NCBI GenBank assembly: GCA_020353515.1
Contig: CP070695.1
Location: forward strand, 1,556,284 to 1,620,283
DNA: 64,000 bases
From: Candidatus Heimdallarchaeota archaeon
Lineage (GTDB): Archaea; Asgardarchaeota; Heimdallarchaeia; Hodarchaeales; Hodarchaeaceae
Reading direction: 5' to 3'
Shown: positions 1 through 64,000 of the stretch, piece after piece
Layout of the letters: every line of letters begins with the position of its first letter
Numbering within the stretch: position 1 is the first letter of the stretch
Program-made: the position numbers and the translations under genes
The notes under the pieces: generated by a model
What the model saw: only the letters and a program-made list of their open reading frames with translations
What the model was told of the DNA's origin: nothing
Databases searched by the model: none

Positions 1-380
1 GCAATACGTTCATCAGTTGTCGGGGTACCAAATACAACTTCGCCCGCAATAACTTGGGGATGAATAGTGTCCTGTAACCACGTTATTAGTTCATCAAAGA
101 TTTTTTCTTGGACGTCAAGAGGACACTCCGGTAAAGCCCACGGATAACTGATGATAAATGTCCCTGGTCGTGCTGGCCATTTACTAGTTTGAACATAAGC
201 TATGAGTTTCTTATCTTCTGTCAAGACATAACGGGCACTTAAAGGATCCCTTTTCTCTCCTTTAAAGCGTCTTTTGATCTCTTCTGCATCTGCAGGAAGT
301 CCTGACACTTCCGTATAGATTTTTGCTTGTTGTTCTTCTAATCCTTGACCAGGTTCATAATATCGATAAATTAATTTCAA
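1..380 (-). CDS. Hypothetical protein, possibly GNAT-like (3' end runs off the window)
   Basis: Hand-translated from TTG at 380 (GGAGA upstream): MKLIYRYYEPGQGLEEQQAKIYTEVSG...IAYVQ...IISYPW; open to the window edge; not in ORF track. Confidence 0.6.
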   Translation of the reverse strand, partial: MKLIYRYYEPGQGLEEQQAKIYTEVSGLPADAEEIKRRFKGEKRDPLSARYVLTEDKKLIAYVQTSKWPARPGTFIISYPWALPECPLDVQEKIFDELITWLQDTIHPQVIAGEVVFGTPTTDERI

Positions 381-584
381 CGTTAACCATTCTCCATCAA
401 TTGTTTGATTTGATGTTTTCCCAGTTAGTGACATTAATTAACAGGTACTGTCAATGATTGTAATCACACTTATTTAATTTACCATTGTGGCTAACCTTTA
501 AATACTCTCAAATGTTTCTCTAACTTAAAGAAAAGGAATATAAGTCGACGAAGAACCCCCTATTATTTTCATGGATGCCATAGA

Positions 585-1265
585 ATGAAAAAAGAAAGCA
601 AATCGAGCAAAGAAACCTCAGAATATTCTTTTTATCTTACATATAAACCTCAAAATGTGAAGTTAGTATCAAAAGAGGAATTAGATTTAATCAAAGAACA
701 TTATCTGATTATTTCTGCTTTACGGAATACCGTTATGAGTGTAAAGGATATTCATAATCTCTTTCAAGATCAACAAACAGGAGACTATACTTATACCTTA
801 AAAACAATTTATCGCCATTTGGAAAAACTAGAAACTGCAGGGATAGTAACAGCTGCAGGTTATCGGGAAAAAAGGGGGACACGATCATGTGAAAAGGTGT
901 ATTGTAGAACAGCGAAAATATTCTGTCCTGAAATTGAGGAGGAAGACATAGAATGGTGGGAATTAGAAAATGGTGAACATTATGCCCAAATATTTCGAGT
1001 CACATTAGCTGAGCTATTACAAACATCAGAACCAGATAAAGAATCATTTAATAAGCTATTCAAAGAATTAAATTTATTGCAGATCAGAACAAGAAAAGAA
1101 TTATTTGAAAAAGCAAGAAGCAACGAAGAGCTTGCGGACTCTCTTGGCCAACTTGATATTAACAAATTAAATTCCATCGTTGATTTAGCAAGTATCCTTA
1201 AAGTCCTTATACAAGATCCAGATGTGCTTAGTGAAATGAGAAACCTCTTAAACGTGAAAGAATAG
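585..1265 (+). CDS. Winged-helix DNA-binding protein
   Basis: ArsR-like wHTH pattern MSVKDI...TLKTIYRHLEKLETAGIV...KVYCRTAK. Confidence 0.65.
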   Translation: MKKESKSSKETSEYSFYLTYKPQNVKLVSKEELDLIKEHYLIISALRNTVMSVKDIHNLFQDQQTGDYTYTLKTIYRHLEKLETAGIVTAAGYREKRGTRSCEKVYCRTAKIFCPEIEEEDIEWWELENGEHYAQIFRVTLAELLQTSEPDKESFNKLFKELNLLQIRTRKELFEKARSNEELADSLGQLDINKLNSIVDLASILKVLIQDPDVLSEMRNLLNVKE

Positions 1266-1317
1266 TAGATGGTTCATTATAAGCATTTAAGAATCACTGA
1301 TATTTGTTTCAAACCAA

Positions 1318-1830
1318 ATGCCTGTCAATAAACTCTTTCTTGAAACTGTCCTGAAAAGATTTCAATATTTAAAACAGAAGACAGAAAAGGCGATTAATCA
1401 ACTAAACAATGATGAAGATTTTTTTTTCCTGCTTGATCACCACTCAAATAGCATTGCCATCCTAATCAGACATCTTGCAGGGAATATGGAGGCTAGATGG
1501 TCAAATCCTTTCATATCTGATGGTGAAGAATCACGAAATCGTCCTGAAGAATTCAATCGATCCGCCATCATAACAAAAAAGGAGTTAATGCAAATTTGGG
1601 ATAACGGCTGGCAATGTTTATTCAATACACTAAACAATCTAACACCAGCAGATCTAGTAAAGGATATTTACATTAGAGGCAAAAGATATTCGCTTTTAGA
1701 AGCAATCCAATGGCAATTATCTCATTATTCAACACATATTGGGCAGATATTGTTTCTTGTCAAGCATATTAAAGGTGATTCTTGGCTTCCCCTTGATAAT
1801 TTACCTACTTGGGCTCAAAAGAAATCTTAG
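1318..1830 (+). CDS. DUF1572/DinB-like protein
   Basis: SNSIAILIRHLAGNM..RW, RNRPEEF and HYSTHIGQI motifs of the DinB/DUF1572 family. Confidence 0.8.
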   Translation: MPVNKLFLETVLKRFQYLKQKTEKAINQLNNDEDFFFLLDHHSNSIAILIRHLAGNMEARWSNPFISDGEESRNRPEEFNRSAIITKKELMQIWDNGWQCLFNTLNNLTPADLVKDIYIRGKRYSLLEAIQWQLSHYSTHIGQILFLVKHIKGDSWLPLDNLPTWAQKKS

Positions 1831-1900
1831 TAATCCTGTGTCGTGAAATGTGCTTTATTTCAACAACACCTAATCATGCAATTGGGCTACTTGAACTTAC

Positions 1901-2914
1901 TTACACGAAATATCCTTTCTCTAGATTAGTATCTATTTTTGATAAGACTTTATTGATTTGGGAGACTTTCTTCCTTGAGAGTGGGCCAAATTCCATCGCC
2001 TTGACGTTTTCTTCGACTTGGATCATATTCCTGAAACCTGGAATAGGGATTAACATATCATTTTGAGCCCATATCCAACCTAAGGCTGCTTGTGCGAGAG
2101 TTCGGCCATCATCAATAAGAATTTCATGGATTTCCTCTAAAAGTGTTCGGACTTTCGCTATCCTTCCCTGATCAAATATTATTGAATGTAATAGATGATT
2201 ATTTGGTAATTTTGAATCATCTTTGTATTTACCTGTCAAAATCCCTGAACCAAGTGGGCCTTTTATTAATCCTGCAAGATTAAATCCGTTTATTATTTCT
2301 TCGATCATCCTAAAATTATGAAAAGTAAGGTTATGTTTAAACTGAACGATAGTACAGTGTTTTCCCTTTGCAAAAATTCTTGCACGATTAGGATCATCAG
2401 TACTCCAACCATAATAATGTATCTTCCCCTCTTCAGCTAAATCCTCGAGAGTTGTTAATACTTCAGGAGTTCGTTTGGGATCCATTCGATTCAAATGCAG
2501 CTGATAGAGATCAATGTAATCAGTCTGTAATCGCTTTAAACTATCTTCACAAGACTTTTGTATAAATTTTGGAGTTATTTTCTGCTCAATTACTTGACAG
2601 GGTACTGAAGAAGAGTGAGACGTTTCTTTCCAAGCAAGTCCAAACTTCGTGGCGATAATTACTTCTTCTCTTCTTCCTTTGAGTGCCTCTCCTAATACTG
2701 TTTCACTGTGGCCACATCCATAAATGTTTGATGTATCAAATAAGGTCACTCCTAAATCTAAGCTTCTACGAATGGCTCGAATGGACTCTTTTTTATCAAC
2801 ATCTCCATAACCAAGGGTACGACCGTATTCATCTTTGAACGGCCCACCTATAGCTGCACAACCCAACCCCATTGCACTGACTTGGATTCCACTTCTGCCT
2901 AATGTCCTTTTCAT
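1901..2914 (-). CDS. Aldo/keto reductase
   Basis: RTLGRSGIQVSAMGLG, FDTSNIYG, IATKFG, SLKRLQTDYIDLYQLH, PIPG motifs. Confidence 0.95.
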   Translation of the reverse strand: MKRTLGRSGIQVSAMGLGCAAIGGPFKDEYGRTLGYGDVDKKESIRAIRRSLDLGVTLFDTSNIYGCGHSETVLGEALKGRREEVIIATKFGLAWKETSHSSSVPCQVIEQKITPKFIQKSCEDSLKRLQTDYIDLYQLHLNRMDPKRTPEVLTTLEDLAEEGKIHYYGWSTDDPNRARIFAKGKHCTIVQFKHNLTFHNFRMIEEIINGFNLAGLIKGPLGSGILTGKYKDDSKLPNNHLLHSIIFDQGRIAKVRTLLEEIHEILIDDGRTLAQAALGWIWAQNDMLIPIPGFRNMIQVEENVKAMEFGPLSRKKVSQINKVLSKIDTNLEKGYFV

Positions 2915-2982
2915 CCTTTTATCTCACGTTTCGTTATAGCAAATCAAATATATTAAAGGCCTGAAGATAATTTGGGAAATAT

Positions 2983-3204
2983 ATGAAAAAAGATAAATCG
3001 TCGCGTGGAGCTGTATATAAGAATGATTGGAAATATCTTCTTGCAGGATGGTTTGTCATGACTGTAGTGTTGTTTCTAATATATAAATCATCCAACACTA
3101 CTCCTGGACCAAATGATTTCTTTACACTCTTAGGGATATGTCTCTCGAGCTTGTTTGGAATACTCCTTATGTATGAATACTATATTTATCGTCATAGGGA
3201 TTAA
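2983..3204 (+). CDS. Small two-TM membrane protein
   Basis: 73-aa ORF with two hydrophobic segments; T-tract downstream. Confidence 0.5.
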   Translation: MKKDKSSRGAVYKNDWKYLLAGWFVMTVVLFLIYKSSNTTPGPNDFFTLLGICLSSLFGILLMYEYYIYRHRD

Positions 3205-3251
3205 TATCTAACCACTACTGTTCTTTTTTTTTTAAAAGGAGGAAAGAAAAC

Positions 3252-4106
3252 CTAGGGTCTTCGTTTCCGGGATACTATGAAAAAGAGAACAAGACTGAAA
3301 ACTAAGACTTCTAACTCAAAGCTTGGTGTACCATCAGTAGTAGTTGCTGACGTAGTAGTACCAGTGGGAGTAACATCGATAGTATCACTAATAGTAATGT
3401 TATCAATGGCTGAATCACCGATCCAAGAACCAACCACGAATTGTTCACATGTTGTCGTACCATTGTGAGTAATACTAATGATAGGGGGAGCGGATGAACC
3501 AGTAGCATCAAAAAAGACATTAAATCTTCCGTTTAGAGAACGAGTAATATCAATATGATGAGAACCAGTAATGGATGAGGTGAAAACTTTGGTTTGTAGG
3601 GGATCACCAACCCCACTCCGAAAGAAATTAATGGAATTATCACCAAGAGGGCCCTTACTTCCAGACTGAAGGATTAACCTATACCCAGGCGTAGGAAGAG
3701 CTATTGTTACACCTGTGAGGTTCCTTGGGAAATCATTAATCAAGAAAAATATGTTGACATAGGATTCATGGTCTTCACCAGGTTCGACCATCCAATCAAA
3801 ACTCCACGTTCCATAAGCTACAGTACTGTTCCGATAAGCACTACTCCAAAAATTACCAAAGGAGTCGGAGGGTGAGTTCATTTTGAGAACCCCATCAACA
3901 ACAGCTGGATCGTTAGTAGTGTTTGGTTGAAAACCATTAACATCATCATAAGAATACCCTACGAGTGTCCATTCATCAAACGGAGGATTTTCCCAATCCT
4001 CTTTCCAAACCACCTTAGCAGTTACCTGCGTGAGGGGAAGCAGAAATAATACTCCTAAGGGAAGGATAAAATTTAAGCGGAAAATAGTAAACTTGTTAAC
4101 CGACAT
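3252..4106 (-). CDS. Secreted beta-sandwich (ConA-like) surface protein with C-terminal sorting signal
   Basis: Signal peptide, Thr-rich linker, TPSFE + TM + RKRR tail. Confidence 0.7.
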   Translation of the reverse strand: MSVNKFTIFRLNFILPLGVLFLLPLTQVTAKVVWKEDWENPPFDEWTLVGYSYDDVNGFQPNTTNDPAVVDGVLKMNSPSDSFGNFWSSAYRNSTVAYGTWSFDWMVEPGEDHESYVNIFFLINDFPRNLTGVTIALPTPGYRLILQSGSKGPLGDNSINFFRSGVGDPLQTKVFTSSITGSHHIDITRSLNGRFNVFFDATGSSAPPIISITHNGTTTCEQFVVGSWIGDSAIDNITISDTIDVTPTGTTTSATTTDGTPSFELEVLVFSLVLFFIVSRKRRP

Positions 4107-4338
4107 AATTCCTCAACCTCTTTCCAAATGATAATTGTGTGTTTACAAGAGAGAAAGGAGTTTATAGCCATATATAAATGTAATTACATTTAATCGGTAT
4201 CTTTGGGAGAAATTTTTTTTCGACATTCAATCATAGAATATCATGAACTATGGAGTATGTCCCCTGAAATTTGGAGAGAGTTGATTACCAGTATCGAAGT
4301 GTTTTTATTTAGAAGATATGAGTTCTTGAGGAATACCA

Positions 4339-5151
4339 TTGTATATTAACACACACTTCCATCTAGATGATCCTTGGTTAAAAGGAGACCAAAGACGGCA
4401 AGAAGCAATCCGAGATATTGATAGGAATCATATTGTGACGTTAGCTCAATCCTGTAGTATTGAGTCATATGAGAAAATCCTATCTTATTCCAATCAATCA
4501 AAATATATTTTCCCTTCTTTCGGTATTCTTCCTTGGTATGCCCACGAGTACATTGATCGGATGGAAGAAGTAGCTGAGCTTTGTGAGGAAGCATTGATGT
4601 TAGGCGAGGTTGGACTAGATGAAAGAAATGCAGAGGACAAAACCTGCATTCCTCATCAACGTCCATTATTCAAAATCTTTTTAGAAGCAGCAGAAAAGAA
4701 GAATCTGTTAATGAATCTCCACTTTCGTGGAACTGAAGAAGAAGGACTCAATCTGTTAAAGACATATGATGTCAAGAAGGCAATCTTTCATGCATATTCG
4801 GGTTCTTTAGAATTAATGAACCAAATCACAGATCAAGGATATTACTATTCAGTGGGCCTTTCAAGTCTATTCCTGAATCGGATGAAAAGAAGGGATCTTT
4901 TTGTTGAGAGAGTTAAGAATATTCCCGACGATTTACTGGTAGTAGAAATAGATGAACTTCCAACAATTGAATGGTTCAAAATGGATTTTGAGGTAAGTTC
5001 CACCTTGTTTCCGAAGATAATCAAAGCTATTGCAGACATTAGAAATAGTACTCCAGAAGAAATTAAATCACAATGCCATGAAAATGTCACGAAACTTATA
5101 GGAAATGATTCTAGGTTGATGAATATCGCTAAAATCTTAAAAAAGCATTAG
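4339..5151 (+). CDS. tatD: TatD-family metallohydrolase
   Basis: NTHFH, GEVGLD, LHFR, FHAYSG, EID motifs. Confidence 0.85.
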   Translation: MYINTHFHLDDPWLKGDQRRQEAIRDIDRNHIVTLAQSCSIESYEKILSYSNQSKYIFPSFGILPWYAHEYIDRMEEVAELCEEALMLGEVGLDERNAEDKTCIPHQRPLFKIFLEAAEKKNLLMNLHFRGTEEEGLNLLKTYDVKKAIFHAYSGSLELMNQITDQGYYYSVGLSSLFLNRMKRRDLFVERVKNIPDDLLVVEIDELPTIEWFKMDFEVSSTLFPKIIKAIADIRNSTPEEIKSQCHENVTKLIGNDSRLMNIAKILKKH

Positions 5152-5152
5152 G

Positions 5153-5623
5153 ATGGAAGAAGTGATGGACGAGGTCTTGGAAAAAATTCGGACTATTCGA
5201 CAGAGTTGGAGAGATCCTAAAAAGTTAAATCAGTTACTGGATGAATGGGAAAGAGATTTTGGGGATGAATATAGTCAGATGTCAGAGGAGCTAGTAGCAG
5301 AACATACAAGCACCAGCTGGGAGAAAATTGCTTCCCAAAAAGGGCTTTCATCATTAGATGACTTGATCAGTGTTCTTTGGGAACAATGGACTGAAGGAGA
5401 ATTTACTATTGAACGGACGAAAACAGCAGTACAAATCTATTGTACAAAATGTCCAATCGCAGATGCTTACCGGTCTATTAACAAAGAAAAGTATGGCATA
5501 CAATTTCATTGTAGCGAGGATCCTTTCATTGTTAAAGGGTATAATCCAAAAATAACATTCAAGCGTACAAAAACGTTAATGAATGGGGATGAGTATTGTG
5601 ATCATTTTTACTCGTTAGAGTAA
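5153..5623 (+). CDS. L-2-amino-thiazoline-4-carboxylate hydrolase (ATC hydrolase)/V4R-like protein
   Basis: TKCPIA...C..D...GYNPKI.F.RTKTLM.GD..CD pattern. Confidence 0.75.
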   Translation: MEEVMDEVLEKIRTIRQSWRDPKKLNQLLDEWERDFGDEYSQMSEELVAEHTSTSWEKIASQKGLSSLDDLISVLWEQWTEGEFTIERTKTAVQIYCTKCPIADAYRSINKEKYGIQFHCSEDPFIVKGYNPKITFKRTKTLMNGDEYCDHFYSLE

Positions 5624-5683
5624 AATATGCTTTACATCTAGTTATCAATACTTCTCTGAGACAATTGTGATATATTATATGTG

Positions 5684-6148
5684 CTAAAACAGACCGAACC
5701 GTTTTTTCTTCTTTTTTTCCTTCTTTTTATTCTTGAATTTTTCAAGAAATTTGTTGGGGTCTCCCAATAATTTCTGCATTTCCTGTTGTTTCTTAAGGAG
5801 TGGATTCTCATCAAGATGCTCCATGTTATATTCTAATCTCTCCGATATTTCCTCTGATGAAAAAGGGGTTCCTGTGTCATCCACGATCTCCAATCTGTGC
5901 AGAATATCTTTCAATTTTTCGGGTGGCCCAGTTGGAACCATAATAATCCCTTTGGGGGTATTTACCATGATTTCACTATTTACAATGATAGGTACGCTAC
6001 AATTAGGACACGCTGTTTGGTAATATCCTCCATCTACCAATGTTTGAACCATATCTGGATATAACCATGTTGTGATACTTTCTGGTAACCCAAAATTAAA
6101 CACATGCTCACACTGACATCTGATCGCAATCGAACTGAGTATTGTCAT
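5684..6148 (-). CDS. CpXC-domain zinc-ribbon protein with Lys-rich tail
   Basis: CQCEH.F...SITT..YP...CPNC pattern. Confidence 0.6.
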   Translation of the reverse strand: MTILSSIAIRCQCEHVFNFGLPESITTWLYPDMVQTLVDGGYYQTACPNCSVPIIVNSEIMVNTPKGIIMVPTGPPEKLKDILHRLEIVDDTGTPFSSEEISERLEYNMEHLDENPLLKKQQEMQKLLGDPNKFLEKFKNKKKEKKKKKRFGLF

Positions 6149-6464
6149 AAGAAATCAGCTTACACACATGTCTTCTAGCTTTATGAAGTACTCTTTGATA
6201 AATTGATCTCAATATAATTATATTATCACTATAAAGTAATGGCTTTGTGATCAATCATTGACCATTTGAGCTATTCAATTTGGAAACGAGAAAAGGTGAT
6301 TGAAACGATTGCAAAAATAAAGAAAAATTAGAAAGAAAAGAAAATTAATGAATCAAATACTTTTGAAGAACCTTCTGGGTAAGTACACATTCGTCATTTT
6401 CAGTTACCTCACAGAAAGGTTTATAAGAACAGAAATCAAAAGGTTAACAATAATGTGTTAAAGA

Positions 6465-8033
6465 ATGAAGCTGACTACTGACAACATTGTCCAAAAAATC
6501 ATGTACCAGACGAATTTCTCGAGAGAGGAAGTGTTACTTCAGATTAAAAACCTTGCAAAATCGCTAAAATATAGGAAGGAAGAGGGAAAAGTTGTTGTGG
6601 ACGAGGATCCGACAATCCCCAAGCTCCTCGCCCAAGAATGGAACGTGGATTTAGGTGATCCTTCTGATTACCTGTATACGGAACTCATCTTTGATAATTG
6701 GCCGTTGTTTGCCCGAATCATCCCGTTGACGACGGTAACAAAGGACAAAATTGTCAAAATACTCAAGACAATTGGGCCCGAACTAGAAGCACAACTCCAA
6801 CGGAAATCACGTAAGACTTACGGTTTAGAAAAGCACCATCCCTTTGGGAAAATTTTACTGTGGCAAAAAATCGTGGGGGATGATGTCTTTGTGAGGGATG
6901 GGATCTTATTTTACCTGAGACCTTATGTCGGAAGTTACGACGATGACGCCATTGATGATTCCCTTGTAAGTTATACATTTGAAGACATAATCACTCAAGC
7001 AGAACTGTATCGGACATTCACCGACTATAAGGTTGTTAAAACAGCTGATCCCCAAAAAACTTACATCCCATACTCACTGTTCGAGAAAATATACATTACA
7101 CCCCCTGAATGGATGGACCCAGATGAACGAAATCGTCATGGGTGTGTAAAGTTCCCTTACATCACTCTTGAAGCAGGGACGCCAGGAGTGGATACCCTTT
7201 TCTTTGTTAATTCAGCCACGAAGGAGATCGTCGGGATAGAAGCCCTACAAGACCATCCTACAATTCGGACGATTTGCATTGTAGATGGACATAACACCCT
7301 TGAAAAATTAGATTTCCCGCCAGACCTATCCCTCCCAAATCTTGAGCACCTGGAAATCCTTTATACCTCGCTCAGACACTCTCTAGATATCTCTTTCATA
7401 CAAAATTGCCCTAATTTAAGTACAATTATGTTAGAAATTTTGCCATATTCGCTTTCTCAATCTTCCACGCATGAGCTCATCATACCTCCATTAGTGAACC
7501 ATCAAAATTTAGAACAAATTAGTATAAGTGGGGGTTTCAAATCGATTATACTGACCCCTCCTTGGCATTGCCCAAATCTCCAAGAACTGTATCTTACTCA
7601 TAATTCCCTTAAAACAATAGACCTACGACCTCTTGAGAACTGTCCTAGTCTCCAAGTATTCATGCTAGATGATTTTCAAGCAAAAACCTTTAACTTAGAG
7701 CCATTCCGACACTGTCCTGATCTGGAAAAACTCAGTCTTTATGATAGCCAGATTGAAGAACTAGATCTTTCCCCCCTAAAACACTGTTTAAATTTACGCA
7801 GATTATTTCTATCACATAACCACTTGAAGAACATAGATTTTTCTCCTCTTAAAACCCATCCCTCTCTAGAGAAAGTGTATTTATCAGGGAACCAATTAGA
7901 AACCTTTGATCTTTCTCCTTTAATAGATTGCCCAAATCTTAGACTTGTGGATTTAACGAAAAACCCATTAACTAATCAGCCCTCACTTATGCTTACACAT
8001 TTCTATCAGAAGGATTTAGAAATTATTCTATAA
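6465..8033 (+). CDS. Leucine-rich repeat protein
   Basis: Repeated LxxLxLxxNxLxxIDLxPLxxCxx units in the C-terminal half. Confidence 0.9.
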   Translation: MKLTTDNIVQKIMYQTNFSREEVLLQIKNLAKSLKYRKEEGKVVVDEDPTIPKLLAQEWNVDLGDPSDYLYTELIFDNWPLFARIIPLTTVTKDKIVKILKTIGPELEAQLQRKSRKTYGLEKHHPFGKILLWQKIVGDDVFVRDGILFYLRPYVGSYDDDAIDDSLVSYTFEDIITQAELYRTFTDYKVVKTADPQKTYIPYSLFEKIYITPPEWMDPDERNRHGCVKFPYITLEAGTPGVDTLFFVNSATKEIVGIEALQDHPTIRTICIVDGHNTLEKLDFPPDLSLPNLEHLEILYTSLRHSLDISFIQNCPNLSTIMLEILPYSLSQSSTHELIIPPLVNHQNLEQISISGGFKSIILTPPWHCPNLQELYLTHNSLKTIDLRPLENCPSLQVFMLDDFQAKTFNLEPFRHCPDLEKLSLYDSQIEELDLSPLKHCLNLRRLFLSHNHLKNIDFSPLKTHPSLEKVYLSGNQLETFDLSPLIDCPNLRLVDLTKNPLTNQPSLMLTHFYQKDLEIIL

Positions 8034-8227
8034 AAGAGAGCGATTGCTCTCCAGTTTTTCCATTTACAACAGTACCGAGCCCTTAGGATTGTATTTCAAT
8101 TTGTGATTACTATGTGAATATATTGTAACCATTCATTGAACATAATTAATACTATCTCCCCTCTCCTGCCTTCGTCACTCGGTCATGGTCATTTTATAGT
8201 TAAAAGCGCTCCCACTTGGCCAATACT

Positions 8228-8235
8228 TTTATAAA
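8228..8235 (+). promoter_or_regulatory. TATA box of the tusA-dsrE-sqr transcript
   Basis: TTTATAAA about 22 nt upstream of the start of the structured leader at 8257. Confidence 0.6.
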
Positions 8236-8256
8236 CTCACGCGCCCATTTGGTCAT

Positions 8257-8404
8257 TGGACAGCTTAGTCCTTAATTATGTCACCGCTTCCCTGTATGGG
8301 TGAGAAACAACTATTACGTTGATTCTTTCGCATCTCGGACAATCTTTCACTCAGGGGATTAAGCTGTTCACGCGCGTCTTTTCATCTCTTGATGATGAAA
8401 GACG
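8257..8404 (+). ncRNA. Putative structured 5' leader / cis-regulatory RNA of no family I recognise
   Basis: 17-bp closing stem 8257-8273/8354-8370 (13 Watson-Crick + 4 G-U, no mismatch), inner TCACC/GGTGA stem, second hairpin 8375-8404. Confidence 0.55.
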
Positions 8405-8440
8405 ATAGTTACATTTCACGATAGATAGGAAGAATAGAAA

Positions 8441-8677
8441 ATGACTGAAGTACATCAAACATTAGATGCACGGAATTTGTCTTGTCCTATGCCTGTTTTA
8501 AAATCGAAAAAGGCATTGAAAGCCTTGGAAATTAACCAAGTGCTAGAAATTTTAGCTACTGATCCTGGGAGTATGGCGGACATTCCAGCCTGGACTCGTA
8601 CCACAGGTCAGGAACTCATTGCCGCGGAAGAGCGCGGGCCCAAAGATTATCGGTTTCTCGTTAAAAGACTGAATTAA
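8441..8677 (+). CDS. tusA: TusA/SirA sulfur carrier
   Basis: LDARNLSCPMP, DPGS..DIPAW. Confidence 0.95.
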   Translation: MTEVHQTLDARNLSCPMPVLKSKKALKALEINQVLEILATDPGSMADIPAWTRTTGQELIAAEERGPKDYRFLVKRLN

Positions 8678-8695
8678 AAATAAAATGGTGATATT

Positions 8696-9205
8696 ATGAC
8701 AGAATCTATTTCCCAAAGTGTTACTCTTCCAAGTGAAGAGAGACCCAAACGTATGGCAATTATTGCCTCTAAAGGTACTCTTGATGCAGCTTATCCTCCT
8801 GTGATTCTAGCATCAACAGCAGCAGCCATGGATATGGAAGTTGCAATTTTTTTCACATTCTATGGTTTTGACCTAATCCACAAGAAGCGTAGTAAAAAAC
8901 TGAAAGTTAGCCCCATTGCTAATCCTGCAGCTCCAATGCCTGTCCCAAATATCGTTGGAATGATTCCTGGGATGACTGGGATGGCTACTTGGATGATGAA
9001 GCGTTGGATGAAGAATGCCAACGTAGCCAAGTTTGAAGAATTACGAGAAGCGTGCATTGAAAGTGGAGTCAGAATGATTGCGTGTCAAATGACTATGGAT
9101 GTCATGGGCATCAAAGAATCCGACATTATTGATGGTGTCGAGACTGGTGGTGCCGCAGCATTCTTGGAATTCGCCAAAGACGCTGACATAACATTATTTA
9201 TGTAA
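8696..9205 (+). CDS. dsrE2: DsrE2-like sulfur transfer protein (DsrE/DrsH family)
   Basis: GTLD.AYPP.ILASTAAAM, FFTFYG, ACQMTMD. Confidence 0.9.
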   Translation: MTESISQSVTLPSEERPKRMAIIASKGTLDAAYPPVILASTAAAMDMEVAIFFTFYGFDLIHKKRSKKLKVSPIANPAAPMPVPNIVGMIPGMTGMATWMMKRWMKNANVAKFEELREACIESGVRMIACQMTMDVMGIKESDIIDGVETGGAAAFLEFAKDADITLFM

Positions 9206-9242
9206 ATCTCCCCCCTCTCTTTTTATTCGTGAAGGAATTTGT

Positions 9243-9653
9243 ATGTCTAAACTCGTGATAGTATGCGATTCTGGAGCAACCGAGAAGCTTCAAACAGCTG
9301 CGTTGGTCGCTTCTGGTGCGATAACAAGTGATTACGAGGTGTTCATCTTCTTCATGCATGATGCTGTTTATGCCTTGAAAAAAGATGCTCCCCCTGAACC
9401 TGATGTTGCTAGTGTGTTTCCAGAAGTGTCAGATAAGATTAATCAAGCACGACAAGAGGGTAAACTGATTCATTGGAAGGAATTGTTGGAAGATCTCAAG
9501 GATCTCGGTGACCTTCGAATTACCGCTTGTGTACAAATCACTGAAATATTGGGGTTGGAGAAAGAAGATCTTTTACCTTTCGTGGATGATGTTGCTGGGG
9601 TAAATACCTTAGCAGAGGAAGCCATGAAAGCTGATCAAGTTATTACGATTTAA
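9243..9653 (+). CDS. DsrE-family protein
   Basis: V.IFFMHDAV, ITAC, VAGVNT. Confidence 0.8.
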   Translation: MSKLVIVCDSGATEKLQTAALVASGAITSDYEVFIFFMHDAVYALKKDAPPEPDVASVFPEVSDKINQARQEGKLIHWKELLEDLKDLGDLRITACVQITEILGLEKEDLLPFVDDVAGVNTLAEEAMKADQVITI

Positions 9654-9655
9654 AG

Positions 9656-9907
9656 GTGAAAAATATGAATCAAGAAATTATTGCTGATCAAGTAATTGAT
9701 GCTCGTGGAAGTTACTGTCCTGGTCCTTTAATGGAATTGATCAAAGCGATCAAGAAAGGCGAGGTCGGCAAAATCTACGAAGTATGGAGTAAAGATGCTG
9801 GTTCCATTCGGGACATTCCCAAATGGGTAACTAAAGCCAAACATGAGATGGTTGGAATTTTTGAAGAAAACGGCCATACTCGCTTTGTTGTCAAAAAAGT
9901 ACGATGA
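9656..9907 (+). CDS. tusA: TusA/SirA sulfur carrier (second copy)
   Basis: IDARGSYCPGPL, D.GS..DIPKW. Confidence 0.95.
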   Translation: MKNMNQEIIADQVIDARGSYCPGPLMELIKAIKKGEVGKIYEVWSKDAGSIRDIPKWVTKAKHEMVGIFEENGHTRFVVKKVR

Positions 9908-9938
9908 ATGCCCTTACTGTGTTACAGGAGATTTTAAT

Positions 9939-11093
9939 ATGAGTTTAACTGATAAGAAACCCCACATAGTCATTCTCGGTGGTGGTACTGGAGGCGTCAT
10001 CGTTGCTAATCTTTTAGGTCGAAAAGCCAAAAAGCTGGCTAAAATTACCCTTGTGTCTAAGAAAGAGAATGTTTTTTATGAGCCAGATCTGATTTATCGG
10101 ATTTTCGATAAAAAAGAAACGAAGAAACAATATAGACCATTGCGTAACGTTGTCAACAAAAATGTTTCAATTCTTACTGAAGAAGTGGTTCATTTAGATC
10201 CAAAGAATCAAGTCGTCCAATTCAAAAGTGGCAATGACATTTCTTATGATTGGTTAGTTATCGCTACGGGTGCTCATTATGATTATGACAGTGTTCCTGG
10301 TTATGCTGGTGAAGCTCATCACTTTTACAGCGAGGAAGCAGCCCTAAAATTACGAGATGCCTTAGAAAATTTCAAAGGTGGAGATATAGTCACTGGTGTT
10401 GCAGATTTACCTTACAAATGTCCTATTGCACCGATTGAAGTCACATTCATGTTATATCACTATTTCAAACGTCGAAAAATGCTAGAACAAGTCAATCTCC
10501 ATTACCTAAGCCCACTTGGAGGAGCTTTTTCAATCGAGCAAGCTTCTGAAAAATTCGAGAAACAATTCGAGAAAAAAGGGATTGAACTTCATGAATTCTT
10601 CAACACTGAGGAAATTTTTTCAGAGAAGAAGGTTGTATCTTCTCTAGAAGGTGAAGAAGTTAATTATGATCTGTTAATACTCGTTCCTCCACACAAGGGA
10701 GCAACCTACATTGATGATCGTGAATTGGCAAATGCCGAGGGTTGGATTCTTGTCGACCAAGAACGGATGCAATCAACAGCTTATCCAAATGTTTTTGCTG
10801 TAGGTGACACTACAGAGTTACCAATATCTAAAGCTGGTTCTACTGCTCATTATCAGGCAAAAATTGCCGCTAAGAACATCCTAAGATTGATTAAAGAAGG
10901 AAAGCTGAATGCTAAATATAATGGACATGCTCAGTGTTTTGTGATGATGGGATTAACTTCAGCCATGGTGTTAGATTTCACGTACACCCGTCCTCCTCTC
11001 CGTATAGGATACATTCCAAATAGATTATTTTACTACATCAAAAAATATTTCAGCCGTTTCTTTTTCCGTGGAGTTCTCAGTGGTAGAGTTTAA
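9939..11093 (+). CDS. sqr: Sulfide:quinone oxidoreductase-like flavoprotein (short form)
   Basis: Start moved to ATG 9939 (AGGAG upstream); ILGGGTGG, IATG, YKCPIAP.E, VFAVGD, SKAGS.AH, QCF. Confidence 0.85.
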   Translation: MSLTDKKPHIVILGGGTGGVIVANLLGRKAKKLAKITLVSKKENVFYEPDLIYRIFDKKETKKQYRPLRNVVNKNVSILTEEVVHLDPKNQVVQFKSGNDISYDWLVIATGAHYDYDSVPGYAGEAHHFYSEEAALKLRDALENFKGGDIVTGVADLPYKCPIAPIEVTFMLYHYFKRRKMLEQVNLHYLSPLGGAFSIEQASEKFEKQFEKKGIELHEFFNTEEIFSEKKVVSSLEGEEVNYDLLILVPPHKGATYIDDRELANAEGWILVDQERMQSTAYPNVFAVGDTTELPISKAGSTAHYQAKIAAKNILRLIKEGKLNAKYNGHAQCFVMMGLTSAMVLDFTYTRPPLRIGYIPNRLFYYIKKYFSRFFFRGVLSGRV

Positions 11094-11104
11094 ATATCAA
11101 TACT

Positions 11105-11686
11105 ATGTCAAATAGCAAGGTTAGATTCTTAATGTTGGATGAAAAAGACAAAGAGATTATTGATCACTTTCAGAAAAATCCTCGAGACTCATTCACTCAA
11201 GCTGCTAAAGAACTTGGTATGGCCAAGGGGACAGTGAAGAGACGATATGACAATCTAGTTGAAAAAAGACTGATTTCTGAAGGGATTGGATTAAACCTCT
11301 CCCAATTGAAATTCAGTCATGCTTTGTCTTTTATTGAAATCACAGATCCAGATACTGAGAAAGCAATCCTTGATTATTTCTATGAGTGTCCCCTTGTTAC
11401 AGCCATTTTTTCCCTCTCTGGTTTCGAGTACAATATTGTAGTCTGTCTTGTTGCCGATACCCGAGAAAAAATCACCACATTTATCGACACATTCCCCCTC
11501 AGTCATCTTCCAGGAGTTAAACGTAGGAATAGCTTTTTTGTCAAGGAGTCAGAAGGTTTTTCAGAGAAACCTTTTTGGCTTTTCTTTCCCAATGGTTCTA
11601 AAAAAATATTCAAACAATACGATTGTCAAGACAAGTGTGGTGCTTGTGGGGTTATCGAACGGATCACTGAAAAAGCCGAACCTTAA
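11105..11686 (+). CDS. Lrp/AsnC regulator with C-terminal Cys cluster
   Basis: LDEKDKEII...R.SFT..AKELG..GTV..R; C-terminal CQDKCGAC. Confidence 0.85.
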   Translation: MSNSKVRFLMLDEKDKEIIDHFQKNPRDSFTQAAKELGMAKGTVKRRYDNLVEKRLISEGIGLNLSQLKFSHALSFIEITDPDTEKAILDYFYECPLVTAIFSLSGFEYNIVVCLVADTREKITTFIDTFPLSHLPGVKRRNSFFVKESEGFSEKPFWLFFPNGSKKIFKQYDCQDKCGACGVIERITEKAEP

Positions 11687-12059
11687 CTTTTTTCCCATAT
11701 TTCCTTTTTAAAACAAGAGGAAAATCCCTTTATTTACACTTGGTTAATGATTTTTTTTTATTTGAGAATTCTGAACAAGAAGGATGATTGTGTGCATGAA
11801 TCTTGTATTATAACATTCTTCTGAAATCTTGTTAATAGTGTCATGAATAGACTTCCATCCACCGCCCTTGTCTTTAAAAGTATCAAGAATAAATTACTTT
11901 GTACTTAGAGTTTCACTAAAATCATAACAATTGTTTAAAAAGTCGTATATACACTTTAATAGTTAGAAATTAGAACGTTAGCAAAACACCTTGCGCTAAG
12001 TATCGGATTTTCTGTTTAATAAGAAGTGTTGTGAGGACAAAATTAAAGTGTGAGGATAA

Positions 12060-12557
12060 ATGACAGAGTCAAACGAAGTCCTAGAAGAATTTAGAGAACT
12101 TTTTGAGATTATTAAGCTGTGTTATCAATGTGGAACATGTGCAGGTGGCTGTCCTGTCTTTAGACAATACACAGAGTTTAATCCTCGGAGAATCATGGAA
12201 AAAATACTCTTAGGCGAGTACAACGAACAGTTAATTGATGAACAACAGATTTGGTACTGTTCGATGTGTTATACTTGTAGTACTCGGTGTCCACAAGGGA
12301 TAGATATCGGCCATGTCATTACAGAAATAAAAAATCTCGCTGTCAAATTAAAAAACACTCCTCCTGGCATCGTCGCTGAGATGGAGGCAATTCTAGAAAC
12401 AGGAAGTACAGCCGCTATTTCTCAATCCATTTTAAAACGGCGAGAAAAATTAGCATTACCTGAGTTACCTAAAGCTAATCTAGATGAAATTCAGAAGCTT
12501 CTCGAGGTAACAGGCGTCGTTGAAAGCCTTAACCAATTGAAGGAGGTTTCTACTTAA
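12060..12557 (+). CDS. hdrC: Heterodisulfide reductase subunit C-like
   Basis: CYQCGTCAGGCP and CSMCYTCSTRCP. Confidence 0.9.
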   Translation: MTESNEVLEEFRELFEIIKLCYQCGTCAGGCPVFRQYTEFNPRRIMEKILLGEYNEQLIDEQQIWYCSMCYTCSTRCPQGIDIGHVITEIKNLAVKLKNTPPGIVAEMEAILETGSTAAISQSILKRREKLALPELPKANLDEIQKLLEVTGVVESLNQLKEVST

Positions 12558-13429
12558 TGGAAAAATTTGCTTTTTTCGTTGGTTGCACAATTCCGTATAG
12601 GATCCCCTTTGTTGAGACCACTCTTCGGAGGACACTCCCCGAATTTGACATAGAACTTGTCGATTTACCTTTTGCTTGCTGCCCAGATCCTGGTGGGGCA
12701 CAAGGTTTTGATAGTATAGCATGGCATACCTTAGCAGCACGTAATCTATGTCTTGCAGAGGAACAGGATCTTAATATTATTACAGCATGCAGCGGATGTT
12801 TCGAAACACTAAAAGTGGTTAATACTCATTTGAAAAAGGATTCAGCACTAAAAGGACGGGTAAATGAGTATCTAAAGGAAGTTAATCGCGAGTTTAAAGG
12901 GTCAATAGAGGTGAAACATTTTGCTGAAGTCCTTTACGACGACGTAGGCATTGATAAAATCGCAGCCAAAGTCACCAATCCTCTTACGGAATTAAAACTA
13001 GCAACTCACACTGGTTGCCACTTTCTTAAACCCCCAGAAATCTTACAAACAGATAATCCCGAGAGACCAACTAAACTAGATGAATTGGTAGAAGCTTTAG
13101 GTGCCCAGTCTGTTCCTTATTTGAATAAACTCGCGTGTTGTGGCGCTGGAACACGGGGTGTGAATGAAGATACAGCCTATGCTATGGCCCATGAAAAAAT
13201 AGTGGGAGCTGAACGAGCAAAAGTAGATGCCCTTGTTACAGTGTGTCCAACCTGTTTTCAACAATATGATGTTGGCCAAAGGTTAATGGCTAAGCAGTTT
13301 GAAAAAACCAATCTTCCAGTATTTGTGTATCCTGAATTGCTAGGATTGAGTATGGGTATGGATTTCAGTACTGGTTTTAAAATGCATTCTATTAAAGTTA
13401 CCCCAATCCTAGAAATGATAACAGGCTGA
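12557..13429 (+). CDS. hdrB: Heterodisulfide reductase subunit B-like
   Basis: Two CCG domains: GC..., CCP, ACSGC, HTGCH, CCGAG, CPTC..QYD; TAATG overlap with hdrC. Confidence 0.9.
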   Translation: MEKFAFFVGCTIPYRIPFVETTLRRTLPEFDIELVDLPFACCPDPGGAQGFDSIAWHTLAARNLCLAEEQDLNIITACSGCFETLKVVNTHLKKDSALKGRVNEYLKEVNREFKGSIEVKHFAEVLYDDVGIDKIAAKVTNPLTELKLATHTGCHFLKPPEILQTDNPERPTKLDELVEALGAQSVPYLNKLACCGAGTRGVNEDTAYAMAHEKIVGAERAKVDALVTVCPTCFQQYDVGQRLMAKQFEKTNLPVFVYPELLGLSMGMDFSTGFKMHSIKVTPILEMITG

Positions 13430-13456
13430 GATTAGCCAGACAATTGATAAATTTCA

Positions 13457-13484
13457 TGGGTTTCGTACCCAATTTCCTTTTTTT
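13457..13484 (+). terminator. Putative terminator after hdrB
   Basis: TGGGT-ttcgt-ACCCA hairpin followed by a T-tract. Confidence 0.45.
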
Positions 13485-13531
13485 CACTAGATCAGGAATC
13501 TTTCTGGAAAAATTAGATTAGTTGGCCTTCA

Positions 13532-13942
13532 ATGTCAAAAAGAACTGTGTTTGAAATAGGATTAATGCATGATGGATTCTCTGTTATCCGAAGACAATTT
13601 TTTGAGTCTGCAGATTTATATCGAAACCCCATTCTTGTTGGTGAACTTCTATCAGCCATCCAACGTTTCTCCACGACATCTTATTCTAAAATCCCTGAAG
13701 TGTTTCAAATAGAGGGATTCACTACCAGTCTGTACCGATTCGAATGTGGAGGAGAAGAGAATTCTTATCTTCTTTATGCAATTTATCAAGCAAACACAGA
13801 ATATATACGAAAAACACTTATGAGACTAGCGATAGAATTAAAAACTTACGATACTATTCTCCTACATTGGAACATAGACACTGAAAGCTTAAGAAATCTC
13901 TATCCGATTTTTGATGAACTATTTCTCCCATTCAACAGGTGA
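13532..13942 (+). CDS. Longin-like domain protein
   Basis: IGLMHDG..V....F...P.LVGELLSAIQRFS pattern typical of Asgard longin-like proteins. Confidence 0.55.
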   Translation: MSKRTVFEIGLMHDGFSVIRRQFFESADLYRNPILVGELLSAIQRFSTTSYSKIPEVFQIEGFTTSLYRFECGGEENSYLLYAIYQANTEYIRKTLMRLAIELKTYDTILLHWNIDTESLRNLYPIFDELFLPFNR

Positions 13943-14059
13943 GAAATCTCCTAAGTTACATTTATAGTAAACTAAACGAACAAAAGTCGCATTATCTTAT
14001 CAAATAATCATTGAAATTATCATTCTCAAAATATATCCTGAAGGGGAGGCTCCTTAAAG

Positions 14060-14110
14060 TTTTGTGCAAATGCACAAAATATATATAATAGTTTTGTGCA
14101 ATAGCTCATA
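14060..14110. promoter_or_regulatory. Two palindromic operator copies flanking a TATA box
   Basis: TTTTGTGCA-AA-TGCACAAAA (14060-14079), TATATATAA, TTTTGTGCA-AT-AGCTCATA (14092-14110). Confidence 0.7.
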
Positions 14111-14119
14111 GGTGATATA

Positions 14120-14476
14120 ATGCCTAGAGGAGATAAAACTGGACCAAGAGGTCTTGGAACGAAAACTGGCCGAGGTTTAGGATATTGTAGTGGATATTCT
14201 TCTCCTGGATATACCAAAGGTCCAGGTATGGGCATGGCTTGGGGAGGAGGTCGGGGTCATGGACGGATAAGAGGAGGAGGTTGGGGGCGCGATCCTAATT
14301 TCATGCCACATCCCATTCAATATACAGGAGTTGTTCCTCCATATCCAATAAGCCCTGATAGACTTGACCCAGAGGAAGAGTCAAAATATCTAGAACAGAC
14401 ACTGACCAATCTAAAAAATGAGATTAAATATATAGAGAATAGATTAGAAGAATTGGCTAGCGAAGAGAAAGAATAG
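14120..14476 (+). CDS. DUF5320-family protein
   Basis: MPRGDKTGP.G.G..TGRGLGYC, Gly/Arg-rich middle, C-terminal coiled coil. Confidence 0.9.
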   Translation: MPRGDKTGPRGLGTKTGRGLGYCSGYSSPGYTKGPGMGMAWGGGRGHGRIRGGGWGRDPNFMPHPIQYTGVVPPYPISPDRLDPEEESKYLEQTLTNLKNEIKYIENRLEELASEEKE

Positions 14477-14518
14477 TTACTTCTTCATAGCTAATTCTTA
14501 CTCCTTTTTACTGATTAC

Positions 14519-14542
14519 GTCGTAAAAGTAGGCTTTGACGAC
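14519..14542. terminator. Hairpin between convergent genes
   Basis: GTCGTAAAAG-tagg-CTTTGACGAC. Confidence 0.35.
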
Positions 14543-14559
14543 CTATTATGAAAGATTTT

Positions 14560-15120
14560 CTAAGCAGCATCACGGAATATTTCGTGGTAGAGGGCTTTAC
14601 CAATCTGGAAGGTTCGAATATTATTCTCGCTATTTCGCATATTATTGAAAACTTGGATGTACTGATCCTCTGTTAGGTCAATGGCCTTTTTCTTTTTCAG
14701 ATGTTCAGAGAGGAATCCTAGAGAAAGAATGTTGACAGCTCCAGTCACTTTGTTCTCATCAGCTCGTTTAGTAATGGGAACTCGATGAAACGGGGTCTTG
14801 ATAATTTTTTCAGCTGTTTCATCAATTGAGTCAGAATCGATAAAACAGGTTGTTGTATCACTCACACATTCTGTAGCTCGTTCGAATCCTTTTTGGTCAA
14901 TTGCAACAAAAAAATCGGCGTCTGCATCACAATATGGATAAGCAATTGGTTCAGTGCTTAGGACAACATCACAAAAGATGGGTCCACCACGAACTGAAGG
15001 GGTATAATCAACAGAGAGCGTAGCGTGGTATTTGGCAACCATAGCAACTCGGACCAATGCGCTTCCTAAAAATTTAATACCCTGCCCACCACGTCCACTG
15101 AATCGGAATTTTACCTTCAT
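14560..15120 (-). CDS. 2-oxoacid:ferredoxin oxidoreductase gamma subunit (orphan)
   Basis: RFSGRGGQGI..G, Y.P.VRGG, N...LG, N...F..G. Confidence 0.85.
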   Translation of the reverse strand: MKVKFRFSGRGGQGIKFLGSALVRVAMVAKYHATLSVDYTPSVRGGPIFCDVVLSTEPIAYPYCDADADFFVAIDQKGFERATECVSDTTTCFIDSDSIDETAEKIIKTPFHRVPITKRADENKVTGAVNILSLGFLSEHLKKKKAIDLTEDQYIQVFNNMRNSENNIRTFQIGKALYHEIFRDAA

Positions 15121-15248
15121 GATTTTATCCCTTATTAATTTTCTGGATTTTTAAAAGGGATAATTCTCCCTCCCTACTTAAATATTTTGGGGATTGAACT
15201 AGACACGAATAGTTATTTGTAGGATACAAAGTGAAATTGAGAGGGAGT

Positions 15249-15704
15249 TCAGGAAAGATGATCGTAGATCTTTTGCTCTTTAATAAGAACTTCGATATCT
15301 TCGATTCCTGAGAACTTCCTTAATTCACTAACGAAGTAATCTAGGTCTTGTTTACTCTTACTGAGAACTTCGAGAATGAATGAACTTTCTCCATTGGATC
15401 TATACAGAGACATTAACTTACAATCCTCCGTTTTACAGAGAAAAGGAAGTTGATCGATTTGGGCGTAGGATTCGTAACTAGGTTCTAAATGGAACTTTAT
15501 AATGGCTTGGCCATTAAAGCCAAGATTCTCTGGGTCAGTAACAACACGAAAACCTTGAATTATTCCCTCCTCTCGTAATCGACGAACTCTATTACGAACA
15601 GTTCCTTCAGTTCGTTTTATTTTCTTTGCAATAGTAGTAAATTTGGTTCTTCCATCCCGATTGAGGATTTCGAGTATTTCTCGATCAATTTCATCATAAA
15701 TCAT
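15249..15704 (-). CDS. Lrp/AsnC transcriptional regulator
   Basis: DEIDREILEILNRDGRTKFTTIAKK...EGTVRNRVRRL..EGIIQGF. Confidence 0.95.
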   Translation of the reverse strand: MIYDEIDREILEILNRDGRTKFTTIAKKIKRTEGTVRNRVRRLREEGIIQGFRVVTDPENLGFNGQAIIKFHLEPSYESYAQIDQLPFLCKTEDCKLMSLYRSNGESSFILEVLSKSKQDLDYFVSELRKFSGIEDIEVLIKEQKIYDHLS

Positions 15705-15787
15705 CTTTTATCACCGTATTTAATTTGTAATTAACAATAGTTAATTAACAATATTTAAGTTTTTCGTAATTTTCCTCCTTTCGCATT

Positions 15788-15804
15788 TTTACGATTTTCG
15801 TAAA
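15788..15804. promoter_or_regulatory. Lrp (Ptr2-type) palindromic site
   Basis: TTTACGATTTTCGTAAA upstream of the Lrp gene's TATA box. Confidence 0.6.
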
Positions 15805-15822
15805 TAGTGGTGGCCTAATACA

Positions 15823-16782
15823 TTAGAAAAACAAGGAGGACACAACAATTCCGAAAAATAACCAAAGAAAAGCAAACCCCATAAACATTGAGGCAATTTT
15901 AAAGATCCTGAATGTTCGTTGTTCAGATGGTCTCTTAAAATTGATTCCAGTATGGTAGAGAATATAAAAACAGAAAATTAACAAAGGAAGCATTGGAAGG
16001 AAGTGAATTCCAAGAATAAAACCTGTGAATACAACAGTGATTCCGCTCAGGACAGCAGAAATAGTGATTACTCTGATAGTTTGGTTTTTATTCGTTACTA
16101 CGGGCCACATGGGGATCTTAGCATTCCTATAATCTTCTAGATTCTTTGGGATTAATGCGAGAGTCAGAATGTGTAAGGGGATCCAGGCAAGGACAAAAAA
16201 ACCAATCAATAGTGCTATCATATCAATTGTTCCTGTCACTGCAGTTCGACCAGCTATTGCAGGTAAGCCTCCTGCAATTCCTCCAAAAACGATTGAAAAT
16301 CTTGTTCGTCGTTTTAACAAGAGTGAATAAACTATAACATCAAAGAAAAATCCCATAAAAACAATAAGCATGGTAATGAAATTGAATAAAGCGCCAGAGA
16401 GAATGATCCCTACTATAACGAAAAGAATTCCATGTTTCAATGCTGTAGATGGATGAATTTTCCCACTAGGAAGTGGACGATCCTTTGTTCGCTCCATAAG
16501 GGCGTCGATATCTTGATCAATGTACATATTAAGCAAAGTGGAACCAGAGACAGCAAAAAAAAGAGACGTTGTAATCCAGATTAAATCCCAGATTTGAAGA
16601 CCACCAGGTGTGCTCCATGCACTGATTAAATAAGTAAATATTGTAGTATAAACCAGTAAAAAGGTTTGTTTACTCTTGATTAACTCACTATAAGTAGATA
16701 AAGTTAAAGGCGGATATTTTGTAATTTCCATTTTTCCATATATATAAGGAAAAGATGGCTTTTCTTGAGATATTTCTTTCAT
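15823..16782 (-). CDS. ctaB: Protoheme IX farnesyltransferase (heme O synthase), copy 1
   Basis: LNMYIDQDIDALMERTKDRPLPSG, YSLLLKRRT, GGIAGGLP, W.PLH...EDY..A..PM. Confidence 0.92.
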   Translation of the reverse strand: MKEISQEKPSFPYIYGKMEITKYPPLTLSTYSELIKSKQTFLLVYTTIFTYLISAWSTPGGLQIWDLIWITTSLFFAVSGSTLLNMYIDQDIDALMERTKDRPLPSGKIHPSTALKHGILFVIVGIILSGALFNFITMLIVFMGFFFDVIVYSLLLKRRTRFSIVFGGIAGGLPAIAGRTAVTGTIDMIALLIGFFVLAWIPLHILTLALIPKNLEDYRNAKIPMWPVVTNKNQTIRVITISAVLSGITVVFTGFILGIHFLPMLPLLIFCFYILYHTGINFKRPSEQRTFRIFKIASMFMGFAFLWLFFGIVVSSLFF

Positions 16783-16816
16783 TTTGTCACATCAAGGTCT
16801 TTCGATGTATTTTTCT

Positions 16817-17659
16817 TCATCCCAAATTTAGTTTGATAGCATCATGAGGACAAATATCTATGCAACGATTGCAGTAGTAGCATTCTCCCTTTTTACTGTC
16901 TCTTGCAGCTTCTTGAGTCGGGCAAATCTTTTCACAAAGTCCACAATCTGTACAATCTTCCGTACGTCGATATTTACTTCTAGTTACCTGACCACAGAGA
17001 CATGAACCTGCCCCAAAGGGACATAAGAACCTGCACCAGGGACGATACAGAAAAATACTAGCTACACAAACTACAATCAAAACAATGAAAGAGATAATTA
17101 TCGTAGTTACAGAGGGAGTCTTAAGTACCGAAAATCCTGGGAAAGGATTAAAAATAGGGAGAATTTGGATACTCAAAAGAGCTAAGAGGATTACAATACC
17201 CAAAAATATCCAGCGTATTTTTTTAGAGAAAGACGAGACGACTTTAATTTGATATTTAGCTTCATTTTGTTCTTTCAAATCTGATTTAAAATTGACTGTT
17301 GAGATTAGTTCTTGCAAGACACCTAAAGGGCATGCAAATCCACAGAAAATCCTCCCAACGAAAAGTGATGAAGCTAATAACACAATTAGTATTATGATTG
17401 CTGGAAGGAGATAGCTTGACTCACTTCTCAGACTTATTGTTGTCAAAAATTGTTGAATAGGCATTACTGCATTGGGTACTCCGCCTATTATAATACCACC
17501 CCATATTATTGTGACTACATAGATTCCGTTTCTTATCTTTCGATCCATCAATTCAGCATCAATTAAGATAATGCAGAACAGAAATGTCACAATCCAAGAA
17601 ATGAGCATTGGTACGCCGTAGATAGCTTCAAAGGGAAGGGATTCATTTTGAACAACCAA
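16817..17659 (-). CDS. NapH/MauN-like membrane polyferredoxin
   Basis: GRIFCGFACPLG, RPWCRFLCPFG and two CxxCxxCxxxCP motifs. Confidence 0.9.
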   Translation of the reverse strand: MVVQNESLPFEAIYGVPMLISWIVTFLFCIILIDAELMDRKIRNGIYVVTIIWGGIIIGGVPNAVMPIQQFLTTISLRSESSYLLPAIIILIVLLASSLFVGRIFCGFACPLGVLQELISTVNFKSDLKEQNEAKYQIKVVSSFSKKIRWIFLGIVILLALLSIQILPIFNPFPGFSVLKTPSVTTIIISFIVLIVVCVASIFLYRPWCRFLCPFGAGSCLCGQVTRSKYRRTEDCTDCGLCEKICPTQEAARDSKKGECYYCNRCIDICPHDAIKLNLG

Positions 17660-17749
17660 ATTATCACCATTGTTACAATTTCTATTTAATTAACTAAGGA
17701 GTCATGCTGATAAGAAAAAAAAGTAGGGAACCAAAAAGAGGTTTTAGTA

Positions 17750-18580
17750 TCACACAGTTAAACTCTCTTTGGTAACAACAAACCGGTTCCATATGCTTGG
17801 AACTAATGGTACAAACACTAACAGGGTTGAGAGCATCGGCGCCATAAAGAACATAGAAAATTTCCCAAAACTTAGCGAGGATGCAAAAGCAACGGGATAT
17901 CCAGTGAAAATTGCTAAAATACCTGATCCAAGAGCAACAATTCTTACCCAATCTTTATCAGGACGACGAAGGATTCCAATAGTGGTTATACCCCAACCAA
18001 TAGCAGCAGCCCAACTCACACGTTGTAAAGCTCGGAAAATTGCGTGTATAGTTGGTTCTGTAGCAACACTAGCGGGAAAAAGTTTCATACGGTTGGTACT
18101 AGCTACTCCATTTAAAAAACACATGACATAAGCGATTCCTGTTAATAAAGCGAATATTACAGTGATCCACGGAATACCTTCAACATAGTGTGTCAAAGCT
18201 AAAAAAATAACCAAATTTGGTAGGAAAATTATTCCCCAAATTGGGATTAATCCCATTTGCATTGCAGGGATCGTTGGCCAGAAACCAGCCAATAAACAAA
18301 GAACATTACCGACTATTGCTACTGATACTGACCACTCTTCTTCAGTATAAAATCCATAAGCACTTACCGCAAATAATAACCCGCCTATGATACTTAAGTC
18401 AGAAATAATTGGAAGGATCTCCTCGATAATGACTTTACATCCTTCTTCTGCTATAGGACTATTAGCCTCCCACCATATGTATGGTTCATATGTTAAAACA
18501 AAAATCACCATACCACCTAGCATACCTATCACAGCTCCAATTAAAGAAAGTACAAATCCTAAAAGTTGATTCCTTTCCAT
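17750..18580 (-). CDS. Uncharacterised multi-TM membrane protein (IWWE..SP.EEG type)
   Basis: About 8 hydrophobic helices; GGAGA RBS; resembles 37408-38205. Confidence 0.7.
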   Translation of the reverse strand: MERNQLLGFVLSLIGAVIGMLGGMVIFVLTYEPYIWWEANSPIAEEGCKVIIEEILPIISDLSIIGGLLFAVSAYGFYTEEEWSVSVAIVGNVLCLLAGFWPTIPAMQMGLIPIWGIIFLPNLVIFLALTHYVEGIPWITVIFALLTGIAYVMCFLNGVASTNRMKLFPASVATEPTIHAIFRALQRVSWAAAIGWGITTIGILRRPDKDWVRIVALGSGILAIFTGYPVAFASSLSFGKFSMFFMAPMLSTLLVFVPLVPSIWNRFVVTKESLTV

Positions 18581-18598
18581 AAGTAATTTTCTCCAAAC

Positions 18599-18611
18599 TA
18601 CGATTCTCGTA
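18599..18611. promoter_or_regulatory. Second Lrp-type palindrome
   Basis: TACGATTCTCGTA just upstream of the 18580 start codon. Confidence 0.45.
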
Positions 18612-18720
18612 ATACAAAACTAATATAACAACTCTTAGTGGTGTATTAATATATTTCACTCAGTTTTTCACAACAATCAGTTGTAAACTATATAAAGGTC
18701 TGATTTCATTATTTACCTAG

Positions 18721-19560
18721 GTGGATACAATTAGCGATTTTGAAGAAATAACTCCTCAGGAACTTGAAATGCTAGGTTTGTCAAATTATGAATCGCGGGC
18801 TTATCTTACTTTACTCTCAACTGGAATTAGAACGGCAAAAGAAATAGCAAATGAATCAAAAATCCCATTTGGAAGAGTATATGACGTTTTAAGTTCCTTA
18901 GAGGACAAAGGTCTTGCTGATAAACAAGAATCTAGACCAAAAAAATTTGTAGCAAAAGAACCTAAAATCGCTTTAAATAACCTCTTGAATTTGAAAACGG
19001 CAGAACTTCAAACTTTAACGATAAAGGCAGCTGTGATTGAAGAGAAATTAAGTAATTTACATACTACAAAGCCAGAAGATACCCTATTTTGGAGTGTAGC
19101 GCTTGGTGAAAAAGCAATCAGCCGCTATATTGAAAAAATTAGTGAGACTGAAAAGGAATTACAAACAATACTTAACATCAGAGTTGCTGCACGTATTCCT
19201 CAGAAGGAGATAATTGAAAATTTAATTACCACGCTCAAATTATTAACTGAAAATGGGGTCTCTGTTCAAATCCTGCTAAGTGGTGTCACTCCAGGCAGCC
19301 TAGAAGAGACTTTTTTGGCTTCAGTAGCACACTTTTTCGTGCTTTTGGACAGAGCTGAAGTAAAACGTACACAACTGACACCAACAGCATTTGATATTAT
19401 TGATGATGAGAAAATCCTATTGAAGGTCATGAATCCAGTAAACCCTGATGAGTTTTTTGCTTGGATTTTCGTTTGGCAGAAGAAATTAGCTATAAATTTA
19501 AAACCAAAATTTCAAGAGCTCTGGAAAGATGCTACAGATTTGAAGATTGAAATTAGTTGA
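18721..19560 (+). CDS. TrmB-family transcriptional regulator
   Basis: LGLSNYESRAYLTLL...AKEIA.ES.IP.GRVYDVL.SL..KGL...RPKKF. Confidence 0.93.
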   Translation: MDTISDFEEITPQELEMLGLSNYESRAYLTLLSTGIRTAKEIANESKIPFGRVYDVLSSLEDKGLADKQESRPKKFVAKEPKIALNNLLNLKTAELQTLTIKAAVIEEKLSNLHTTKPEDTLFWSVALGEKAISRYIEKISETEKELQTILNIRVAARIPQKEIIENLITTLKLLTENGVSVQILLSGVTPGSLEETFLASVAHFFVLLDRAEVKRTQLTPTAFDIIDDEKILLKVMNPVNPDEFFAWIFVWQKKLAINLKPKFQELWKDATDLKIEIS

Positions 19561-19578
19561 AAAATCCTAGCTATGCTC

Positions 19579-20538
19579 TTAGATTATAAAAAAAGGAGAA
19601 ATGACTACTCCCAAATACAACCATAAAAAGGCAAACGCCATGTAAATTGATGCCAGTTTGAAAATTTTAAAAGTCAAATGGTCGGAAGGGTGTTTAAGGT
19701 TCACCAGCGATTTATAAACAATGAAAGCACTGAATCCGAGAAGGGGAAGCATTGGAATAAGATGTATTTGTAGAGTTACACCAGTTAGGATAATTAAGAG
19801 GGCACTTAACAAAGCAGAGAGTGTAATGACTCGAATGGTCTCGATTTTGCTGCTAGTAACAGGCCACATTGGTACATTGGCATTCTTATATCCTTCCAGG
19901 TTTTTAGGGATGAGAGCAAGTGTGAGGATATGTAACGGGATCCAGCATAACACAAATGCCCCCATCAAAATCGCAGCGATGTCAATATAGCCAATAACCG
20001 CAACTCGACCAGCCACGGCTGGGAGGCCTCCTGCTATACCTCCAAAAATAATTGATAGTCGTGTTCTTCGCTTTAACAACAGCGAATAAACCACAACATC
20101 AAAGAAGAAGCCTAAAAAGACAATAAACATCGTAATTAGGTTGGTGAATATTCCTACTGCTAAAATTCCTGCAACCGTAAAGAGGACACCGTGCTTTAAT
20201 ACTGTGGAGGGGGGGATTCTCTTACTCGGTAAGGGACGATCTTTTGTTCTTTCCATAAGTGCATCAATATCGCGATCAATATACATGTTTAGTAAGGTTG
20301 AGCCTGAAACAGCGAAGAAAAGTCCAACTAAAAACAAAATGAAATGATACAATTCAAAATTTGTATTCCAAGAACTGATTAGATAAGCAAAAATCGCTGT
20401 GTAAAGAAGGAGGAAAGTTTGTTTGCTTTTAATCAATTCACTGTATAAGGATAAAGATAGAGGGGGATAAATATATGTCGTTACATCTTCATAAACTTGG
20501 GTACTCTGAGAGTCCAGTGGTGACTTGGTTCTTGACAT
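19579..20538 (-). CDS. ctaB: Protoheme IX farnesyltransferase, copy 2
   Basis: LNMYIDRDIDALMERTKDRPLPS and the other CtaB motifs. Confidence 0.92.
   Translation of the reverse strand: MSRTKSPLDSQSTQVYEDVTTYIYPPLSLSLYSELIKSKQTFLLLYTAIFAYLISSWNTNFELYHFILFLVGLFFAVSGSTLLNMYIDRDIDALMERTKDRPLPSKRIPPSTVLKHGVLFTVAGILAVGIFTNLITMFIVFLGFFFDVVVYSLLLKRRTRLSIIFGGIAGGLPAVAGRVAVIGYIDIAAILMGAFVLCWIPLHILTLALIPKNLEGYKNANVPMWPVTSSKIETIRVITLSALLSALLIILTGVTLQIHLIPMLPLLGFSAFIVYKSLVNLKHPSDHLTFKIFKLASIYMAFAFLWLYLGVVISPFFII
19913..19971 (-). repeat. 59-bp exact repeat, inverted copy at 40451-40509 (ctaB2/ctaB3)
   Basis: ATTTTGATGGGGGCATTTGTGTTATGCTGGATCCCGTTACATATCCTCACACTTGCTCT is identical in both genes. Confidence 0.85.
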
Positions 20539-20599
20539 TTAGATTCACTTGTTTTAAGTTAGGATTTTTTTACGTATAAAAAGAGAAAGGGGTAGTTTG

Positions 20600-21286
20600 T
20601 TAAAATAACCCGCTAATAACAGGGATTTCAACTTTCCACTTTGTAGGTAGACCTATTCCTAACATAAAAAGTACTCCAACAATAAGCAATAGGAAAGGAA
20701 GTACTTTGAAAATATCAGCTAAAGGCAAAATAGCCCTCATTCCTTCTACTGTTGCGAATGCTAGTAGTACTCCACCGAAGGATATTAATAACCCGCCGAC
20801 GCCAAAGAACGCGCTAGTCCATTCAGTTTCCTTAGAACCAAATGCTGTGTAGAGGGGGAGAAATGAAATAATCAACCCAGATGGAATGTGAGACGCCATC
20901 ACCGCCATGGATGCCATATCTGGCAGAAAGACTTCAAGTTTCATTAAAGTTAATACTGCGATTACAATGAGAACGTAGATGGTATAAATTAGTCCGTACT
21001 TAGTATCAGGCCATACAGCAAACACAAGGCCGATTGCCAGGCATGCGGGTATAAATGCTGCGACTGGGGGAACAAGTGCAAATCCTAAGGTATCTTCCCA
21101 GCCAAGAAGAATAATTAATACTCCAGAAATAAACAGTACTAAAAAACTTACCCCCCATGCTAGATGGTAGGGTTTTTTTGTTGCCATATACTCTTTAAAA
21201 AGTAATAAGGCTAAAACTACGGCTACAACGCCAATTACTAGAAGCACTAATGCTCCTATCATATCAGTTTCTAATAATGAAGCCAT
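20600..21286 (-). CDS. Uncharacterised 7-TM membrane protein
   Basis: Seven hydrophobic segments, one intramembrane His (ASHIPSG). Confidence 0.7.
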   Translation of the reverse strand: MASLLETDMIGALVLLVIGVVAVVLALLLFKEYMATKKPYHLAWGVSFLVLFISGVLIILLGWEDTLGFALVPPVAAFIPACLAIGLVFAVWPDTKYGLIYTIYVLIVIAVLTLMKLEVFLPDMASMAVMASHIPSGLIISFLPLYTAFGSKETEWTSAFFGVGGLLISFGGVLLAFATVEGMRAILPLADIFKVLPFLLLIVGVLFMLGIGLPTKWKVEIPVISGLF

Positions 21287-21614
21287 TTTATTCCACTCAT
21301 TCTGAATTTACTAGAAATCGTGTAACAAATAATCACTTAGTTGAGAGTTAGTAACAATTGTTTATCCAAAAAAAAACCCCATATTAAAATTAATAATGTT
21401 TGCTAAGGTTTTTCGCATTAAGTATCTTTTTCAACAGCAGGTTATAATGAGGTAATTAGGTTACTCTCGGGTCATAAGGCATTTATACTAAAATAACTAA
21501 AGCGAAAGCAGAAAAAAAACCATGTCTTAGAGTTTAACTTTGGGAACCATTGTTATTTTTCAACGATGTTTTGAGAAAAAATGATTCTCTATTCGAAAAT
21601 AAGGAGTCAAAATT

Positions 21615-22079
21615 ATGGCACAAGATTTAGAGGAAGAATGTTCAGCATTACTTGCAATTAAAATTCTTGGTCGGAAGTGGATTCCTTGGATATTGTGTGA
21701 GCTCTTATCGCACAGAGAATCCTATTTTTCTGATCTCCTGAAAAGAATTGAAGGAAATTATGGGGAAAAAATATCCGCACGAGTTCTTTCCGAGTCATTA
21801 ACTATGCTAGAAGAGAACAATCTCCTCGAACGTACCGTCGTTAGTGAAACTATGCCTGTTAGAGTGAAATATTCTCTAACAGAAAAAGGAGCAGATTTGG
21901 AAGTTATTTTTGGTATTCTAAAAGGTTGGGGGATCAGATGGGGTTCGATTAAGCAAAAGAAATGTAAATCCTTTAGCTGTATTCACAACTGTGTTCCTAT
22001 GATAAATATCAATAAAGCAAAAGAACTGTTGGAAATAGGAGAACCATTACCAGTTGAAGAAATCGAGGATACCACTTAA
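21615..22079 (+). CDS. HxlR-family wHTH regulator with Cys-rich tail
   Basis: ILGRKW...IL.EL, IS.RVLSESL..LE...L..R, PVRV.YSLTEKG; tail CKSFSCIHNC. Confidence 0.9.
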   Translation: MAQDLEEECSALLAIKILGRKWIPWILCELLSHRESYFSDLLKRIEGNYGEKISARVLSESLTMLEENNLLERTVVSETMPVRVKYSLTEKGADLEVIFGILKGWGIRWGSIKQKKCKSFSCIHNCVPMININKAKELLEIGEPLPVEEIEDTT

Positions 22080-22138
22080 AATGAAATCACTGAAGAAAGG
22101 ATACAAAAGAACACCTTTCTTTGACAAGGTGAAATTAA

Positions 22139-22525
22139 ATGAATAAATTTCCCTTTAAAAAGGATTCCATCTATTTTCAGTACAATGTAAAGGATATCGA
22201 TCGTGCTAAGAAGTTTTATTCCGAGATATTTGGATTTGAGATCACCTGGGATGGTGGGTCGGAAGTAGGATGGTGTGAACTAGCTCTTCCTGTTCATGGG
22301 GTAAAACTCGGATTGAATTTAAAACGGGAAGGTGAAATAACCCCAGGTTCGGGAACTCTCACCTTTGATGTAACTGATCTGGATGCTGCTAAGTCGTATT
22401 TAGAAGAACAAGATGTGAAAACAGCTGATATTACTGATATTCCAGATATGGTTTCTTATTTTGATATATTTGATTCTGAAGGAAATCGAATTCAGATTGT
22501 GGCTGAACCGAGAGTTAAAAGCTAG
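22139..22525 (+). CDS. VOC/glyoxalase family protein
   Basis: VKDIDRAKKFYSEIFG, F.V.DLDAA, DSEGNRI. Confidence 0.9.
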   Translation: MNKFPFKKDSIYFQYNVKDIDRAKKFYSEIFGFEITWDGGSEVGWCELALPVHGVKLGLNLKREGEITPGSGTLTFDVTDLDAAKSYLEEQDVKTADITDIPDMVSYFDIFDSEGNRIQIVAEPRVKS

Positions 22526-22541
22526 ATCCAGTTTTAGCTAA

Positions 22542-23936
22542 TTAATCTTGCCAACTAAGAAGACGCTGTTCACCTTCAAGCTCACGTATAGTAGTGACAT
22601 CTTGTGTTACTTCTAACGTTCCCCGATAATTTTTATCCTTATCCCGAACTGCAAAATAACGAATATGGATAAATCTATCATTTGATTTAATCCAAAATTC
22701 CGCACTATCTTTCTGTCCACTTTTAAAGGCATCTAAAATACGATTTACAATATGAACACTCTTTTTCGGATGACAATTCTGGACTTTCCTGCCTATCACC
22801 CCAGGACTACGGGGAAAAGTTCTCTCTGGAGTATCAGAATAAAAGCGAACTGTATCATTTTCATCAATGTAAGATATTTCAATAGGGAGATGGGTTAATA
22901 GTAGTGATACTTGTGAAAGATTTAATTGTCCCGTCCTTAATTGTAAAAGGTCATGTCCCGTAATATCAGTTTTATGGATTGTTTCAGGTGTAATAGGCAC
23001 CCATTCCGAACCTGGAGTTACCCAAGCGTATCCTATCTCCTCCTCTCCATTTCTGACTCCTGCCCATTCTTTTGACCCTAATAAATCAAGGGCTGTTGGA
23101 AAAAGAATTGTTTCTTCTTTAAAGATTAAATCTTCAATTTGGGTTATTAATTCTTTAATATTAAGCTCTTCTTGTCGAAATAACTCTCGTACTTCATCAT
23201 GTTTTGCCCACATAACTTGAGATGGACCTGTGAAACCAGCATGTTCTAACTTTGGAAAAAGTTGATTCTCCAATCGTGTGTAATGGATCTCGATTTCTTG
23301 GAGTTTCTTAATTGTTTCTGGATTAGAGGTTTGACGGATCTCGGAAATCAGAGTTCTTGCCACTTGATTTTCTTGCATGTACGTATGAATAGGATGACCT
23401 GGGAGGGTTTCAGGACGCGTGTGTTGATCTAGTGAATATTCAAAAATCCCAACATGAAGATCACATAATTTAGTAATCTGTTCTGCTGTCAATGATCCTT
23501 CATCAATAAGTGCCTGTTCCATAGCTGCAATTTCCGATGCATCAACATCACCTAATAGCTCATTGAATCGCTTTTGAAGATCATCTAATTCTCCTCCTTC
23601 ATGTAACTCCAAAATCAGGGCTTTAAGCATCTCTTGTCTTCTTGCACGTTCACTCTGCCAACCGCTTTTAGCTTGCTCTGAAATTTCAACTTGGACTTTT
23701 TCCGTGGTATTTTTTTCAATACTTGTTGCGATGGCTTGAACTAACTGTGAAATAGTGCTTCCACTCATTTGTGAGACGTCAGTTAAGGTTGCTCGTCTTC
23801 CCACAGTCTTCCGAAGGAAAGGATTCCTTAATCGTTTTAATTTAGGATTTAACTTCATTAAAGTATCTATGACAAATGGGTACTCTTCAATTAGATCATT
23901 AATTTTGGTAGACTCAGTTATTTTAATGATTGACAT
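22542..23936 (-). CDS. DUF1858-DUF438-hemerythrin-PAS protein
   Basis: L.NP.LRKT.GR..TL, EI..MEQ.L, LCDLH, GHP.HT...EN, HY.R.EN.LFP, VMWAKHDE, IGRKV.NCHP. Confidence 0.9.
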   Translation of the reverse strand: MSIIKITESTKINDLIEEYPFVIDTLMKLNPKLKRLRNPFLRKTVGRRATLTDVSQMSGSTISQLVQAIATSIEKNTTEKVQVEISEQAKSGWQSERARRQEMLKALILELHEGGELDDLQKRFNELLGDVDASEIAAMEQALIDEGSLTAEQITKLCDLHVGIFEYSLDQHTRPETLPGHPIHTYMQENQVARTLISEIRQTSNPETIKKLQEIEIHYTRLENQLFPKLEHAGFTGPSQVMWAKHDEVRELFRQEELNIKELITQIEDLIFKEETILFPTALDLLGSKEWAGVRNGEEEIGYAWVTPGSEWVPITPETIHKTDITGHDLLQLRTGQLNLSQVSLLLTHLPIEISYIDENDTVRFYSDTPERTFPRSPGVIGRKVQNCHPKKSVHIVNRILDAFKSGQKDSAEFWIKSNDRFIHIRYFAVRDKDKNYRGTLEVTQDVTTIRELEGEQRLLSWQD

Positions 23937-24380
23937 CTACTCATCACCCTTCAAGGTTTTAACCATGCATATTGCCGATTCAGGACATACTGTGGTAAAT
24001 TCAGAAGACTGCTTGACCCTACTATTAACCTCATTTCTTGGAATAACAATATAATTCAGTTTTAAGAAGAATTTTTCAGCAGTTTCAGTTAGTAGATAAA
24101 TTTCCTTCAATCCCTTTTCAGTGGAGAATTTTTGAATTGTCTCAACTAGTTTTCGACCCAATCCATGACTCTGAAAAGAAGGATGAACGGCAACTGAGCG
24201 AATAAGACCTACATCCTCATAAACTTCGACACCAGCACAACCTTGAAGCTGATTTCTTTCCCAAGCAACGAAAAAATTGTGAAAATTATCAGCAACACCG
24301 TCTATAGGAAGATCCACTAATTTTAGCAATGAGTACACGCTTTCTAGATCTTTTTCGCTAGCTTTAGTTATTTCTACCAT
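23937..24380 (-). CDS. GNAT acetyltransferase (ArsN2-like)
   Basis: LIRSVAVHP..Q..GLG, YLLTETAE.FF, SSEF...CP.SA. Confidence 0.85.
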   Translation of the reverse strand: MVEITKASEKDLESVYSLLKLVDLPIDGVADNFHNFFVAWERNQLQGCAGVEVYEDVGLIRSVAVHPSFQSHGLGRKLVETIQKFSTEKGLKEIYLLTETAEKFFLKLNYIVIPRNEVNSRVKQSSEFTTVCPESAICMVKTLKGDE

Positions 24381-24481
24381 ACATTCATGTCCTAAATATT
24401 CTCTGGGTTCCCAATTTTGGACAGATACAGTTTTAGTTTGAAATTTTATATATATTAATCGTAAAACAAACTACTTAACTA

Positions 24482-25171
24482 TTGTTAATGGTTTGTTATA
24501 TGATGTCATGTCCTCAATGTAATGGAATAGAAACGACTTTTAACCATAAAAGTGCGCTAAAAGAGCTTAAAAACTATCACAAAAAAGGACCTAACAAATC
24601 TACCCGTTTTTTAATCAACTATCTTGTATCTAAAGGAATCGAAGACAAAACACTGTTAGACATTGGTGGTGGAGTTGGAGCTATCCAACACGAGCTCATA
24701 AAGAATGGATTGGCTAGCGTTGTAAGTGTTGAGGCCTCCAAAGCATACTCTGAAGCATCGAAAGACGAGGCGAAGCATCAAGGACACGCTGATAAAATTA
24801 ACTACTTCCACGGTGATTTTGTAGATTTATCTCCAGAAATTCCGATGACCGATGTAGTGACTCTTGACCGAGTCATCTGTTGCTATGTTAATATGGAAAA
24901 GTTAGTTAATAGCAGCTTAAACCATGCCAGAGATTATTATGCAGTGATTTACCCTCATGATAAATGGTGGATGAAACTAGGTATAACCGTAGGGAATTTC
25001 CTACAATGGTTAAAGCGGAGTAAATATCGTGGATTCATTCATTCAAAGAAGGAATTTCATAGGGTTGTAGAAGCGCATAACTTTAAGAGGTGTTTTTTTC
25101 AAAAGACGATGTTTTGGCGGATTGAGATATTTCAACGGATGCAGAAAATTAATGACCAACCGAATTCTTAA
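24482..25171 (+). CDS. Class I SAM-dependent methyltransferase
   Basis: LLDIGGGVG, HGDF, DVVTLDRVICCY. Confidence 0.85.
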   Translation: MLMVCYMMSCPQCNGIETTFNHKSALKELKNYHKKGPNKSTRFLINYLVSKGIEDKTLLDIGGGVGAIQHELIKNGLASVVSVEASKAYSEASKDEAKHQGHADKINYFHGDFVDLSPEIPMTDVVTLDRVICCYVNMEKLVNSSLNHARDYYAVIYPHDKWWMKLGITVGNFLQWLKRSKYRGFIHSKKEFHRVVEAHNFKRCFFQKTMFWRIEIFQRMQKINDQPNS

Positions 25172-25184
25172 GGAGTGACGACAT

Positions 25185-26150
25185 TTGGCATTTGAAATTT
25201 TAGGAAGTGTAATTTTTAGTTTTGTAACCTCATTACGTGAAGTTTTAGAGGCAGCTTTGATCATTGGAATAATTGCGAGCTATTTAACGATAATAGATAG
25301 GAAGGATTTGTTTCGTGATATTCTCTACGGTGTTTTTGCAGCTGTTATTTTCAGTCTTGGGATGGCTTGGGTGTTTCTAACTTTCTTCACAGATTTGGCT
25401 GAATACCAAAAACTATTCGAAGGAATTGCTATGTTTCTGGCCGCGGTAGTTCTCTCATGGATGATTGTATGGATGACACGCCAATCCAAAAAAATTCGTT
25501 CAGATATCCAAGAAAAAGTTGACAAAATAATAACAAATCAAGAAAAAGCTGGTATTGCATTTTTAGTTTTCATTTCAGTAGCAAGAGAAGGAGCTGAATT
25601 AGTTTTATTCTTATATGCTAGTTATATTGGCAGTGTGGGTGAAGTGGGGGCCGTTACAGCTTTCTCTGCAATTAGCCTCGGATTCCTAACTGGTCTGTTA
25701 CTTGCTGCAATAATGGCAATAGTGCTTTTTACAACGACACGAAGATTAGACATCAAGAAATTCTTTCAAGTAACTAGTGTAATACTTATTATTTTTGCCG
25801 CGGGGTTGTTGGCACATGGTATTCATGAAATTTATGAATTTTTAGAGATATCAGGCTCATCGTTAATTAATAATGTAATCTGGATTGAAGTTTGGAACAT
25901 TAACAACACTGTACTTGGTGATGTACTGCAATTCCTATTTGGGTGGAGTTATGATCCACTTAATCCTGCGAGATTTGAAAAAAGTGTTGTTGGTGGAATC
26001 ATCGTTGGATTATTCGGCTGGAATGATAACCCAGCTCTTATTGAAGTTCTAGCATATGGGTTATATTATGTATTCATAGCTATTGCTATCAAACGATTTA
26101 CAAATTTCTCGGAAATGAGGGAAAAAGCACCTCAGCCAATTACCGATTAA
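25185..26150 (+). CDS. FTR1/EfeU iron permease
   Basis: Two REXXE motifs (LREVLE, AREGAE), AAGLLAHGIHE. Confidence 0.92.
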   Translation: MAFEILGSVIFSFVTSLREVLEAALIIGIIASYLTIIDRKDLFRDILYGVFAAVIFSLGMAWVFLTFFTDLAEYQKLFEGIAMFLAAVVLSWMIVWMTRQSKKIRSDIQEKVDKIITNQEKAGIAFLVFISVAREGAELVLFLYASYIGSVGEVGAVTAFSAISLGFLTGLLLAAIMAIVLFTTTRRLDIKKFFQVTSVILIIFAAGLLAHGIHEIYEFLEISGSSLINNVIWIEVWNINNTVLGDVLQFLFGWSYDPLNPARFEKSVVGGIIVGLFGWNDNPALIEVLAYGLYYVFIAIAIKRFTNFSEMREKAPQPITD

Positions 26151-26177
26151 AGAAGTGTCAATCTCTAGGAAAAGTAA

Positions 26178-26873
26178 CTATTCTCCTATGAGTTCATCTG
26201 TGACCAATAAAGCAATGGTTAGTAGGATTATAGCGTGAATGAAAAGAAGTAACGTATTGTTTAGGACATAAGCTGGATCCTCAAAAAGGACTATGTTCGT
26301 TGTTACTTGGGTCGCTATTAAAATGGAGGGGAGAATCAAAGGAAAAAATAAAATCGGGATTGCTAATGTTTTAGACCTTGCATAAACTGTTAGAAAGGAA
26401 ACAATACAACCTGCAACACAGAGATCAATCGTACCAATAGTTAACACAATACATAACAAAAGAAAATCAGCTTGAATGTTTAATCTTAGAAATACAATAG
26501 CAAGGATTAATGTGATAAGCTCGATTAGGGCTAAAATAACAATCAGATAGGCAAGTTTAGCCAAGAAAATTACCTGGGGTTTTATTGGTAAAGAAAGTAG
26601 TGAATAAATAGAATTCTTTCTGAGCTCACGAGAGAAGACTGATGTTAAACCTAACATGACTGTAAAAGTAATAATAAACCATAAACATGCTGCAGAAATG
26701 GCTTGTTTAGTCTCTAAGGAAATACTTCCTAAAAGATTAAAGAGAGTGGAAAAAATGAGGATGGATGCGAAGGAGAAAAGGCCCATTGAAAAAAGAGTTT
26801 CTCTTTTTCTAAACTCTAGCAGAATATCTTTTCTTGCTAAAAGGTAAATTTCACTAATCAAGGACATTTCCAA
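26178..26873 (-). CDS. ccmB: Heme exporter CcmB
   Basis: KD..LEFR, F.RE, IFLAK, L.PIL.FPL.LP; operon context. Confidence 0.85.
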   Translation of the reverse strand: MEMSLISEIYLLARKDILLEFRKRETLFSMGLFSFASILIFSTLFNLLGSISLETKQAISAACLWFIITFTVMLGLTSVFSRELRKNSIYSLLSLPIKPQVIFLAKLAYLIVILALIELITLILAIVFLRLNIQADFLLLCIVLTIGTIDLCVAGCIVSFLTVYARSKTLAIPILFFPLILPSILIATQVTTNIVLFEDPAYVLNNTLLLFIHAIILLTIALLVTDELIGE

Positions 26874-26882
26874 CCTCCCAAA

Positions 26883-27581
26883 TTAATTTTGTTTATTTAG
26901 AAAAAAATCAAACTCAGAGGGTTCTAGAACTTTTTCAATTCTTCCTTTTTCAAGATAATAGACTTTTGAACAAACTTGTGATATAGAATGGAAATCATGA
27001 GAACATATGATGACTGTTGTGCCAACTTTTCTATTTGAGATAATGTTTTTTATAAACTGTCTATTTTCAACATCTAATCCAGTAAATGGTTCATCTAGCA
27101 ATACTAATCGGGGAAGGTTTGGTAAAGTGATTTTTAAGAGCTGAAGCTTCTTAGCCATGCCTGTTGAAAGTTCATGAGTCGGTCGGTCTATAAAAAACTT
27201 TAATTTATACTGCTTAACCGCATTGTTAATAATATTTCCAGGATTCTTTGTTTTTCCATTTATCTTGAGATAAAACTCAAGATTTTCACGTCCTGTTAGA
27301 TCCTCATAGAAAAATGAGTGACTCAACAGTGTTCCGATCTCCTTTTTTAGAATGTGTTGATTATCTTTGACTACATTCCCAAATAGCTCTACTTTACCAG
27401 TCGTTGGCTTAATTAAAAGAGAGATTATCTTCAAAAGGGTGCTTTTTCCCACACCATTATTTCCCAATAAGCCAATTGTTTCCCCTTCCTTTATTGTCAG
27501 ATCTATATTCTTTAACGCCTTAATAAACCCGTAAACCTTTGAAACATTACTAAGCTTCACGATAGGATTCAGAACTGACAT
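26883..27581 (-). CDS. ccmA: Heme exporter ATPase CcmA
   Basis: Walker A GNNGVGKST, LSTG signature, LLDEP; start set at ATG 27581 (MSVLNP). Confidence 0.85.
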   Translation of the reverse strand: MSVLNPIVKLSNVSKVYGFIKALKNIDLTIKEGETIGLLGNNGVGKSTLLKIISLLIKPTTGKVELFGNVVKDNQHILKKEIGTLLSHSFFYEDLTGRENLEFYLKINGKTKNPGNIINNAVKQYKLKFFIDRPTHELSTGMAKKLQLLKITLPNLPRLVLLDEPFTGLDVENRQFIKNIISNRKVGTTVIICSHDFHSISQVCSKVYYLEKGRIEKVLEPSEFDFFLNKQN

Positions 27582-27634
27582 TTTAATATCCTTGTTACAA
27601 TTAGTCAAAGAGAATTGACAAGTGAGTTTCAATA

Positions 27635-27787
27635 TTAATCCTTTAAGCTATATAATTCCTTCTCTAATTTCTTTAATCTGTTATTCGTATAAAAAATGTA
27701 AATGAAAATTATTATCCAAACCGTTATAGATACGAAAAACATCAGACTCAATTCAGAACTAAGTAATTCATCAAAAAAATCTGCCAT
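27635..27787 (-). CDS. ccmD: CcmD-like small membrane protein (50 aa, not in ORF track)
   Basis: Hand translation MADFFDELLSSELSLMFFVSITVWIIIFIYIFYTNNRLKKLEKELYSLKD*; GAGGTGA RBS; directly after ccmC. Confidence 0.8.
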   Translation of the reverse strand: MADFFDELLSSELSLMFFVSITVWIIIFIYIFYTNNRLKKLEKELYSLKD

Positions 27788-27821
27788 ACCATTAATCACC
27801 TCTGATTTGTTAGCAAATGTG

Positions 27822-28526
27822 TTAGGCTTCCTCCATCATGGTTTTTCTTACTTCTTTCAACTTTAAATCAATTTTATTAACTCGATATGCCATATAGATC
27901 AGTATTAATGTTAAGATTCCAATTAAAAGAAAGTTTAGCATTAGATAAATTCCTACTCCTGGTCCGAGGGTCGTTTGTTGAGGAGCTGGATGTAAAGCAC
28001 CAACAACGTAGTTTGATAAAGGAACGGATGGAGAAGTCGCAATTCCGAATATCGCTGAAAGAGTGGCTTTTCTTTCGTGGTTTTCTTCCTCTATCATTTC
28101 TCTGAAAATCAATAATCCGACATAAGCTAGCCACATAATTAATGTTACAGTCTGTCGGGCTTCCCATTGCCACCAATAACCCCATTCTGCTTTAGACCAG
28201 ATTATACCCACAATAATGGTGATTGCTCCAACAACAACTCCTGTTTGGGCACTCGAAAGTAGAAAAAAATCGAACTTCAAGTCTTTTCTCCATAAGTACA
28301 TAATACCACTAATAAGTACAATGCCAAAACAGAAATATGTTGAAAAGGCAAACGGAACCATGTAGAAAATCGGGTGTCCGCTTACTGTGAAACCTTGAAA
28401 ATGTTTAGTAGTTATAAACACGAAATAATAGTTCAGAATGGAAAAACAGATTAAAAATGCCAAAACTATCCAATTAAGATTCTCTTGAATTTTTTCATTT
28501 ATCAAAGTGAGTTCCTCATGTTTCAT
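27822..28526 (-). CDS. ccmC: Heme chaperone loading protein CcmC
   Basis: WWD domain G.IW.K.EWGYWWQWEARQT, LHP. Confidence 0.9.
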   Translation of the reverse strand: MKHEELTLINEKIQENLNWIVLAFLICFSILNYYFVFITTKHFQGFTVSGHPIFYMVPFAFSTYFCFGIVLISGIMYLWRKDLKFDFFLLSSAQTGVVVGAITIIVGIIWSKAEWGYWWQWEARQTVTLIMWLAYVGLLIFREMIEEENHERKATLSAIFGIATSPSVPLSNYVVGALHPAPQQTTLGPGVGIYLMLNFLLIGILTLILIYMAYRVNKIDLKLKEVRKTMMEEA

Positions 28527-28926
28527 CTACATATTTTGATGGACATTTTGTACTAATCATTGAGGCCCGAAGTTTCCATATATTAGTTGTTGAAACAAGT
28601 TTACCTTCAATTAGTACAGTTTTTCCAGATTCAAATCCTGCAGGCTTCTCAACATTAGTTGCATTGACAAAAATAGTCAAAGATGCGTTATTTACATCAT
28701 CAGGATCAGTTACAAAGAATCCTGTGGTATTAGCCTGCTGAACAACACCTATTAGTTGAATATTACGGTTTATAAATGAATCTGGTCGTGATTCATCCAT
28801 CAATTCTTTCACAGTAAACACTGGTACAGATGAACTTGTCAGCAGAATCAAGAAAGCTCCACCACAGATTATGATTATCACTGCAGCAATTCCAATATTT
28901 CTGGGTTTAATCATATATAACACCAT
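28516..28926 (-). CDS. ccmE: Heme chaperone CcmE, CxxxY (System I*) type
   Basis: N-terminal TM, OB-fold pattern, KCPSKY. Confidence 0.9.
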   Translation of the reverse strand: MVLYMIKPRNIGIAAVIIIICGGAFLILLTSSSVPVFTVKELMDESRPDSFINRNIQLIGVVQQANTTGFFVTDPDDVNNASLTIFVNATNVEKPAGFESGKTVLIEGKLVSTTNIWKLRASMISTKCPSKYVDET

Positions 28927-31156
28927 CCACTTCGATTTTTTCTTCTGATATAAGATCTTTCTCTATTTCTCTTTTTCTTAATGAGGAAGCTTTTCTAAGA
29001 AGGATTAATCTCCCAATGGTTAATGGAATGATAGCAAAATGGAGGAGAAGGCAGCCAGCCCAGACAATATTCACGTATGGAATTATTTTTATCTGAAGAA
29101 TAGTACCTATAAGACTTCCTGAGATCGGGTTTTCTAAAATACCAGCAGTAACAATGTATATGTCAGCAAATAGATCACTAATTATTGTAACTTCATGATT
29201 CCAATTTTTTGGGTCTGTCCAGCGTTTATGAATGAGTACTCGGCTCACTCCAAAACCTATTGTTCGTGTTCCTGTGGATATCTGAAAAAACGTTTGGTAT
29301 TCCATGAGATACAGACCAGATTCGTGAACAACTTCATCCATGTCTAAAATTGAGATTGTTAATGAAGTTCCTTCAATGGTTTCAGATTGACCATCGTAAA
29401 GAAGAACTTCGTATGTACTCGTCATATTAATACTCAATATCGCTCCTAAAATGATCACTAAGAAAGAGAAATGCAACATTATCTGAGAAGTCTTACGAAT
29501 AAGGTTTTTTTCTTCTTTCAGTGCCACATTTATAAATTCTGCAATTAAACCAGCTAAGCCAAGAATTATAAGAGGAAGGACTAAGTCTGCTTTTTCACTA
29601 GTAGTCCAGAAGTTACTAAGGAAAGATAAAATGGGATTTCCTTGTCCTAGAAATGAGGAAAGAACGCCTTCTTTATATAAGAAACCACTTATTGCAAATA
29701 CAATCCCTGTAATTATTCCACCAATTGCTAATCCAGTCTTCCGTTTAATGCTGAGTCTTGGGTAAAATGTACAGAAAAATTGTGCTATCAGCATAATTCC
29801 TCCAAAAACAGTTAAAACTGTATTATAGAACAATTTCCCCACACTAATGCTTGGTCCGAATCCTTCTGAGCTAAAGGTGATTAAATAACCAAGAATATTA
29901 TAGATAACGGGTGCTATCAAACCTAGAATTATGGCATAAGTACCTAAAATGCCAGAAATGAATGAAATTTTCAATGCAGTTACACGGGACTTTGATGCCT
30001 GAAAATCTTCCTTATTTAGCGAAAGGGGTACATGAAAGATTTCCCTATTCTTAAAACCATAGATATGCGGAAGCAAAAAATTAACAACTAGCACAATAAA
30101 AAGGAAAAACATCCTTTCATTAGGAATAACTGATAATATTATTTGCATAATGAAGCTATTTTCAGGAATGAAAATCCTGAGAATATCGGCAAGCGTACTA
30201 TCCAAGGGAAATGTATGTACACTAGATATGATACCACTTCTAGTTACATACGTGGCAAATAGTGTACCAATATAACTCATACTTACAATGTAATTACCAA
30301 AGTATTCTCTTTTATTAAAGAATCTTTTTCCATGAAAATAAAAGGTAATAAAGAGCCATGGTACTAGAGACGCTGTTTCAACGGGATCCCATGCCCAGAA
30401 ACCACCCCAACCCAGAGTAATATAAGCCCAGTATCCTCCAATTATTATTCCAGAGCTTAAAACAAGCCAAGCCAGTGAAATAATAAATTCAAAGAAATTA
30501 TCTAGTTTCTCTTTTCCCTCAAAGTTGGGAACCTTCCCATCTTCAAGAACTGAAATTCTTGCTATTCCAATGACCATGGGAATTATGCATAAAGCGTAAC
30601 CAATGAAAATGATTGAAGGATGAATAACATTCCAGATGTTCATTAAAACGGGATTTAATCCTATACCATCAGAGGTTGCCCCTAAATTCAACTTGAATGG
30701 TTCATGTAGTATTGATAATGCCACTAAAAAGGCTACTTGGAGAGCAAAAATTACAAATGAGCGCCAAAAGATGGGTTCATGAGCGAAATCCCTGAAAAGC
30801 GCCCTGAAGACAATGTAAAGAATTACAGCTAGAAAAGCCCAGAAGAAAAATGAACCTGCTTGTCCTGACCAAATAGCAGATAATCTCAAGAAAAAATCCA
30901 TGTCATTATTAACGTAACGACTCACATATATGAAATTATAATCAGCAGTTATGATAGAATAACTAAAATAAATAAATGAGACGAGAAATGCAGAACTACC
31001 GATAAATAGACTAATCTCAGAGTAAATTTCCCACTTTTCAATATACTTTCCAGATATTACAAGAAATATGTCGAAAAGTAACGCTATTAAGCTTATTAAT
31101 AACAATAACATTCCTACATCCATACCAAATATTCCCAGATCTAAATAAAACATCAT
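28907..31156 (-). CDS. ccmF: Cytochrome c synthetase CcmF
   Basis: W.GQ.GS, GLNP.L, IHP, WAY..LGWGGFWAWDPVETASLVPW, TRSG..SSVH.F. Confidence 0.95.
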   Translation of the reverse strand: MMFYLDLGIFGMDVGMLLLLISLIALLFDIFLVISGKYIEKWEIYSEISLFIGSSAFLVSFIYFSYSIITADYNFIYVSRYVNNDMDFFLRLSAIWSGQAGSFFFWAFLAVILYIVFRALFRDFAHEPIFWRSFVIFALQVAFLVALSILHEPFKLNLGATSDGIGLNPVLMNIWNVIHPSIIFIGYALCIIPMVIGIARISVLEDGKVPNFEGKEKLDNFFEFIISLAWLVLSSGIIIGGYWAYITLGWGGFWAWDPVETASLVPWLFITFYFHGKRFFNKREYFGNYIVSMSYIGTLFATYVTRSGIISSVHTFPLDSTLADILRIFIPENSFIMQIILSVIPNERMFFLFIVLVVNFLLPHIYGFKNREIFHVPLSLNKEDFQASKSRVTALKISFISGILGTYAIILGLIAPVIYNILGYLITFSSEGFGPSISVGKLFYNTVLTVFGGIMLIAQFFCTFYPRLSIKRKTGLAIGGIITGIVFAISGFLYKEGVLSSFLGQGNPILSFLSNFWTTSEKADLVLPLIILGLAGLIAEFINVALKEEKNLIRKTSQIMLHFSFLVIILGAILSINMTSTYEVLLYDGQSETIEGTSLTISILDMDEVVHESGLYLMEYQTFFQISTGTRTIGFGVSRVLIHKRWTDPKNWNHEVTIISDLFADIYIVTAGILENPISGSLIGTILQIKIIPYVNIVWAGCLLLHFAIIPLTIGRLILLRKASSLRKREIEKDLISEEKIEVDGVIYD

Positions 31157-31164
31157 TCATTCAC

Positions 31165-33387
31165 CTAAGTATTACGTCTTGTTCCTCTTTTTCTTTTCAC
31201 GTTATGTGTTCTTTTCATACTCTTCAAAGTTTTACGAGCGCTTCTTCCTTTATATTCCACATAAGTGTAGAGGCCTAAAGGAACTAAAATCAATACAACA
31301 AAGAGTATTCCAATGACAAATGACATTGGTATCGTTTCAAGATGACCTAGTATTTCCATATAGTTCGCAGGACTATATGCAAAATTTCCCCAATTATCTA
31401 TGGCTTCAAAGTAGTAGGCATAGATACCAGGTTCAGGAAGTCCTTCTGGGAAGGTTACAGTCCAAAGATAATCACCAATCTTCTCTAAAGCGATGGATTT
31501 CTGAACTTCACCTGGGAGATGATAATACATCCTAACAAATTCAACCTCCCCTTGCAAAGGTACATCTTGAGCGATGACATTGATTGAAAAATTGCTGTTA
31601 ACTGGAACTTCACTCGCAGGATCGATTCCAATTTCCAAAATGTATGGTGCCCACTCATCTCTCTGCCACAGGAAAAAATAGGATCCACGTACAATCTCGT
31701 TACCTAAAGTGTCGTTTACTATGATTTGAAAATTGATCGTGGTTTCATGTGGTTGGGCATCAAAGCTGAAATTAAACATATTTCCAACATGAGAAAGAGG
31801 GATCATATTTCCCAGTTGATAATCCCCGTTATTTATTGAATAATTAATCATAACTCTAGATATGCCGTCAGAGTCAAATGCTGCAACTAAAATTGTCACT
31901 GGATCCCCTATGAAGTCTATATCTTTCGATCGGGGCGTTGATGGAGACCAAACGGCGTTGAGTACGCCTGGTTTACTATATAACCACAGATTTGCCAAGG
32001 AAAAAACAGCTAAGGATTGAGTAATAGAATACTTATTATTCCAAGCAGGATCCCCAGGAGTACCATCATTATTGGTCAACTGGTAATATCCTATATGATC
32101 ATTGTCATAGAGTTTATTGTTGAGAAATTCAATTGTATCTAAAATAAGATTGTAGAATAGACTGTTATTTGTAAGTTTGTAGGCCTCATCAAGGGCTTGA
32201 ATGCAATAAAACTGTCGTTCTGTATATTTCTTTGTGTCTCTTGATTCAGGATTGTTATATGAATAAGTAGCGAAAAATCCCCCATAACGATTGTCCCAAA
32301 AGTTAAGTAATACTGCTTTTAGTAAGATAAAGAAATCATCATAGTATTTTTGTTTTAAGATCTCATCCGTTGTAGCACTATAGAGATGCGCTAAGAATTG
32401 AAGAACAAGTGCGTTTATAAAAACATCAGCTGTGCCTGAATCTACAACCTCATTCTGTTTACTCAATCCAGTATAAAACAATCCAGTAGAGGAATTTCGA
32501 CATGTGGTATTAAAGAAATTATAAATCTTCTGAGCATTTAATAGATAGCTTTCATCTCCCTTCAGAGTATAAAGATCGAGTAAAGCACGCCCCATTAAAA
32601 CATTATGGTCGACTCTTTTTGACTCAGGTTCATATGGATCGTTTGAATCAGTATTTAAGGAGGCAATTAATCCAGAGTGAGACAATAAATAAACGTAATA
32701 ACCATTTTGATCATCAATATTCTTCCACGCATATTTATCAAGGAAGTTAAACGTGTCTATTGCTATTTCGTGATAAGTATCATTACCAGTGACACCATAA
32801 AGAGAAAGAAGAGCCTGAATTGCTATTGCTTGAACTCCGGGTTTTTTCAACCGATTTAATCGTCGAATATAGAACCCATCAAATTGCTTATCATATAAAG
32901 TATTAACCAAGTAATTTCCTGTTTTCTCAGCAACTTTTTGAGCAAAATTCCGTTCTGTTTCGTTTATTACAGCATCGGAAAGCTTCAATAATGCTAAAAT
33001 TGCTTGAGCGTTATCATAAGTTCGAGTATCGTTATTTAAACTTGATTCACTCCATACTTCATCACGAGAGATGGAAAAACCACCAGAAACGTTGTTGTAT
33101 AGATAATCGATAAGAGCATTAGCAATTTCAATAGAATAATAGAGGAAATTTGGAAAGTATGCCTCTGGGTCGTCTTCTACTTGAACATTTGCTTTAAGAG
33201 GGATTAGAGATCTGGTGTAGAGCTCATCAAGCGAGGAGGATAATTTTTTGCTGTCCCTCTCCACAACGCTTGATTGTCTTCCAGTGACATCCATGAAATT
33301 AGGTAGAATTACAGCTAACACTATAATAGGCAAAAATAGATTTTTTGCCCATCTCTTTGTCTTTGCGTTTATTTTTCCTTTTGCCAT
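31165..33387 (-). CDS. Membrane-anchored (alpha/alpha)6-barrel (AGE/GH76/DUF255-like) protein with Ig-like domains
   Basis: Signal/TM, repeated (L/W)D...GGF loops, YDNA, LY..TG...Y helices, beta-rich C-terminus, TM + basic tail. Confidence 0.6.
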   Translation of the reverse strand: MAKGKINAKTKRWAKNLFLPIIVLAVILPNFMDVTGRQSSVVERDSKKLSSSLDELYTRSLIPLKANVQVEDDPEAYFPNFLYYSIEIANALIDYLYNNVSGGFSISRDEVWSESSLNNDTRTYDNAQAILALLKLSDAVINETERNFAQKVAEKTGNYLVNTLYDKQFDGFYIRRLNRLKKPGVQAIAIQALLSLYGVTGNDTYHEIAIDTFNFLDKYAWKNIDDQNGYYVYLLSHSGLIASLNTDSNDPYEPESKRVDHNVLMGRALLDLYTLKGDESYLLNAQKIYNFFNTTCRNSSTGLFYTGLSKQNEVVDSGTADVFINALVLQFLAHLYSATTDEILKQKYYDDFFILLKAVLLNFWDNRYGGFFATYSYNNPESRDTKKYTERQFYCIQALDEAYKLTNNSLFYNLILDTIEFLNNKLYDNDHIGYYQLTNNDGTPGDPAWNNKYSITQSLAVFSLANLWLYSKPGVLNAVWSPSTPRSKDIDFIGDPVTILVAAFDSDGISRVMINYSINNGDYQLGNMIPLSHVGNMFNFSFDAQPHETTINFQIIVNDTLGNEIVRGSYFFLWQRDEWAPYILEIGIDPASEVPVNSNFSINVIAQDVPLQGEVEFVRMYYHLPGEVQKSIALEKIGDYLWTVTFPEGLPEPGIYAYYFEAIDNWGNFAYSPANYMEILGHLETIPMSFVIGILFVVLILVPLGLYTYVEYKGRSARKTLKSMKRTHNVKRKRGTRRNT

Positions 33388-33546
33388 TATTCATTAATCC
33401 GTTTCTTTTATTTCTGCTATTACCTGATGAGAAAGCGGGATATTAACAATCAAAGCATTCACAATTCGATAAAAAGCAATTTAGATCAATTGCTTTAGAT
33501 GTAACCAAATTATTCAACGATACCTATCTCAGCTCCCGACCAATGG

Positions 33547-33591
33547 AAAAAAAACAAAAGAAACAGCAGATAGATACCTGCTGTTCTTGTT
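33547..33591 (-). terminator. Putative terminator after the multiheme cytochrome gene
   Basis: AACAGCAG-atagatac-CTGCTGTT stem followed on the minus strand by a T-tract. Confidence 0.55.
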
Positions 33592-33635
33592 TTAGAGATT
33601 CGGATGAAACAGAAACCAAATTCTGCTAGTTCGGC

Positions 33636-35096
33636 TTAGCGTCTTTTACGTAAAAGAACAACCACACCGAGAATGCTTAGGACAGCTAGGAGGCCAATCG
33701 CGGGAGTACCAGCACCATCAGGTGCCTCACTTGATTCAGTAGTTTCACTAGTTTCTTCTGCGAGTAGAGCTTCTGCAGCTATTTGGGCCCAGTCCAGTTT
33801 GGATAAAGCCAGCGCGAGTTTTTGTTTGGCAAGATCGGGGTTGTGGAACCCACCACTTGGATCATCTGCTACAAATTCTGCTAAGGCCTCAGCTTCCTCG
33901 ATTAAAGCATCGATATGGGCGATCTCGTCCTTATCAACACCTGAAACAGCTCTAGCTTCATCTGCTTTAGCTTTGACAGCCGTCAATTTAGTGTCGAATG
34001 AAGATAGTAGATCAGCGACCTCTGTTTGGACATCTTCCAAGTAATCAGTTCTATCTGACACATCAGGCATGGTAGTCTGATTAAAGTAAAAGTCCCAGTG
34101 ACATCGAGCGCAGGCATCGGGAACAGAGATTGCAAAACTGTGATTTAGTGAGAAGCTAGCATTTTGCCAACTTGTTCCAAATCTACCAGCTCGCTCTCCT
34201 GCAGGTGTAAAGTAGTAACCATGACAATCTGTACAATCTGTACTGTTGGTAATCGTTGTTGGGGTGGTAGTGTCGGTAATCATTTCATAAGGTGTTCCGT
34301 GACATTCTCCACATAATTCTGGGATACTGTCTCCTCTTAAATTGGCTTTATTGTCCTTGTATGTTACTGTTTTTGATACAGCGTGAGGATCGTGGCATGT
34401 AAAGCACTGAATGTTGAAAAGTGAACTGTCATTCACAGGAGTCTCTGAAAGATCTGTGTAAAGTCCTTGTCCTGCCATACAGTGTAGACAACGGCTTGCT
34501 GCATGATCACTAGCAAGTAGATCGTCAAGTGATTCTGCGTGAGCACTCGCAGCCATGTCTGTAAAGGTAACACCTGCTGGCATATGACATGTCATACCAC
34601 ATGGGTCATTAGCTGGAAAGAATGGAGGATAACCTGTTGGCCATTTTGTTCCAGGAGTCTTATGACATTCTGCACAAGCTACTCCGAAGTCCCAAACGGT
34701 TCCGTTTCCGGACGGGATGACGGAGGTATCGTTTTCCCATCTTGTTACATGACAGCAACCTTCTGAATCGTTTAAGATATAATCATACGAATAGTAGTCG
34801 CCGTTCCAATGTACCAAATGGGTTTCATTGTACGGAGTCAATAGCCGAGAGTGGAGGGTCTCGTTCCAACCAAGATATTCTTCTTCATGGCATTCCATAC
34901 AATCCTCAGGATGCCATGGGTCTGAGATACCGCTATGGTCGTACTTGTTGAATGTGTATTTTGGATTCAAAACACCAGCTCCTAAACCAGCTGCCGCAGC
35001 GGTTCCGACGAACACAATTGCAAACCAGTAAAGTAGTACAACTCTACGACCGTTCCACTTGCTCTGGCGTATTAACACTTCTTTTTCTTCAGTCAT
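33636..35096 (-). CDS. Surface-anchored multiheme cytochrome c (c552/NrfA-like C-terminal helices)
   Basis: Six CxxCH (CMECH, CAECH, CFTCH, CGECH, CTDCH, CARCH) plus CGMTCH, CLHCM and GCCH; GGFHNP; sorting tail; start set at ATG 35096. Confidence 0.92.
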   Translation of the reverse strand: MTEEKEVLIRQSKWNGRRVVLLYWFAIVFVGTAAAAGLGAGVLNPKYTFNKYDHSGISDPWHPEDCMECHEEEYLGWNETLHSRLLTPYNETHLVHWNGDYYSYDYILNDSEGCCHVTRWENDTSVIPSGNGTVWDFGVACAECHKTPGTKWPTGYPPFFPANDPCGMTCHMPAGVTFTDMAASAHAESLDDLLASDHAASRCLHCMAGQGLYTDLSETPVNDSSLFNIQCFTCHDPHAVSKTVTYKDNKANLRGDSIPELCGECHGTPYEMITDTTTPTTITNSTDCTDCHGYYFTPAGERAGRFGTSWQNASFSLNHSFAISVPDACARCHWDFYFNQTTMPDVSDRTDYLEDVQTEVADLLSSFDTKLTAVKAKADEARAVSGVDKDEIAHIDALIEEAEALAEFVADDPSGGFHNPDLAKQKLALALSKLDWAQIAAEALLAEETSETTESSEAPDGAGTPAIGLLAVLSILGVVVLLRKRR

Positions 35097-35544
35097 TATT
35101 ATACCGCCATAACAAATATTCTTTGTAGTTACATCAAGTAACTGGTTTCTCATCAGGGTTTGTTGTTATTCTATTCCCATAGAACTTCTTCTGTTTGAAA
35201 TTTCGATCAAGAGTTAGAATGATCACTGAAATTCCAAGTCTTGTAATTCTTGGCTTCCATCAATAAGAACGTTTTCTAAGGTTTTAATAATCAAGTATCA
35301 TTGATGTAAGCTAGTAACTTCGATGTAATCATCTATGAACTCAATTTCATAGAAGATACATCAGAAAAATCTAAGTATAACTTTTATAGTTTTCGTTATT
35401 AAAAAATTTTAAAACTTGTAAAACTGTAATAATTTGTAACTTAGGATGAGCTCTCCCATTGGCAATCAATTTCCTTAAATCAATGATTATCAAGATTACA
35501 GATCGCAAAGCTGTTTAATGATTGAAAAGTAGTGCGAATTACTT

Positions 35545-36138
35545 TTATTCCTGCTTAACGCCCTTTTTATGGGAAATGAAGAATAAAATACTTGTAATAT
35601 TAAATACTAACAAAACAACTACCCAATCAAATCCTGATGTTGATTCGGATTTAGTTGTTTGCTGTGTTGTTGTGACTTCTGTAATTGTTGTTTGAAAGGA
35701 AGGAACAGTAAAAATAAATTTAGCTGAAGCCCAATTTCCATTACTATCTTCTGAGTAAACTAATAGAACATGTAAACCAGTTTGATTTGGGATTATGACA
35801 TCATAAGGAAAATCTAGTGTTACATTCGTCTGGTCCTTTTCCCAATGGTATAGGACTTGGTTTACACTGCTGTCTGCATCAATAACATTTAGATCGATAA
35901 CAGTCCCTTCAGTTACGCTAGAATTATTGAGAGGAGAAATAAGCGTTACTGAAGGAGGGGTTACATCAATATGACCACAACATTCCTCCTCTTGATTAAT
36001 ATCCTTGAATTTCGAATTTAAATCATGATCAATATGATATAGAGGAGTAATTACTTTAGCTGCAAATGTACCTCCGATATAAGCCGAAATAGTAATTATG
36101 CCAATTAGTAATAATGAACGACTTAGTTTTTGATTCAA
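35545..36138 (-). CDS. Ig-like surface protein with CCGH motif and sorting tail
   Basis: Signal peptide, DINQEEECCGHIDVTPP, one Ig-like repeat, TSGF-TM-KK. Confidence 0.75.
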   Translation of the reverse strand: MNQKLSRSLLLIGIITISAYIGGTFAAKVITPLYHIDHDLNSKFKDINQEEECCGHIDVTPPSVTLISPLNNSSVTEGTVIDLNVIDADSSVNQVLYHWEKDQTNVTLDFPYDVIIPNQTGLHVLLVYSEDSNGNWASAKFIFTVPSFQTTITEVTTTQQTTKSESTSGFDWVVVLLVFNITSILFFISHKKGVKQE

Positions 36139-36238
36139 CTAACAATCTCCTCTGCTTCGAATAGTCTACCATTGCATTTACGAGTCTAACAGAAGGTTAA
36201 GACAAATATACAATATAGTGTCTCTGTCTTTTTCTATA

Positions 36239-37156
36239 CTAAACTCCACGCCTTCTTTTTCTCCAAGAAATTAGCGTCAATGAACTGAAAAGTGCCAAGA
36301 TAACTGGTAATACTAGAAAACCTGAAGACCGTCGGGGTTGAACATAAGACGTTTCAGACGGTGCTGGTGGTTCACTAACAGCACTTGGATCACTTGTTAC
36401 AGTGTAATGGAATTTAGCCGAAGTCCAATTACCTGCACCATTTTCTACATTAATATAAAGCACATGTTCCCCAATTTCATCAGGTAGAACCACATCATAA
36501 GGAGAGGAAAGGGTTGAATTACTTTGATCGTCATCCCAGCGGTAAAGGGCTTGATTTATACCACTTTCCTCATCAATGATGATTAGATCAATATTCGTCC
36601 CTCCTAGCATAACGGAGTTATTTCTTGGGGAATTAGCTTTAATAAATGGAGGAGGAATACCAACAGTAATATGAAAATTGACTGAATCCTCATTTCGTTC
36701 GCTATCTCTCGCAAAAACATAGAGAATGTGAAGTCCTTTTTCATCAGGTAAAATCACATTATAAGGGAAGTCTAGCTCTGTATCAACTTCATTATCCCAA
36801 TGGTATCGGACTATAGTTGGTAAGAAATCATCCATGGGATTATCATCAGTAATACTTAGATCGATCGTTGTTCCCCCAAGATTGACGGAATGATTGTAAA
36901 AATGGTTCCAAGCTCTGGTTGAATTGAGTGTTATTTTAGGAGGAGTCACATCAGTATGCCCACAACACGCATCTTGATTTATATCCCTAAAGCCTACTTC
37001 TGTAACATTATGAGGAAGAACGATTTTCTCATTTTTTGTCATCTCTGAACTAAACCCAGAAATAGAAGTCATATTAAATAAGAAACTTCCGCCTACAAAA
37101 GCAGAAATACTTACAATGATTAATAAGAGTATTGTACGAACAAATTTTCTACTCAA
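36239..37156 (-). CDS. Ig-like surface protein (two repeats) with CCGH motif and sorting tail
   Basis: Signal peptide, DINQDACCGHTDVTPP, two Y.WD...L..PY.V.LP...G.H.L repeats, SSGF-TM-RKRRR. Confidence 0.75.
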   Translation of the reverse strand: MSRKFVRTILLLIIVSISAFVGGSFLFNMTSISGFSSEMTKNEKIVLPHNVTEVGFRDINQDACCGHTDVTPPKITLNSTRAWNHFYNHSVNLGGTTIDLSITDDNPMDDFLPTIVRYHWDNEVDTELDFPYNVILPDEKGLHILYVFARDSERNEDSVNFHITVGIPPPFIKANSPRNNSVMLGGTNIDLIIIDEESGINQALYRWDDDQSNSTLSSPYDVVLPDEIGEHVLYINVENGAGNWTSAKFHYTVTSDPSAVSEPPAPSETSYVQPRRSSGFLVLPVILALFSSLTLISWRKRRRGV

Positions 37157-37407
37157 TTTTACGTCTCCTCATATTTGGTATTGATCCAATTCATTTTTTC
37201 ACGTTTCTGAAACGATTTTAAAACAGAGCTTTACTTTTTGGTAAGTAGCTTACTTTCTGCTTACTTGATTATTCTTATCTTAGGAAATATTCATAATCTA
37301 TAAATTATAGAAAATTAGACAAACTCTATAAAATTTACACATGAAACACATATTATTCTGACTGTTTCTCTCATCATGACTTCAGTAAATGGTCTTCTGA
37401 AGATTCG

Positions 37408-38205
37408 ATGTGTAAGAATAGGAATGTAGAGAAAATGAGTAAAATAATCAGTAAACTGAAAGAATTTCCAAGAACAATAGCAATTCTCTATATATTAATT
37501 GGTGCTGCAGCTGCTATAGGGATTGTTAGTGGAATTGGAAGTACCTGTACCACCTTTTTTCCCATATGGTGGGAACTCGGAAGCCCTGAAGAGGGGTACC
37601 CATTCGCAATCATAGGGGACACTCAAATAGCTTTCATCCTCGCCTACATAGTGACTTGGCTTGTAGCTTTAGTCTGGGGAGCGCTATTCTGGGCACTTGG
37701 TGTGAAAAAAACATGGTTCTACAAGGTGGCCATTATTACAAGTGCTGCGGGATTCTTGAGTGGATTTATTCCAGTAGCGATTTTGTTTTACGAGTGGTAT
37801 ATGAGTTTCGGACTTAATGGGATGTTATTTACACCCTCCTGGTTCCGAACAATCATTAATTTAGTTATATTAGTCATGCTTCTAATTCCTGTTGTTAAAC
37901 GAGGTATTACAGGTTATATAGAAGAAACAGGTGTTTCTGCTGGCGGCAGTGTTGGATCACAAGTTACTCAATTTTCTTTGGTGTTATTCGGTTTCAGTGT
38001 AGTAATGATGGTTCAACCTCTCATTATGCCCACGCACATCATTGGTGGAGTAAATGTTGGTTCTTCTATGAGTTACCTCCTAGCCTCAGGCACACTCCAA
38101 TTCTTTTTTGGATTTACTTGTATTTTCCTAGGGGTGGTCATACTTATAGCAGGACAGGTGCTAAATATCATCTATTCCTCAAAACCAACACCTTTGAGAG
38201 CTTAG
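37408..38205 (+). CDS. Uncharacterised multi-TM membrane protein (IWWE..SP.EEG type)
   Basis: About 6 TM; probable start ATG 37435; resembles 17750-18580. Confidence 0.7.
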   Translation: MCKNRNVEKMSKIISKLKEFPRTIAILYILIGAAAAIGIVSGIGSTCTTFFPIWWELGSPEEGYPFAIIGDTQIAFILAYIVTWLVALVWGALFWALGVKKTWFYKVAIITSAAGFLSGFIPVAILFYEWYMSFGLNGMLFTPSWFRTIINLVILVMLLIPVVKRGITGYIEETGVSAGGSVGSQVTQFSLVLFGFSVVMMVQPLIMPTHIIGGVNVGSSMSYLLASGTLQFFFGFTCIFLGVVILIAGQVLNIIYSSKPTPLRA

Positions 38206-38230
38206 GCCAACGCAAAAGAATGATTACATA

Positions 38231-39847
38231 TTGAGCAGGAAATCATTGAGGTTACAATCTATGAACACTATAGAAAAAGAAGAAGGAATTCTCCCTTGGT
38301 TCAAATATAAAATTCATTATGGTCTAACCTTTAAAGGAATGATAACTTTCACAATCGTGTGGGAGTTCTGTATTATTCTCTTTTTATCAACCTTTTCTGA
38401 ACCAATAAAGCTTGTACTTGGGCAACCATTGTTTCCCATAACGTTAGATCCCGACCCTATCGAGAAAGCTGGCCGTCTTATTATGGTTTATCACGGAATC
38501 GCGGTTCCATTCATAGCAACCTGTGCTTATTTTGTATTGGAATACATGGATGTACGAGAGAAGTTTAAATCCCGCGTAAAATATCCACTATTTTTTGGGA
38601 GTATTTTAGCTTCTGCAAATGCACTATTATTCGCTTATGTTTTCCCAGAAGGCTGGATTTTACACGGATTGTACTTAGTGGGATTATCTCTTTGTTTTTA
38701 TGGTGGAGTCATGCTTCTTATCGGTGTTTTTCCAACGAAGAGTTTTCCAGAACGAGGCCCAGAAAACAGCCGTAATGTTCTTGTTGGACAACTTGCATTA
38801 ACACTGCTTGCTATTTGTATTTTGATTAGTGTTATACTTGGAGCAGCAGTTGGCGCCTTTTTTGGCCAATCTGGTTTGACAGTAATGCTGGCAGAGTATT
38901 TCCTTAGGCATGATCTCTATCCGTATTTTGTTGAAGAGCTTTTCATAGACGCCATTAAAGCTCATTTACATGTTATGCTGGCATTAATTGATGTCATAAT
39001 CCTACTAGTTGTCTATCGATATACTGTTCCTGACCAAAAGGGAAAGTGGTATCTTATTTCTATGATCCTTGCTATTCCAGGAATGCTCATTCTTTCATTG
39101 GGAGCTTGGTTTGTAACACTTAACTCCATAGTCACTTGGCCCTTTGATATGCATTATCTCATTTATGCTGGTGCAGCGATTCTCGTAACTGTTGGCATAA
39201 TATTGGCGTTTACGGGTTGGAATAAAGCAAGTAAAGAAGTTCTTGGCGATTCTTATGACTCTGCGTCCTGGTTTACTCGTGTTAAAGCTGTTTTCAAAGT
39301 TCCTGTGAAATTCGCCTTATATTTCCAATTTATCTGGGTGAATATCGTAATGACTATTGGAGGTATATTCCTTGCCCTTAGTCTTCGAGGTGAAACTGAT
39401 CCTGAGGGTGCTTCTCCACTCACAAATGTGTTAGGTCTGGTTTCATTTCGAGATGGTCCTCTAGCAATTGAAACTACAGTCGCTCGTGGTCATTGGCACG
39501 TTCTAGCTACATTATCGGCAATTATTTTACTTCTCCTAGTTATAGATGTACTAGATATTCAAGGTATTTGGCGTAAGGTAATAGCTTGGCTGTTATTTGC
39601 TGGAAGTGTTATTGCATTTGGATTGGCAACAATTTTTTTGTATTTCCCACATTTAGACCAAACATGGGCGACAAATTTGACTAAATATGTAGACGTACAG
39701 GAATTCTGGAATGAAACAGCATTTTGGTTACCGCTTGTCATTGACTTTGGAATCATGCTATTCGTCGTAGCAATTACAATATTCTGTTTCCATCAGCTCA
39801 TTGAGATTCTCAAAGGAAGAAAAGATGTTAAAGAATTCCCAGAATAA
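38231..39847 (+). CDS. 12-TM His-rich protein with heme-copper oxidase subunit I-like architecture, lacking the CuB His-His pair
   Basis: Three 4-TM units; H88 (TM2), H245xH247 (TM6), H421xH423 (TM10), plus H145 and H308; probable start ATG 38261. Confidence 0.6.
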   Translation: MSRKSLRLQSMNTIEKEEGILPWFKYKIHYGLTFKGMITFTIVWEFCIILFLSTFSEPIKLVLGQPLFPITLDPDPIEKAGRLIMVYHGIAVPFIATCAYFVLEYMDVREKFKSRVKYPLFFGSILASANALLFAYVFPEGWILHGLYLVGLSLCFYGGVMLLIGVFPTKSFPERGPENSRNVLVGQLALTLLAICILISVILGAAVGAFFGQSGLTVMLAEYFLRHDLYPYFVEELFIDAIKAHLHVMLALIDVIILLVVYRYTVPDQKGKWYLISMILAIPGMLILSLGAWFVTLNSIVTWPFDMHYLIYAGAAILVTVGIILAFTGWNKASKEVLGDSYDSASWFTRVKAVFKVPVKFALYFQFIWVNIVMTIGGIFLALSLRGETDPEGASPLTNVLGLVSFRDGPLAIETTVARGHWHVLATLSAIILLLLVIDVLDIQGIWRKVIAWLLFAGSVIAFGLATIFLYFPHLDQTWATNLTKYVDVQEFWNETAFWLPLVIDFGIMLFVVAITIFCFHQLIEILKGRKDVKEFPE

Positions 39848-39874
39848 TTGACTTAACTCTGTAAGCTTTGAATC

Positions 39875-40840
39875 GTGGAATGGCTAAAGATTATGAAAGA
39901 AGTGGAAATTTCCCTCCAACCACAGGAATATGAAAGCGTGACGTCCTATACATATCCCCCTCTCTCTTTTTCAACCTATAGTGAACTAATTAAAAGTAAA
40001 CAAACCTTTCTCCTTCTCTATACTTCAGTTTTTGCTTATCTGATCAGCGCCTGGGGAACAGGAATCTTCCTATTTCATTTTATTTGGTTCACTATAGGTC
40101 TCTTCTTCGCAATTACAGGGTCAACCCTTCTGAATATGTATATCGATCGTGATATTGATGCGCTCATGGACAGAACAAAAGATCGTCCATTACCAAGCCG
40201 AAGAATTCCCCCTTCAACTGTTTTAAAGCATGGTGCTCTTTTCACAGTAGCAGGTATTTTAGCAGTAGGAATATTCACCAACCTAGTTACAATGTTTGTT
40301 GTCTTCTTGGGTTTCTTTTTTGATGTCGTGGTTTACTCGCTGTTGTTAAAGCGACGTACAAGATTGTCAATTATTTTTGGAGGCGTTGCAGGAGGACTCC
40401 CAGCCATCGCTGGTCGGGCAGCAGTTATAGGGTATGTTGACATCGCTAGTATTTTGATGGGGGCATTTGTGTTATGCTGGATCCCGTTACATATCCTCAC
40501 ACTTGCTCTTATTCCTAAAAATTTAGAAGGATATAAGAATGCTAATGTACCAATGTGGCCTGTTGTCAGTAGTCCAACCCAGACAATATATATTGTGACC
40601 TTATCAGCAATTTTTAGTGCCTTGACTGTTGTTCTAACTGGAATAGTATTACAAATTAATATACTCGCACTCCTTCCATTATTTCTTTTTTGTGCATTTA
40701 TTCTCTTTCAAGCATTCGTAAATCTTAGAGAACCCTCTCATGAGAGAACATTTCAGATTTTTAAGCTTGCCTCAATTTTCATGGCTTTCGCGTTCCTTTG
40801 GTTGTTCGTGGGAGTAATTATAACTTCATTTCTTCCTTGA
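39875..40840 (+). CDS. ctaB: Protoheme IX farnesyltransferase, copy 3
   Basis: LNMYIDRDIDALMDRTKDRPLPS and the other CtaB motifs; probable start ATG 39893. Confidence 0.92.
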   Translation: MEWLKIMKEVEISLQPQEYESVTSYTYPPLSFSTYSELIKSKQTFLLLYTSVFAYLISAWGTGIFLFHFIWFTIGLFFAITGSTLLNMYIDRDIDALMDRTKDRPLPSRRIPPSTVLKHGALFTVAGILAVGIFTNLVTMFVVFLGFFFDVVVYSLLLKRRTRLSIIFGGVAGGLPAIAGRAAVIGYVDIASILMGAFVLCWIPLHILTLALIPKNLEGYKNANVPMWPVVSSPTQTIYIVTLSAIFSALTVVLTGIVLQINILALLPLFLFCAFILFQAFVNLREPSHERTFQIFKLASIFMAFAFLWLFVGVIITSFLP

Positions 40841-40894
40841 AAAACATTCGACATAATAGTTTCAAAATGGAAAATAAATTTCAGTAAATGATGA

Positions 40895-42118
40895 TTGATG
40901 ACTAATAATGACAATCTAGATTCCCAAAGTGACCCAGAACCATTATCACAAATCATTATTCTGGGTATCTTGGTACTAGTGACCATATTAGCACCAGCGC
41001 TCTTACACACAAATCAATACGAATTTTTAATCGAGCGATTCGAATTAAATCTGTTAAAAGCTTCGTATTTTGACACAGCCCTTTATACTTCCTATTTGAT
41101 TGCTGGTATTCTAACTGCAATAATAGCAAATCAAATTGGTAAACGAAAGATATTCATCTTACTGGGGAGTTCGGGATCTTCAGTATTTTATCTTGCGATG
41201 ACTACAACCTTGAACTTTCCCTTACTACTGATTTTTCGTTTTCTACAGGGGAGTTTTACAGTATTATGTTGGCAAATACTGATGACTATAGTGTTAGATT
41301 TGTCAACAGCCCAGAATCGGGGAAGAAACTTGGGAATTTTTGGGATGTTTCTAGCATTGGCAATGGGAAGTGGTCCTGTCCTAGGAGGGATACTTGCAGG
41401 TTTAGGAGTTCTTGTACCATATTATGCAGCATCATTATTGAGCTTTTTTGTCTTTTTATTAGCATTGGTATTCCTTAAAGAACCACGACAACTAATACCT
41501 AAACCATCATTCTTAAAAAATGTAGGAATTGTCTTTAGAAAGCCTCGCTTGATTATTCCAGCCATCTTTAACTTTGTTGATCGATTCCACATTGGTTTCA
41601 TATTGTTTATACTACCACTCTTTTTACCCATTGTCTTACAAGTTGAACCTGAGCTCCGAGGTATGGTTCTAGGTCTTTTTGCTCTTCCTTTCATTATTTT
41701 ACAGTATCCTGTGGGGAAGTGGTCTGACAAGATCGGCCGTTATAAACCTTTAATCATTGGAAGTATTACTGTAGGAGTCATGCTAACGATAATGGGTTAC
41801 TTAGGATCCTTTGGCTTATTTGCCGTAATTATCGGTTTTATCATCTTGGGTATAGGTAACGGGTTTACTGGACCAACTGCAATGGCTCTCGTTGGAGATA
41901 CAGTTGAAGCGGATGATAATGCAGTTGGAATGGGTTTCTTTAACTTGTTAGGAAACATTGGAATCGTAATGGGCCCATTTATCGGAGGTTTTTTAGCGTA
42001 TTCAGAAACACAGACTGCCTTTGTGACCGCATTCGTAGTAGCAGGATTAATTGAATTTATTTCTCTCACTGGAGTCATTCTTTTAATTTTGTTCGTTTTT
42101 AAAAGAAATAAAGGATAA
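40895..42118 (+). CDS. MFS transporter
   Basis: About 12 TM; IGKRK, FRFLQG, RGR.LG, GP.LGG, GKWSDKIGR. Confidence 0.9.
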   Translation: MMTNNDNLDSQSDPEPLSQIIILGILVLVTILAPALLHTNQYEFLIERFELNLLKASYFDTALYTSYLIAGILTAIIANQIGKRKIFILLGSSGSSVFYLAMTTTLNFPLLLIFRFLQGSFTVLCWQILMTIVLDLSTAQNRGRNLGIFGMFLALAMGSGPVLGGILAGLGVLVPYYAASLLSFFVFLLALVFLKEPRQLIPKPSFLKNVGIVFRKPRLIIPAIFNFVDRFHIGFILFILPLFLPIVLQVEPELRGMVLGLFALPFIILQYPVGKWSDKIGRYKPLIIGSITVGVMLTIMGYLGSFGLFAVIIGFIILGIGNGFTGPTAMALVGDTVEADDNAVGMGFFNLLGNIGIVMGPFIGGFLAYSETQTAFVTAFVVAGLIEFISLTGVILLILFVFKRNKG

Positions 42119-42290
42119 ATTCCTGATTTTTTACGAACTCGGGTGAAGATCCGAAAATATATCTAACAATGTTATCTGTAGTGAAAATTTATAAAGAGAA
42201 TTTACGATTATCTTATTAAATAATTTAAATAATTGAAAAAATGTGTAATCTCAAAAAATCTCTGTGAACTTGTAAGATAAGATTTAGAAA

Positions 42291-42989
42291 GTGTTTGTTT
42301 TGGGAATACAAGAAGAAAGTGGGTATTACTTATCAACTCGAGATAAAATTCTGCAGTATTTATTGCAGCACCGTCCATCAGAAAACGCAAGTACGATAAA
42401 AGAAATCGCAGATGAATTGGATATCAGTATAAATGCTACCAGACAATATTTGATTGTACTAGAGAAGGAAGGGTTCGTTGCTAAATCCCAAAAAAAGGGA
42501 TCTAGTGGTCGTCCTGCAATGGGCTACACCATTACTGAAGAAGCATTGAGCGCCTTCCCGAAGACTTATGCAGATTTTTCGGTGAAATTGATTACTGAAC
42601 TCAAAGATCATATTGGTGTACAAGAAACAAATGAAATCCTGAAAAAGGTCGGAAAACGAATCGCTGATGAAGTACGTGATGAAGTAGAGGCTGAAATAAA
42701 ACCAGATAAAGATCTAGATCCTTTACGGAATAGATTAGAAGCAGTAACTAAGATATATCTGAAATATGGAAAATATCCTGAACTTGTTGAAGATGAAGAT
42801 TCCTTTGCATTAAAAAACTTGAATTGTTTAATCTATGAAATTGCAAAGGCTGATCCATTGGTTTGTACTGTTGATGAGACTATTGTGAGCGAACTTGTTG
42901 GAAAGAAAGCAATAAAGGAAAAATGTTTGAGGCAAGGCGACGAGTGTTGCCTTTATAGGATTAAGAAATCCCAAAAATCCAAAAGTTGA
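42291..42989 (+). CDS. SufR-like (COG2345-type) HTH regulator with Cys motif
   Basis: STRDKIL..L, IADEL.IS.NA.RQYL..LEKEG.V, GRP, NC-x12-C...C...GDECC. Confidence 0.85.
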   Translation: MFVLGIQEESGYYLSTRDKILQYLLQHRPSENASTIKEIADELDISINATRQYLIVLEKEGFVAKSQKKGSSGRPAMGYTITEEALSAFPKTYADFSVKLITELKDHIGVQETNEILKKVGKRIADEVRDEVEAEIKPDKDLDPLRNRLEAVTKIYLKYGKYPELVEDEDSFALKNLNCLIYEIAKADPLVCTVDETIVSELVGKKAIKEKCLRQGDECCLYRIKKSQKSKS

Positions 42990-43306
42990 ACTTACAATTT
43001 CAAAATTTCTCCAGTTTTTCTTAATACACTAAATAACGATTTTTTTTCTCCGATCTTTTTTCTATTGCGAAGTTTGTATTTCATTTCTTATTCTATCAAG
43101 TTTCCTTTCAGAATTTACTCTAATTTCCGATTTCTTTTTTTAACTTTTTTTGGAAAAAAATGAAAAAAATGTAAAAAGATATATTTATTAATTAAATTAA
43201 ATAATTTCTGATTTAGATGAAATCACAACTAAAATGAACTTTCACGGTTGAAAAAACGATTTTGTCTCAATAATTTGCGTTTTACTCTCTATATGAGGTT
43301 GAAAAG

Positions 43307-44176
43307 ATGAAGATCATGAAAAAGACCTTGAAAATCAGTCTTTTTATTGTTGTTTTCAGTCTAATCAGTTTAACTGTTTTAACTGTTGTAGGAGAGGTTG
43401 CTGATGATCAAGTAGGTTTTGTCTCACCAAAAATAAAAGGTGGAATAGATTTAAATGATGGAGAAATCACATCATTTTGGACAAACATCACCGACTATCA
43501 GAATGTCACTGAATTTGGAGAACATGGTTATGTAAAATTTGCTAACAATGAAACTCACTTATATACGCTCATTGTCAGCTCAACAGAAAATGTTTGGATT
43601 TCAATCGAATTTGAACCAGATCCCTCTCTTTGCATGAAAAATTTAAACGATGGTTGGTCATTTTACATTGATGAGGAGGAAGAAACAGTACTAGCGAAAG
43701 ATATTATGTTTATCGGTACTGTTATTCCAGAAGATGACGTAAAAAACGACTTACAAATCGAAAGTGTTTTTTCCGAAGGATTAGTCTACATTGAAGTAGT
43801 TAGATCTTTTGATACTTCAGACCCAGATGGTTTTGATATTGCCTTCGAGAATGGTAGTACAAATTTACTCCAATTTGCGTCTAAGAAGAAACATTTCGGG
43901 GATCATAACAAATACTATCTTTATGTCCTTGTTAGTGACAAAACAGAGGGAAATCCTATAATTCCTGATATTCCAGAAATAGTAGATCTCAATCAGGTGA
44001 AATTTCTATTATTAGGTGTCACCCCTGTTGGTGTTTTTGGTTTTATAGGTATTCATATGATTCGGAGAGTTCTTTACAGTCCTATAAAGCATGATCATGA
44101 TAGGATTGTTTCAAGTTCATGGAAACCTCCAACCCTTGTTGAACGGTTCAAAGATACCTTCCTTTCCAAGGAATAA
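43307..44176 (+). CDS. Membrane-anchored DOMON-like (heme b-binding) protein
   Basis: WISIEF....CM....DGW, IEVVRSFDT.D..D, KKH; C-terminal TM. Confidence 0.6.
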   Translation: MKIMKKTLKISLFIVVFSLISLTVLTVVGEVADDQVGFVSPKIKGGIDLNDGEITSFWTNITDYQNVTEFGEHGYVKFANNETHLYTLIVSSTENVWISIEFEPDPSLCMKNLNDGWSFYIDEEEETVLAKDIMFIGTVIPEDDVKNDLQIESVFSEGLVYIEVVRSFDTSDPDGFDIAFENGSTNLLQFASKKKHFGDHNKYYLYVLVSDKTEGNPIIPDIPEIVDLNQVKFLLLGVTPVGVFGFIGIHMIRRVLYSPIKHDHDRIVSSSWKPPTLVERFKDTFLSKE

Positions 44177-44195
44177 TCAGACAATTTTTTTCTAA

Positions 44196-44933
44196 ATGCA
44201 AATGGTGTTAAAAATGGTAACAGTTCACAAAGTTGATAGTAAAAAACCAGTTGAAAAAGCAACTGATGTTGATGGATCTATTACTGTCGTGCGATATAAT
44301 AATCTACAAAGGTTTCATCATTGGGTTCATGTTATTGTGATGATTCTTTTCTTCCTCACTGGGTTTGAGTTATTCATTAAAGTCTATTTCTTAGGAGATT
44401 ATTTCTTTACTCGATCGCTTCATCTAGTTTTAGGAATTTTCGCTGGATTCTGGGATATAATCTTCTTTGGTGCGATCACTATTGGATATAGAAAGGTAAA
44501 TGAGATTGTTCCCTATCCTCGGGATTTTCTTGATATTGCTATAATCGTTCTTTGTGCGATAGGAATTCTTCCTGACGAAAAGTATCCAAAGTATGATTTT
44601 TATTTGCGGGAGAAAAAGAAATATGTAATGAAATACCATCCCCTTCAAAAACTTCTGACCGTTAGTAATGTTTTTATGATCTTTCTTATGGGAGTGACTG
44701 GTATAGCTCTAGCGGAAGAACTCGTTCCAGGATCTACAGGAATATTAAGTATTTTAGGATTGTTGGTATTTCCTTTTCAAATTTTTGAATTGGATATTCG
44801 CTTCATCCACTTTGGAATATATGTCTACTTCCTCTTTACCACATTGGTTCATTTCTATTTTGCAGTAATTCCCCAAAATCGTCACCGGTTAAAAGGCATG
44901 GTGACTGGTAAGGAAAAGATCCGAGTCTCGTAA
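44196..44933 (+). CDS. Di-heme cytochrome b (FdnI/HyaC family)
   Basis: QRFHHW...F.TG, RSLH, KYHPLQK, RFIH, LVHFY.A, GM.TG. Confidence 0.9.
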   Translation: MQMVLKMVTVHKVDSKKPVEKATDVDGSITVVRYNNLQRFHHWVHVIVMILFFLTGFELFIKVYFLGDYFFTRSLHLVLGIFAGFWDIIFFGAITIGYRKVNEIVPYPRDFLDIAIIVLCAIGILPDEKYPKYDFYLREKKKYVMKYHPLQKLLTVSNVFMIFLMGVTGIALAEELVPGSTGILSILGLLVFPFQIFELDIRFIHFGIYVYFLFTTLVHFYFAVIPQNRHRLKGMVTGKEKIRVS

Positions 44934-45226
44934 AGGGTTCAAATAGTATTATTGAAACTACCAGACCATATTTTTCCTTCTACCTTTTTTTTCTTTTCTA
45001 GTATTATTCTATCCAATACTAAATTCAAAAGTAGTCGCTAACCAGTTTCTTCTTTAATTAATTGGATTTTGTTTTGGAATTTTGAATAATTTCAAACCTA
45101 ATGAATTTTACTATTTTTGTAATTTTAGCAATAAAAATATGTTAAAAGAATTTAATATGTTTAAAACGAAGATAAATTAATAAATACCTTTTAATACACC
45201 TTTAGAATACTCTCTACACGATAAGA

Positions 45227-45904
45227 GTGTATCCAACGTACGAAAGTGACGTACTTCCCAAACAACAGTCCAACTTCCTGTTTTCATTTATCTTTGCGAT
45301 TAGTTTTCTTGTCCTGATACAACTTTTCTCGATATTCACACTTATCTATAATTTGATAATCTTCCCATTTACCGTAATTCATGAATTAAGTCACTTTTTC
45401 GCGCTTGGCTGCTTCTTTCCAGGGAAAGAAGCCCAAATTGAGTTCCATTTGTTTGATAATGGGGTTACCTGTGCTAATGTCAAGTTTGAGAGCCTACCCC
45501 TCTCTTTAGGATCTGTAGTATCTTTTCTTGTTGGTCCATTTTCAGTTGTGGCATTTTCTGCAATAGGCATAATCGCGCTTAAAAAATTCCCTACATCAAA
45601 TTTCAGGAAGATTGGTTCTCAATTCTTTAAATTCGTTTTGTTATGTGATATTCCAAATCTGTTTCCGATTCATCCTCCTATGGTTAACGCTGTCACTGAT
45701 GGATATGCGGCAAGCGTGTACCTATTCCAAATGGGATATACCCCCTTCGTTTCAACGGATTTGTCAATATTTCTATATTCGATAGCTGCAATAATTTCAT
45801 TTGCAGCATTTTTCTATCTTGGAGCTGCAGTCTATTTTCTTTTACAGCAAGTAAAAGGATTTGTTTTAAAAGATAATAAGAGTCTCCACCCTCAAGTGGC
45901 TTGA
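45227..45904 (+). CDS. M50-family membrane metallopeptidase
   Basis: HELSH, GP, N..P....TDG. Confidence 0.7.
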   Translation: MYPTYESDVLPKQQSNFLFSFIFAISFLVLIQLFSIFTLIYNLIIFPFTVIHELSHFFALGCFFPGKEAQIEFHLFDNGVTCANVKFESLPLSLGSVVSFLVGPFSVVAFSAIGIIALKKFPTSNFRKIGSQFFKFVLLCDIPNLFPIHPPMVNAVTDGYAASVYLFQMGYTPFVSTDLSIFLYSIAAIISFAAFFYLGAAVYFLLQQVKGFVLKDNKSLHPQVA

Positions 45905-45910
45905 ATACTC

Positions 45911-46609
45911 TCAGATTTTAGCTTTCTCAGACTTATTTATTCTATATACACAAAGCATATCTCCCTCGGACAGACACTGAACCTTATCTGCTTTTTCCCC
46001 AACGAGTTCACTGACCAAAGTTTCATCAACAACACATGCTGCGGGAAAGTTCTGAACAATATCATAAATTAAACAATTATGATTTTTTATTATGAAGGAT
46101 TCTTCATCTTCAATAATTTTAGGAAAACTTCCGTAATCATGGAAAACTTCACTTATTGCGTCTATTTTATCTTTTAAAGAATGAGAATTCGTATTTTTCT
46201 CATTTAATTTTGAAGTGAGTTTTATTTTCATCTCTTCGGCTTTTTCTTTACCCATTTCAATCAGAAGATTTCGTGCTTCTTCCTCTCCATAATTTTTTAA
46301 CACACGTTTTAACAGTCGAATGGAAAAATCCGCATAGGCTTTGGGAAAAATGGTTAAAGCGTTCTTATGCAGGAAATAGGTCATTGCTGGGCGACCTGTT
46401 TTTCCCTTCTTTTTTTTTCTAATTACTAGGTTATCTTTCTCTAATTCTATCAAGTATTGGCGTATCGCGTTGGGACTTAAATCAAAAGTCTTTGCCATAT
46501 CTTTTATCGAACATCCCTTAGACTCGTCTTGAATATTACTATTTACAAGTAAGAAGCTAAGTATTTCTAACCGAGTAGATGAAAGTTGTTCACTAGCTAC
46601 TTGAAGCAT
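45911..46609 (-). CDS. SufR-like HTH regulator, paralogue of 42291-42989
   Basis: STR..IL, NAIRQYL..LEKD.LV, GRPA, FPK.YADFS, NCLIY-...C.VDE...C..GD..C. Confidence 0.85.
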   Translation of the reverse strand: MLQVASEQLSSTRLEILSFLLVNSNIQDESKGCSIKDMAKTFDLSPNAIRQYLIELEKDNLVIRKKKKGKTGRPAMTYFLHKNALTIFPKAYADFSIRLLKRVLKNYGEEEARNLLIEMGKEKAEEMKIKLTSKLNEKNTNSHSLKDKIDAISEVFHDYGSFPKIIEDEESFIIKNHNCLIYDIVQNFPAACVVDETLVSELVGEKADKVQCLSEGDMLCVYRINKSEKAKI

Positions 46610-46981
46610 ATATTTTTCGCCTAATAGAGCATAATGTAGACTATTTTATTCTTTATGAAGTATGTATTTTTTAACTTTTTTAAATGTTTTTACATAAAAT
46701 TATAATAAACTTTCATTAAAAAGAATTCATGCTAAGATTAAATTAAATAAATACAAAAGGTATTTCAAATATTAAAAAGTGTGGTATCAAGTATTAAGAA
46801 TTTTTATTCCTTTTTTTTAATAAAAATAGACGTCATTATTCTTATTTCAACGATGACAATCCTTGAAGGAGCTCAAGAATTAGACAGCAATGTGTCTCCG
46901 ACCTTCCCATTATCCAAAAAAGGATTAAATATAGTAATACAATTTTCGTTCGTATTGGTATTGATAGGGAGAATCCCACTA

Positions 46982-47704
46982 ATGGAAAATGATCAAGCGT
47001 TTATTCCAATCCCTCAAACTTATCTCGACATCATTGAAAAAGATAAGGATCATAAATGCCCCCCACCAATGGATCACTTCTGCGTCAAAGTCACTTCCGC
47101 AGCCAAACTTCCTTCACGTTTTGGGAATTTTATTGCAATCGGATTTCATCAAACAAGTGATGATAAAGAGCATGCAGCGTTTGTTAAAGGAGATGTAGTT
47201 AATAAGGAAAATGTGTTAGTCCGATTACATTCTGAGTGCTTGACTGGTGATACAATCGGGAGTTTAAGATGTGATTGCCGTGATCAATTAGAAGGCGCCC
47301 TGAGAAAAATCGAGGATGAAGGTGAGGGTATTGTTCTATATCTACGTCAAGAAGGTCGTGGTATTGGATTAACAAACAAATTAAAAGCTTACGCGCTTCA
47401 GGATCAGGGTATGGACACCGTTGATGCGAATTTAGCATTAGGATTTGAGGATGACCTCCGTGATTACCATTTGGCAGGGCATATACTCAAAAGTCTTAGA
47501 GTTAAATCTGTTAGACTTCTTACAAATAATCCCAAAAAACTCCTTGAGCTTCAAAAATGGCAGATTAATACTACTGAACGTGTTAAGCATATTTTCCCTG
47601 AAAATCCTTTCAACATTCAATATCTTGAGACGAAGAAGAAGCGAAGTGGGCATCTTTTAGATCCAGAAATGACTGCTGATGAATTACTTCATCAAAAACA
47701 TTAA
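46982..47704 (+). CDS. ribA: GTP cyclohydrolase II
   Basis: VRLHSECLTGD..GSLRCDC, YLRQEGRGIGL.NK, LLTNNP.K, YL.TK....GH; start set at ATG 46982 (GGGAGA upstream). Confidence 0.95.
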   Translation: MENDQAFIPIPQTYLDIIEKDKDHKCPPPMDHFCVKVTSAAKLPSRFGNFIAIGFHQTSDDKEHAAFVKGDVVNKENVLVRLHSECLTGDTIGSLRCDCRDQLEGALRKIEDEGEGIVLYLRQEGRGIGLTNKLKAYALQDQGMDTVDANLALGFEDDLRDYHLAGHILKSLRVKSVRLLTNNPKKLLELQKWQINTTERVKHIFPENPFNIQYLETKKKRSGHLLDPEMTADELLHQKH

Positions 47705-47776
47705 ACTCCGATCAATTTTAGAAAAAATTGATATTTAATCTATTTTATTAATACCTACTAGAGAAGTAAGGAATTT

Positions 47777-48244
47777 TTACCTCTTAAAGCGACTCTTTAA
47801 CCTTTTCCAAAGAGATTCTTTTTTCTTTCTTGGTGAAATGTTTCCCATTGCTTGACTACGGACAATATTTAGGTTGAGTAAATCACCTTCGAACTCCTGA
47901 AAAGTATCTTCTTTGACAATATCTCCAACTTTAGAGCCATATTTCTCAAGAAAAATGATCATTGCTTGATTTAACCGATCTTCAACCATCTCAGTACCTA
48001 GGGGATTTGCAAAAACCATTATGATTTCTTTTTCTTTATCAATTTTGAAATCTAACCTAATATCATTAAAGATCACTGATTTCAATTCATCTTGTCCAAA
48101 GGATTCTTCTGCAAAAGAATACATAGCTGCTAAGAATCCTGTTTGTAAAGCATGATCAGGGTGTAATTTGCAATAATCTCCGCCATAACACTTAGCAAAG
48201 AGTGGAACTCCAGAGGTTTGAAGAATAAACACATCATCAGCCAT
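47777..48244 (-). CDS. Longin-like domain protein
   Basis: VFIL..SGVPLF.K.Y...D..L.TGFL.AM.SFA.E. Confidence 0.65.
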   Translation of the reverse strand: MADDVFILQTSGVPLFAKCYGGDYCKLHPDHALQTGFLAAMYSFAEESFGQDELKSVIFNDIRLDFKIDKEKEIIMVFANPLGTEMVEDRLNQAMIIFLEKYGSKVGDIVKEDTFQEFEGDLLNLNIVRSQAMGNISPRKKKESLWKRLKSRFKR

Positions 48245-48360
48245 ATTTTAAACTCCTTAGGATCATTCGATATTGAATGCTGCGAATATTTCTTTTTTCC
48301 AAAGTATCCTTTAAATTATTTATCTTATATATAAAAGATTACCATTCAATAAAAGAATCG

Positions 48361-49233
48361 TTATAAATTGAATGTTATAGGTATCGTTACTAGTATAAGG
48401 ATTCCAAATACGAACAATCTTAGTAATAACTGAATACCTACTGTTTTGATCGGCTTCTTTGAGACTTTTAACAATTCTTTCTTCCATGCTTGATGTACAC
48501 TAAGAAAAGTTGGTTCAATGACCGCAATTAGGGAGATCGGATGGAGCCATTGAACTAGTATTAAAGGAATGAAAGATACAAGGAAGAAACTCCAAACTAC
48601 CAAAGGACTATTTGTTGGAACTTTCCCTCGTAAACTCTCGACATATAAAATCATCAATGATGTAACACCGATATTGATCCAACTAATGGTAAAAGCTTTG
48701 AATGAGATTTCAATAGGAATATGAATTGTTGAAACAATAAAAATGAATGGGGTCATCATCGTAAAAGCAATTGAACCAAAAATTAGTTCATAAGGAGAGA
48801 GTTGTCGTGATTGAAGAGCAAATACGAACCAACCACTTGTTAATAATCCCAAAATAGCTAAAACAAGTAATATTTCCCATACTGGTTTCCAGATTATTAT
48901 CAGAAAGACTATTATGAAGATAGAGAGTAATGGAATCCAAGATATTCCTGTTGATTTTCTTTTAATTGTTTCAATTATTGAATTAGAGCTGAGTATTACT
49001 AGTATAGAAAAAGTGAGAGATAATAGTAATCCTTCTAGGTGAAATTTTCCTGTTAACGACAATCCTACTCCTAATAGAACTGAAATTAGCCAGATTCCAG
49101 TCAAACCATGTTCTCGGGGAAGTTTGTATCCAAGCTTGGATAACCTACTCGAATTTCTCTCCCGGTTTTTAGATTGATTCTTCAATTTATTCCCAATCTG
49201 AAAGTATGAAGGTAGCATCCCAACCGGTTTCAC
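48361..49233 (-). CDS. YwiC-like membrane protein
   Basis: LPREHG N-terminal motif, multiple TMs, K.VG near the C-terminus. Confidence 0.6.
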   Translation of the reverse strand: MKPVGMLPSYFQIGNKLKNQSKNRERNSSRLSKLGYKLPREHGLTGIWLISVLLGVGLSLTGKFHLEGLLLSLTFSILVILSSNSIIETIKRKSTGISWIPLLSIFIIVFLIIIWKPVWEILLVLAILGLLTSGWFVFALQSRQLSPYELIFGSIAFTMMTPFIFIVSTIHIPIEISFKAFTISWINIGVTSLMILYVESLRGKVPTNSPLVVWSFFLVSFIPLILVQWLHPISLIAVIEPTFLSVHQAWKKELLKVSKKPIKTVGIQLLLRLFVFGILILVTIPITFNL

Positions 49234-49660
49234 GCTGCTCTATTTTCCCTTTTTGAGACAACAATAAAAGAACATTAAGATAATTGCCAATCAGTTCTTC
49301 TGTGAGATCAGGAATAGATTTTTTTATTTCTATAGGAGTTTTATGTCCATTCAGGAGAGCTTCTAGGATTTCAGCAGCGTCTGAGATCAATTTAAACCTA
49401 TATGGTTTCTCTGCTGGTTTTTCTCCTCTAGGATAAAGAGTCCATTCACCTTCTTTATTACTGACTCGTCCAAAAGTATGCAAATAAGTTAGGAAACCTA
49501 ATGAATAATATGTATCACTTATGCAAAGATCTGTGCCTGGAGATATCTCATATGGAGAAGACTCCTCGTTAAGGTATTCCATTTTATCAACTACTTGCAT
49601 AAATGTCTTAAAAGGAAAGCTGTCAAAAGGTGGATTATCAAAATACGATTTAGAAATCAT
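49187..49660 (-). CDS. Hypothetical (tandem wHTH-like) protein
   Basis: 157-aa ORF with helical/wing-like pattern. Confidence 0.5.
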   Translation of the reverse strand: MISKSYFDNPPFDSFPFKTFMQVVDKMEYLNEESSPYEISPGTDLCISDTYYSLGFLTYLHTFGRVSNKEGEWTLYPRGEKPAEKPYRFKLISDAAEILEALLNGHKTPIEIKKSIPDLTEELIGNYLNVLLLLSQKGKIEQRETGWDATFILSDWE

Positions 49661-49783
49661 TTCTGACCCTCTATATTATTCAAAGAGTAATGTTCCAATT
49701 AAACTCGAATTGGATTGGCATTAAAGATGATTATTGAAACTTTTTCAGATCATATGAAAGAAATCTGATACTACTTCGATAAT

Positions 49784-50713
49784 TTAGAGAATCAAAAAGA
49801 CCATTGCTAATGCTAATGGAATAAAAAAGGAAAGAATGGGACTAAGTTTCACAAGATAAGCAATATAGATAAGATTTGGTGACTCTGAGAATCGATTTTC
49901 AATGTAGTTAACCTTCTCATACCCCTTATCTTTATAATAGCCAATAAAAGCTTCTTCGACCTCTTCCATGAATTTTTCCTCTTCTTTTTTGGTAAAAAAT
50001 TCATAAATCACTTCTCTTTCTCCTCTTATTACTAAAAATAATGAAATAAAAAAAGAAACTAGAAAAAGAAAAACTGCTATCTCTGTGAAACTTAAATTAA
50101 ATTTCATTTGAAAGTCAGACGCAAAAAAATCTGCTGCTGAAGGTATATTAGAAAGATCAGCTAGTGGATCTTCATAATATTCATCATGTATAATTTCGGT
50201 CGAATTTAGAATATACATTATTGTCATGTACACCAAAAATGGATTAAAAGTGGCTGCAATCTGCATGAGGAATTTGATTATCGGTTCAGCCCAAGCAAAT
50301 ATAGTTAGAAAGGACTGAATTGATTTAATCATATCCTCTATAATATCTGCCAGAAAAGGCGGTATCAATGCCATTATATCAGGCATCACAAATTCAAATA
50401 ACCAAGGAAAAGTGATTGGAGCTGTAATAGCAATAGAGATGCCAACTGATAGAAGCAGTGACCGAAGTGAGAAATAAGAAAATCGTACTCGAAATTGCTT
50501 TTCTTTAATGTCTATTATTGTTTTTTTAGGAAAATGTTCCAAATTAATGTCTTCTAAAGGTTCAGTTCCATTTAATTGTTCTTCATCCCACTCTAATCCT
50601 CTTTTATAATTGGAGATTGTAGATTTAAGTTGTTGTTTCTTAACTTTCTCTTTTACCCAGTTGAAGGCTTGTTGTAGTTGTTCCTCATCAGAGGGAGTAG
50701 TATCAAGAGTCAT
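49784..50713 (-). CDS. Hypothetical membrane protein
   Basis: 309-aa ORF, 4 hydrophobic segments. Confidence 0.6.
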   Translation of the reverse strand: MTLDTTPSDEEQLQQAFNWVKEKVKKQQLKSTISNYKRGLEWDEEQLNGTEPLEDINLEHFPKKTIIDIKEKQFRVRFSYFSLRSLLLSVGISIAITAPITFPWLFEFVMPDIMALIPPFLADIIEDMIKSIQSFLTIFAWAEPIIKFLMQIAATFNPFLVYMTIMYILNSTEIIHDEYYEDPLADLSNIPSAADFFASDFQMKFNLSFTEIAVFLFLVSFFISLFLVIRGEREVIYEFFTKKEEEKFMEEVEEAFIGYYKDKGYEKVNYIENRFSESPNLIYIAYLVKLSPILSFFIPLALAMVFLIL

Positions 50714-50855
50714 TATACATCAATTCTGAATTGCATGAGATTGAATATTTACATTTAAAAATTCCATCTTCTAGTTCATCCTATATTGATAATCGTATGA
50801 AAAGTGATCATTAAAAGTGTCATGCGCAAAAAATAGATGAATTATGATCATTTTT

Positions 50856-51560
50856 TTACCTGATTTCTGTCTGGTAATAGAATTTGTATGCAAGAAAAGC
50901 GAGTACCATATAAGCCATCGTTTTTGGTATCATTAGCATACCAATCAGTGGGAATGTTTGAACTGAGAGAATTACTGGGATGTAAAAGGCAAAAGAGATG
51001 ACAATACAGTATCCGAAATTTTTGTATCTAGGATCGTGATATTTAAATCCATCACGAAGCATTAAAAACGCAGTTGCTAATCCAATTATTGTCAATGGTA
51101 CATTGCGTATCAAAGCCCAGTCGTATGGTGCAATAAGGTTTCCCCATTCATTTTGTGGGAATATCATAATAATAAAACGAGTAAAACCAATCAGCATTAA
51201 TCCATAATAGAATAAATCCTTGTCTTTGGGAAATTGTATTCGCCAAATATCTAGTAGTATCATATAGAAAAACGTTATCGTTATTGATGTTGATAGAGCT
51301 CCCAATCCTACAAGTGTAGAATTCGTTTCTAATCCTCCACTAATATAAGCTAGGATTCTAAATCCAACGTGACCAGTATCTCCTAAGGCTAGTAGAAAAA
51401 AAGCTAATAGAAATCTCTGAACTATACTTCTTTCTTCAGGTACAATTTTTCCTATTTTTATTGTCATTAAGACAACAACTATCCAGATGAACGTTAAGTA
51501 GAACAGATTGAATATGATTTCCATAACCGTTTGTATGTCACTATCCATTTTATCTGTCAC
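50856..51560 (-). CDS. Hypothetical 7-TM membrane protein
   Basis: LGDTGHVGFR, RN.P, LMIPKT. Confidence 0.65.
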   Translation of the reverse strand: MTDKMDSDIQTVMEIIFNLFYLTFIWIVVVLMTIKIGKIVPEERSIVQRFLLAFFLLALGDTGHVGFRILAYISGGLETNSTLVGLGALSTSITITFFYMILLDIWRIQFPKDKDLFYYGLMLIGFTRFIIMIFPQNEWGNLIAPYDWALIRNVPLTIIGLATAFLMLRDGFKYHDPRYKNFGYCIVISFAFYIPVILSVQTFPLIGMLMIPKTMAYMVLAFLAYKFYYQTEIR

Positions 51561-51594
51561 TATCCAATTTCTAAATTTTGCATGACATATTAGT

Positions 51595-52053
51595 TTACAG
51601 GTTCTGCTTCAGGTTCAGAGCAAACTCTTCCGCATGTTTCAAGTCTTCAGCATTAGGTCTACCCTTATTCATTCCCCCAATTAGTTTGAGAAAACTATTC
51701 GTGTTAAAACCTTTACAGTTAAATTCATCAACAACAATGTAACCCTTAGATTGTAATTTTTCTCTAAGCGCCGAGTGAGCTTTGGCGGTTTCTCTGGTCA
51801 TTCCACTAGTTGAGAAAATGAATGCTTTCTTGTTAGTGATTTGTGGTAGTTTATCAGCAAGGTTAAGTAGAGTTTTATGATGTTTTTCATCATATATTCC
51901 TGAACCAAAGCCAATTAGACTATAATCTTGAAGCTCTTCAAGATTTATTTGCCGTGGTGTTTTTATTTGTGCATCAAGAACTTTTGCGAAGACATTAGCG
52001 ATTTTCTCAGTATTTTTGTGATGAAATGAAAACAAAACCAATAAATTTTTCAT
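51595..52053 (-). CDS. Flavodoxin-family protein
   Basis: S.HH.NTEKIA, GFGSGIY, FSTSG, F.CKGF, NKGRPN.EDL..A..FA. Confidence 0.9.
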   Translation of the reverse strand: MKNLLVLFSFHHKNTEKIANVFAKVLDAQIKTPRQINLEELQDYSLIGFGSGIYDEKHHKTLLNLADKLPQITNKKAFIFSTSGMTRETAKAHSALREKLQSKGYIVVDEFNCKGFNTNSFLKLIGGMNKGRPNAEDLKHAEEFALNLKQNL

Positions 52054-52275
52054 AAATGAAACACCTCATTTTTCTATTTTTATCCTTTTAGTCTTAAAAA
52101 GCATTCTTCCATGAAAGCGTATGTTGGGCAAACTCTTAATCTCACATAAAGAAGTGTTCCTGCCAGAATTCCTATAAATCCAACTAAGGAGATTAAAGCG
52201 AATGGAGAGAAATTGCATAAGAACGAAATAGGGATTCTTTCTTATCAGTTATAACTTACAAAGCTTCAAGAAGCT

Positions 52276-53040
52276 TTATTTCATTCTTTTAACGAGAAAT
52301 CGGAAACCTTGAGAGCCGTGTTCCTCAGAGACTAACAGTTCCTGGCCAGTAACACGAGCCCAGGCTGGAATGTCACGCCGACTCCCTGGATCAGTGGTTA
52401 GAATTTCTAATACCTGACCTACGTTTAAAGTTTTCAAGATTTTCTTAGATTTTAAGACAGGTTGAGGACAGCTTAAACCACGGGCATCTACAGTATGATG
52501 GACTTCACCTCTATATTTTTTATCTAAAGGAGGTATTTCTTCGATTTTTTTAGATCCTTCATCGAAAGAACCAAGTTTAATCTCTTCAATGGGAAGTTCT
52601 GCTTCAGTTGTTTTGATTAGAGGGTATCCTTTTTTGTGCCACTGTTTTATACCCCCCTTTAGACTTTTTACATCTTGAAAGTCGGCCTCAATCATAATTT
52701 CGACTGCTACCAAAGACATTCCACCACCCTGACAAATTGTGACAATTTCTTTGTCTTTAAATTCTTGAAGATCCTCGAAATGAGATGAAAGTTCCATTAG
52801 GCGGATCCACTTTGAATTCGGGATATGTCCATATTTTTCATATTTGTATTCTCCATCACCATAAAATTCTACTAAATCTCGTAGATCAAGTAATATAGGT
52901 AGGCTATTAGAATTTAACCGATCGTATACTTCATCAACAGTAATTTCAGAAATCTCTGGTAAATACCACCCCCGTTTTATAATGGACCACAGCCATAATC
53001 TCAAAAGTTTGAGGAACATCCTACGCTTACTTATTTTCAT
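52276..53040 (-). CDS. Rhodanese-TusA fusion
   Basis: Rhodanese (GHIP, ICQGGGMS, LKGGI..W) + TusA (VDARGLSCPQP, DPGS..DIPAW). Confidence 0.9.
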   Translation of the reverse strand: MKISKRRMFLKLLRLWLWSIIKRGWYLPEISEITVDEVYDRLNSNSLPILLDLRDLVEFYGDGEYKYEKYGHIPNSKWIRLMELSSHFEDLQEFKDKEIVTICQGGGMSLVAVEIMIEADFQDVKSLKGGIKQWHKKGYPLIKTTEAELPIEEIKLGSFDEGSKKIEEIPPLDKKYRGEVHHTVDARGLSCPQPVLKSKKILKTLNVGQVLEILTTDPGSRRDIPAWARVTGQELLVSEEHGSQGFRFLVKRMK

Positions 53041-53278
53041 TTCTAATACCCAAAGAATTCAAATTAAGTCTGGATAAGTTCCATCTATATATGTTCCACA
53101 GGTGACTACTGTTCATTTTGTAGCTTTAGCAAAAATACGTAATAATGAATGAAAAGATGAGATAAGAAAATTAAGACATATTCCAAGTTTATAAATCACA
53201 TAACAATAGTTAAGAGCAGAGAGTGATTATCCTCATTTGAGTAAATAACTGCTAATAAGTAATTTAAAGTGACTAAAA

Positions 53279-53779
53279 ATGGCCGATAAAGTTATTCAAG
53301 GCGAAACAAAGTTAAAAATTGGAGATATAGCTCCAGAATTTGCGCTTCCAGCTCAAGATGGGAAAAAAATCCGCTTATCAGATTATAAAGGCAAGAAGAA
53401 TGTAATGCTTGCGTTTTATCCACAGGATTTCACACCTGTCTGTTCTCATCAGCTCCCCTCATACAGTAAGCAAGTTGAAAAATTCGAAAAACTCAATACT
53501 CAGGTACTAGCGATCGGAGTGGCCTCAATTCCAGTCCATATTGCTTGGATTGATAGTCTTGGAGGCCTGGATTATCCTCTTCTTGCTGATTGGGTTCCGT
53601 ATGCCGAAGTAAGTAAGAAATACGACGCTTTCATCCCCCGAATTGGTTTTGGGAAGCGAGCTATCTTTATTATCGATAAACAAGGAATCATTCGTTATAT
53701 TGATATTCCCCACGAATTGAATCAAGGTCCCCCAGACGAAGATAAAATTTTCAAGGCTCTTGAAGAGCTACAGGATTAG
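53279..53779 (+). CDS. Peroxiredoxin (AhpC/TSA, AhpE-like 1-Cys)
   Basis: GD.APEF.L, FYPQDFTPVC, RAIFIIDK.G. Confidence 0.93.
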   Translation: MADKVIQGETKLKIGDIAPEFALPAQDGKKIRLSDYKGKKNVMLAFYPQDFTPVCSHQLPSYSKQVEKFEKLNTQVLAIGVASIPVHIAWIDSLGGLDYPLLADWVPYAEVSKKYDAFIPRIGFGKRAIFIIDKQGIIRYIDIPHELNQGPPDEDKIFKALEELQD

Positions 53780-53817
53780 TTTTTTCCTTTCTTCCTTTTT
53801 TATCTCAAAGAGGGTTG

Positions 53818-55041
53818 CTAGTCAGAACTTAGTATCGATCTTGCTATTTTTTGCCCTAATTCCTCTCCTTTTTTCAAATCTTCCTCAGATGGACCACCAA
53901 TAAAATCGAACGCTTTTAGGACTGACCATTTTAACTTTTCAGCAATTTTCTCAAAATCCCTTTTTGCGCCGTCATTCCATCCGTAAGAGCCGAAAAAGGC
54001 TGTTTTTTTATTGTAAACTCTTTTTCGCAAGGCTATATCCAGAATATATGCAATTGGAGGAAATAGATTAACCTCATAGGTTGGAGCTCCAATGATAACT
54101 CCTTTATATCTCCAAAGATAGGGTAGAATGAAAGAGACATGTGTTCGTGCAGCATCGAAGATTTTTAGAGGTATTCCAGTTTTTCCAATTCCTTGGGCAA
54201 TAGCATTCATCATTTTATTTGTATTACCATACATAGAGGCATAAATGAGTGTGATCCCTGCTTCACCACCAGTGGGGTCATCTGCATACTCAGCCCACCG
54301 TTTATAGAGTTCGACTATACGATCAGGGTTTCTCCTCCATATCAGGCCATGACTAGGTGCGATCATTGAGATTTCTAATCCTTCTAATGAATTAATAGCC
54401 TTAATTACGAATCTGGAAAACTTAGCTACAATGTTTGTATAATAACGTAAAGCTTCTTCTTCATAGAAGTTTTGGTCAACACCTACGTCATCATCAAAAA
54501 TTTTTCCACTTAATGCTCCGTAACTTCCGAATGCATCGCAAGAGAATAATATCTGAGAGTTCTTCTCATAAGTAACCATTGTTTCTGGCCAATGTACAAA
54601 TGGGGCATCATAGAACACCAGTTCATGATTTCCTAAGTTAATTTCGTCACCATTGGAGACTACATTCCATTTAATATTCTTTGTATCCTCCAGCTGATAG
54701 AAATCTGCAATCATCTTTCTAGCTTTTTCAGTACCCACAAATATAGCATTAGGAGCTAATTTTGACATTATTTTGATTAATCCAGTATGATCAGGTTCTA
54801 CATGGTTGATGATGATATAATCAATTTGGGAAGGTTCTACAACTTCTTCAACTTGGCTTAGGTAATCATCCGTTTTTATCCCTTTAGCCAAATCTATTAA
54901 TGCGATCTTCTCTCCTTTAATGATATAGCTATTATATGAGACTCCAACATCATTTATTGGCCATAGGCCTTCAAAAAGATCTGTTGTCCGATCATTCACT
55001 CCAATCCAAAAAATTGTCTCATTTAGCTTAATCGCTGGCAA
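53818..55041 (-). CDS. fprA: Flavodiiron protein (O2/NO reductase)
   Basis: SYNSY, NHVEPDH, HWPE, SCDAFG, PSHG, Y.SMYGNT, FGSYGW. Confidence 0.95.
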   Translation of the reverse strand: MPAIKLNETIFWIGVNDRTTDLFEGLWPINDVGVSYNSYIIKGEKIALIDLAKGIKTDDYLSQVEEVVEPSQIDYIIINHVEPDHTGLIKIMSKLAPNAIFVGTEKARKMIADFYQLEDTKNIKWNVVSNGDEINLGNHELVFYDAPFVHWPETMVTYEKNSQILFSCDAFGSYGALSGKIFDDDVGVDQNFYEEEALRYYTNIVAKFSRFVIKAINSLEGLEISMIAPSHGLIWRRNPDRIVELYKRWAEYADDPTGGEAGITLIYASMYGNTNKMMNAIAQGIGKTGIPLKIFDAARTHVSFILPYLWRYKGVIIGAPTYEVNLFPPIAYILDIALRKRVYNKKTAFFGSYGWNDGAKRDFEKIAEKLKWSVLKAFDFIGGPSEEDLKKGEELGQKIARSILSSD

Positions 55042-55130
55042 AATAAATATACTCCTTATCTATAATAATATTCTTTACACAAACATAAGAGAATTTGTGT
55101 TTAATGGATTTTTAGTAAGCTTTTGATCAA

Positions 55131-55268
55131 TTAATCTATTTTTGAAAAATCTTCCTTACCTACTCCACAATCAGGACAAGTCCAGTCATCTGGAAGTTCT
55201 AAAAATGGTAACCCTTCTTCTTCTTCATCATAAACATAACCACAAATGTCACATTCCCATTTAGCCAT
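55131..55268 (-). CDS. rub: Rubredoxin (45 aa, not in ORF track)
   Basis: Hand translation [45 protein letters not shown]; AGGTGA RBS. Confidence 0.95.
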
Positions 55269-55567
55269 AATAATCACCTTTGATTAACAATCGATTTATT
55301 TTTCCGAGTTTAACCGTCTTTTATATTAAATAGGAGGATTTAGAAAAGCCTCGTTGGGTGACCTCATTATTCAAGTTCTTTTAATAATAATTTCGGTTGA
55401 ATGTCTAAGAGATTTAATTATTTTCCAGAACATCTTTTTGACCTTAATTTATTCGATGTATAACAAATAGATTATGGAAATTAAAACGGAACAGTTTTTT
55501 ACTTATAGAGAATTCCATTAAAACACTGAAAAACGCTTGTCTTTTATCTTCTGTTACGGCAAATAGT

Positions 55568-55894
55568 ATGAGTAGTTTGATAATGTCATTAGATTCGATT
55601 AAAATCCCTGATGAAATTAAAACTGTTGAAGGTACTAAAGAACAATCCAGTGAGATCTTTCTTTTCGCAATCTCTACATGTATGTGGTGTAAAAAAGGTA
55701 AACGATGGCTGAACAAGCATGGATATCGCTACTCGTATCTTGATATCGATAAGATTCCCGTAAAGAAAAAGAATCAGTTGAAAAAAGATATCGAAAAAGT
55801 CTTTGGAGTTAAACCAAGATTTCCTTTTCTTATTGTTAATAAGATGCAATATGATTCAGGATATAATCCAGATATATGGGAGGACTTAATTTAA
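55568..55894 (+). CDS. Glutaredoxin-like protein
   Basis: STCMWCKK, FP.L. Confidence 0.85.
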   Translation: MSSLIMSLDSIKIPDEIKTVEGTKEQSSEIFLFAISTCMWCKKGKRWLNKHGYRYSYLDIDKIPVKKKNQLKKDIEKVFGVKPRFPFLIVNKMQYDSGYNPDIWEDLI

Positions 55895-56223
55895 TGACCA
55901 TGAAATCCATTGCGGATGTTCAGAAATATGTGATGAAAATTTCTGAGCGTAATGGCTGGAATTTAAATTCTGACGAAGAAACCCTGAATGACTTGATCGA
56001 AGGATTAATGGAAAACTTTAATCGGTTAGGATACTATAATTGCCCATGTCGGGATAGTCAAGAAGACCGTCAACTTGATAGAGATATTATTTGTCCTTGT
56101 AGATATGCTGAACCAGATCTTGCAGAATTTGGTTATTGTTACTGCACACTTTATTCTAAAGCTGATTATGATCAAACCCAACCCATGAAAATGATTCCTG
56201 AAAGACGGCCTCCAGTTCTATAA
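55894..56223 (+). CDS. Ferredoxin-thioredoxin reductase catalytic subunit
   Basis: CPCR, ICPC, CYC; ATG 55894 overlaps the Grx stop (TAATG). Confidence 0.92.
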   Translation: MTMKSIADVQKYVMKISERNGWNLNSDEETLNDLIEGLMENFNRLGYYNCPCRDSQEDRQLDRDIICPCRYAEPDLAEFGYCYCTLYSKADYDQTQPMKMIPERRPPVL

Positions 56224-56230
56224 CTTTTAC

Positions 56231-57427
56231 TCAACTTAGCTCTGGTAGAACTTCTTTTATCTTGGTTTCATGATCAGAAACGGATTTTTCTTCAGTAAAA
56301 ATGGTTTTAATTGTTGGGATAGCCTTTTTAACGCCTAATATAATTGCAGCTTTGATTTTATCATTGTGAATAAAGAGTTTAACATATTCCTCTTCATTGA
56401 TGTATTTTCTTACACCATAACCTAATTCGGATTCTTTACCTGTATAACCAAAAGAACTCAAAAACAAATCAGTTACTTTTAGAGTGGAAGAGATTTTCGA
56501 ACCCTTATATCTAGTGTCCATATTAATCATATTGTGAGCCGCGATTCTTGCTTGCTGAATACTGGGCGGAATTAGACCATAAACAATTCCATTATGCTCT
56601 GCACAATCTCCTGCAGCGAAAATATCTTCTTGGGATGTTTCTAAGTAATCATTAACAATAATTCCCCTGTTAATTTCTAAAAAATCTCGTCCTAAATCTA
56701 CTCTAGGTTTAATACCTGTACATACCATTACTATATCAGTTGATATCTCCACGCCGTCTTTGGTAATGACTGCTTGTACTTCTTCTTCTCCAATAACTCT
56801 CTGAACTTCCTTGTTCACATGGATCGTGATACCACGTTTTTCTAGTATCCTTTTGAGGATGTTTCCTCCTTCCTCATCCAATTGTCTTGGCAGGAGATGA
56901 GGAAAGAATTCGATTACAGTTGTATTTTGGCCCTGATTGGTAGCTGCATTGGCAATTTCAAGACCAAGAACTCCTCCTCCAATAATTATTGCTTTTTTAC
57001 TTATTTTGAATCGCTTACGAATTTCTAATGCATCGTTGAGACTTCTTACCGAGTAAAAGTGTTTCAAATGCCTTCCTTCAATAGGAGGACACCAACAATC
57101 TCCCCCAGTAGCAATTAACAATCGATCGAAAGGATAAGCTGCTTTGTTTGATAATACTTCATTCATTTCAAAATTAATTTTCTCTACTTTCTCTTGAATA
57201 TGTAAATCTACATCTAATTTCTTGTACCAATCAAGATTATAAGCAATGGTGTCTTCAATAGTCATTTCATTCTTTTCAATAAACGCTGGAATTTTTGGAC
57301 GGTTATAAAATCCTGGAAAGGGTTCGTCAGTAAATTGGAGTACAGTCGAATTGGAGGGTTTCTCCTTCGACAATACTTGAATAGCAGAAACTCCAGCTAC
57401 TCCATTGCCTATAACTACGTATTTCAT
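56231..57427 (-). CDS. NAD(P)H:rubredoxin oxidoreductase-like flavoprotein
   Basis: IGNGVAG, IATG, IGGGVLGLE, L.RQLD, AAGDCAE, TLKV. Confidence 0.88.
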   Translation of the reverse strand: MKYVVIGNGVAGVSAIQVLSKEKPSNSTVLQFTDEPFPGFYNRPKIPAFIEKNEMTIEDTIAYNLDWYKKLDVDLHIQEKVEKINFEMNEVLSNKAAYPFDRLLIATGGDCWCPPIEGRHLKHFYSVRSLNDALEIRKRFKISKKAIIIGGGVLGLEIANAATNQGQNTTVIEFFPHLLPRQLDEEGGNILKRILEKRGITIHVNKEVQRVIGEEEVQAVITKDGVEISTDIVMVCTGIKPRVDLGRDFLEINRGIIVNDYLETSQEDIFAAGDCAEHNGIVYGLIPPSIQQARIAAHNMINMDTRYKGSKISSTLKVTDLFLSSFGYTGKESELGYGVRKYINEEEYVKLFIHNDKIKAAIILGVKKAIPTIKTIFTEEKSVSDHETKIKEVLPELS

Positions 57428-57533
57428 TATAATCGTGATTTGATAGAGAATAAATTCCCCTTAATAAGTATATAGCCAGATAATCTAAGTGAAAAAAATA
57501 GGGGGTTCTCTAATAATGACCTAAAAATCCTTA

Positions 57534-57884
57534 TTAGAGAGGTTGATCGTTTCTCCAGAAGCCATGAATATTGCAGAACGAGAACGCAATTAATGTTCCA
57601 GGCTTGTTTGTTTTAATAGAAAAGAATCCCTTAGGTTCAGTTTGGCCAGCTTCACCGTGGGAGTTAAATTCAATCTTCCCGATTTCGACAGGAAATTTTT
57701 CCCCTTCAGGATGGAAAAGGAGTTGGATCCATCGAATGTGATGTTCGACGGTGTTAGGATGTTCAATTTCCTTTCCCACACTGACTTCAACCAATACTGG
57801 ATCTCTACTCTTCACTTCAATGACTGGAGCGTGTTTTTCCTTCTTCCAATCAGCTGATTGAAAAAGTTCGTTATAATCTACCAT
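57534..57884 (-). CDS. sor: Superoxide reductase (neelaredoxin, class II)
   Basis: EKHAP, HP..EHHI.WI, CNIHG; start set at ATG 57884. Confidence 0.95.
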   Translation of the reverse strand: MVDYNELFQSADWKKEKHAPVIEVKSRDPVLVEVSVGKEIEHPNTVEHHIRWIQLLFHPEGEKFPVEIGKIEFNSHGEAGQTEPKGFFSIKTNKPGTLIAFSFCNIHGFWRNDQPL

Positions 57885-57941
57885 ATTACACACCTTTAAA
57901 GCATTTTGAATTTGTTTTGTATCTACAAGTTTTTGAAGGAT

Positions 57942-58427
57942 CTATTCTTCGTTTCTTACGGTATGTTGATCAAAAAGCATATCATTCTTGAAAGCAGCTT
58001 GTCTCTCCACTAATTCGGAGGCGCTAGCCTCTTCTTCGATCTGTTCTGTAACAAACCACTGTAGTAGTTCTCTGGGATTATAGTCTTTCAACTCTTCTGC
58101 CAGAGTCACTAACTCATGTATTTTCCCTGTTATATACTGTTCGTGTGCATAGCCAGTTTCTAAAATTTCTTTAACTGATTCCCAATCAGATTTGGGTTCA
58201 GGAATCGCAGGAATTTTAGCGGTTCCGCCTACATCAATGATATAATTAATAAATTTGTAAGCATGGGAAAGTTCTTCATTGTATTGGGTAAAATACCAGC
58301 TAGACAGTTTGTTATATGAATGTTCTTTCAACCAAATACTCGCACTCAAATAGATGTAAGCAGAATTCAGTTCTTCTCCAATTTGGGCATTTAAAGCTTC
58401 ATTAAATTTTTCACTAATCAGAGCCAT
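57942..58427 (-). CDS. ftnA: Ferritin
   Basis: LN.QI..E..SAY.Y, Q..EE..HA, HE..IT, LQWFV.EQ.EEE. Confidence 0.95.
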   Translation of the reverse strand: MALISEKFNEALNAQIGEELNSAYIYLSASIWLKEHSYNKLSSWYFTQYNEELSHAYKFINYIIDVGGTAKIPAIPEPKSDWESVKEILETGYAHEQYITGKIHELVTLAEELKDYNPRELLQWFVTEQIEEEASASELVERQAAFKNDMLFDQHTVRNEE

Positions 58428-58721
58428 ATTTTTTCGCCTCTCGTTATTTCTTCGACGTTTTTCTTCTATAAATTCTTGACTTACTCAAGACTTAATATAG
58501 AATTAGGTGATGAATTCGAATATTCCTATTTTATCAAACTCTTATTGTTCTAAGTCCATTTTATACAATTTTCCTAGAAAATATAATGAGTACTGGTTCG
58601 ATAAAAATTAACCAAGAAATAGAAAAAGAGGCCTTCGAATCGAATGCTGATAGATAACAAAGTTCGATCTTTGAATTTTTAAATAAAAACCTTTCAAAAT
58701 CTTAAAGGAAACGTGTTGCAA

Positions 58722-58944
58722 GTGACTATGGATGATTATGACATTTTGACTGCTCTACAAAATGCCTCTGACATATCCTATGTAGAATTAGGTCAGAAAT
58801 TTAATGTTTCAGACGTTGCTATCAGGAAAAGGGTAAAGAAGCTCCGAAAACAAGCGATAATGATGATTTAACATCACCAAATTAGAAGGATTGCATGGCG
58901 TTACCAGAGTATGTCCTGCTACAGTCATTCAAAGAATTAAATGA
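58722..58944 (+). pseudogene. Lrp/AsnC pseudogene with internal deletion and frameshift
   Basis: HTH frame DILTALQNASDISYVELGQKFNVSDVAIRKRVKKL ends at TAA 58869-58871; C-terminal remnant ITKLEGLHGVTRVCPATVIQRIK* in another frame ends at 58944. Confidence 0.8.
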
Positions 58945-59132
58945 TTAATATCTCATTATTTGGATCATAAATAAATTAGGTCAAATAAAAATTGAATTAC
59001 AATAATAATTCAGGAGTTTTTAGTCAATAGTTTTATTTCCTTTGGGTAATAAGATTTTGATAAAAACAAAGAACAATTTAAGAATTAATAGAGGAAAAAT
59101 TGATCTAACCCATCTATAGAGGAGACTTAATT

Positions 59133-59609
59133 ATGAACACTCAAGAACGTGTTGAATTTTATAAAAATCAGATCAAATTAGAGGAAAAGATAGTAGAATC
59201 AGCTGAAACGTCAGTTAGAGATGTATCAAATGTTATGGTCAAAGAACTGATTCTGGGGATTGCCATGGATTCTAATAAACATTCTTCTTTATTGAATGCA
59301 CTCATTGCTTTAAACACAGGGACAACTCCTTTGATTTCAGAAGAAATAACAGATCACCTTAAAGCGAATATTGAAAAGCATATTGAGTTGGAACAGCAAG
59401 CCATAGACACCTATAAGGCGTTTTGGAAAGAATTGGATGATGAGAAAGAAAAAGTGGTTGTTAAGGCGATCTTAAACGACGAAATTCGTCATCATCAGCT
59501 CCTAAAACGACTTCATGAAATGATAGTTGAAAAGGAAGCACTCACCGAGCAAGATATTTGGGATTGGACTTGGAAAGATTCTCTCTTCCACGGATCACCT
59601 GGCGGATAA
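59133..59609 (+). CDS. Ferritin-like/rubrerythrin-type four-helix protein
   Basis: LE, DS.KH, LE, DE.RHH di-iron-type pattern. Confidence 0.8.
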   Translation: MNTQERVEFYKNQIKLEEKIVESAETSVRDVSNVMVKELILGIAMDSNKHSSLLNALIALNTGTTPLISEEITDHLKANIEKHIELEQQAIDTYKAFWKELDDEKEKVVVKAILNDEIRHHQLLKRLHEMIVEKEALTEQDIWDWTWKDSLFHGSPGG

Positions 59610-59671
59610 ATCTGATAATCTCATTTACATATTTACATCTCAAAATTGCATTAACACCGAGATGAGGTTTA

Positions 59672-60844
59672 ATGATCGATTTTAGTTTAACCGAGGAACA
59701 GAAAAAACTTCAGTTAAAGGCTCGAGAATTTGCGATAAATGAGATAATTCCCATCTCAAGAAAATATGATCAATCAGGGGAATTTCCTCAAGATGTTCTC
59801 CAAAAAGCCTTCGATCAAGGATTAATGAATACAATTTTTCCCAAAAAAATAGGAGGACCTGGATTAGGGATATTAGACACTTGTTTGATAGTAGAGGAAA
59901 CAGCTGCAGCAGATCCAGGGATCACTACAAGTCTATTTGATAATTGTCTTGGTGCTGAACCCATTCTAATTGGAGGTACCAAAGAGCAGATTAATCGTTT
60001 TCTTAAACCGTTAACTGAAGAATTAAAATTTATTGCTTTTGCCACCAGTGAACCAGGAATGGGATCTGATGTCGCGGGTTTAACTGCGACCGCTCGCGTG
60101 GAAGGCGACGAGCTTATCTTAAATGGTCGGAAAATGTGGGTCACGAACGGAGGAGTAGCTTCTCTACTAAGCACATTCTGTCGTTTAGAAGGAACAAAGA
60201 GACATGAAGGCATTACTGGGATTGTTGTTCCGATGAATACCGAAGGAGTGAAGGTTGGAAAACCAATTCCAAAAATGGGTCATAGAGCTTCAAATACCGT
60301 AATGGTTCGATTTGATGAAGCACGAGTTCCTTTAGAGAATATACTTGGAGAGCTAGGAAAAGGATTTCCTATAGCAATACAAACCTTCGCGCACACTCGT
60401 CCTACAATTGGTGCATTTGCGTGTGGGATGGCTAGAGCAAGTATGGAGTACGCTATTGCATATGCAAAACGTAGAAAAGCTTTTGACTCTAAGATAGCCA
60501 ATTTTCAAGCAATTCAATTCATGATTGCAGATATGAAAATTAATGTGGATGCTGCACGTTTATTAACATGGAAGGCAGCTTGGGAGGCAGATCAAGGACG
60601 AGATAACACTATTTCAGCGAGTATAGCTAAAGCTTTCGCCACAGATTCTGGGATGAAGACTGCATCTGATGCTCTCCAAATTTTCGGAGGATATGGTTAT
60701 ACGACTAATTATTTAGTAGAGAAGCTATTTAGAGATGCAAAACTCTACCAGATATACGAGGGAACTAGTCAGATCCAACGAATGGTTATCGGAAGGTATA
60801 TGCTCTCACGATATACCCCTATATTCGATAAAACATTAACCTGA
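59672..60844 (+). CDS. Acyl-CoA dehydrogenase
   Basis: F.TSEP..GSD, LNG.K.WVTNG, KMG.R, FGGYGY, RDAK..QIYEGT.QIQR. Confidence 0.95.
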   Translation: MIDFSLTEEQKKLQLKAREFAINEIIPISRKYDQSGEFPQDVLQKAFDQGLMNTIFPKKIGGPGLGILDTCLIVEETAAADPGITTSLFDNCLGAEPILIGGTKEQINRFLKPLTEELKFIAFATSEPGMGSDVAGLTATARVEGDELILNGRKMWVTNGGVASLLSTFCRLEGTKRHEGITGIVVPMNTEGVKVGKPIPKMGHRASNTVMVRFDEARVPLENILGELGKGFPIAIQTFAHTRPTIGAFACGMARASMEYAIAYAKRRKAFDSKIANFQAIQFMIADMKINVDAARLLTWKAAWEADQGRDNTISASIAKAFATDSGMKTASDALQIFGGYGYTTNYLVEKLFRDAKLYQIYEGTSQIQRMVIGRYMLSRYTPIFDKTLT

Positions 60845-60859
60845 TGGAGAGTAACATTA

Positions 60860-61597
60860 ATGAATTTCATTCAAAAACGTCTTCTGATTTTTGTAGCCCT
60901 CTTGACAATATTCAGTTTTATTGGGCCAATTGAAACAAGTTTTTCTGTTAATGAGATCACTATTAGAAATCAAAAAACTTTGACACCCAATATTGATGGG
61001 ATTATCGGTACAGATGAATATATTTCAGAGATTTCTCTCAGTGGTGGAGACTATAAACTTTATTGGCAAATTGAAGGGGATACCATATTCTTGGGTATGG
61101 TTGGGAAGACAACAGGTTGGGTTGCTATTGGGTTTGATCCCACACTGGCTATGCAGGATGCTGATATGATTTTTGGATGGGTTTTAAGTAATAGCTCAGT
61201 AATTATCATAGATGCTTTTTCAACTGGTCCAAACGGTCCTCACCCAGCTGATACAGATTTGGGAGGAAATTCTGATATTTCGGCGTATAATGGAACAGAA
61301 GAATCAGGGAACACCATCATCGAATTTTCACGTCTTTTAACGACTGGAGACCAATACGATAATGATATTCCAAGCTCTGGAACTTATAATATTATTTGGG
61401 CATTGGGAAATACTGATGATTTTGGACTAAAACATATACAGAGAGGATCCGCAACAATTAATCTTGGTGAAACTGAGGAATCTACGAAAACCGAGTCTTC
61501 ATCTTCTCAAAGTGAATCCACTACTGGATTTGCATTGACAACGATTTTATTCTTTATCTCCATGCTATTAATCTTACGGAAGACTAATGACTACTGA
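60860..61597 (+). CDS. DOMON-domain surface protein with sorting tail
   Basis: GWVAIGF....MQDADM, IEFSR.L.TGD..D, IWALG, KH..RG; TTGF-TM-RK. Confidence 0.88.
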   Translation: MNFIQKRLLIFVALLTIFSFIGPIETSFSVNEITIRNQKTLTPNIDGIIGTDEYISEISLSGGDYKLYWQIEGDTIFLGMVGKTTGWVAIGFDPTLAMQDADMIFGWVLSNSSVIIIDAFSTGPNGPHPADTDLGGNSDISAYNGTEESGNTIIEFSRLLTTGDQYDNDIPSSGTYNIIWALGNTDDFGLKHIQRGSATINLGETEESTKTESSSSQSESTTGFALTTILFFISMLLILRKTNDY

Positions 61598-61704
61598 AAT
61601 TATGATTCGTGCTCTCAAGATATGCGTGAAACTTTGATTAACAAAAATTGAAATAAGGGATAATGACTTCTGAAAAGTTAAATATTCATGGAGAGAATTG
61701 AAAA

Positions 61705-62289
61705 GTGAATGAAACAATACAAAATTTAGCAAAAGCATTTATTGGTGAGAGTCAAGCAAGAAATCGCTATTCTTTTTACTCTAAAATAGCAAAAAAAGAG
61801 GGTTATGAACAGATAGCTGATATTTTCCTTATCACAGCCGATAATGAAAGAGAACACGCAAAATGGTTATTTAGGATGATTAATCAGTTAAAAGAAAACC
61901 TTTCCGAGGATATCGATGAACTTAATGTTGATGGTACTGTTCCTCTTACTTTAGATAATACTCTTAAAAATTTAGAAGCGGCAATTTCTGGGGAGCGTTA
62001 CGAAAGGGAAACAATGTATCCAGAGTTTGCAGCTACAGCTGAACGAGAAGGCTTTTACGATATTGCAACCAGACTAAGAGCCATAGGCAAAGCCGAAGAA
62101 CATCATGAAGAAAGATATACGAAGTTACTCAAAGAAATTGAGGGTGAAACAGTATTTAAAAAGGTTGGAAAGGTTCAATGGGTATGTAAAAAATGTGGTT
62201 ATGTTCACGAAGGAGAAACTCCACCAACTTCCTGTCCTAGTTGTGATCATCCAAGAAACTATTTTGAAATGATGTGTGAACAATATTAG
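61705..62289 (+). CDS. rbr: Rubrerythrin
   Basis: AF.GESQARNRY, NE.EHA, GE.YE, AE.HH, C..CGY...CP.C. Confidence 0.95.
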   Translation: MNETIQNLAKAFIGESQARNRYSFYSKIAKKEGYEQIADIFLITADNEREHAKWLFRMINQLKENLSEDIDELNVDGTVPLTLDNTLKNLEAAISGERYERETMYPEFAATAEREGFYDIATRLRAIGKAEEHHEERYTKLLKEIEGETVFKKVGKVQWVCKKCGYVHEGETPPTSCPSCDHPRNYFEMMCEQY

Positions 62290-62369
62290 ATGATCTATAG
62301 AAAGAATCGTCTTTCTTATTATTTCTTTTTTTAAAGAAAACTCTTAAAATAGATTAAATGTGAACTAGA

Positions 62370-63455
62370 ATGGCTTTGGTATTTGAACAATTAAATCCTC
62401 ATGCCTGTTTGTCTTATTTAGTGAAAAAAGAAGGATCAGATGAGTCCATCTTAATTGATCCTATCTTAGACCATGTCAAAGAATATCTAATAATATTAGA
62501 AGATCAAGGTTTGAAATTAACACATATCATTGACACACATACCCATGCAGATCATATCTCTGGGGCAGCAGCTCTTAAAGACCGAACGGATTGCAAGATA
62601 ATCATGCATGAAAACGCACCTGCTAGGTGCGTAGATATTCGTGTTAAGGAAGGAGACGAACTAGATCTTCTAGGAACGCCAACCAAAGTTATTCACACAC
62701 CTGGCCATACTCAAGATTCAATTTCTTTAGTATTTGAAGAATCCAATAGGATTTTCACTGGTGATGCCTTATTTTTAGACGATGGTGGAGCTGGTAGAGA
62801 TGATTTACCTGGTGGGGATCCTAGTAAACATTATGATAGTATTCAAAAGTTTTTACGTCTACCTGACCATCTTGTTGTTTTTCCTGCTCATGAGTATCGT
62901 GGGCGTAAACCATCCACTCTTGCTAAACAAAAGATAAACAATCCACACCTCAAACTACAAACTCGGGAAGAATTTATTCAGTATCTTGAAGATCTAAAGC
63001 TTGGTCCTGCAGATTGGATGCATGACGTTCTCAAATCAAATTATGCTTGTGCTCGTGATCCAAGTGGCATTTGGATACCTGTTGACTCGCCTGCATGTGA
63101 AGTAAAGGGTACCTTAGAAATAGGTGTTAATGAACAGGTTGTTTCTTCGATATCAGTCCAAGAGCTTAGGAATCGATTAGATGCTAGACAAACTCCTTTA
63201 ATGATTGATGTACGAGAAGAAAATGAACTAAAAGGACCACTTGGTCATTTACAGGATATTAAACACATACCATTAGGTCTTTTAATCTCCAATCTTGAAA
63301 GACTCTCCAATCTTAAGGATCAAGAGATTATCTTAGTATGTCGTAGTGGAGCGAGAGCACATACCGCTGCACAAATTATGCAGAAAAAAGAATTCAGTAA
63401 AGTATTTGTTTTGGAGGGTGGTATGAAAGCCTGGAGAGATATGGCACCAAGTTAA
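62370..63455 (+). CDS. Persulfide dioxygenase (ETHE1-like MBL fold)-rhodanese fusion
   Basis: DTHTHADHISG, TPGHT, TGD.L, GR.D, PAH.Y; C-terminal DVRE..E, VCRSGARA, LEGGM.AW. Confidence 0.88.
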   Translation: MALVFEQLNPHACLSYLVKKEGSDESILIDPILDHVKEYLIILEDQGLKLTHIIDTHTHADHISGAAALKDRTDCKIIMHENAPARCVDIRVKEGDELDLLGTPTKVIHTPGHTQDSISLVFEESNRIFTGDALFLDDGGAGRDDLPGGDPSKHYDSIQKFLRLPDHLVVFPAHEYRGRKPSTLAKQKINNPHLKLQTREEFIQYLEDLKLGPADWMHDVLKSNYACARDPSGIWIPVDSPACEVKGTLEIGVNEQVVSSISVQELRNRLDARQTPLMIDVREENELKGPLGHLQDIKHIPLGLLISNLERLSNLKDQEIILVCRSGARAHTAAQIMQKKEFSKVFVLEGGMKAWRDMAPS

Positions 63456-63479
63456 TCCCATCGAAAGGGCGAATAATCT

Positions 63480-64000
63480 ATGAATGACCGAAAAAAGTAC
63501 CCCACTCAAGAGGTTGAACCAGAGAATTTCTTAGATAATGACGAGGTTATGAGACTCTTAGAAACATGTGAGAATTATGAATTCAAACAAGAGGATTATC
63601 TTAAATTGTTAAATTGTGTTCATTGTAATGCATGTGGAACTTCAGAGGAGAGATGTCAGCTAAATTCTAAATTTTTAAAAGATGGAAATGAAATTGAGGG
63701 CCTTGCTGAAATGATTTCCAGTTTTGAAAAGTATGGTACTCCATATTCTACAGATAAAATGCGTATTAGAAGGCCTGAAGGCATTCCTGAAGAGAGTAAG
63801 ACTCTTTATTACATGGGTTGTTTGTCAACAATCAGAGTCCCACGCTATACTGATAATTCATTGAAATATCTACTAAAACAGAATGTCGATTTTACAATAC
63901 TAGATAAAGAAATGTGCTGTGGATACCCGCTATATGTCTCTGGTGCTTTTGAGGAATATGAAAAATGCAAAAAAGAGAATGTAGAAATATTCAAATCCTA
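63480..64000 (+). CDS. Fe-S/CCG-domain oxidoreductase (HdrD/GlpC-like), truncated by the window end
   Basis: Hand translation from ATG 63480: CVHCNAC, YYMGC, EMCCG; not in ORF track. Confidence 0.8.
   Translation, partial: MNDRKKYPTQEVEPENFLDNDEVMRLLETCENYEFKQEDYLKLLNCVHCNACGTSEERCQLNSKFLKDGNEIEGLAEMISSFEKYGTPYSTDKMRIRRPEGIPEESKTLYYMGCLSTIRVPRYTDNSLKYLLKQNVDFTILDKEMCCGYPLYVSGAFEEYEKCKKENVEIFKS

Follow-up and report, generated by a model that had tools for sequence, protein, structure and literature searches.

Heme O synthase, known as CtaB, CyoE, or COX10, is a protoheme IX farnesyltransferase of the UbiA superfamily (TIGR01473). Canonical members carry the segment WTPPHFWALAL and a tyrosine at position 151, and their genes are linked to cox, cyo, or ctaA. 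Two further described systems bear on the locus presented here. One is subunit I of the heme-copper oxidases (HCO) and NO reductases (NOR), represented by CcoN of cbb3 oxidase, NorB of cNOR, and CyoB of bo3 oxidase. The other is the NapH/NosH/CcoG family of ferredoxin-type membrane proteins; its member CcoG is, going by the NCBIfam name (TIGR02745), a cbb3 oxidase accessory factor. As for the cofactors themselves, the side chains of archaeal haems can be of alternative kinds, as reportedly described by Luebben and Morand in 1994.

The locus lies in a window, the whole stretch of 64,000 nucleotides analysed, from the closed genome (4.94 Mb, 96% complete) of a member of the Hodarchaeales. It holds three genes for CtaB-like proteins, each placed behind different membrane protein genes.

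Three CtaB-type genes and their neighbours

The features of the locus, by position in the window, are as follows.

15249–15704, minus strand: AsnC/Lrp regulator, 3' of ctaB1
15823–16782, minus strand: ctaB1, CtaB-like heme O synthase paralogue (UbiA, E 4.5e-48; TIGR01473, 208.8 bits)
16817–17659, minus strand: NapH/CcoG-type membrane iron-sulfur protein (TIGR02163 NapH/MauN, 89.5 bits, below cut-off; Fer4_5 and Fer4 domains)
17750–18580, minus strand: IWWE1, polytopic membrane protein of an unnamed family
18721–19560, plus strand: TrmB-family regulator (TrmB and DUF7436), between the ctaB1 and ctaB2 operons
19579–20538, minus strand: ctaB2, CtaB-like heme O synthase paralogue (TIGR01473, 215.9 bits, above cut-off)
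20600–21286, minus strand: 7TM protein, with His133 invariant and His41 near-invariant
26178–31156, minus strand: cytochrome c maturation genes ccmB, ccmA, ccmC, ccmE, and ccmF (Pfam CcmB, ABC_tran, Cytochrom_C_asm, CcmE, CcmF_C)
33636–35153, minus strand: multiheme cytochrome c (Cytochrome_C554, C7, and C552 domains)
37408–38205, plus strand: IWWE2, distant paralogue of IWWE1 (~18–27% identity)
38231–39847, plus strand: 12-TM protein, HCO subunit I fold, seven invariant histidines (likely start ATG at 38261, giving 528 amino acids)
39875–40840, plus strand: ctaB3, CtaB-like paralogue directly 3' of the 12-TM gene (TIGR01473, 209.8 bits)
40895–42118, plus strand: MFS transporter (MFS_1, E 2e-43), 3' of ctaB3

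All three ctaB reading frames are intact, as originally predicted, and they are the only heme O synthase genes of the whole genome. Each product matches Pfam UbiA (E 4e-44 to 5e-48) and has TIGR01473 as its top NCBIfam match; against the cut-off of 210.3 bits, ctaB2 lies above and ctaB1 and ctaB3 slightly below. Pairwise identity among the copies is ~63%. They share with CtaB/CyoE/COX10 the UbiA fold, a length of ~320 amino acids, the N-x3-D-x-D-x-D motif, the conserved histidine of W-x-P-x-H, and a PM(W/L)P motif. Phylogeny places the three together with CtaB in one clade (support 96), away from the five other UbiA proteins of the genome, which supports their assignment, on sequence grounds, as CtaB-type rather than other UbiA enzymes.

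The copies differ from canonical CtaB in a consistent manner. The segment W-I-P-L-H-I-L-T-L-A-L, already pointed out in the original prediction, is common to all three; WIPxHIxT thus replaces the canonical motif, Asp151 replaces tyrosine, and seven more positions are discriminating. All nine residues that separate this subfamily from canonical CtaB are the same in the three copies, and 55–56 of 56 subfamily-conserved positions are kept (55 in ctaB1, 56 in ctaB2). In the tree, CtaBs linked to a 12-TM gene form an Asgard clade (support 99) and a bacterial clade (98), both apart from cox-linked CtaBs. Bacteria with both systems have two ctaB genes, of which the cox-adjacent one scores 310–347 bits and the 12-TM-adjacent one 190–222 bits. 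By these sequence criteria, the WIPxHIxT motif marks a separate CtaB subfamily tied, in archaea and anaerobic bacteria, to an oxidase-fold gene instead of cox, cyo, or ctaA. This type occurs in genomes that have neither an oxidase nor CtaA. The 12-TM-linked type is also the sole ctaB of G040, G041, G045, and G056, congeners that carry an A-type oxidase, which speaks for its competence to make haem O; in the strain of G041 the oxidase has been demonstrated to be active by others (10.1101/2025.11.07.685452).

Upstream of each ctaB, membrane protein genes lie on the same strand with gaps of 27–90 nt: IWWE1 and the NapH-like gene before ctaB1, the 7TM gene before ctaB2, and IWWE2 and the 12-TM gene before ctaB3. 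The IWWE, 7TM, and 12-TM proteins were rightly described as uncharacterised, as they match no Pfam or NCBIfam family; for IWWE1, a search of the PDB also gave no match. No invariant histidine was found in the IWWE family, whose IWWE1 homologues occur in Hodarchaeales. The model of the 7TM protein (pLDDT 92.3) is a generic seven-helix bundle. With two CxxxCP motifs, two CxxCxxCxxxC (4Fe-4S) motifs, and a transmembrane part, the NapH-like protein resembles NapH/NosH/CcoG, but its score falls well short of what the family models require (89.5 bits, with a cut-off of 213), and its gene sits with IWWE1 and ctaB rather than with nap, nos, or cco genes.

The regulators beside the ctaB copies differ, being AsnC, TrmB/HxlR, and an HTH-MetOD1 protein. 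The AsnC/Lrp gene lies directly after the NapH-like gene in locus L054 and after ctaB1 in genome G050; the TrmB-family regulator is found at the equivalent place in locus L147 of G059. The MFS transporter 3' of ctaB is conserved in Hodarchaeales (L010, L011, L020, L143–L145, L153). The ccm genes lie between the ctaB copies, and genes similar to that for the multiheme cytochrome c are close to the module in just 7 of the 80 loci.

A membrane protein with the oxidase subunit I fold

The original prediction saw no terminal oxidase near the ctaB genes. Across the whole closed genome, searches for COX1, cytochrome bd subunit I, and CtaA were negative, so the claim stands for recognisable oxidases; it holds for these only, because the 12-TM gene directly 5' of ctaB3 encodes an oxidase-fold protein. 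Its model (pLDDT 90.3, pTM 0.91) was compared in an unbiased scan with 48,161 chains, and the top 10 were all HCO or NOR subunit I (Z 14.8–19.9), with the best unrelated fold at Z 12. The full 12-helix fold is shared with cbb3 CcoN (3mk7_A, Z 19.9), cNOR NorB (4xyd_A, Z 19.3), and bo3 CyoB (1fft_A, Z 17.4), as computed over 399–417 residues.

The 12-TM protein further resembles subunit I in its histidines. His78, His135, His235, His237, His298, His411, and His413 are kept in 38 of 38 sequences; among them are a TM2 histidine and a TM10 HxH, an oxidase-like arrangement. As in the oxidases, there is a genetic dependence on a ctaB gene. The differences are nonetheless considerable. Sequence homology is not detectable, with no Pfam (including COX1) match and an hhalign probability of 5% against COX1. 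TM7 has no conserved histidine where oxidases carry the His-His of the CuB site, TM6 has an extra HxH, TM4 and TM8 each have an invariant histidine at their start, and the Asgard loci have no subunit II gene. The likeness of the modelled protein to oxidases is therefore one of fold only. The three 4-helix units of the protein are moderately similar in sequence to one another.

Relatives of the 12-TM protein occur in 499 species genomes. Judged from its modelled fold, it is a probable client of the ctaB product. Nine loci from Chloroflexota have the 12-TM gene after a genuine COX1 gene rather than ahead of ctaB, and these would be explained equally well if the 12-TM protein were an accessory factor.

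Conservation of the module and history of the copies

The membrane genes upstream of ctaB were found conserved beside it in other genomes. Among 72 untruncated loci from Asgard archaea, Chloroflexota, Aminicenantes, Spirochaetota, and Bacillota, 51 carry a co-directional ctaB no more than 1.5 kb 3' of the 12-TM gene. Asgard loci are arranged as IWWE2-7TM-12TM-ctaB-MFS, with the 7TM gene directly 5' of the 12-TM gene in most loci and IWWE2 5' of the 7TM or 12-TM gene. In Anaerolineae, IWWE1-type genes are directly 5' of the 12-TM gene; the order in Anaerolineales is (NapH)-IWWE1-12TM-ctaB, and a NapH-like gene adjoins IWWE1-12TM-ctaB in locus L038. Relatives and Anaerolineae thus hold the IWWE, 7TM, NapH-like, and 12-TM genes in one cluster with a single ctaB.

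The phyletic pattern among 83 genomes of the class agrees with the synteny. A ctaB gene is present in 32 of 33 genomes with a 12-TM gene (15/15 with COX1 as well, 17/18 with the 12-TM gene only), in 8 of 9 with COX1 only, and in none of 41 with neither, counts whose statistical support is overstated since related genomes are non-independent samples. The same caution applies to the 7TM gene (29 of 33 genomes with a 12-TM gene, 0 of 50 without) and to IWWE (25 of 33 and 0 of 50). Closed genomes that lack COX1 (the host, G002, G010, G032) retain both the 12-TM gene and ctaB.

Among 22 congeners, most have one ctaB, and three copies are present only in the host genome and G046. By sequence, ctaB1–3 are genus-level duplicates of one CtaB lineage. 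ctaB3 groups with 12-TM-linked orthologues (support 95) and occupies the ancestral position, 3' of the 12-TM gene. ctaB2 is sister to a 7TM-linked copy of G059 (support 96), and the 7TM-ctaB2 pair also occurs in G054. ctaB1 pairs with the NapH-linked copy of G050 (support 98). For both ctaB1 and ctaB2, another species has an orthologue in the same context, so these copies survived speciation. ctaB1 has the longest branch and is the most divergent of the three; it is missing at the equivalent place in L054, and its orthologue in G050 is split across two frames. It looks dispensable.

Product, client, and number of copies

Taken together, the locus can with fair probability be read as a duplicated CtaB lineage that supplies a haem O-type cofactor to the oxidase-fold 12-TM protein, within a module that has been split. 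The module would have been duplicated and divided into three short operons within a 25 kb stretch where haem-handling genes abound, each fragment keeping a ctaB. Each CtaB would prenylate haem b. Genes for haem synthesis were not detectable in the genome, so this haem b is probably taken up from outside; the haem O-type product would be inserted at the histidine sites of the 12-TM protein. The IWWE, 7TM, and NapH-like proteins would be further members of the same module rather than separate clients, so that the 12-TM, 7TM, and IWWE proteins and the NapH-type iron-sulfur protein may form a membrane redox complex. Simple cofactor supply does not explain three ctaB genes for one 12-TM gene. Most plausibly, there are three because each operon is controlled on its own by a different adjacent regulator.

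The original prediction had proposed instead that prenylated haem serves non-oxidase clients, or that prenyl donor or regulation varies among the paralogues. Its account of CtaB identity, conserved upstream genes, and absence of a canonical oxidase agrees with the present results; its client proteins do not, as the probable client has, in the structural sense, the fold of HCO subunit I. That each copy supplies an independent client of its own (IWWE/NapH, 7TM, or 12-TM) could be argued from the separate operons with different upstream genes, each arrangement conserved in at least one other species, and from His133 and His41 of the 7TM protein, which could bind haem. Most other genomes, however, have these genes grouped together alongside a single ctaB, the 7TM and IWWE genes never occur without a 12-TM gene, the IWWE family has no invariant histidine, and most congeners make do with one ctaB. 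Three clients are accordingly a rather remote prospect. Somewhat less so, while still unlikely, is specialisation of the paralogues for different prenyl donors (e.g., farnesyl or geranylgeranyl diphosphate) or differently modified haems, comparable to archaeal haem O and A variants. The ~37% divergence between copies, the retention of each since before speciation, and the alternative side chains that archaea reportedly use would accord with it, but all nine discriminating and 55–56 of the 56 conserved positions are the same in the three copies, and close relatives have lost ctaB1 or have it in broken form.

These same losses, the three-copy state in 2 of 22 congeners, and the long ctaB1 branch would equally suit extra copies that are redundant by-products of local duplication and rearrangement, in the course of being lost and with no separate role. 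All three frames are intact with conserved catalytic positions, and ctaB1 and ctaB2 have kept their contexts in another species, which leaves redundancy a small share of the probability. The nature of the product is a related question. Given the altered PPHF motif and the two copies slightly below the TIGR01473 cut-off, something other than haem O could be made; the replacement of tyrosine by aspartate close to the active site, together with the absence of detectable haem synthesis, might extend this to enzymes that are no haem O synthases at all and prenylate another substrate, such as a quinone, a lipid, or another tetrapyrrole, used by the module. This is the least probable of the alternatives, as the enzymes branch within the CtaB clade far from other UbiA enzymes, occur only in genomes with a 12-TM gene or COX1, and provide the sole ctaB of four congeners with an A-type oxidase, and as the genome handles haem (Ccm genes, multiheme cytochrome). 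Most likely, as far as sequences can tell, the products of ctaB1–3 serve the oxidase-fold protein by providing it with a haem O-type cofactor.

New are the triplication of ctaB, the splitting of the module, the phyletic counts, and the finding that haem synthesis is apparently lacking, and the 12-TM protein is a previously undescribed membrane protein with an oxidase fold.

Three heme O synthase genes and their membrane partners

The genome studied (G000) is a single contig of 4.94 Mb that is 96% complete. The window spans its positions 1,556,284-1,620,283, and the names of the nearest database homologues assign it to Hodarchaeales (Asgard). Its three CtaB-like heme O synthase paralogues, denoted ctaB1, ctaB2 and ctaB3, lie in the window in separate operons together with genes for the membrane proteins denoted IWWE1, IWWE2, 7TM, NapH-like and 12-TM.

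15823-16782, minus strand: ctaB1, intact ORF, 208.8 bits against TIGR01473; last gene of operon 1, after IWWE1 and the NapH-like iron-sulfur protein
19579-20538, minus strand: ctaB2, intact ORF, 215.9 bits against TIGR01473; operon 2, after 7TM
22542-23936, minus strand: DUF1858-DUF438-hemerythrin-PAS_10 protein, within the heme gene region
38261-39847, plus strand: 12-TM protein from its likely start codon (the full ORF of 538 aa begins at 38231); operon 3, after IWWE2
39875-40840, plus strand: ctaB3, intact ORF, 209.8 bits against TIGR01473; operon 3, after 12-TM
40895-42118, plus strand: MFS transporter; operon 3, after ctaB3

Each CtaB protein matches the Pfam UbiA domain (PF01040) over its full length (E 4e-44 to 5e-48, profile positions 2-249 of 250). 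The top NCBIfam match of all three is TIGR01473, the heme O synthase family, for which the curated equivalog cut-off is 210.3 bits; ctaB2 is over this value, and ctaB1 and ctaB3 are just under it. The three copies share about 63% pairwise identity, and no fourth copy is found in the whole genome. The original prediction of three intact ctaB genes behind co-directional membrane genes holds, with gaps of 27-90 nt between each ctaB and the genes upstream. Its remark that no terminal oxidase lies nearby extends to the entire genome, where neither subunit I of a heme-copper oxidase (HCO), denoted COX1, nor cytochrome bd subunit I nor CtaA is detected. The 12-TM gene is present once in the genome and the IWWE gene twice, all inside the window.

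The DNA between the ctaB copies encodes ccmABCEF, a multiheme cytochrome c, an FTR1 iron permease, and the DUF438-hemerythrin-PAS protein. The domain architecture of the latter suggests a gas or redox sensor, which could bear on the regulation of the ctaB operons.

The upstream genes had been read as three different partners, one set for each ctaB, and this part of the prediction is not supported. They belong to a single module, as they share clusters in other loci, and 7TM and IWWE occur only where 12-TM does. Among the genomes of the class, 7TM is present in 29 of the 33 with a 12-TM gene and IWWE in 25 of these 33, and both are absent from all 50 without one. Scanning a single genome for every species yields 499 loci encoding 12-TM relatives, distributed over Asgard archaea, many Anaerolineae, other Chloroflexota, Aminicenantes, Spirochaetota, and Bacillota. 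Synteny was read in the best 80 of the 499 loci, of which 72 are not cut off. In 51 of these 72, a co-directional ctaB-like gene follows 12-TM at a distance of up to 1.5 kb, and in at least seven more of the best 80 a genuine COX1 gene is instead found directly upstream of 12-TM. Three gene orders recur:

Asgard archaea, usual order: IWWE2 - 7TM - 12TM - ctaB - MFS
Anaerolineales: (NapH-like) - IWWE1 - 12TM - ctaB
Another bacterial group, 16 loci: 12TM - FGE-sulfatase-domain gene - ctaB

The first two orders demonstrate that the upstream membrane genes are conserved next to ctaB in other genomes. The MFS gene directly 3′ of the 12-TM-linked ctaB is kept in the Hodarchaeales loci L010, L011, L020, L143-L145, and L153. 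The FGE-sulfatase-domain gene encodes about 300 aa and is found in Anaerolineae, Aminicenantes, Spirochaetota, and Bacillota (L064-L068, L076-L080, L082-L088). The arrangement with COX1 before 12-TM is seen in Chloroflexota (L050, L052, L058-L061, L069, L072, L074), where the COX1-family gene scores about 220 bits and retains all six canonical histidine ligands; a ctaB of the 12-TM-linked subfamily is located elsewhere in these genomes. At L072, a small cupredoxin-like ORF and NDH-2 precede the COX1-family gene.

The NapH-like protein carries the complete motif set of the NapH/NosH/CcoG proteins (C106-x3-C-P, C209-x3-C-P, C236xxCxxCxxxC, and C260xxCxxCxxxC), although its scores against these families are under their cut-offs. 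Protein atlas entries for IWWE1 and 7TM are unnamed clusters only, mostly from Chloroflexota, and profile searches of the 7TM and IWWE alignments against all PDB sequences return no match. A counterpart of oxidase subunit III was considered for 7TM. The analogy is without support because the confident model (pLDDT 92.3) matches only generic bundles of seven helices, none standing out from the rest (Z 11-14), with no subunit III chain among the 50 matches listed. Multiheme cytochromes were likewise rejected as a core of the module; an ORF with at least three CxxCH motifs is nearby in only 7 of the 80 loci.

A CtaB subfamily that follows the 12-TM gene

The relationships of the CtaB proteins were analyzed with a tree of 64 CtaB-like sequences, rooted on the five other UbiA proteins of the genome and built by a quick search, with SH-aLRT as the only measure of support. 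In it, the CtaB-like proteins fall into a single clade apart from those five (support 96), so the window proteins side with CtaB against the other UbiA subfamilies. Within this clade, the canonical enzymes linked to cox genes group together (92), and the window proteins belong to a sister-level clade of 12-TM-linked CtaB from Asgard archaea that includes all three (99). The 12-TM-linked CtaB of bacteria form a separate clade (98). A profile search of the CtaB alignment against all PDB sequences finds no match.

The aspartate-rich prenyl diphosphate binding motif is as in CtaB, with N-M-Y-I-D-(R/Q)-D-I-D in all three copies. The canonical motif W-x-P-P-H-F-x-A-L-A is altered. Where cox-linked enzymes have W(T)PPHFWALAL, each window copy reads WIPLHILTLAL, as originally noted, with the histidine kept. 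The altered form is common to archaea and bacteria as WIPxHIxT, in place of the canonical WTPPHFWALAL. An aspartate also replaces the tyrosine of canonical CtaB at the position equivalent to ctaB3 residue 151, and seven more positions separate the two groups. The motif is the signature of a distinct CtaB subfamily in both domains. The positions conserved in the subfamily are retained in each of ctaB1-3 (55-56 of 56).

Bacteria with both systems have two ctaB genes, of which the cox-adjacent one scores 310-347 bits and the 12-TM-adjacent one 190-222 bits. Four congeners (G040, G041, G045, and G056) encode an A-type oxidase, yet their sole ctaB is of the 12-TM-linked type, and others have shown that the oxidase is active in the strain that G041 represents (10.1101/2025.11.07.685452). 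These two facts suggest that the 12-TM-linked subfamily makes usable heme O. Two congeners have an additional, very divergent CtaB type, at L138 (G052:C53) and L139 (G053:C9). It scores 241 bits, its branch in the genus tree is longer than 8, and in the wider tree it is placed among the canonical enzymes; both genomes have an A-type COX1.

The distribution of ctaB was examined in 83 genomes of the class, with a ctaB-like gene counted at E ≤ 1e-30. Related genomes are not independent samples, and the counts below therefore show a pattern without amounting to a statistical test.

Occurrence of a ctaB-like gene in 83 genomes of the class
12-TM and COX1 present: 15 of 15
12-TM present, COX1 absent: 17 of 18
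COX1 present, 12-TM absent: 8 of 9
Neither present: 0 of 41

The lone 12-TM genome that lacks ctaB (G055) is a fragmented assembly in which the 12-TM gene is cut short (342 of 480 profile positions). In one family, ctaB occurs in 4 of 31 genomes, exactly the four with a 12-TM gene, and none of the four has COX1. The closed genomes without COX1, which are the one studied, G002, G010, and the Anaerolineaceae genome G032, all contain both 12-TM and ctaB. In this class, ctaB follows the 12-TM gene as closely as it follows genuine oxidases.

In the genus, 22 genomes were compared; the majority carry one ctaB, five carry two, and only the studied genome and G046 carry three. Every window ctaB has an orthologue with the same neighbor in another species. 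ctaB1 pairs with a NapH-linked copy of G050 (support 98), ctaB2 with a 7TM-linked copy of G059 (96), where the locus is laid out as in the window (HxlR / 7TM-ctaB2 / TrmB / IWWE1), and ctaB3 groups with 12-TM-linked copies (95). The three genes are thus duplicates of the 12-TM-linked gene that were formed inside the genus and outlasted speciation. ctaB1 is the least stable of the three; it is missing at L054, where the AsnC and POR genes come directly after IWWE1 and NapH. Two side observations concern other genomes of the genus. The ctaB1 orthologue of G050 (L161, G050:C74) is split over two reading frames, as a pseudogene or through assembly error. Contig C13 of G046/G005 (L019/L141/L156) carries two tandem ctaB genes directly after 12-TM, with a third copy on another contig, so that the number of three was reached independently there.

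The oxidase fold of the 12-TM protein

None of the 70 homologues of the 12-TM protein in a large protein collection contains a Pfam domain. The COX1 profile PF00115 matches neither the protein nor any other part of the genome, and a single-sequence search returns only a weak partial match to a Mrp antiporter subunit. Sequence homology with COX1 was also sought with hhalign against seven true COX1 proteins and rejected, as the probability is 5% and the register is wrong, with TM6 of the family placed on TM10 of COX1.

The evidence for a relationship is structural. The AlphaFold model (pLDDT 90.3, pTM 0.91) was compared with the PDB by Foldseek, and the best 50 matches are all subunit I of HCOs or NO reductases (NOR), with TM ~0.5 and E ~0.01. 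When 48,161 chains were scanned without bias, the top ten came from the same families, at Z 14.8-19.9 over 399-429 aligned residues. These include cbb3 oxidase (3mk7_A, Z 19.9, rmsd 4.0 over 417 residues), cNOR (4xyd_A, Z 19.3), and bo3 oxidase (1fft_A, Z 17.4); the first unrelated chain appears at Z 12. The modelled 12-TM protein thus has the 12-helix fold of HCO subunit I.

Seven histidines are invariant in an alignment of 38 family sequences: H78, H135, H235, H237, H298, H411, and H413. The heme ligands of HCOs are a histidine of TM2 and an HxH of TM10, and matched by helix only, their putative counterparts are H78 (predicted helix 66-95) and H411/H413 (helix 401-430). The copper site is different. 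HCOs bind CuB/FeB with one histidine of TM6 and a His-His pair of TM7, whereas TM7 of the 12-TM protein (residues 262-285) has no conserved histidine and its TM6 has an HxH (H235 and H237).

The protein divides into three units of four helices. By profile similarity, unit 1 matches unit 3 with a probability of 89% (E 2.6e-6) and unit 2 matches unit 3 with 74%, and H78, H237, and H413 align mutually across the units. This moderate similarity preserves, in the sequence, a trace of triplication that known oxidases no longer show. Because the three units still resemble each other, the 12-TM subunit may stand nearer to the triplicated ancestor of the HCO fold than known oxidases do.

Heme supply, proposed function and meaning

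In the closed genome, none of ALAD, porphobilinogen deaminase, ferrochelatase, and AhbD is found above cut-off. The genus has 21 other genomes, 20 of which lack ALAD as well, and the single match lies at a contig end. Despite the missing heme-synthesis genes, the studied genome has genes for Ccm, a multiheme cytochrome, and three CtaB, and the genus genomes without ALAD still encode Ccm, cytochromes c, and CtaB. Dependence of these archaea on imported heme is therefore probable. Given the missing pathway, the MFS protein downstream of ctaB3 is, speculatively, a candidate transporter of heme or a precursor.

The analyses establish what the genes are, the fold of 12-TM, the synteny, the phyletic pattern, the orthology of the copies, and the signature of the subfamily; the mechanism is an inference. 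In the most likely version, each CtaB would prenylate heme b, the prenylated heme would serve as cofactor of the 12-TM oxidase-fold protein, and 12-TM, 7TM, IWWE, and the NapH-type iron-sulfur protein would form a membrane redox complex. A more far-reaching reading is tentative, and we hold it to be possible rather than probable: the module, with its dedicated CtaB lineage, would constitute an undescribed, heme O-dependent membrane redox enzyme that lacks the copper site, occurs in about 500 mostly anaerobic archaeal and bacterial species, has a 12-TM subunit that is perhaps nearest to the triplicated HCO ancestor, and in this archaeon runs on scavenged heme with three separately regulated heme O synthases. 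In a literature search of incomplete coverage, no account turned up of the 12-TM family, its CtaB lineage, or the pairing of an oxidase-like protein with heme O synthase, and novelty is not proven.

Why three copies are kept has several possible answers. Separate regulation of the three operons is the simplest idea, because the operons adjoin different regulators: AsnC in one case, TrmB and HxlR in another, and an HTH-MetOD1 protein in the third. The copies may also use different prenyl donors, or the extra ones may be plainly redundant.

Heme O synthase is routinely taken as a marker of aerobic respiration. Two recent preprints on Heimdallarchaeia, from current work on Asgard archaea and eukaryotic origins, take it in this way and count it in the aerobic toolkit (10.1101/2024.07.04.601786; 10.1101/2025.02.26.640444). 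Since ctaB in this class follows an unannotated oxidase-fold gene and occurs without any oxidase, reading it as a sign of oxygen use can be misleading. The module itself points to an apparently uncharacterized family of heme membrane proteins, found widely among anaerobes, and it could inform how the oxidase fold arose before gaining copper. The triplication of ctaB in a genome without heme-synthesis genes offers a natural system for the regulation of prenylated-heme supply.
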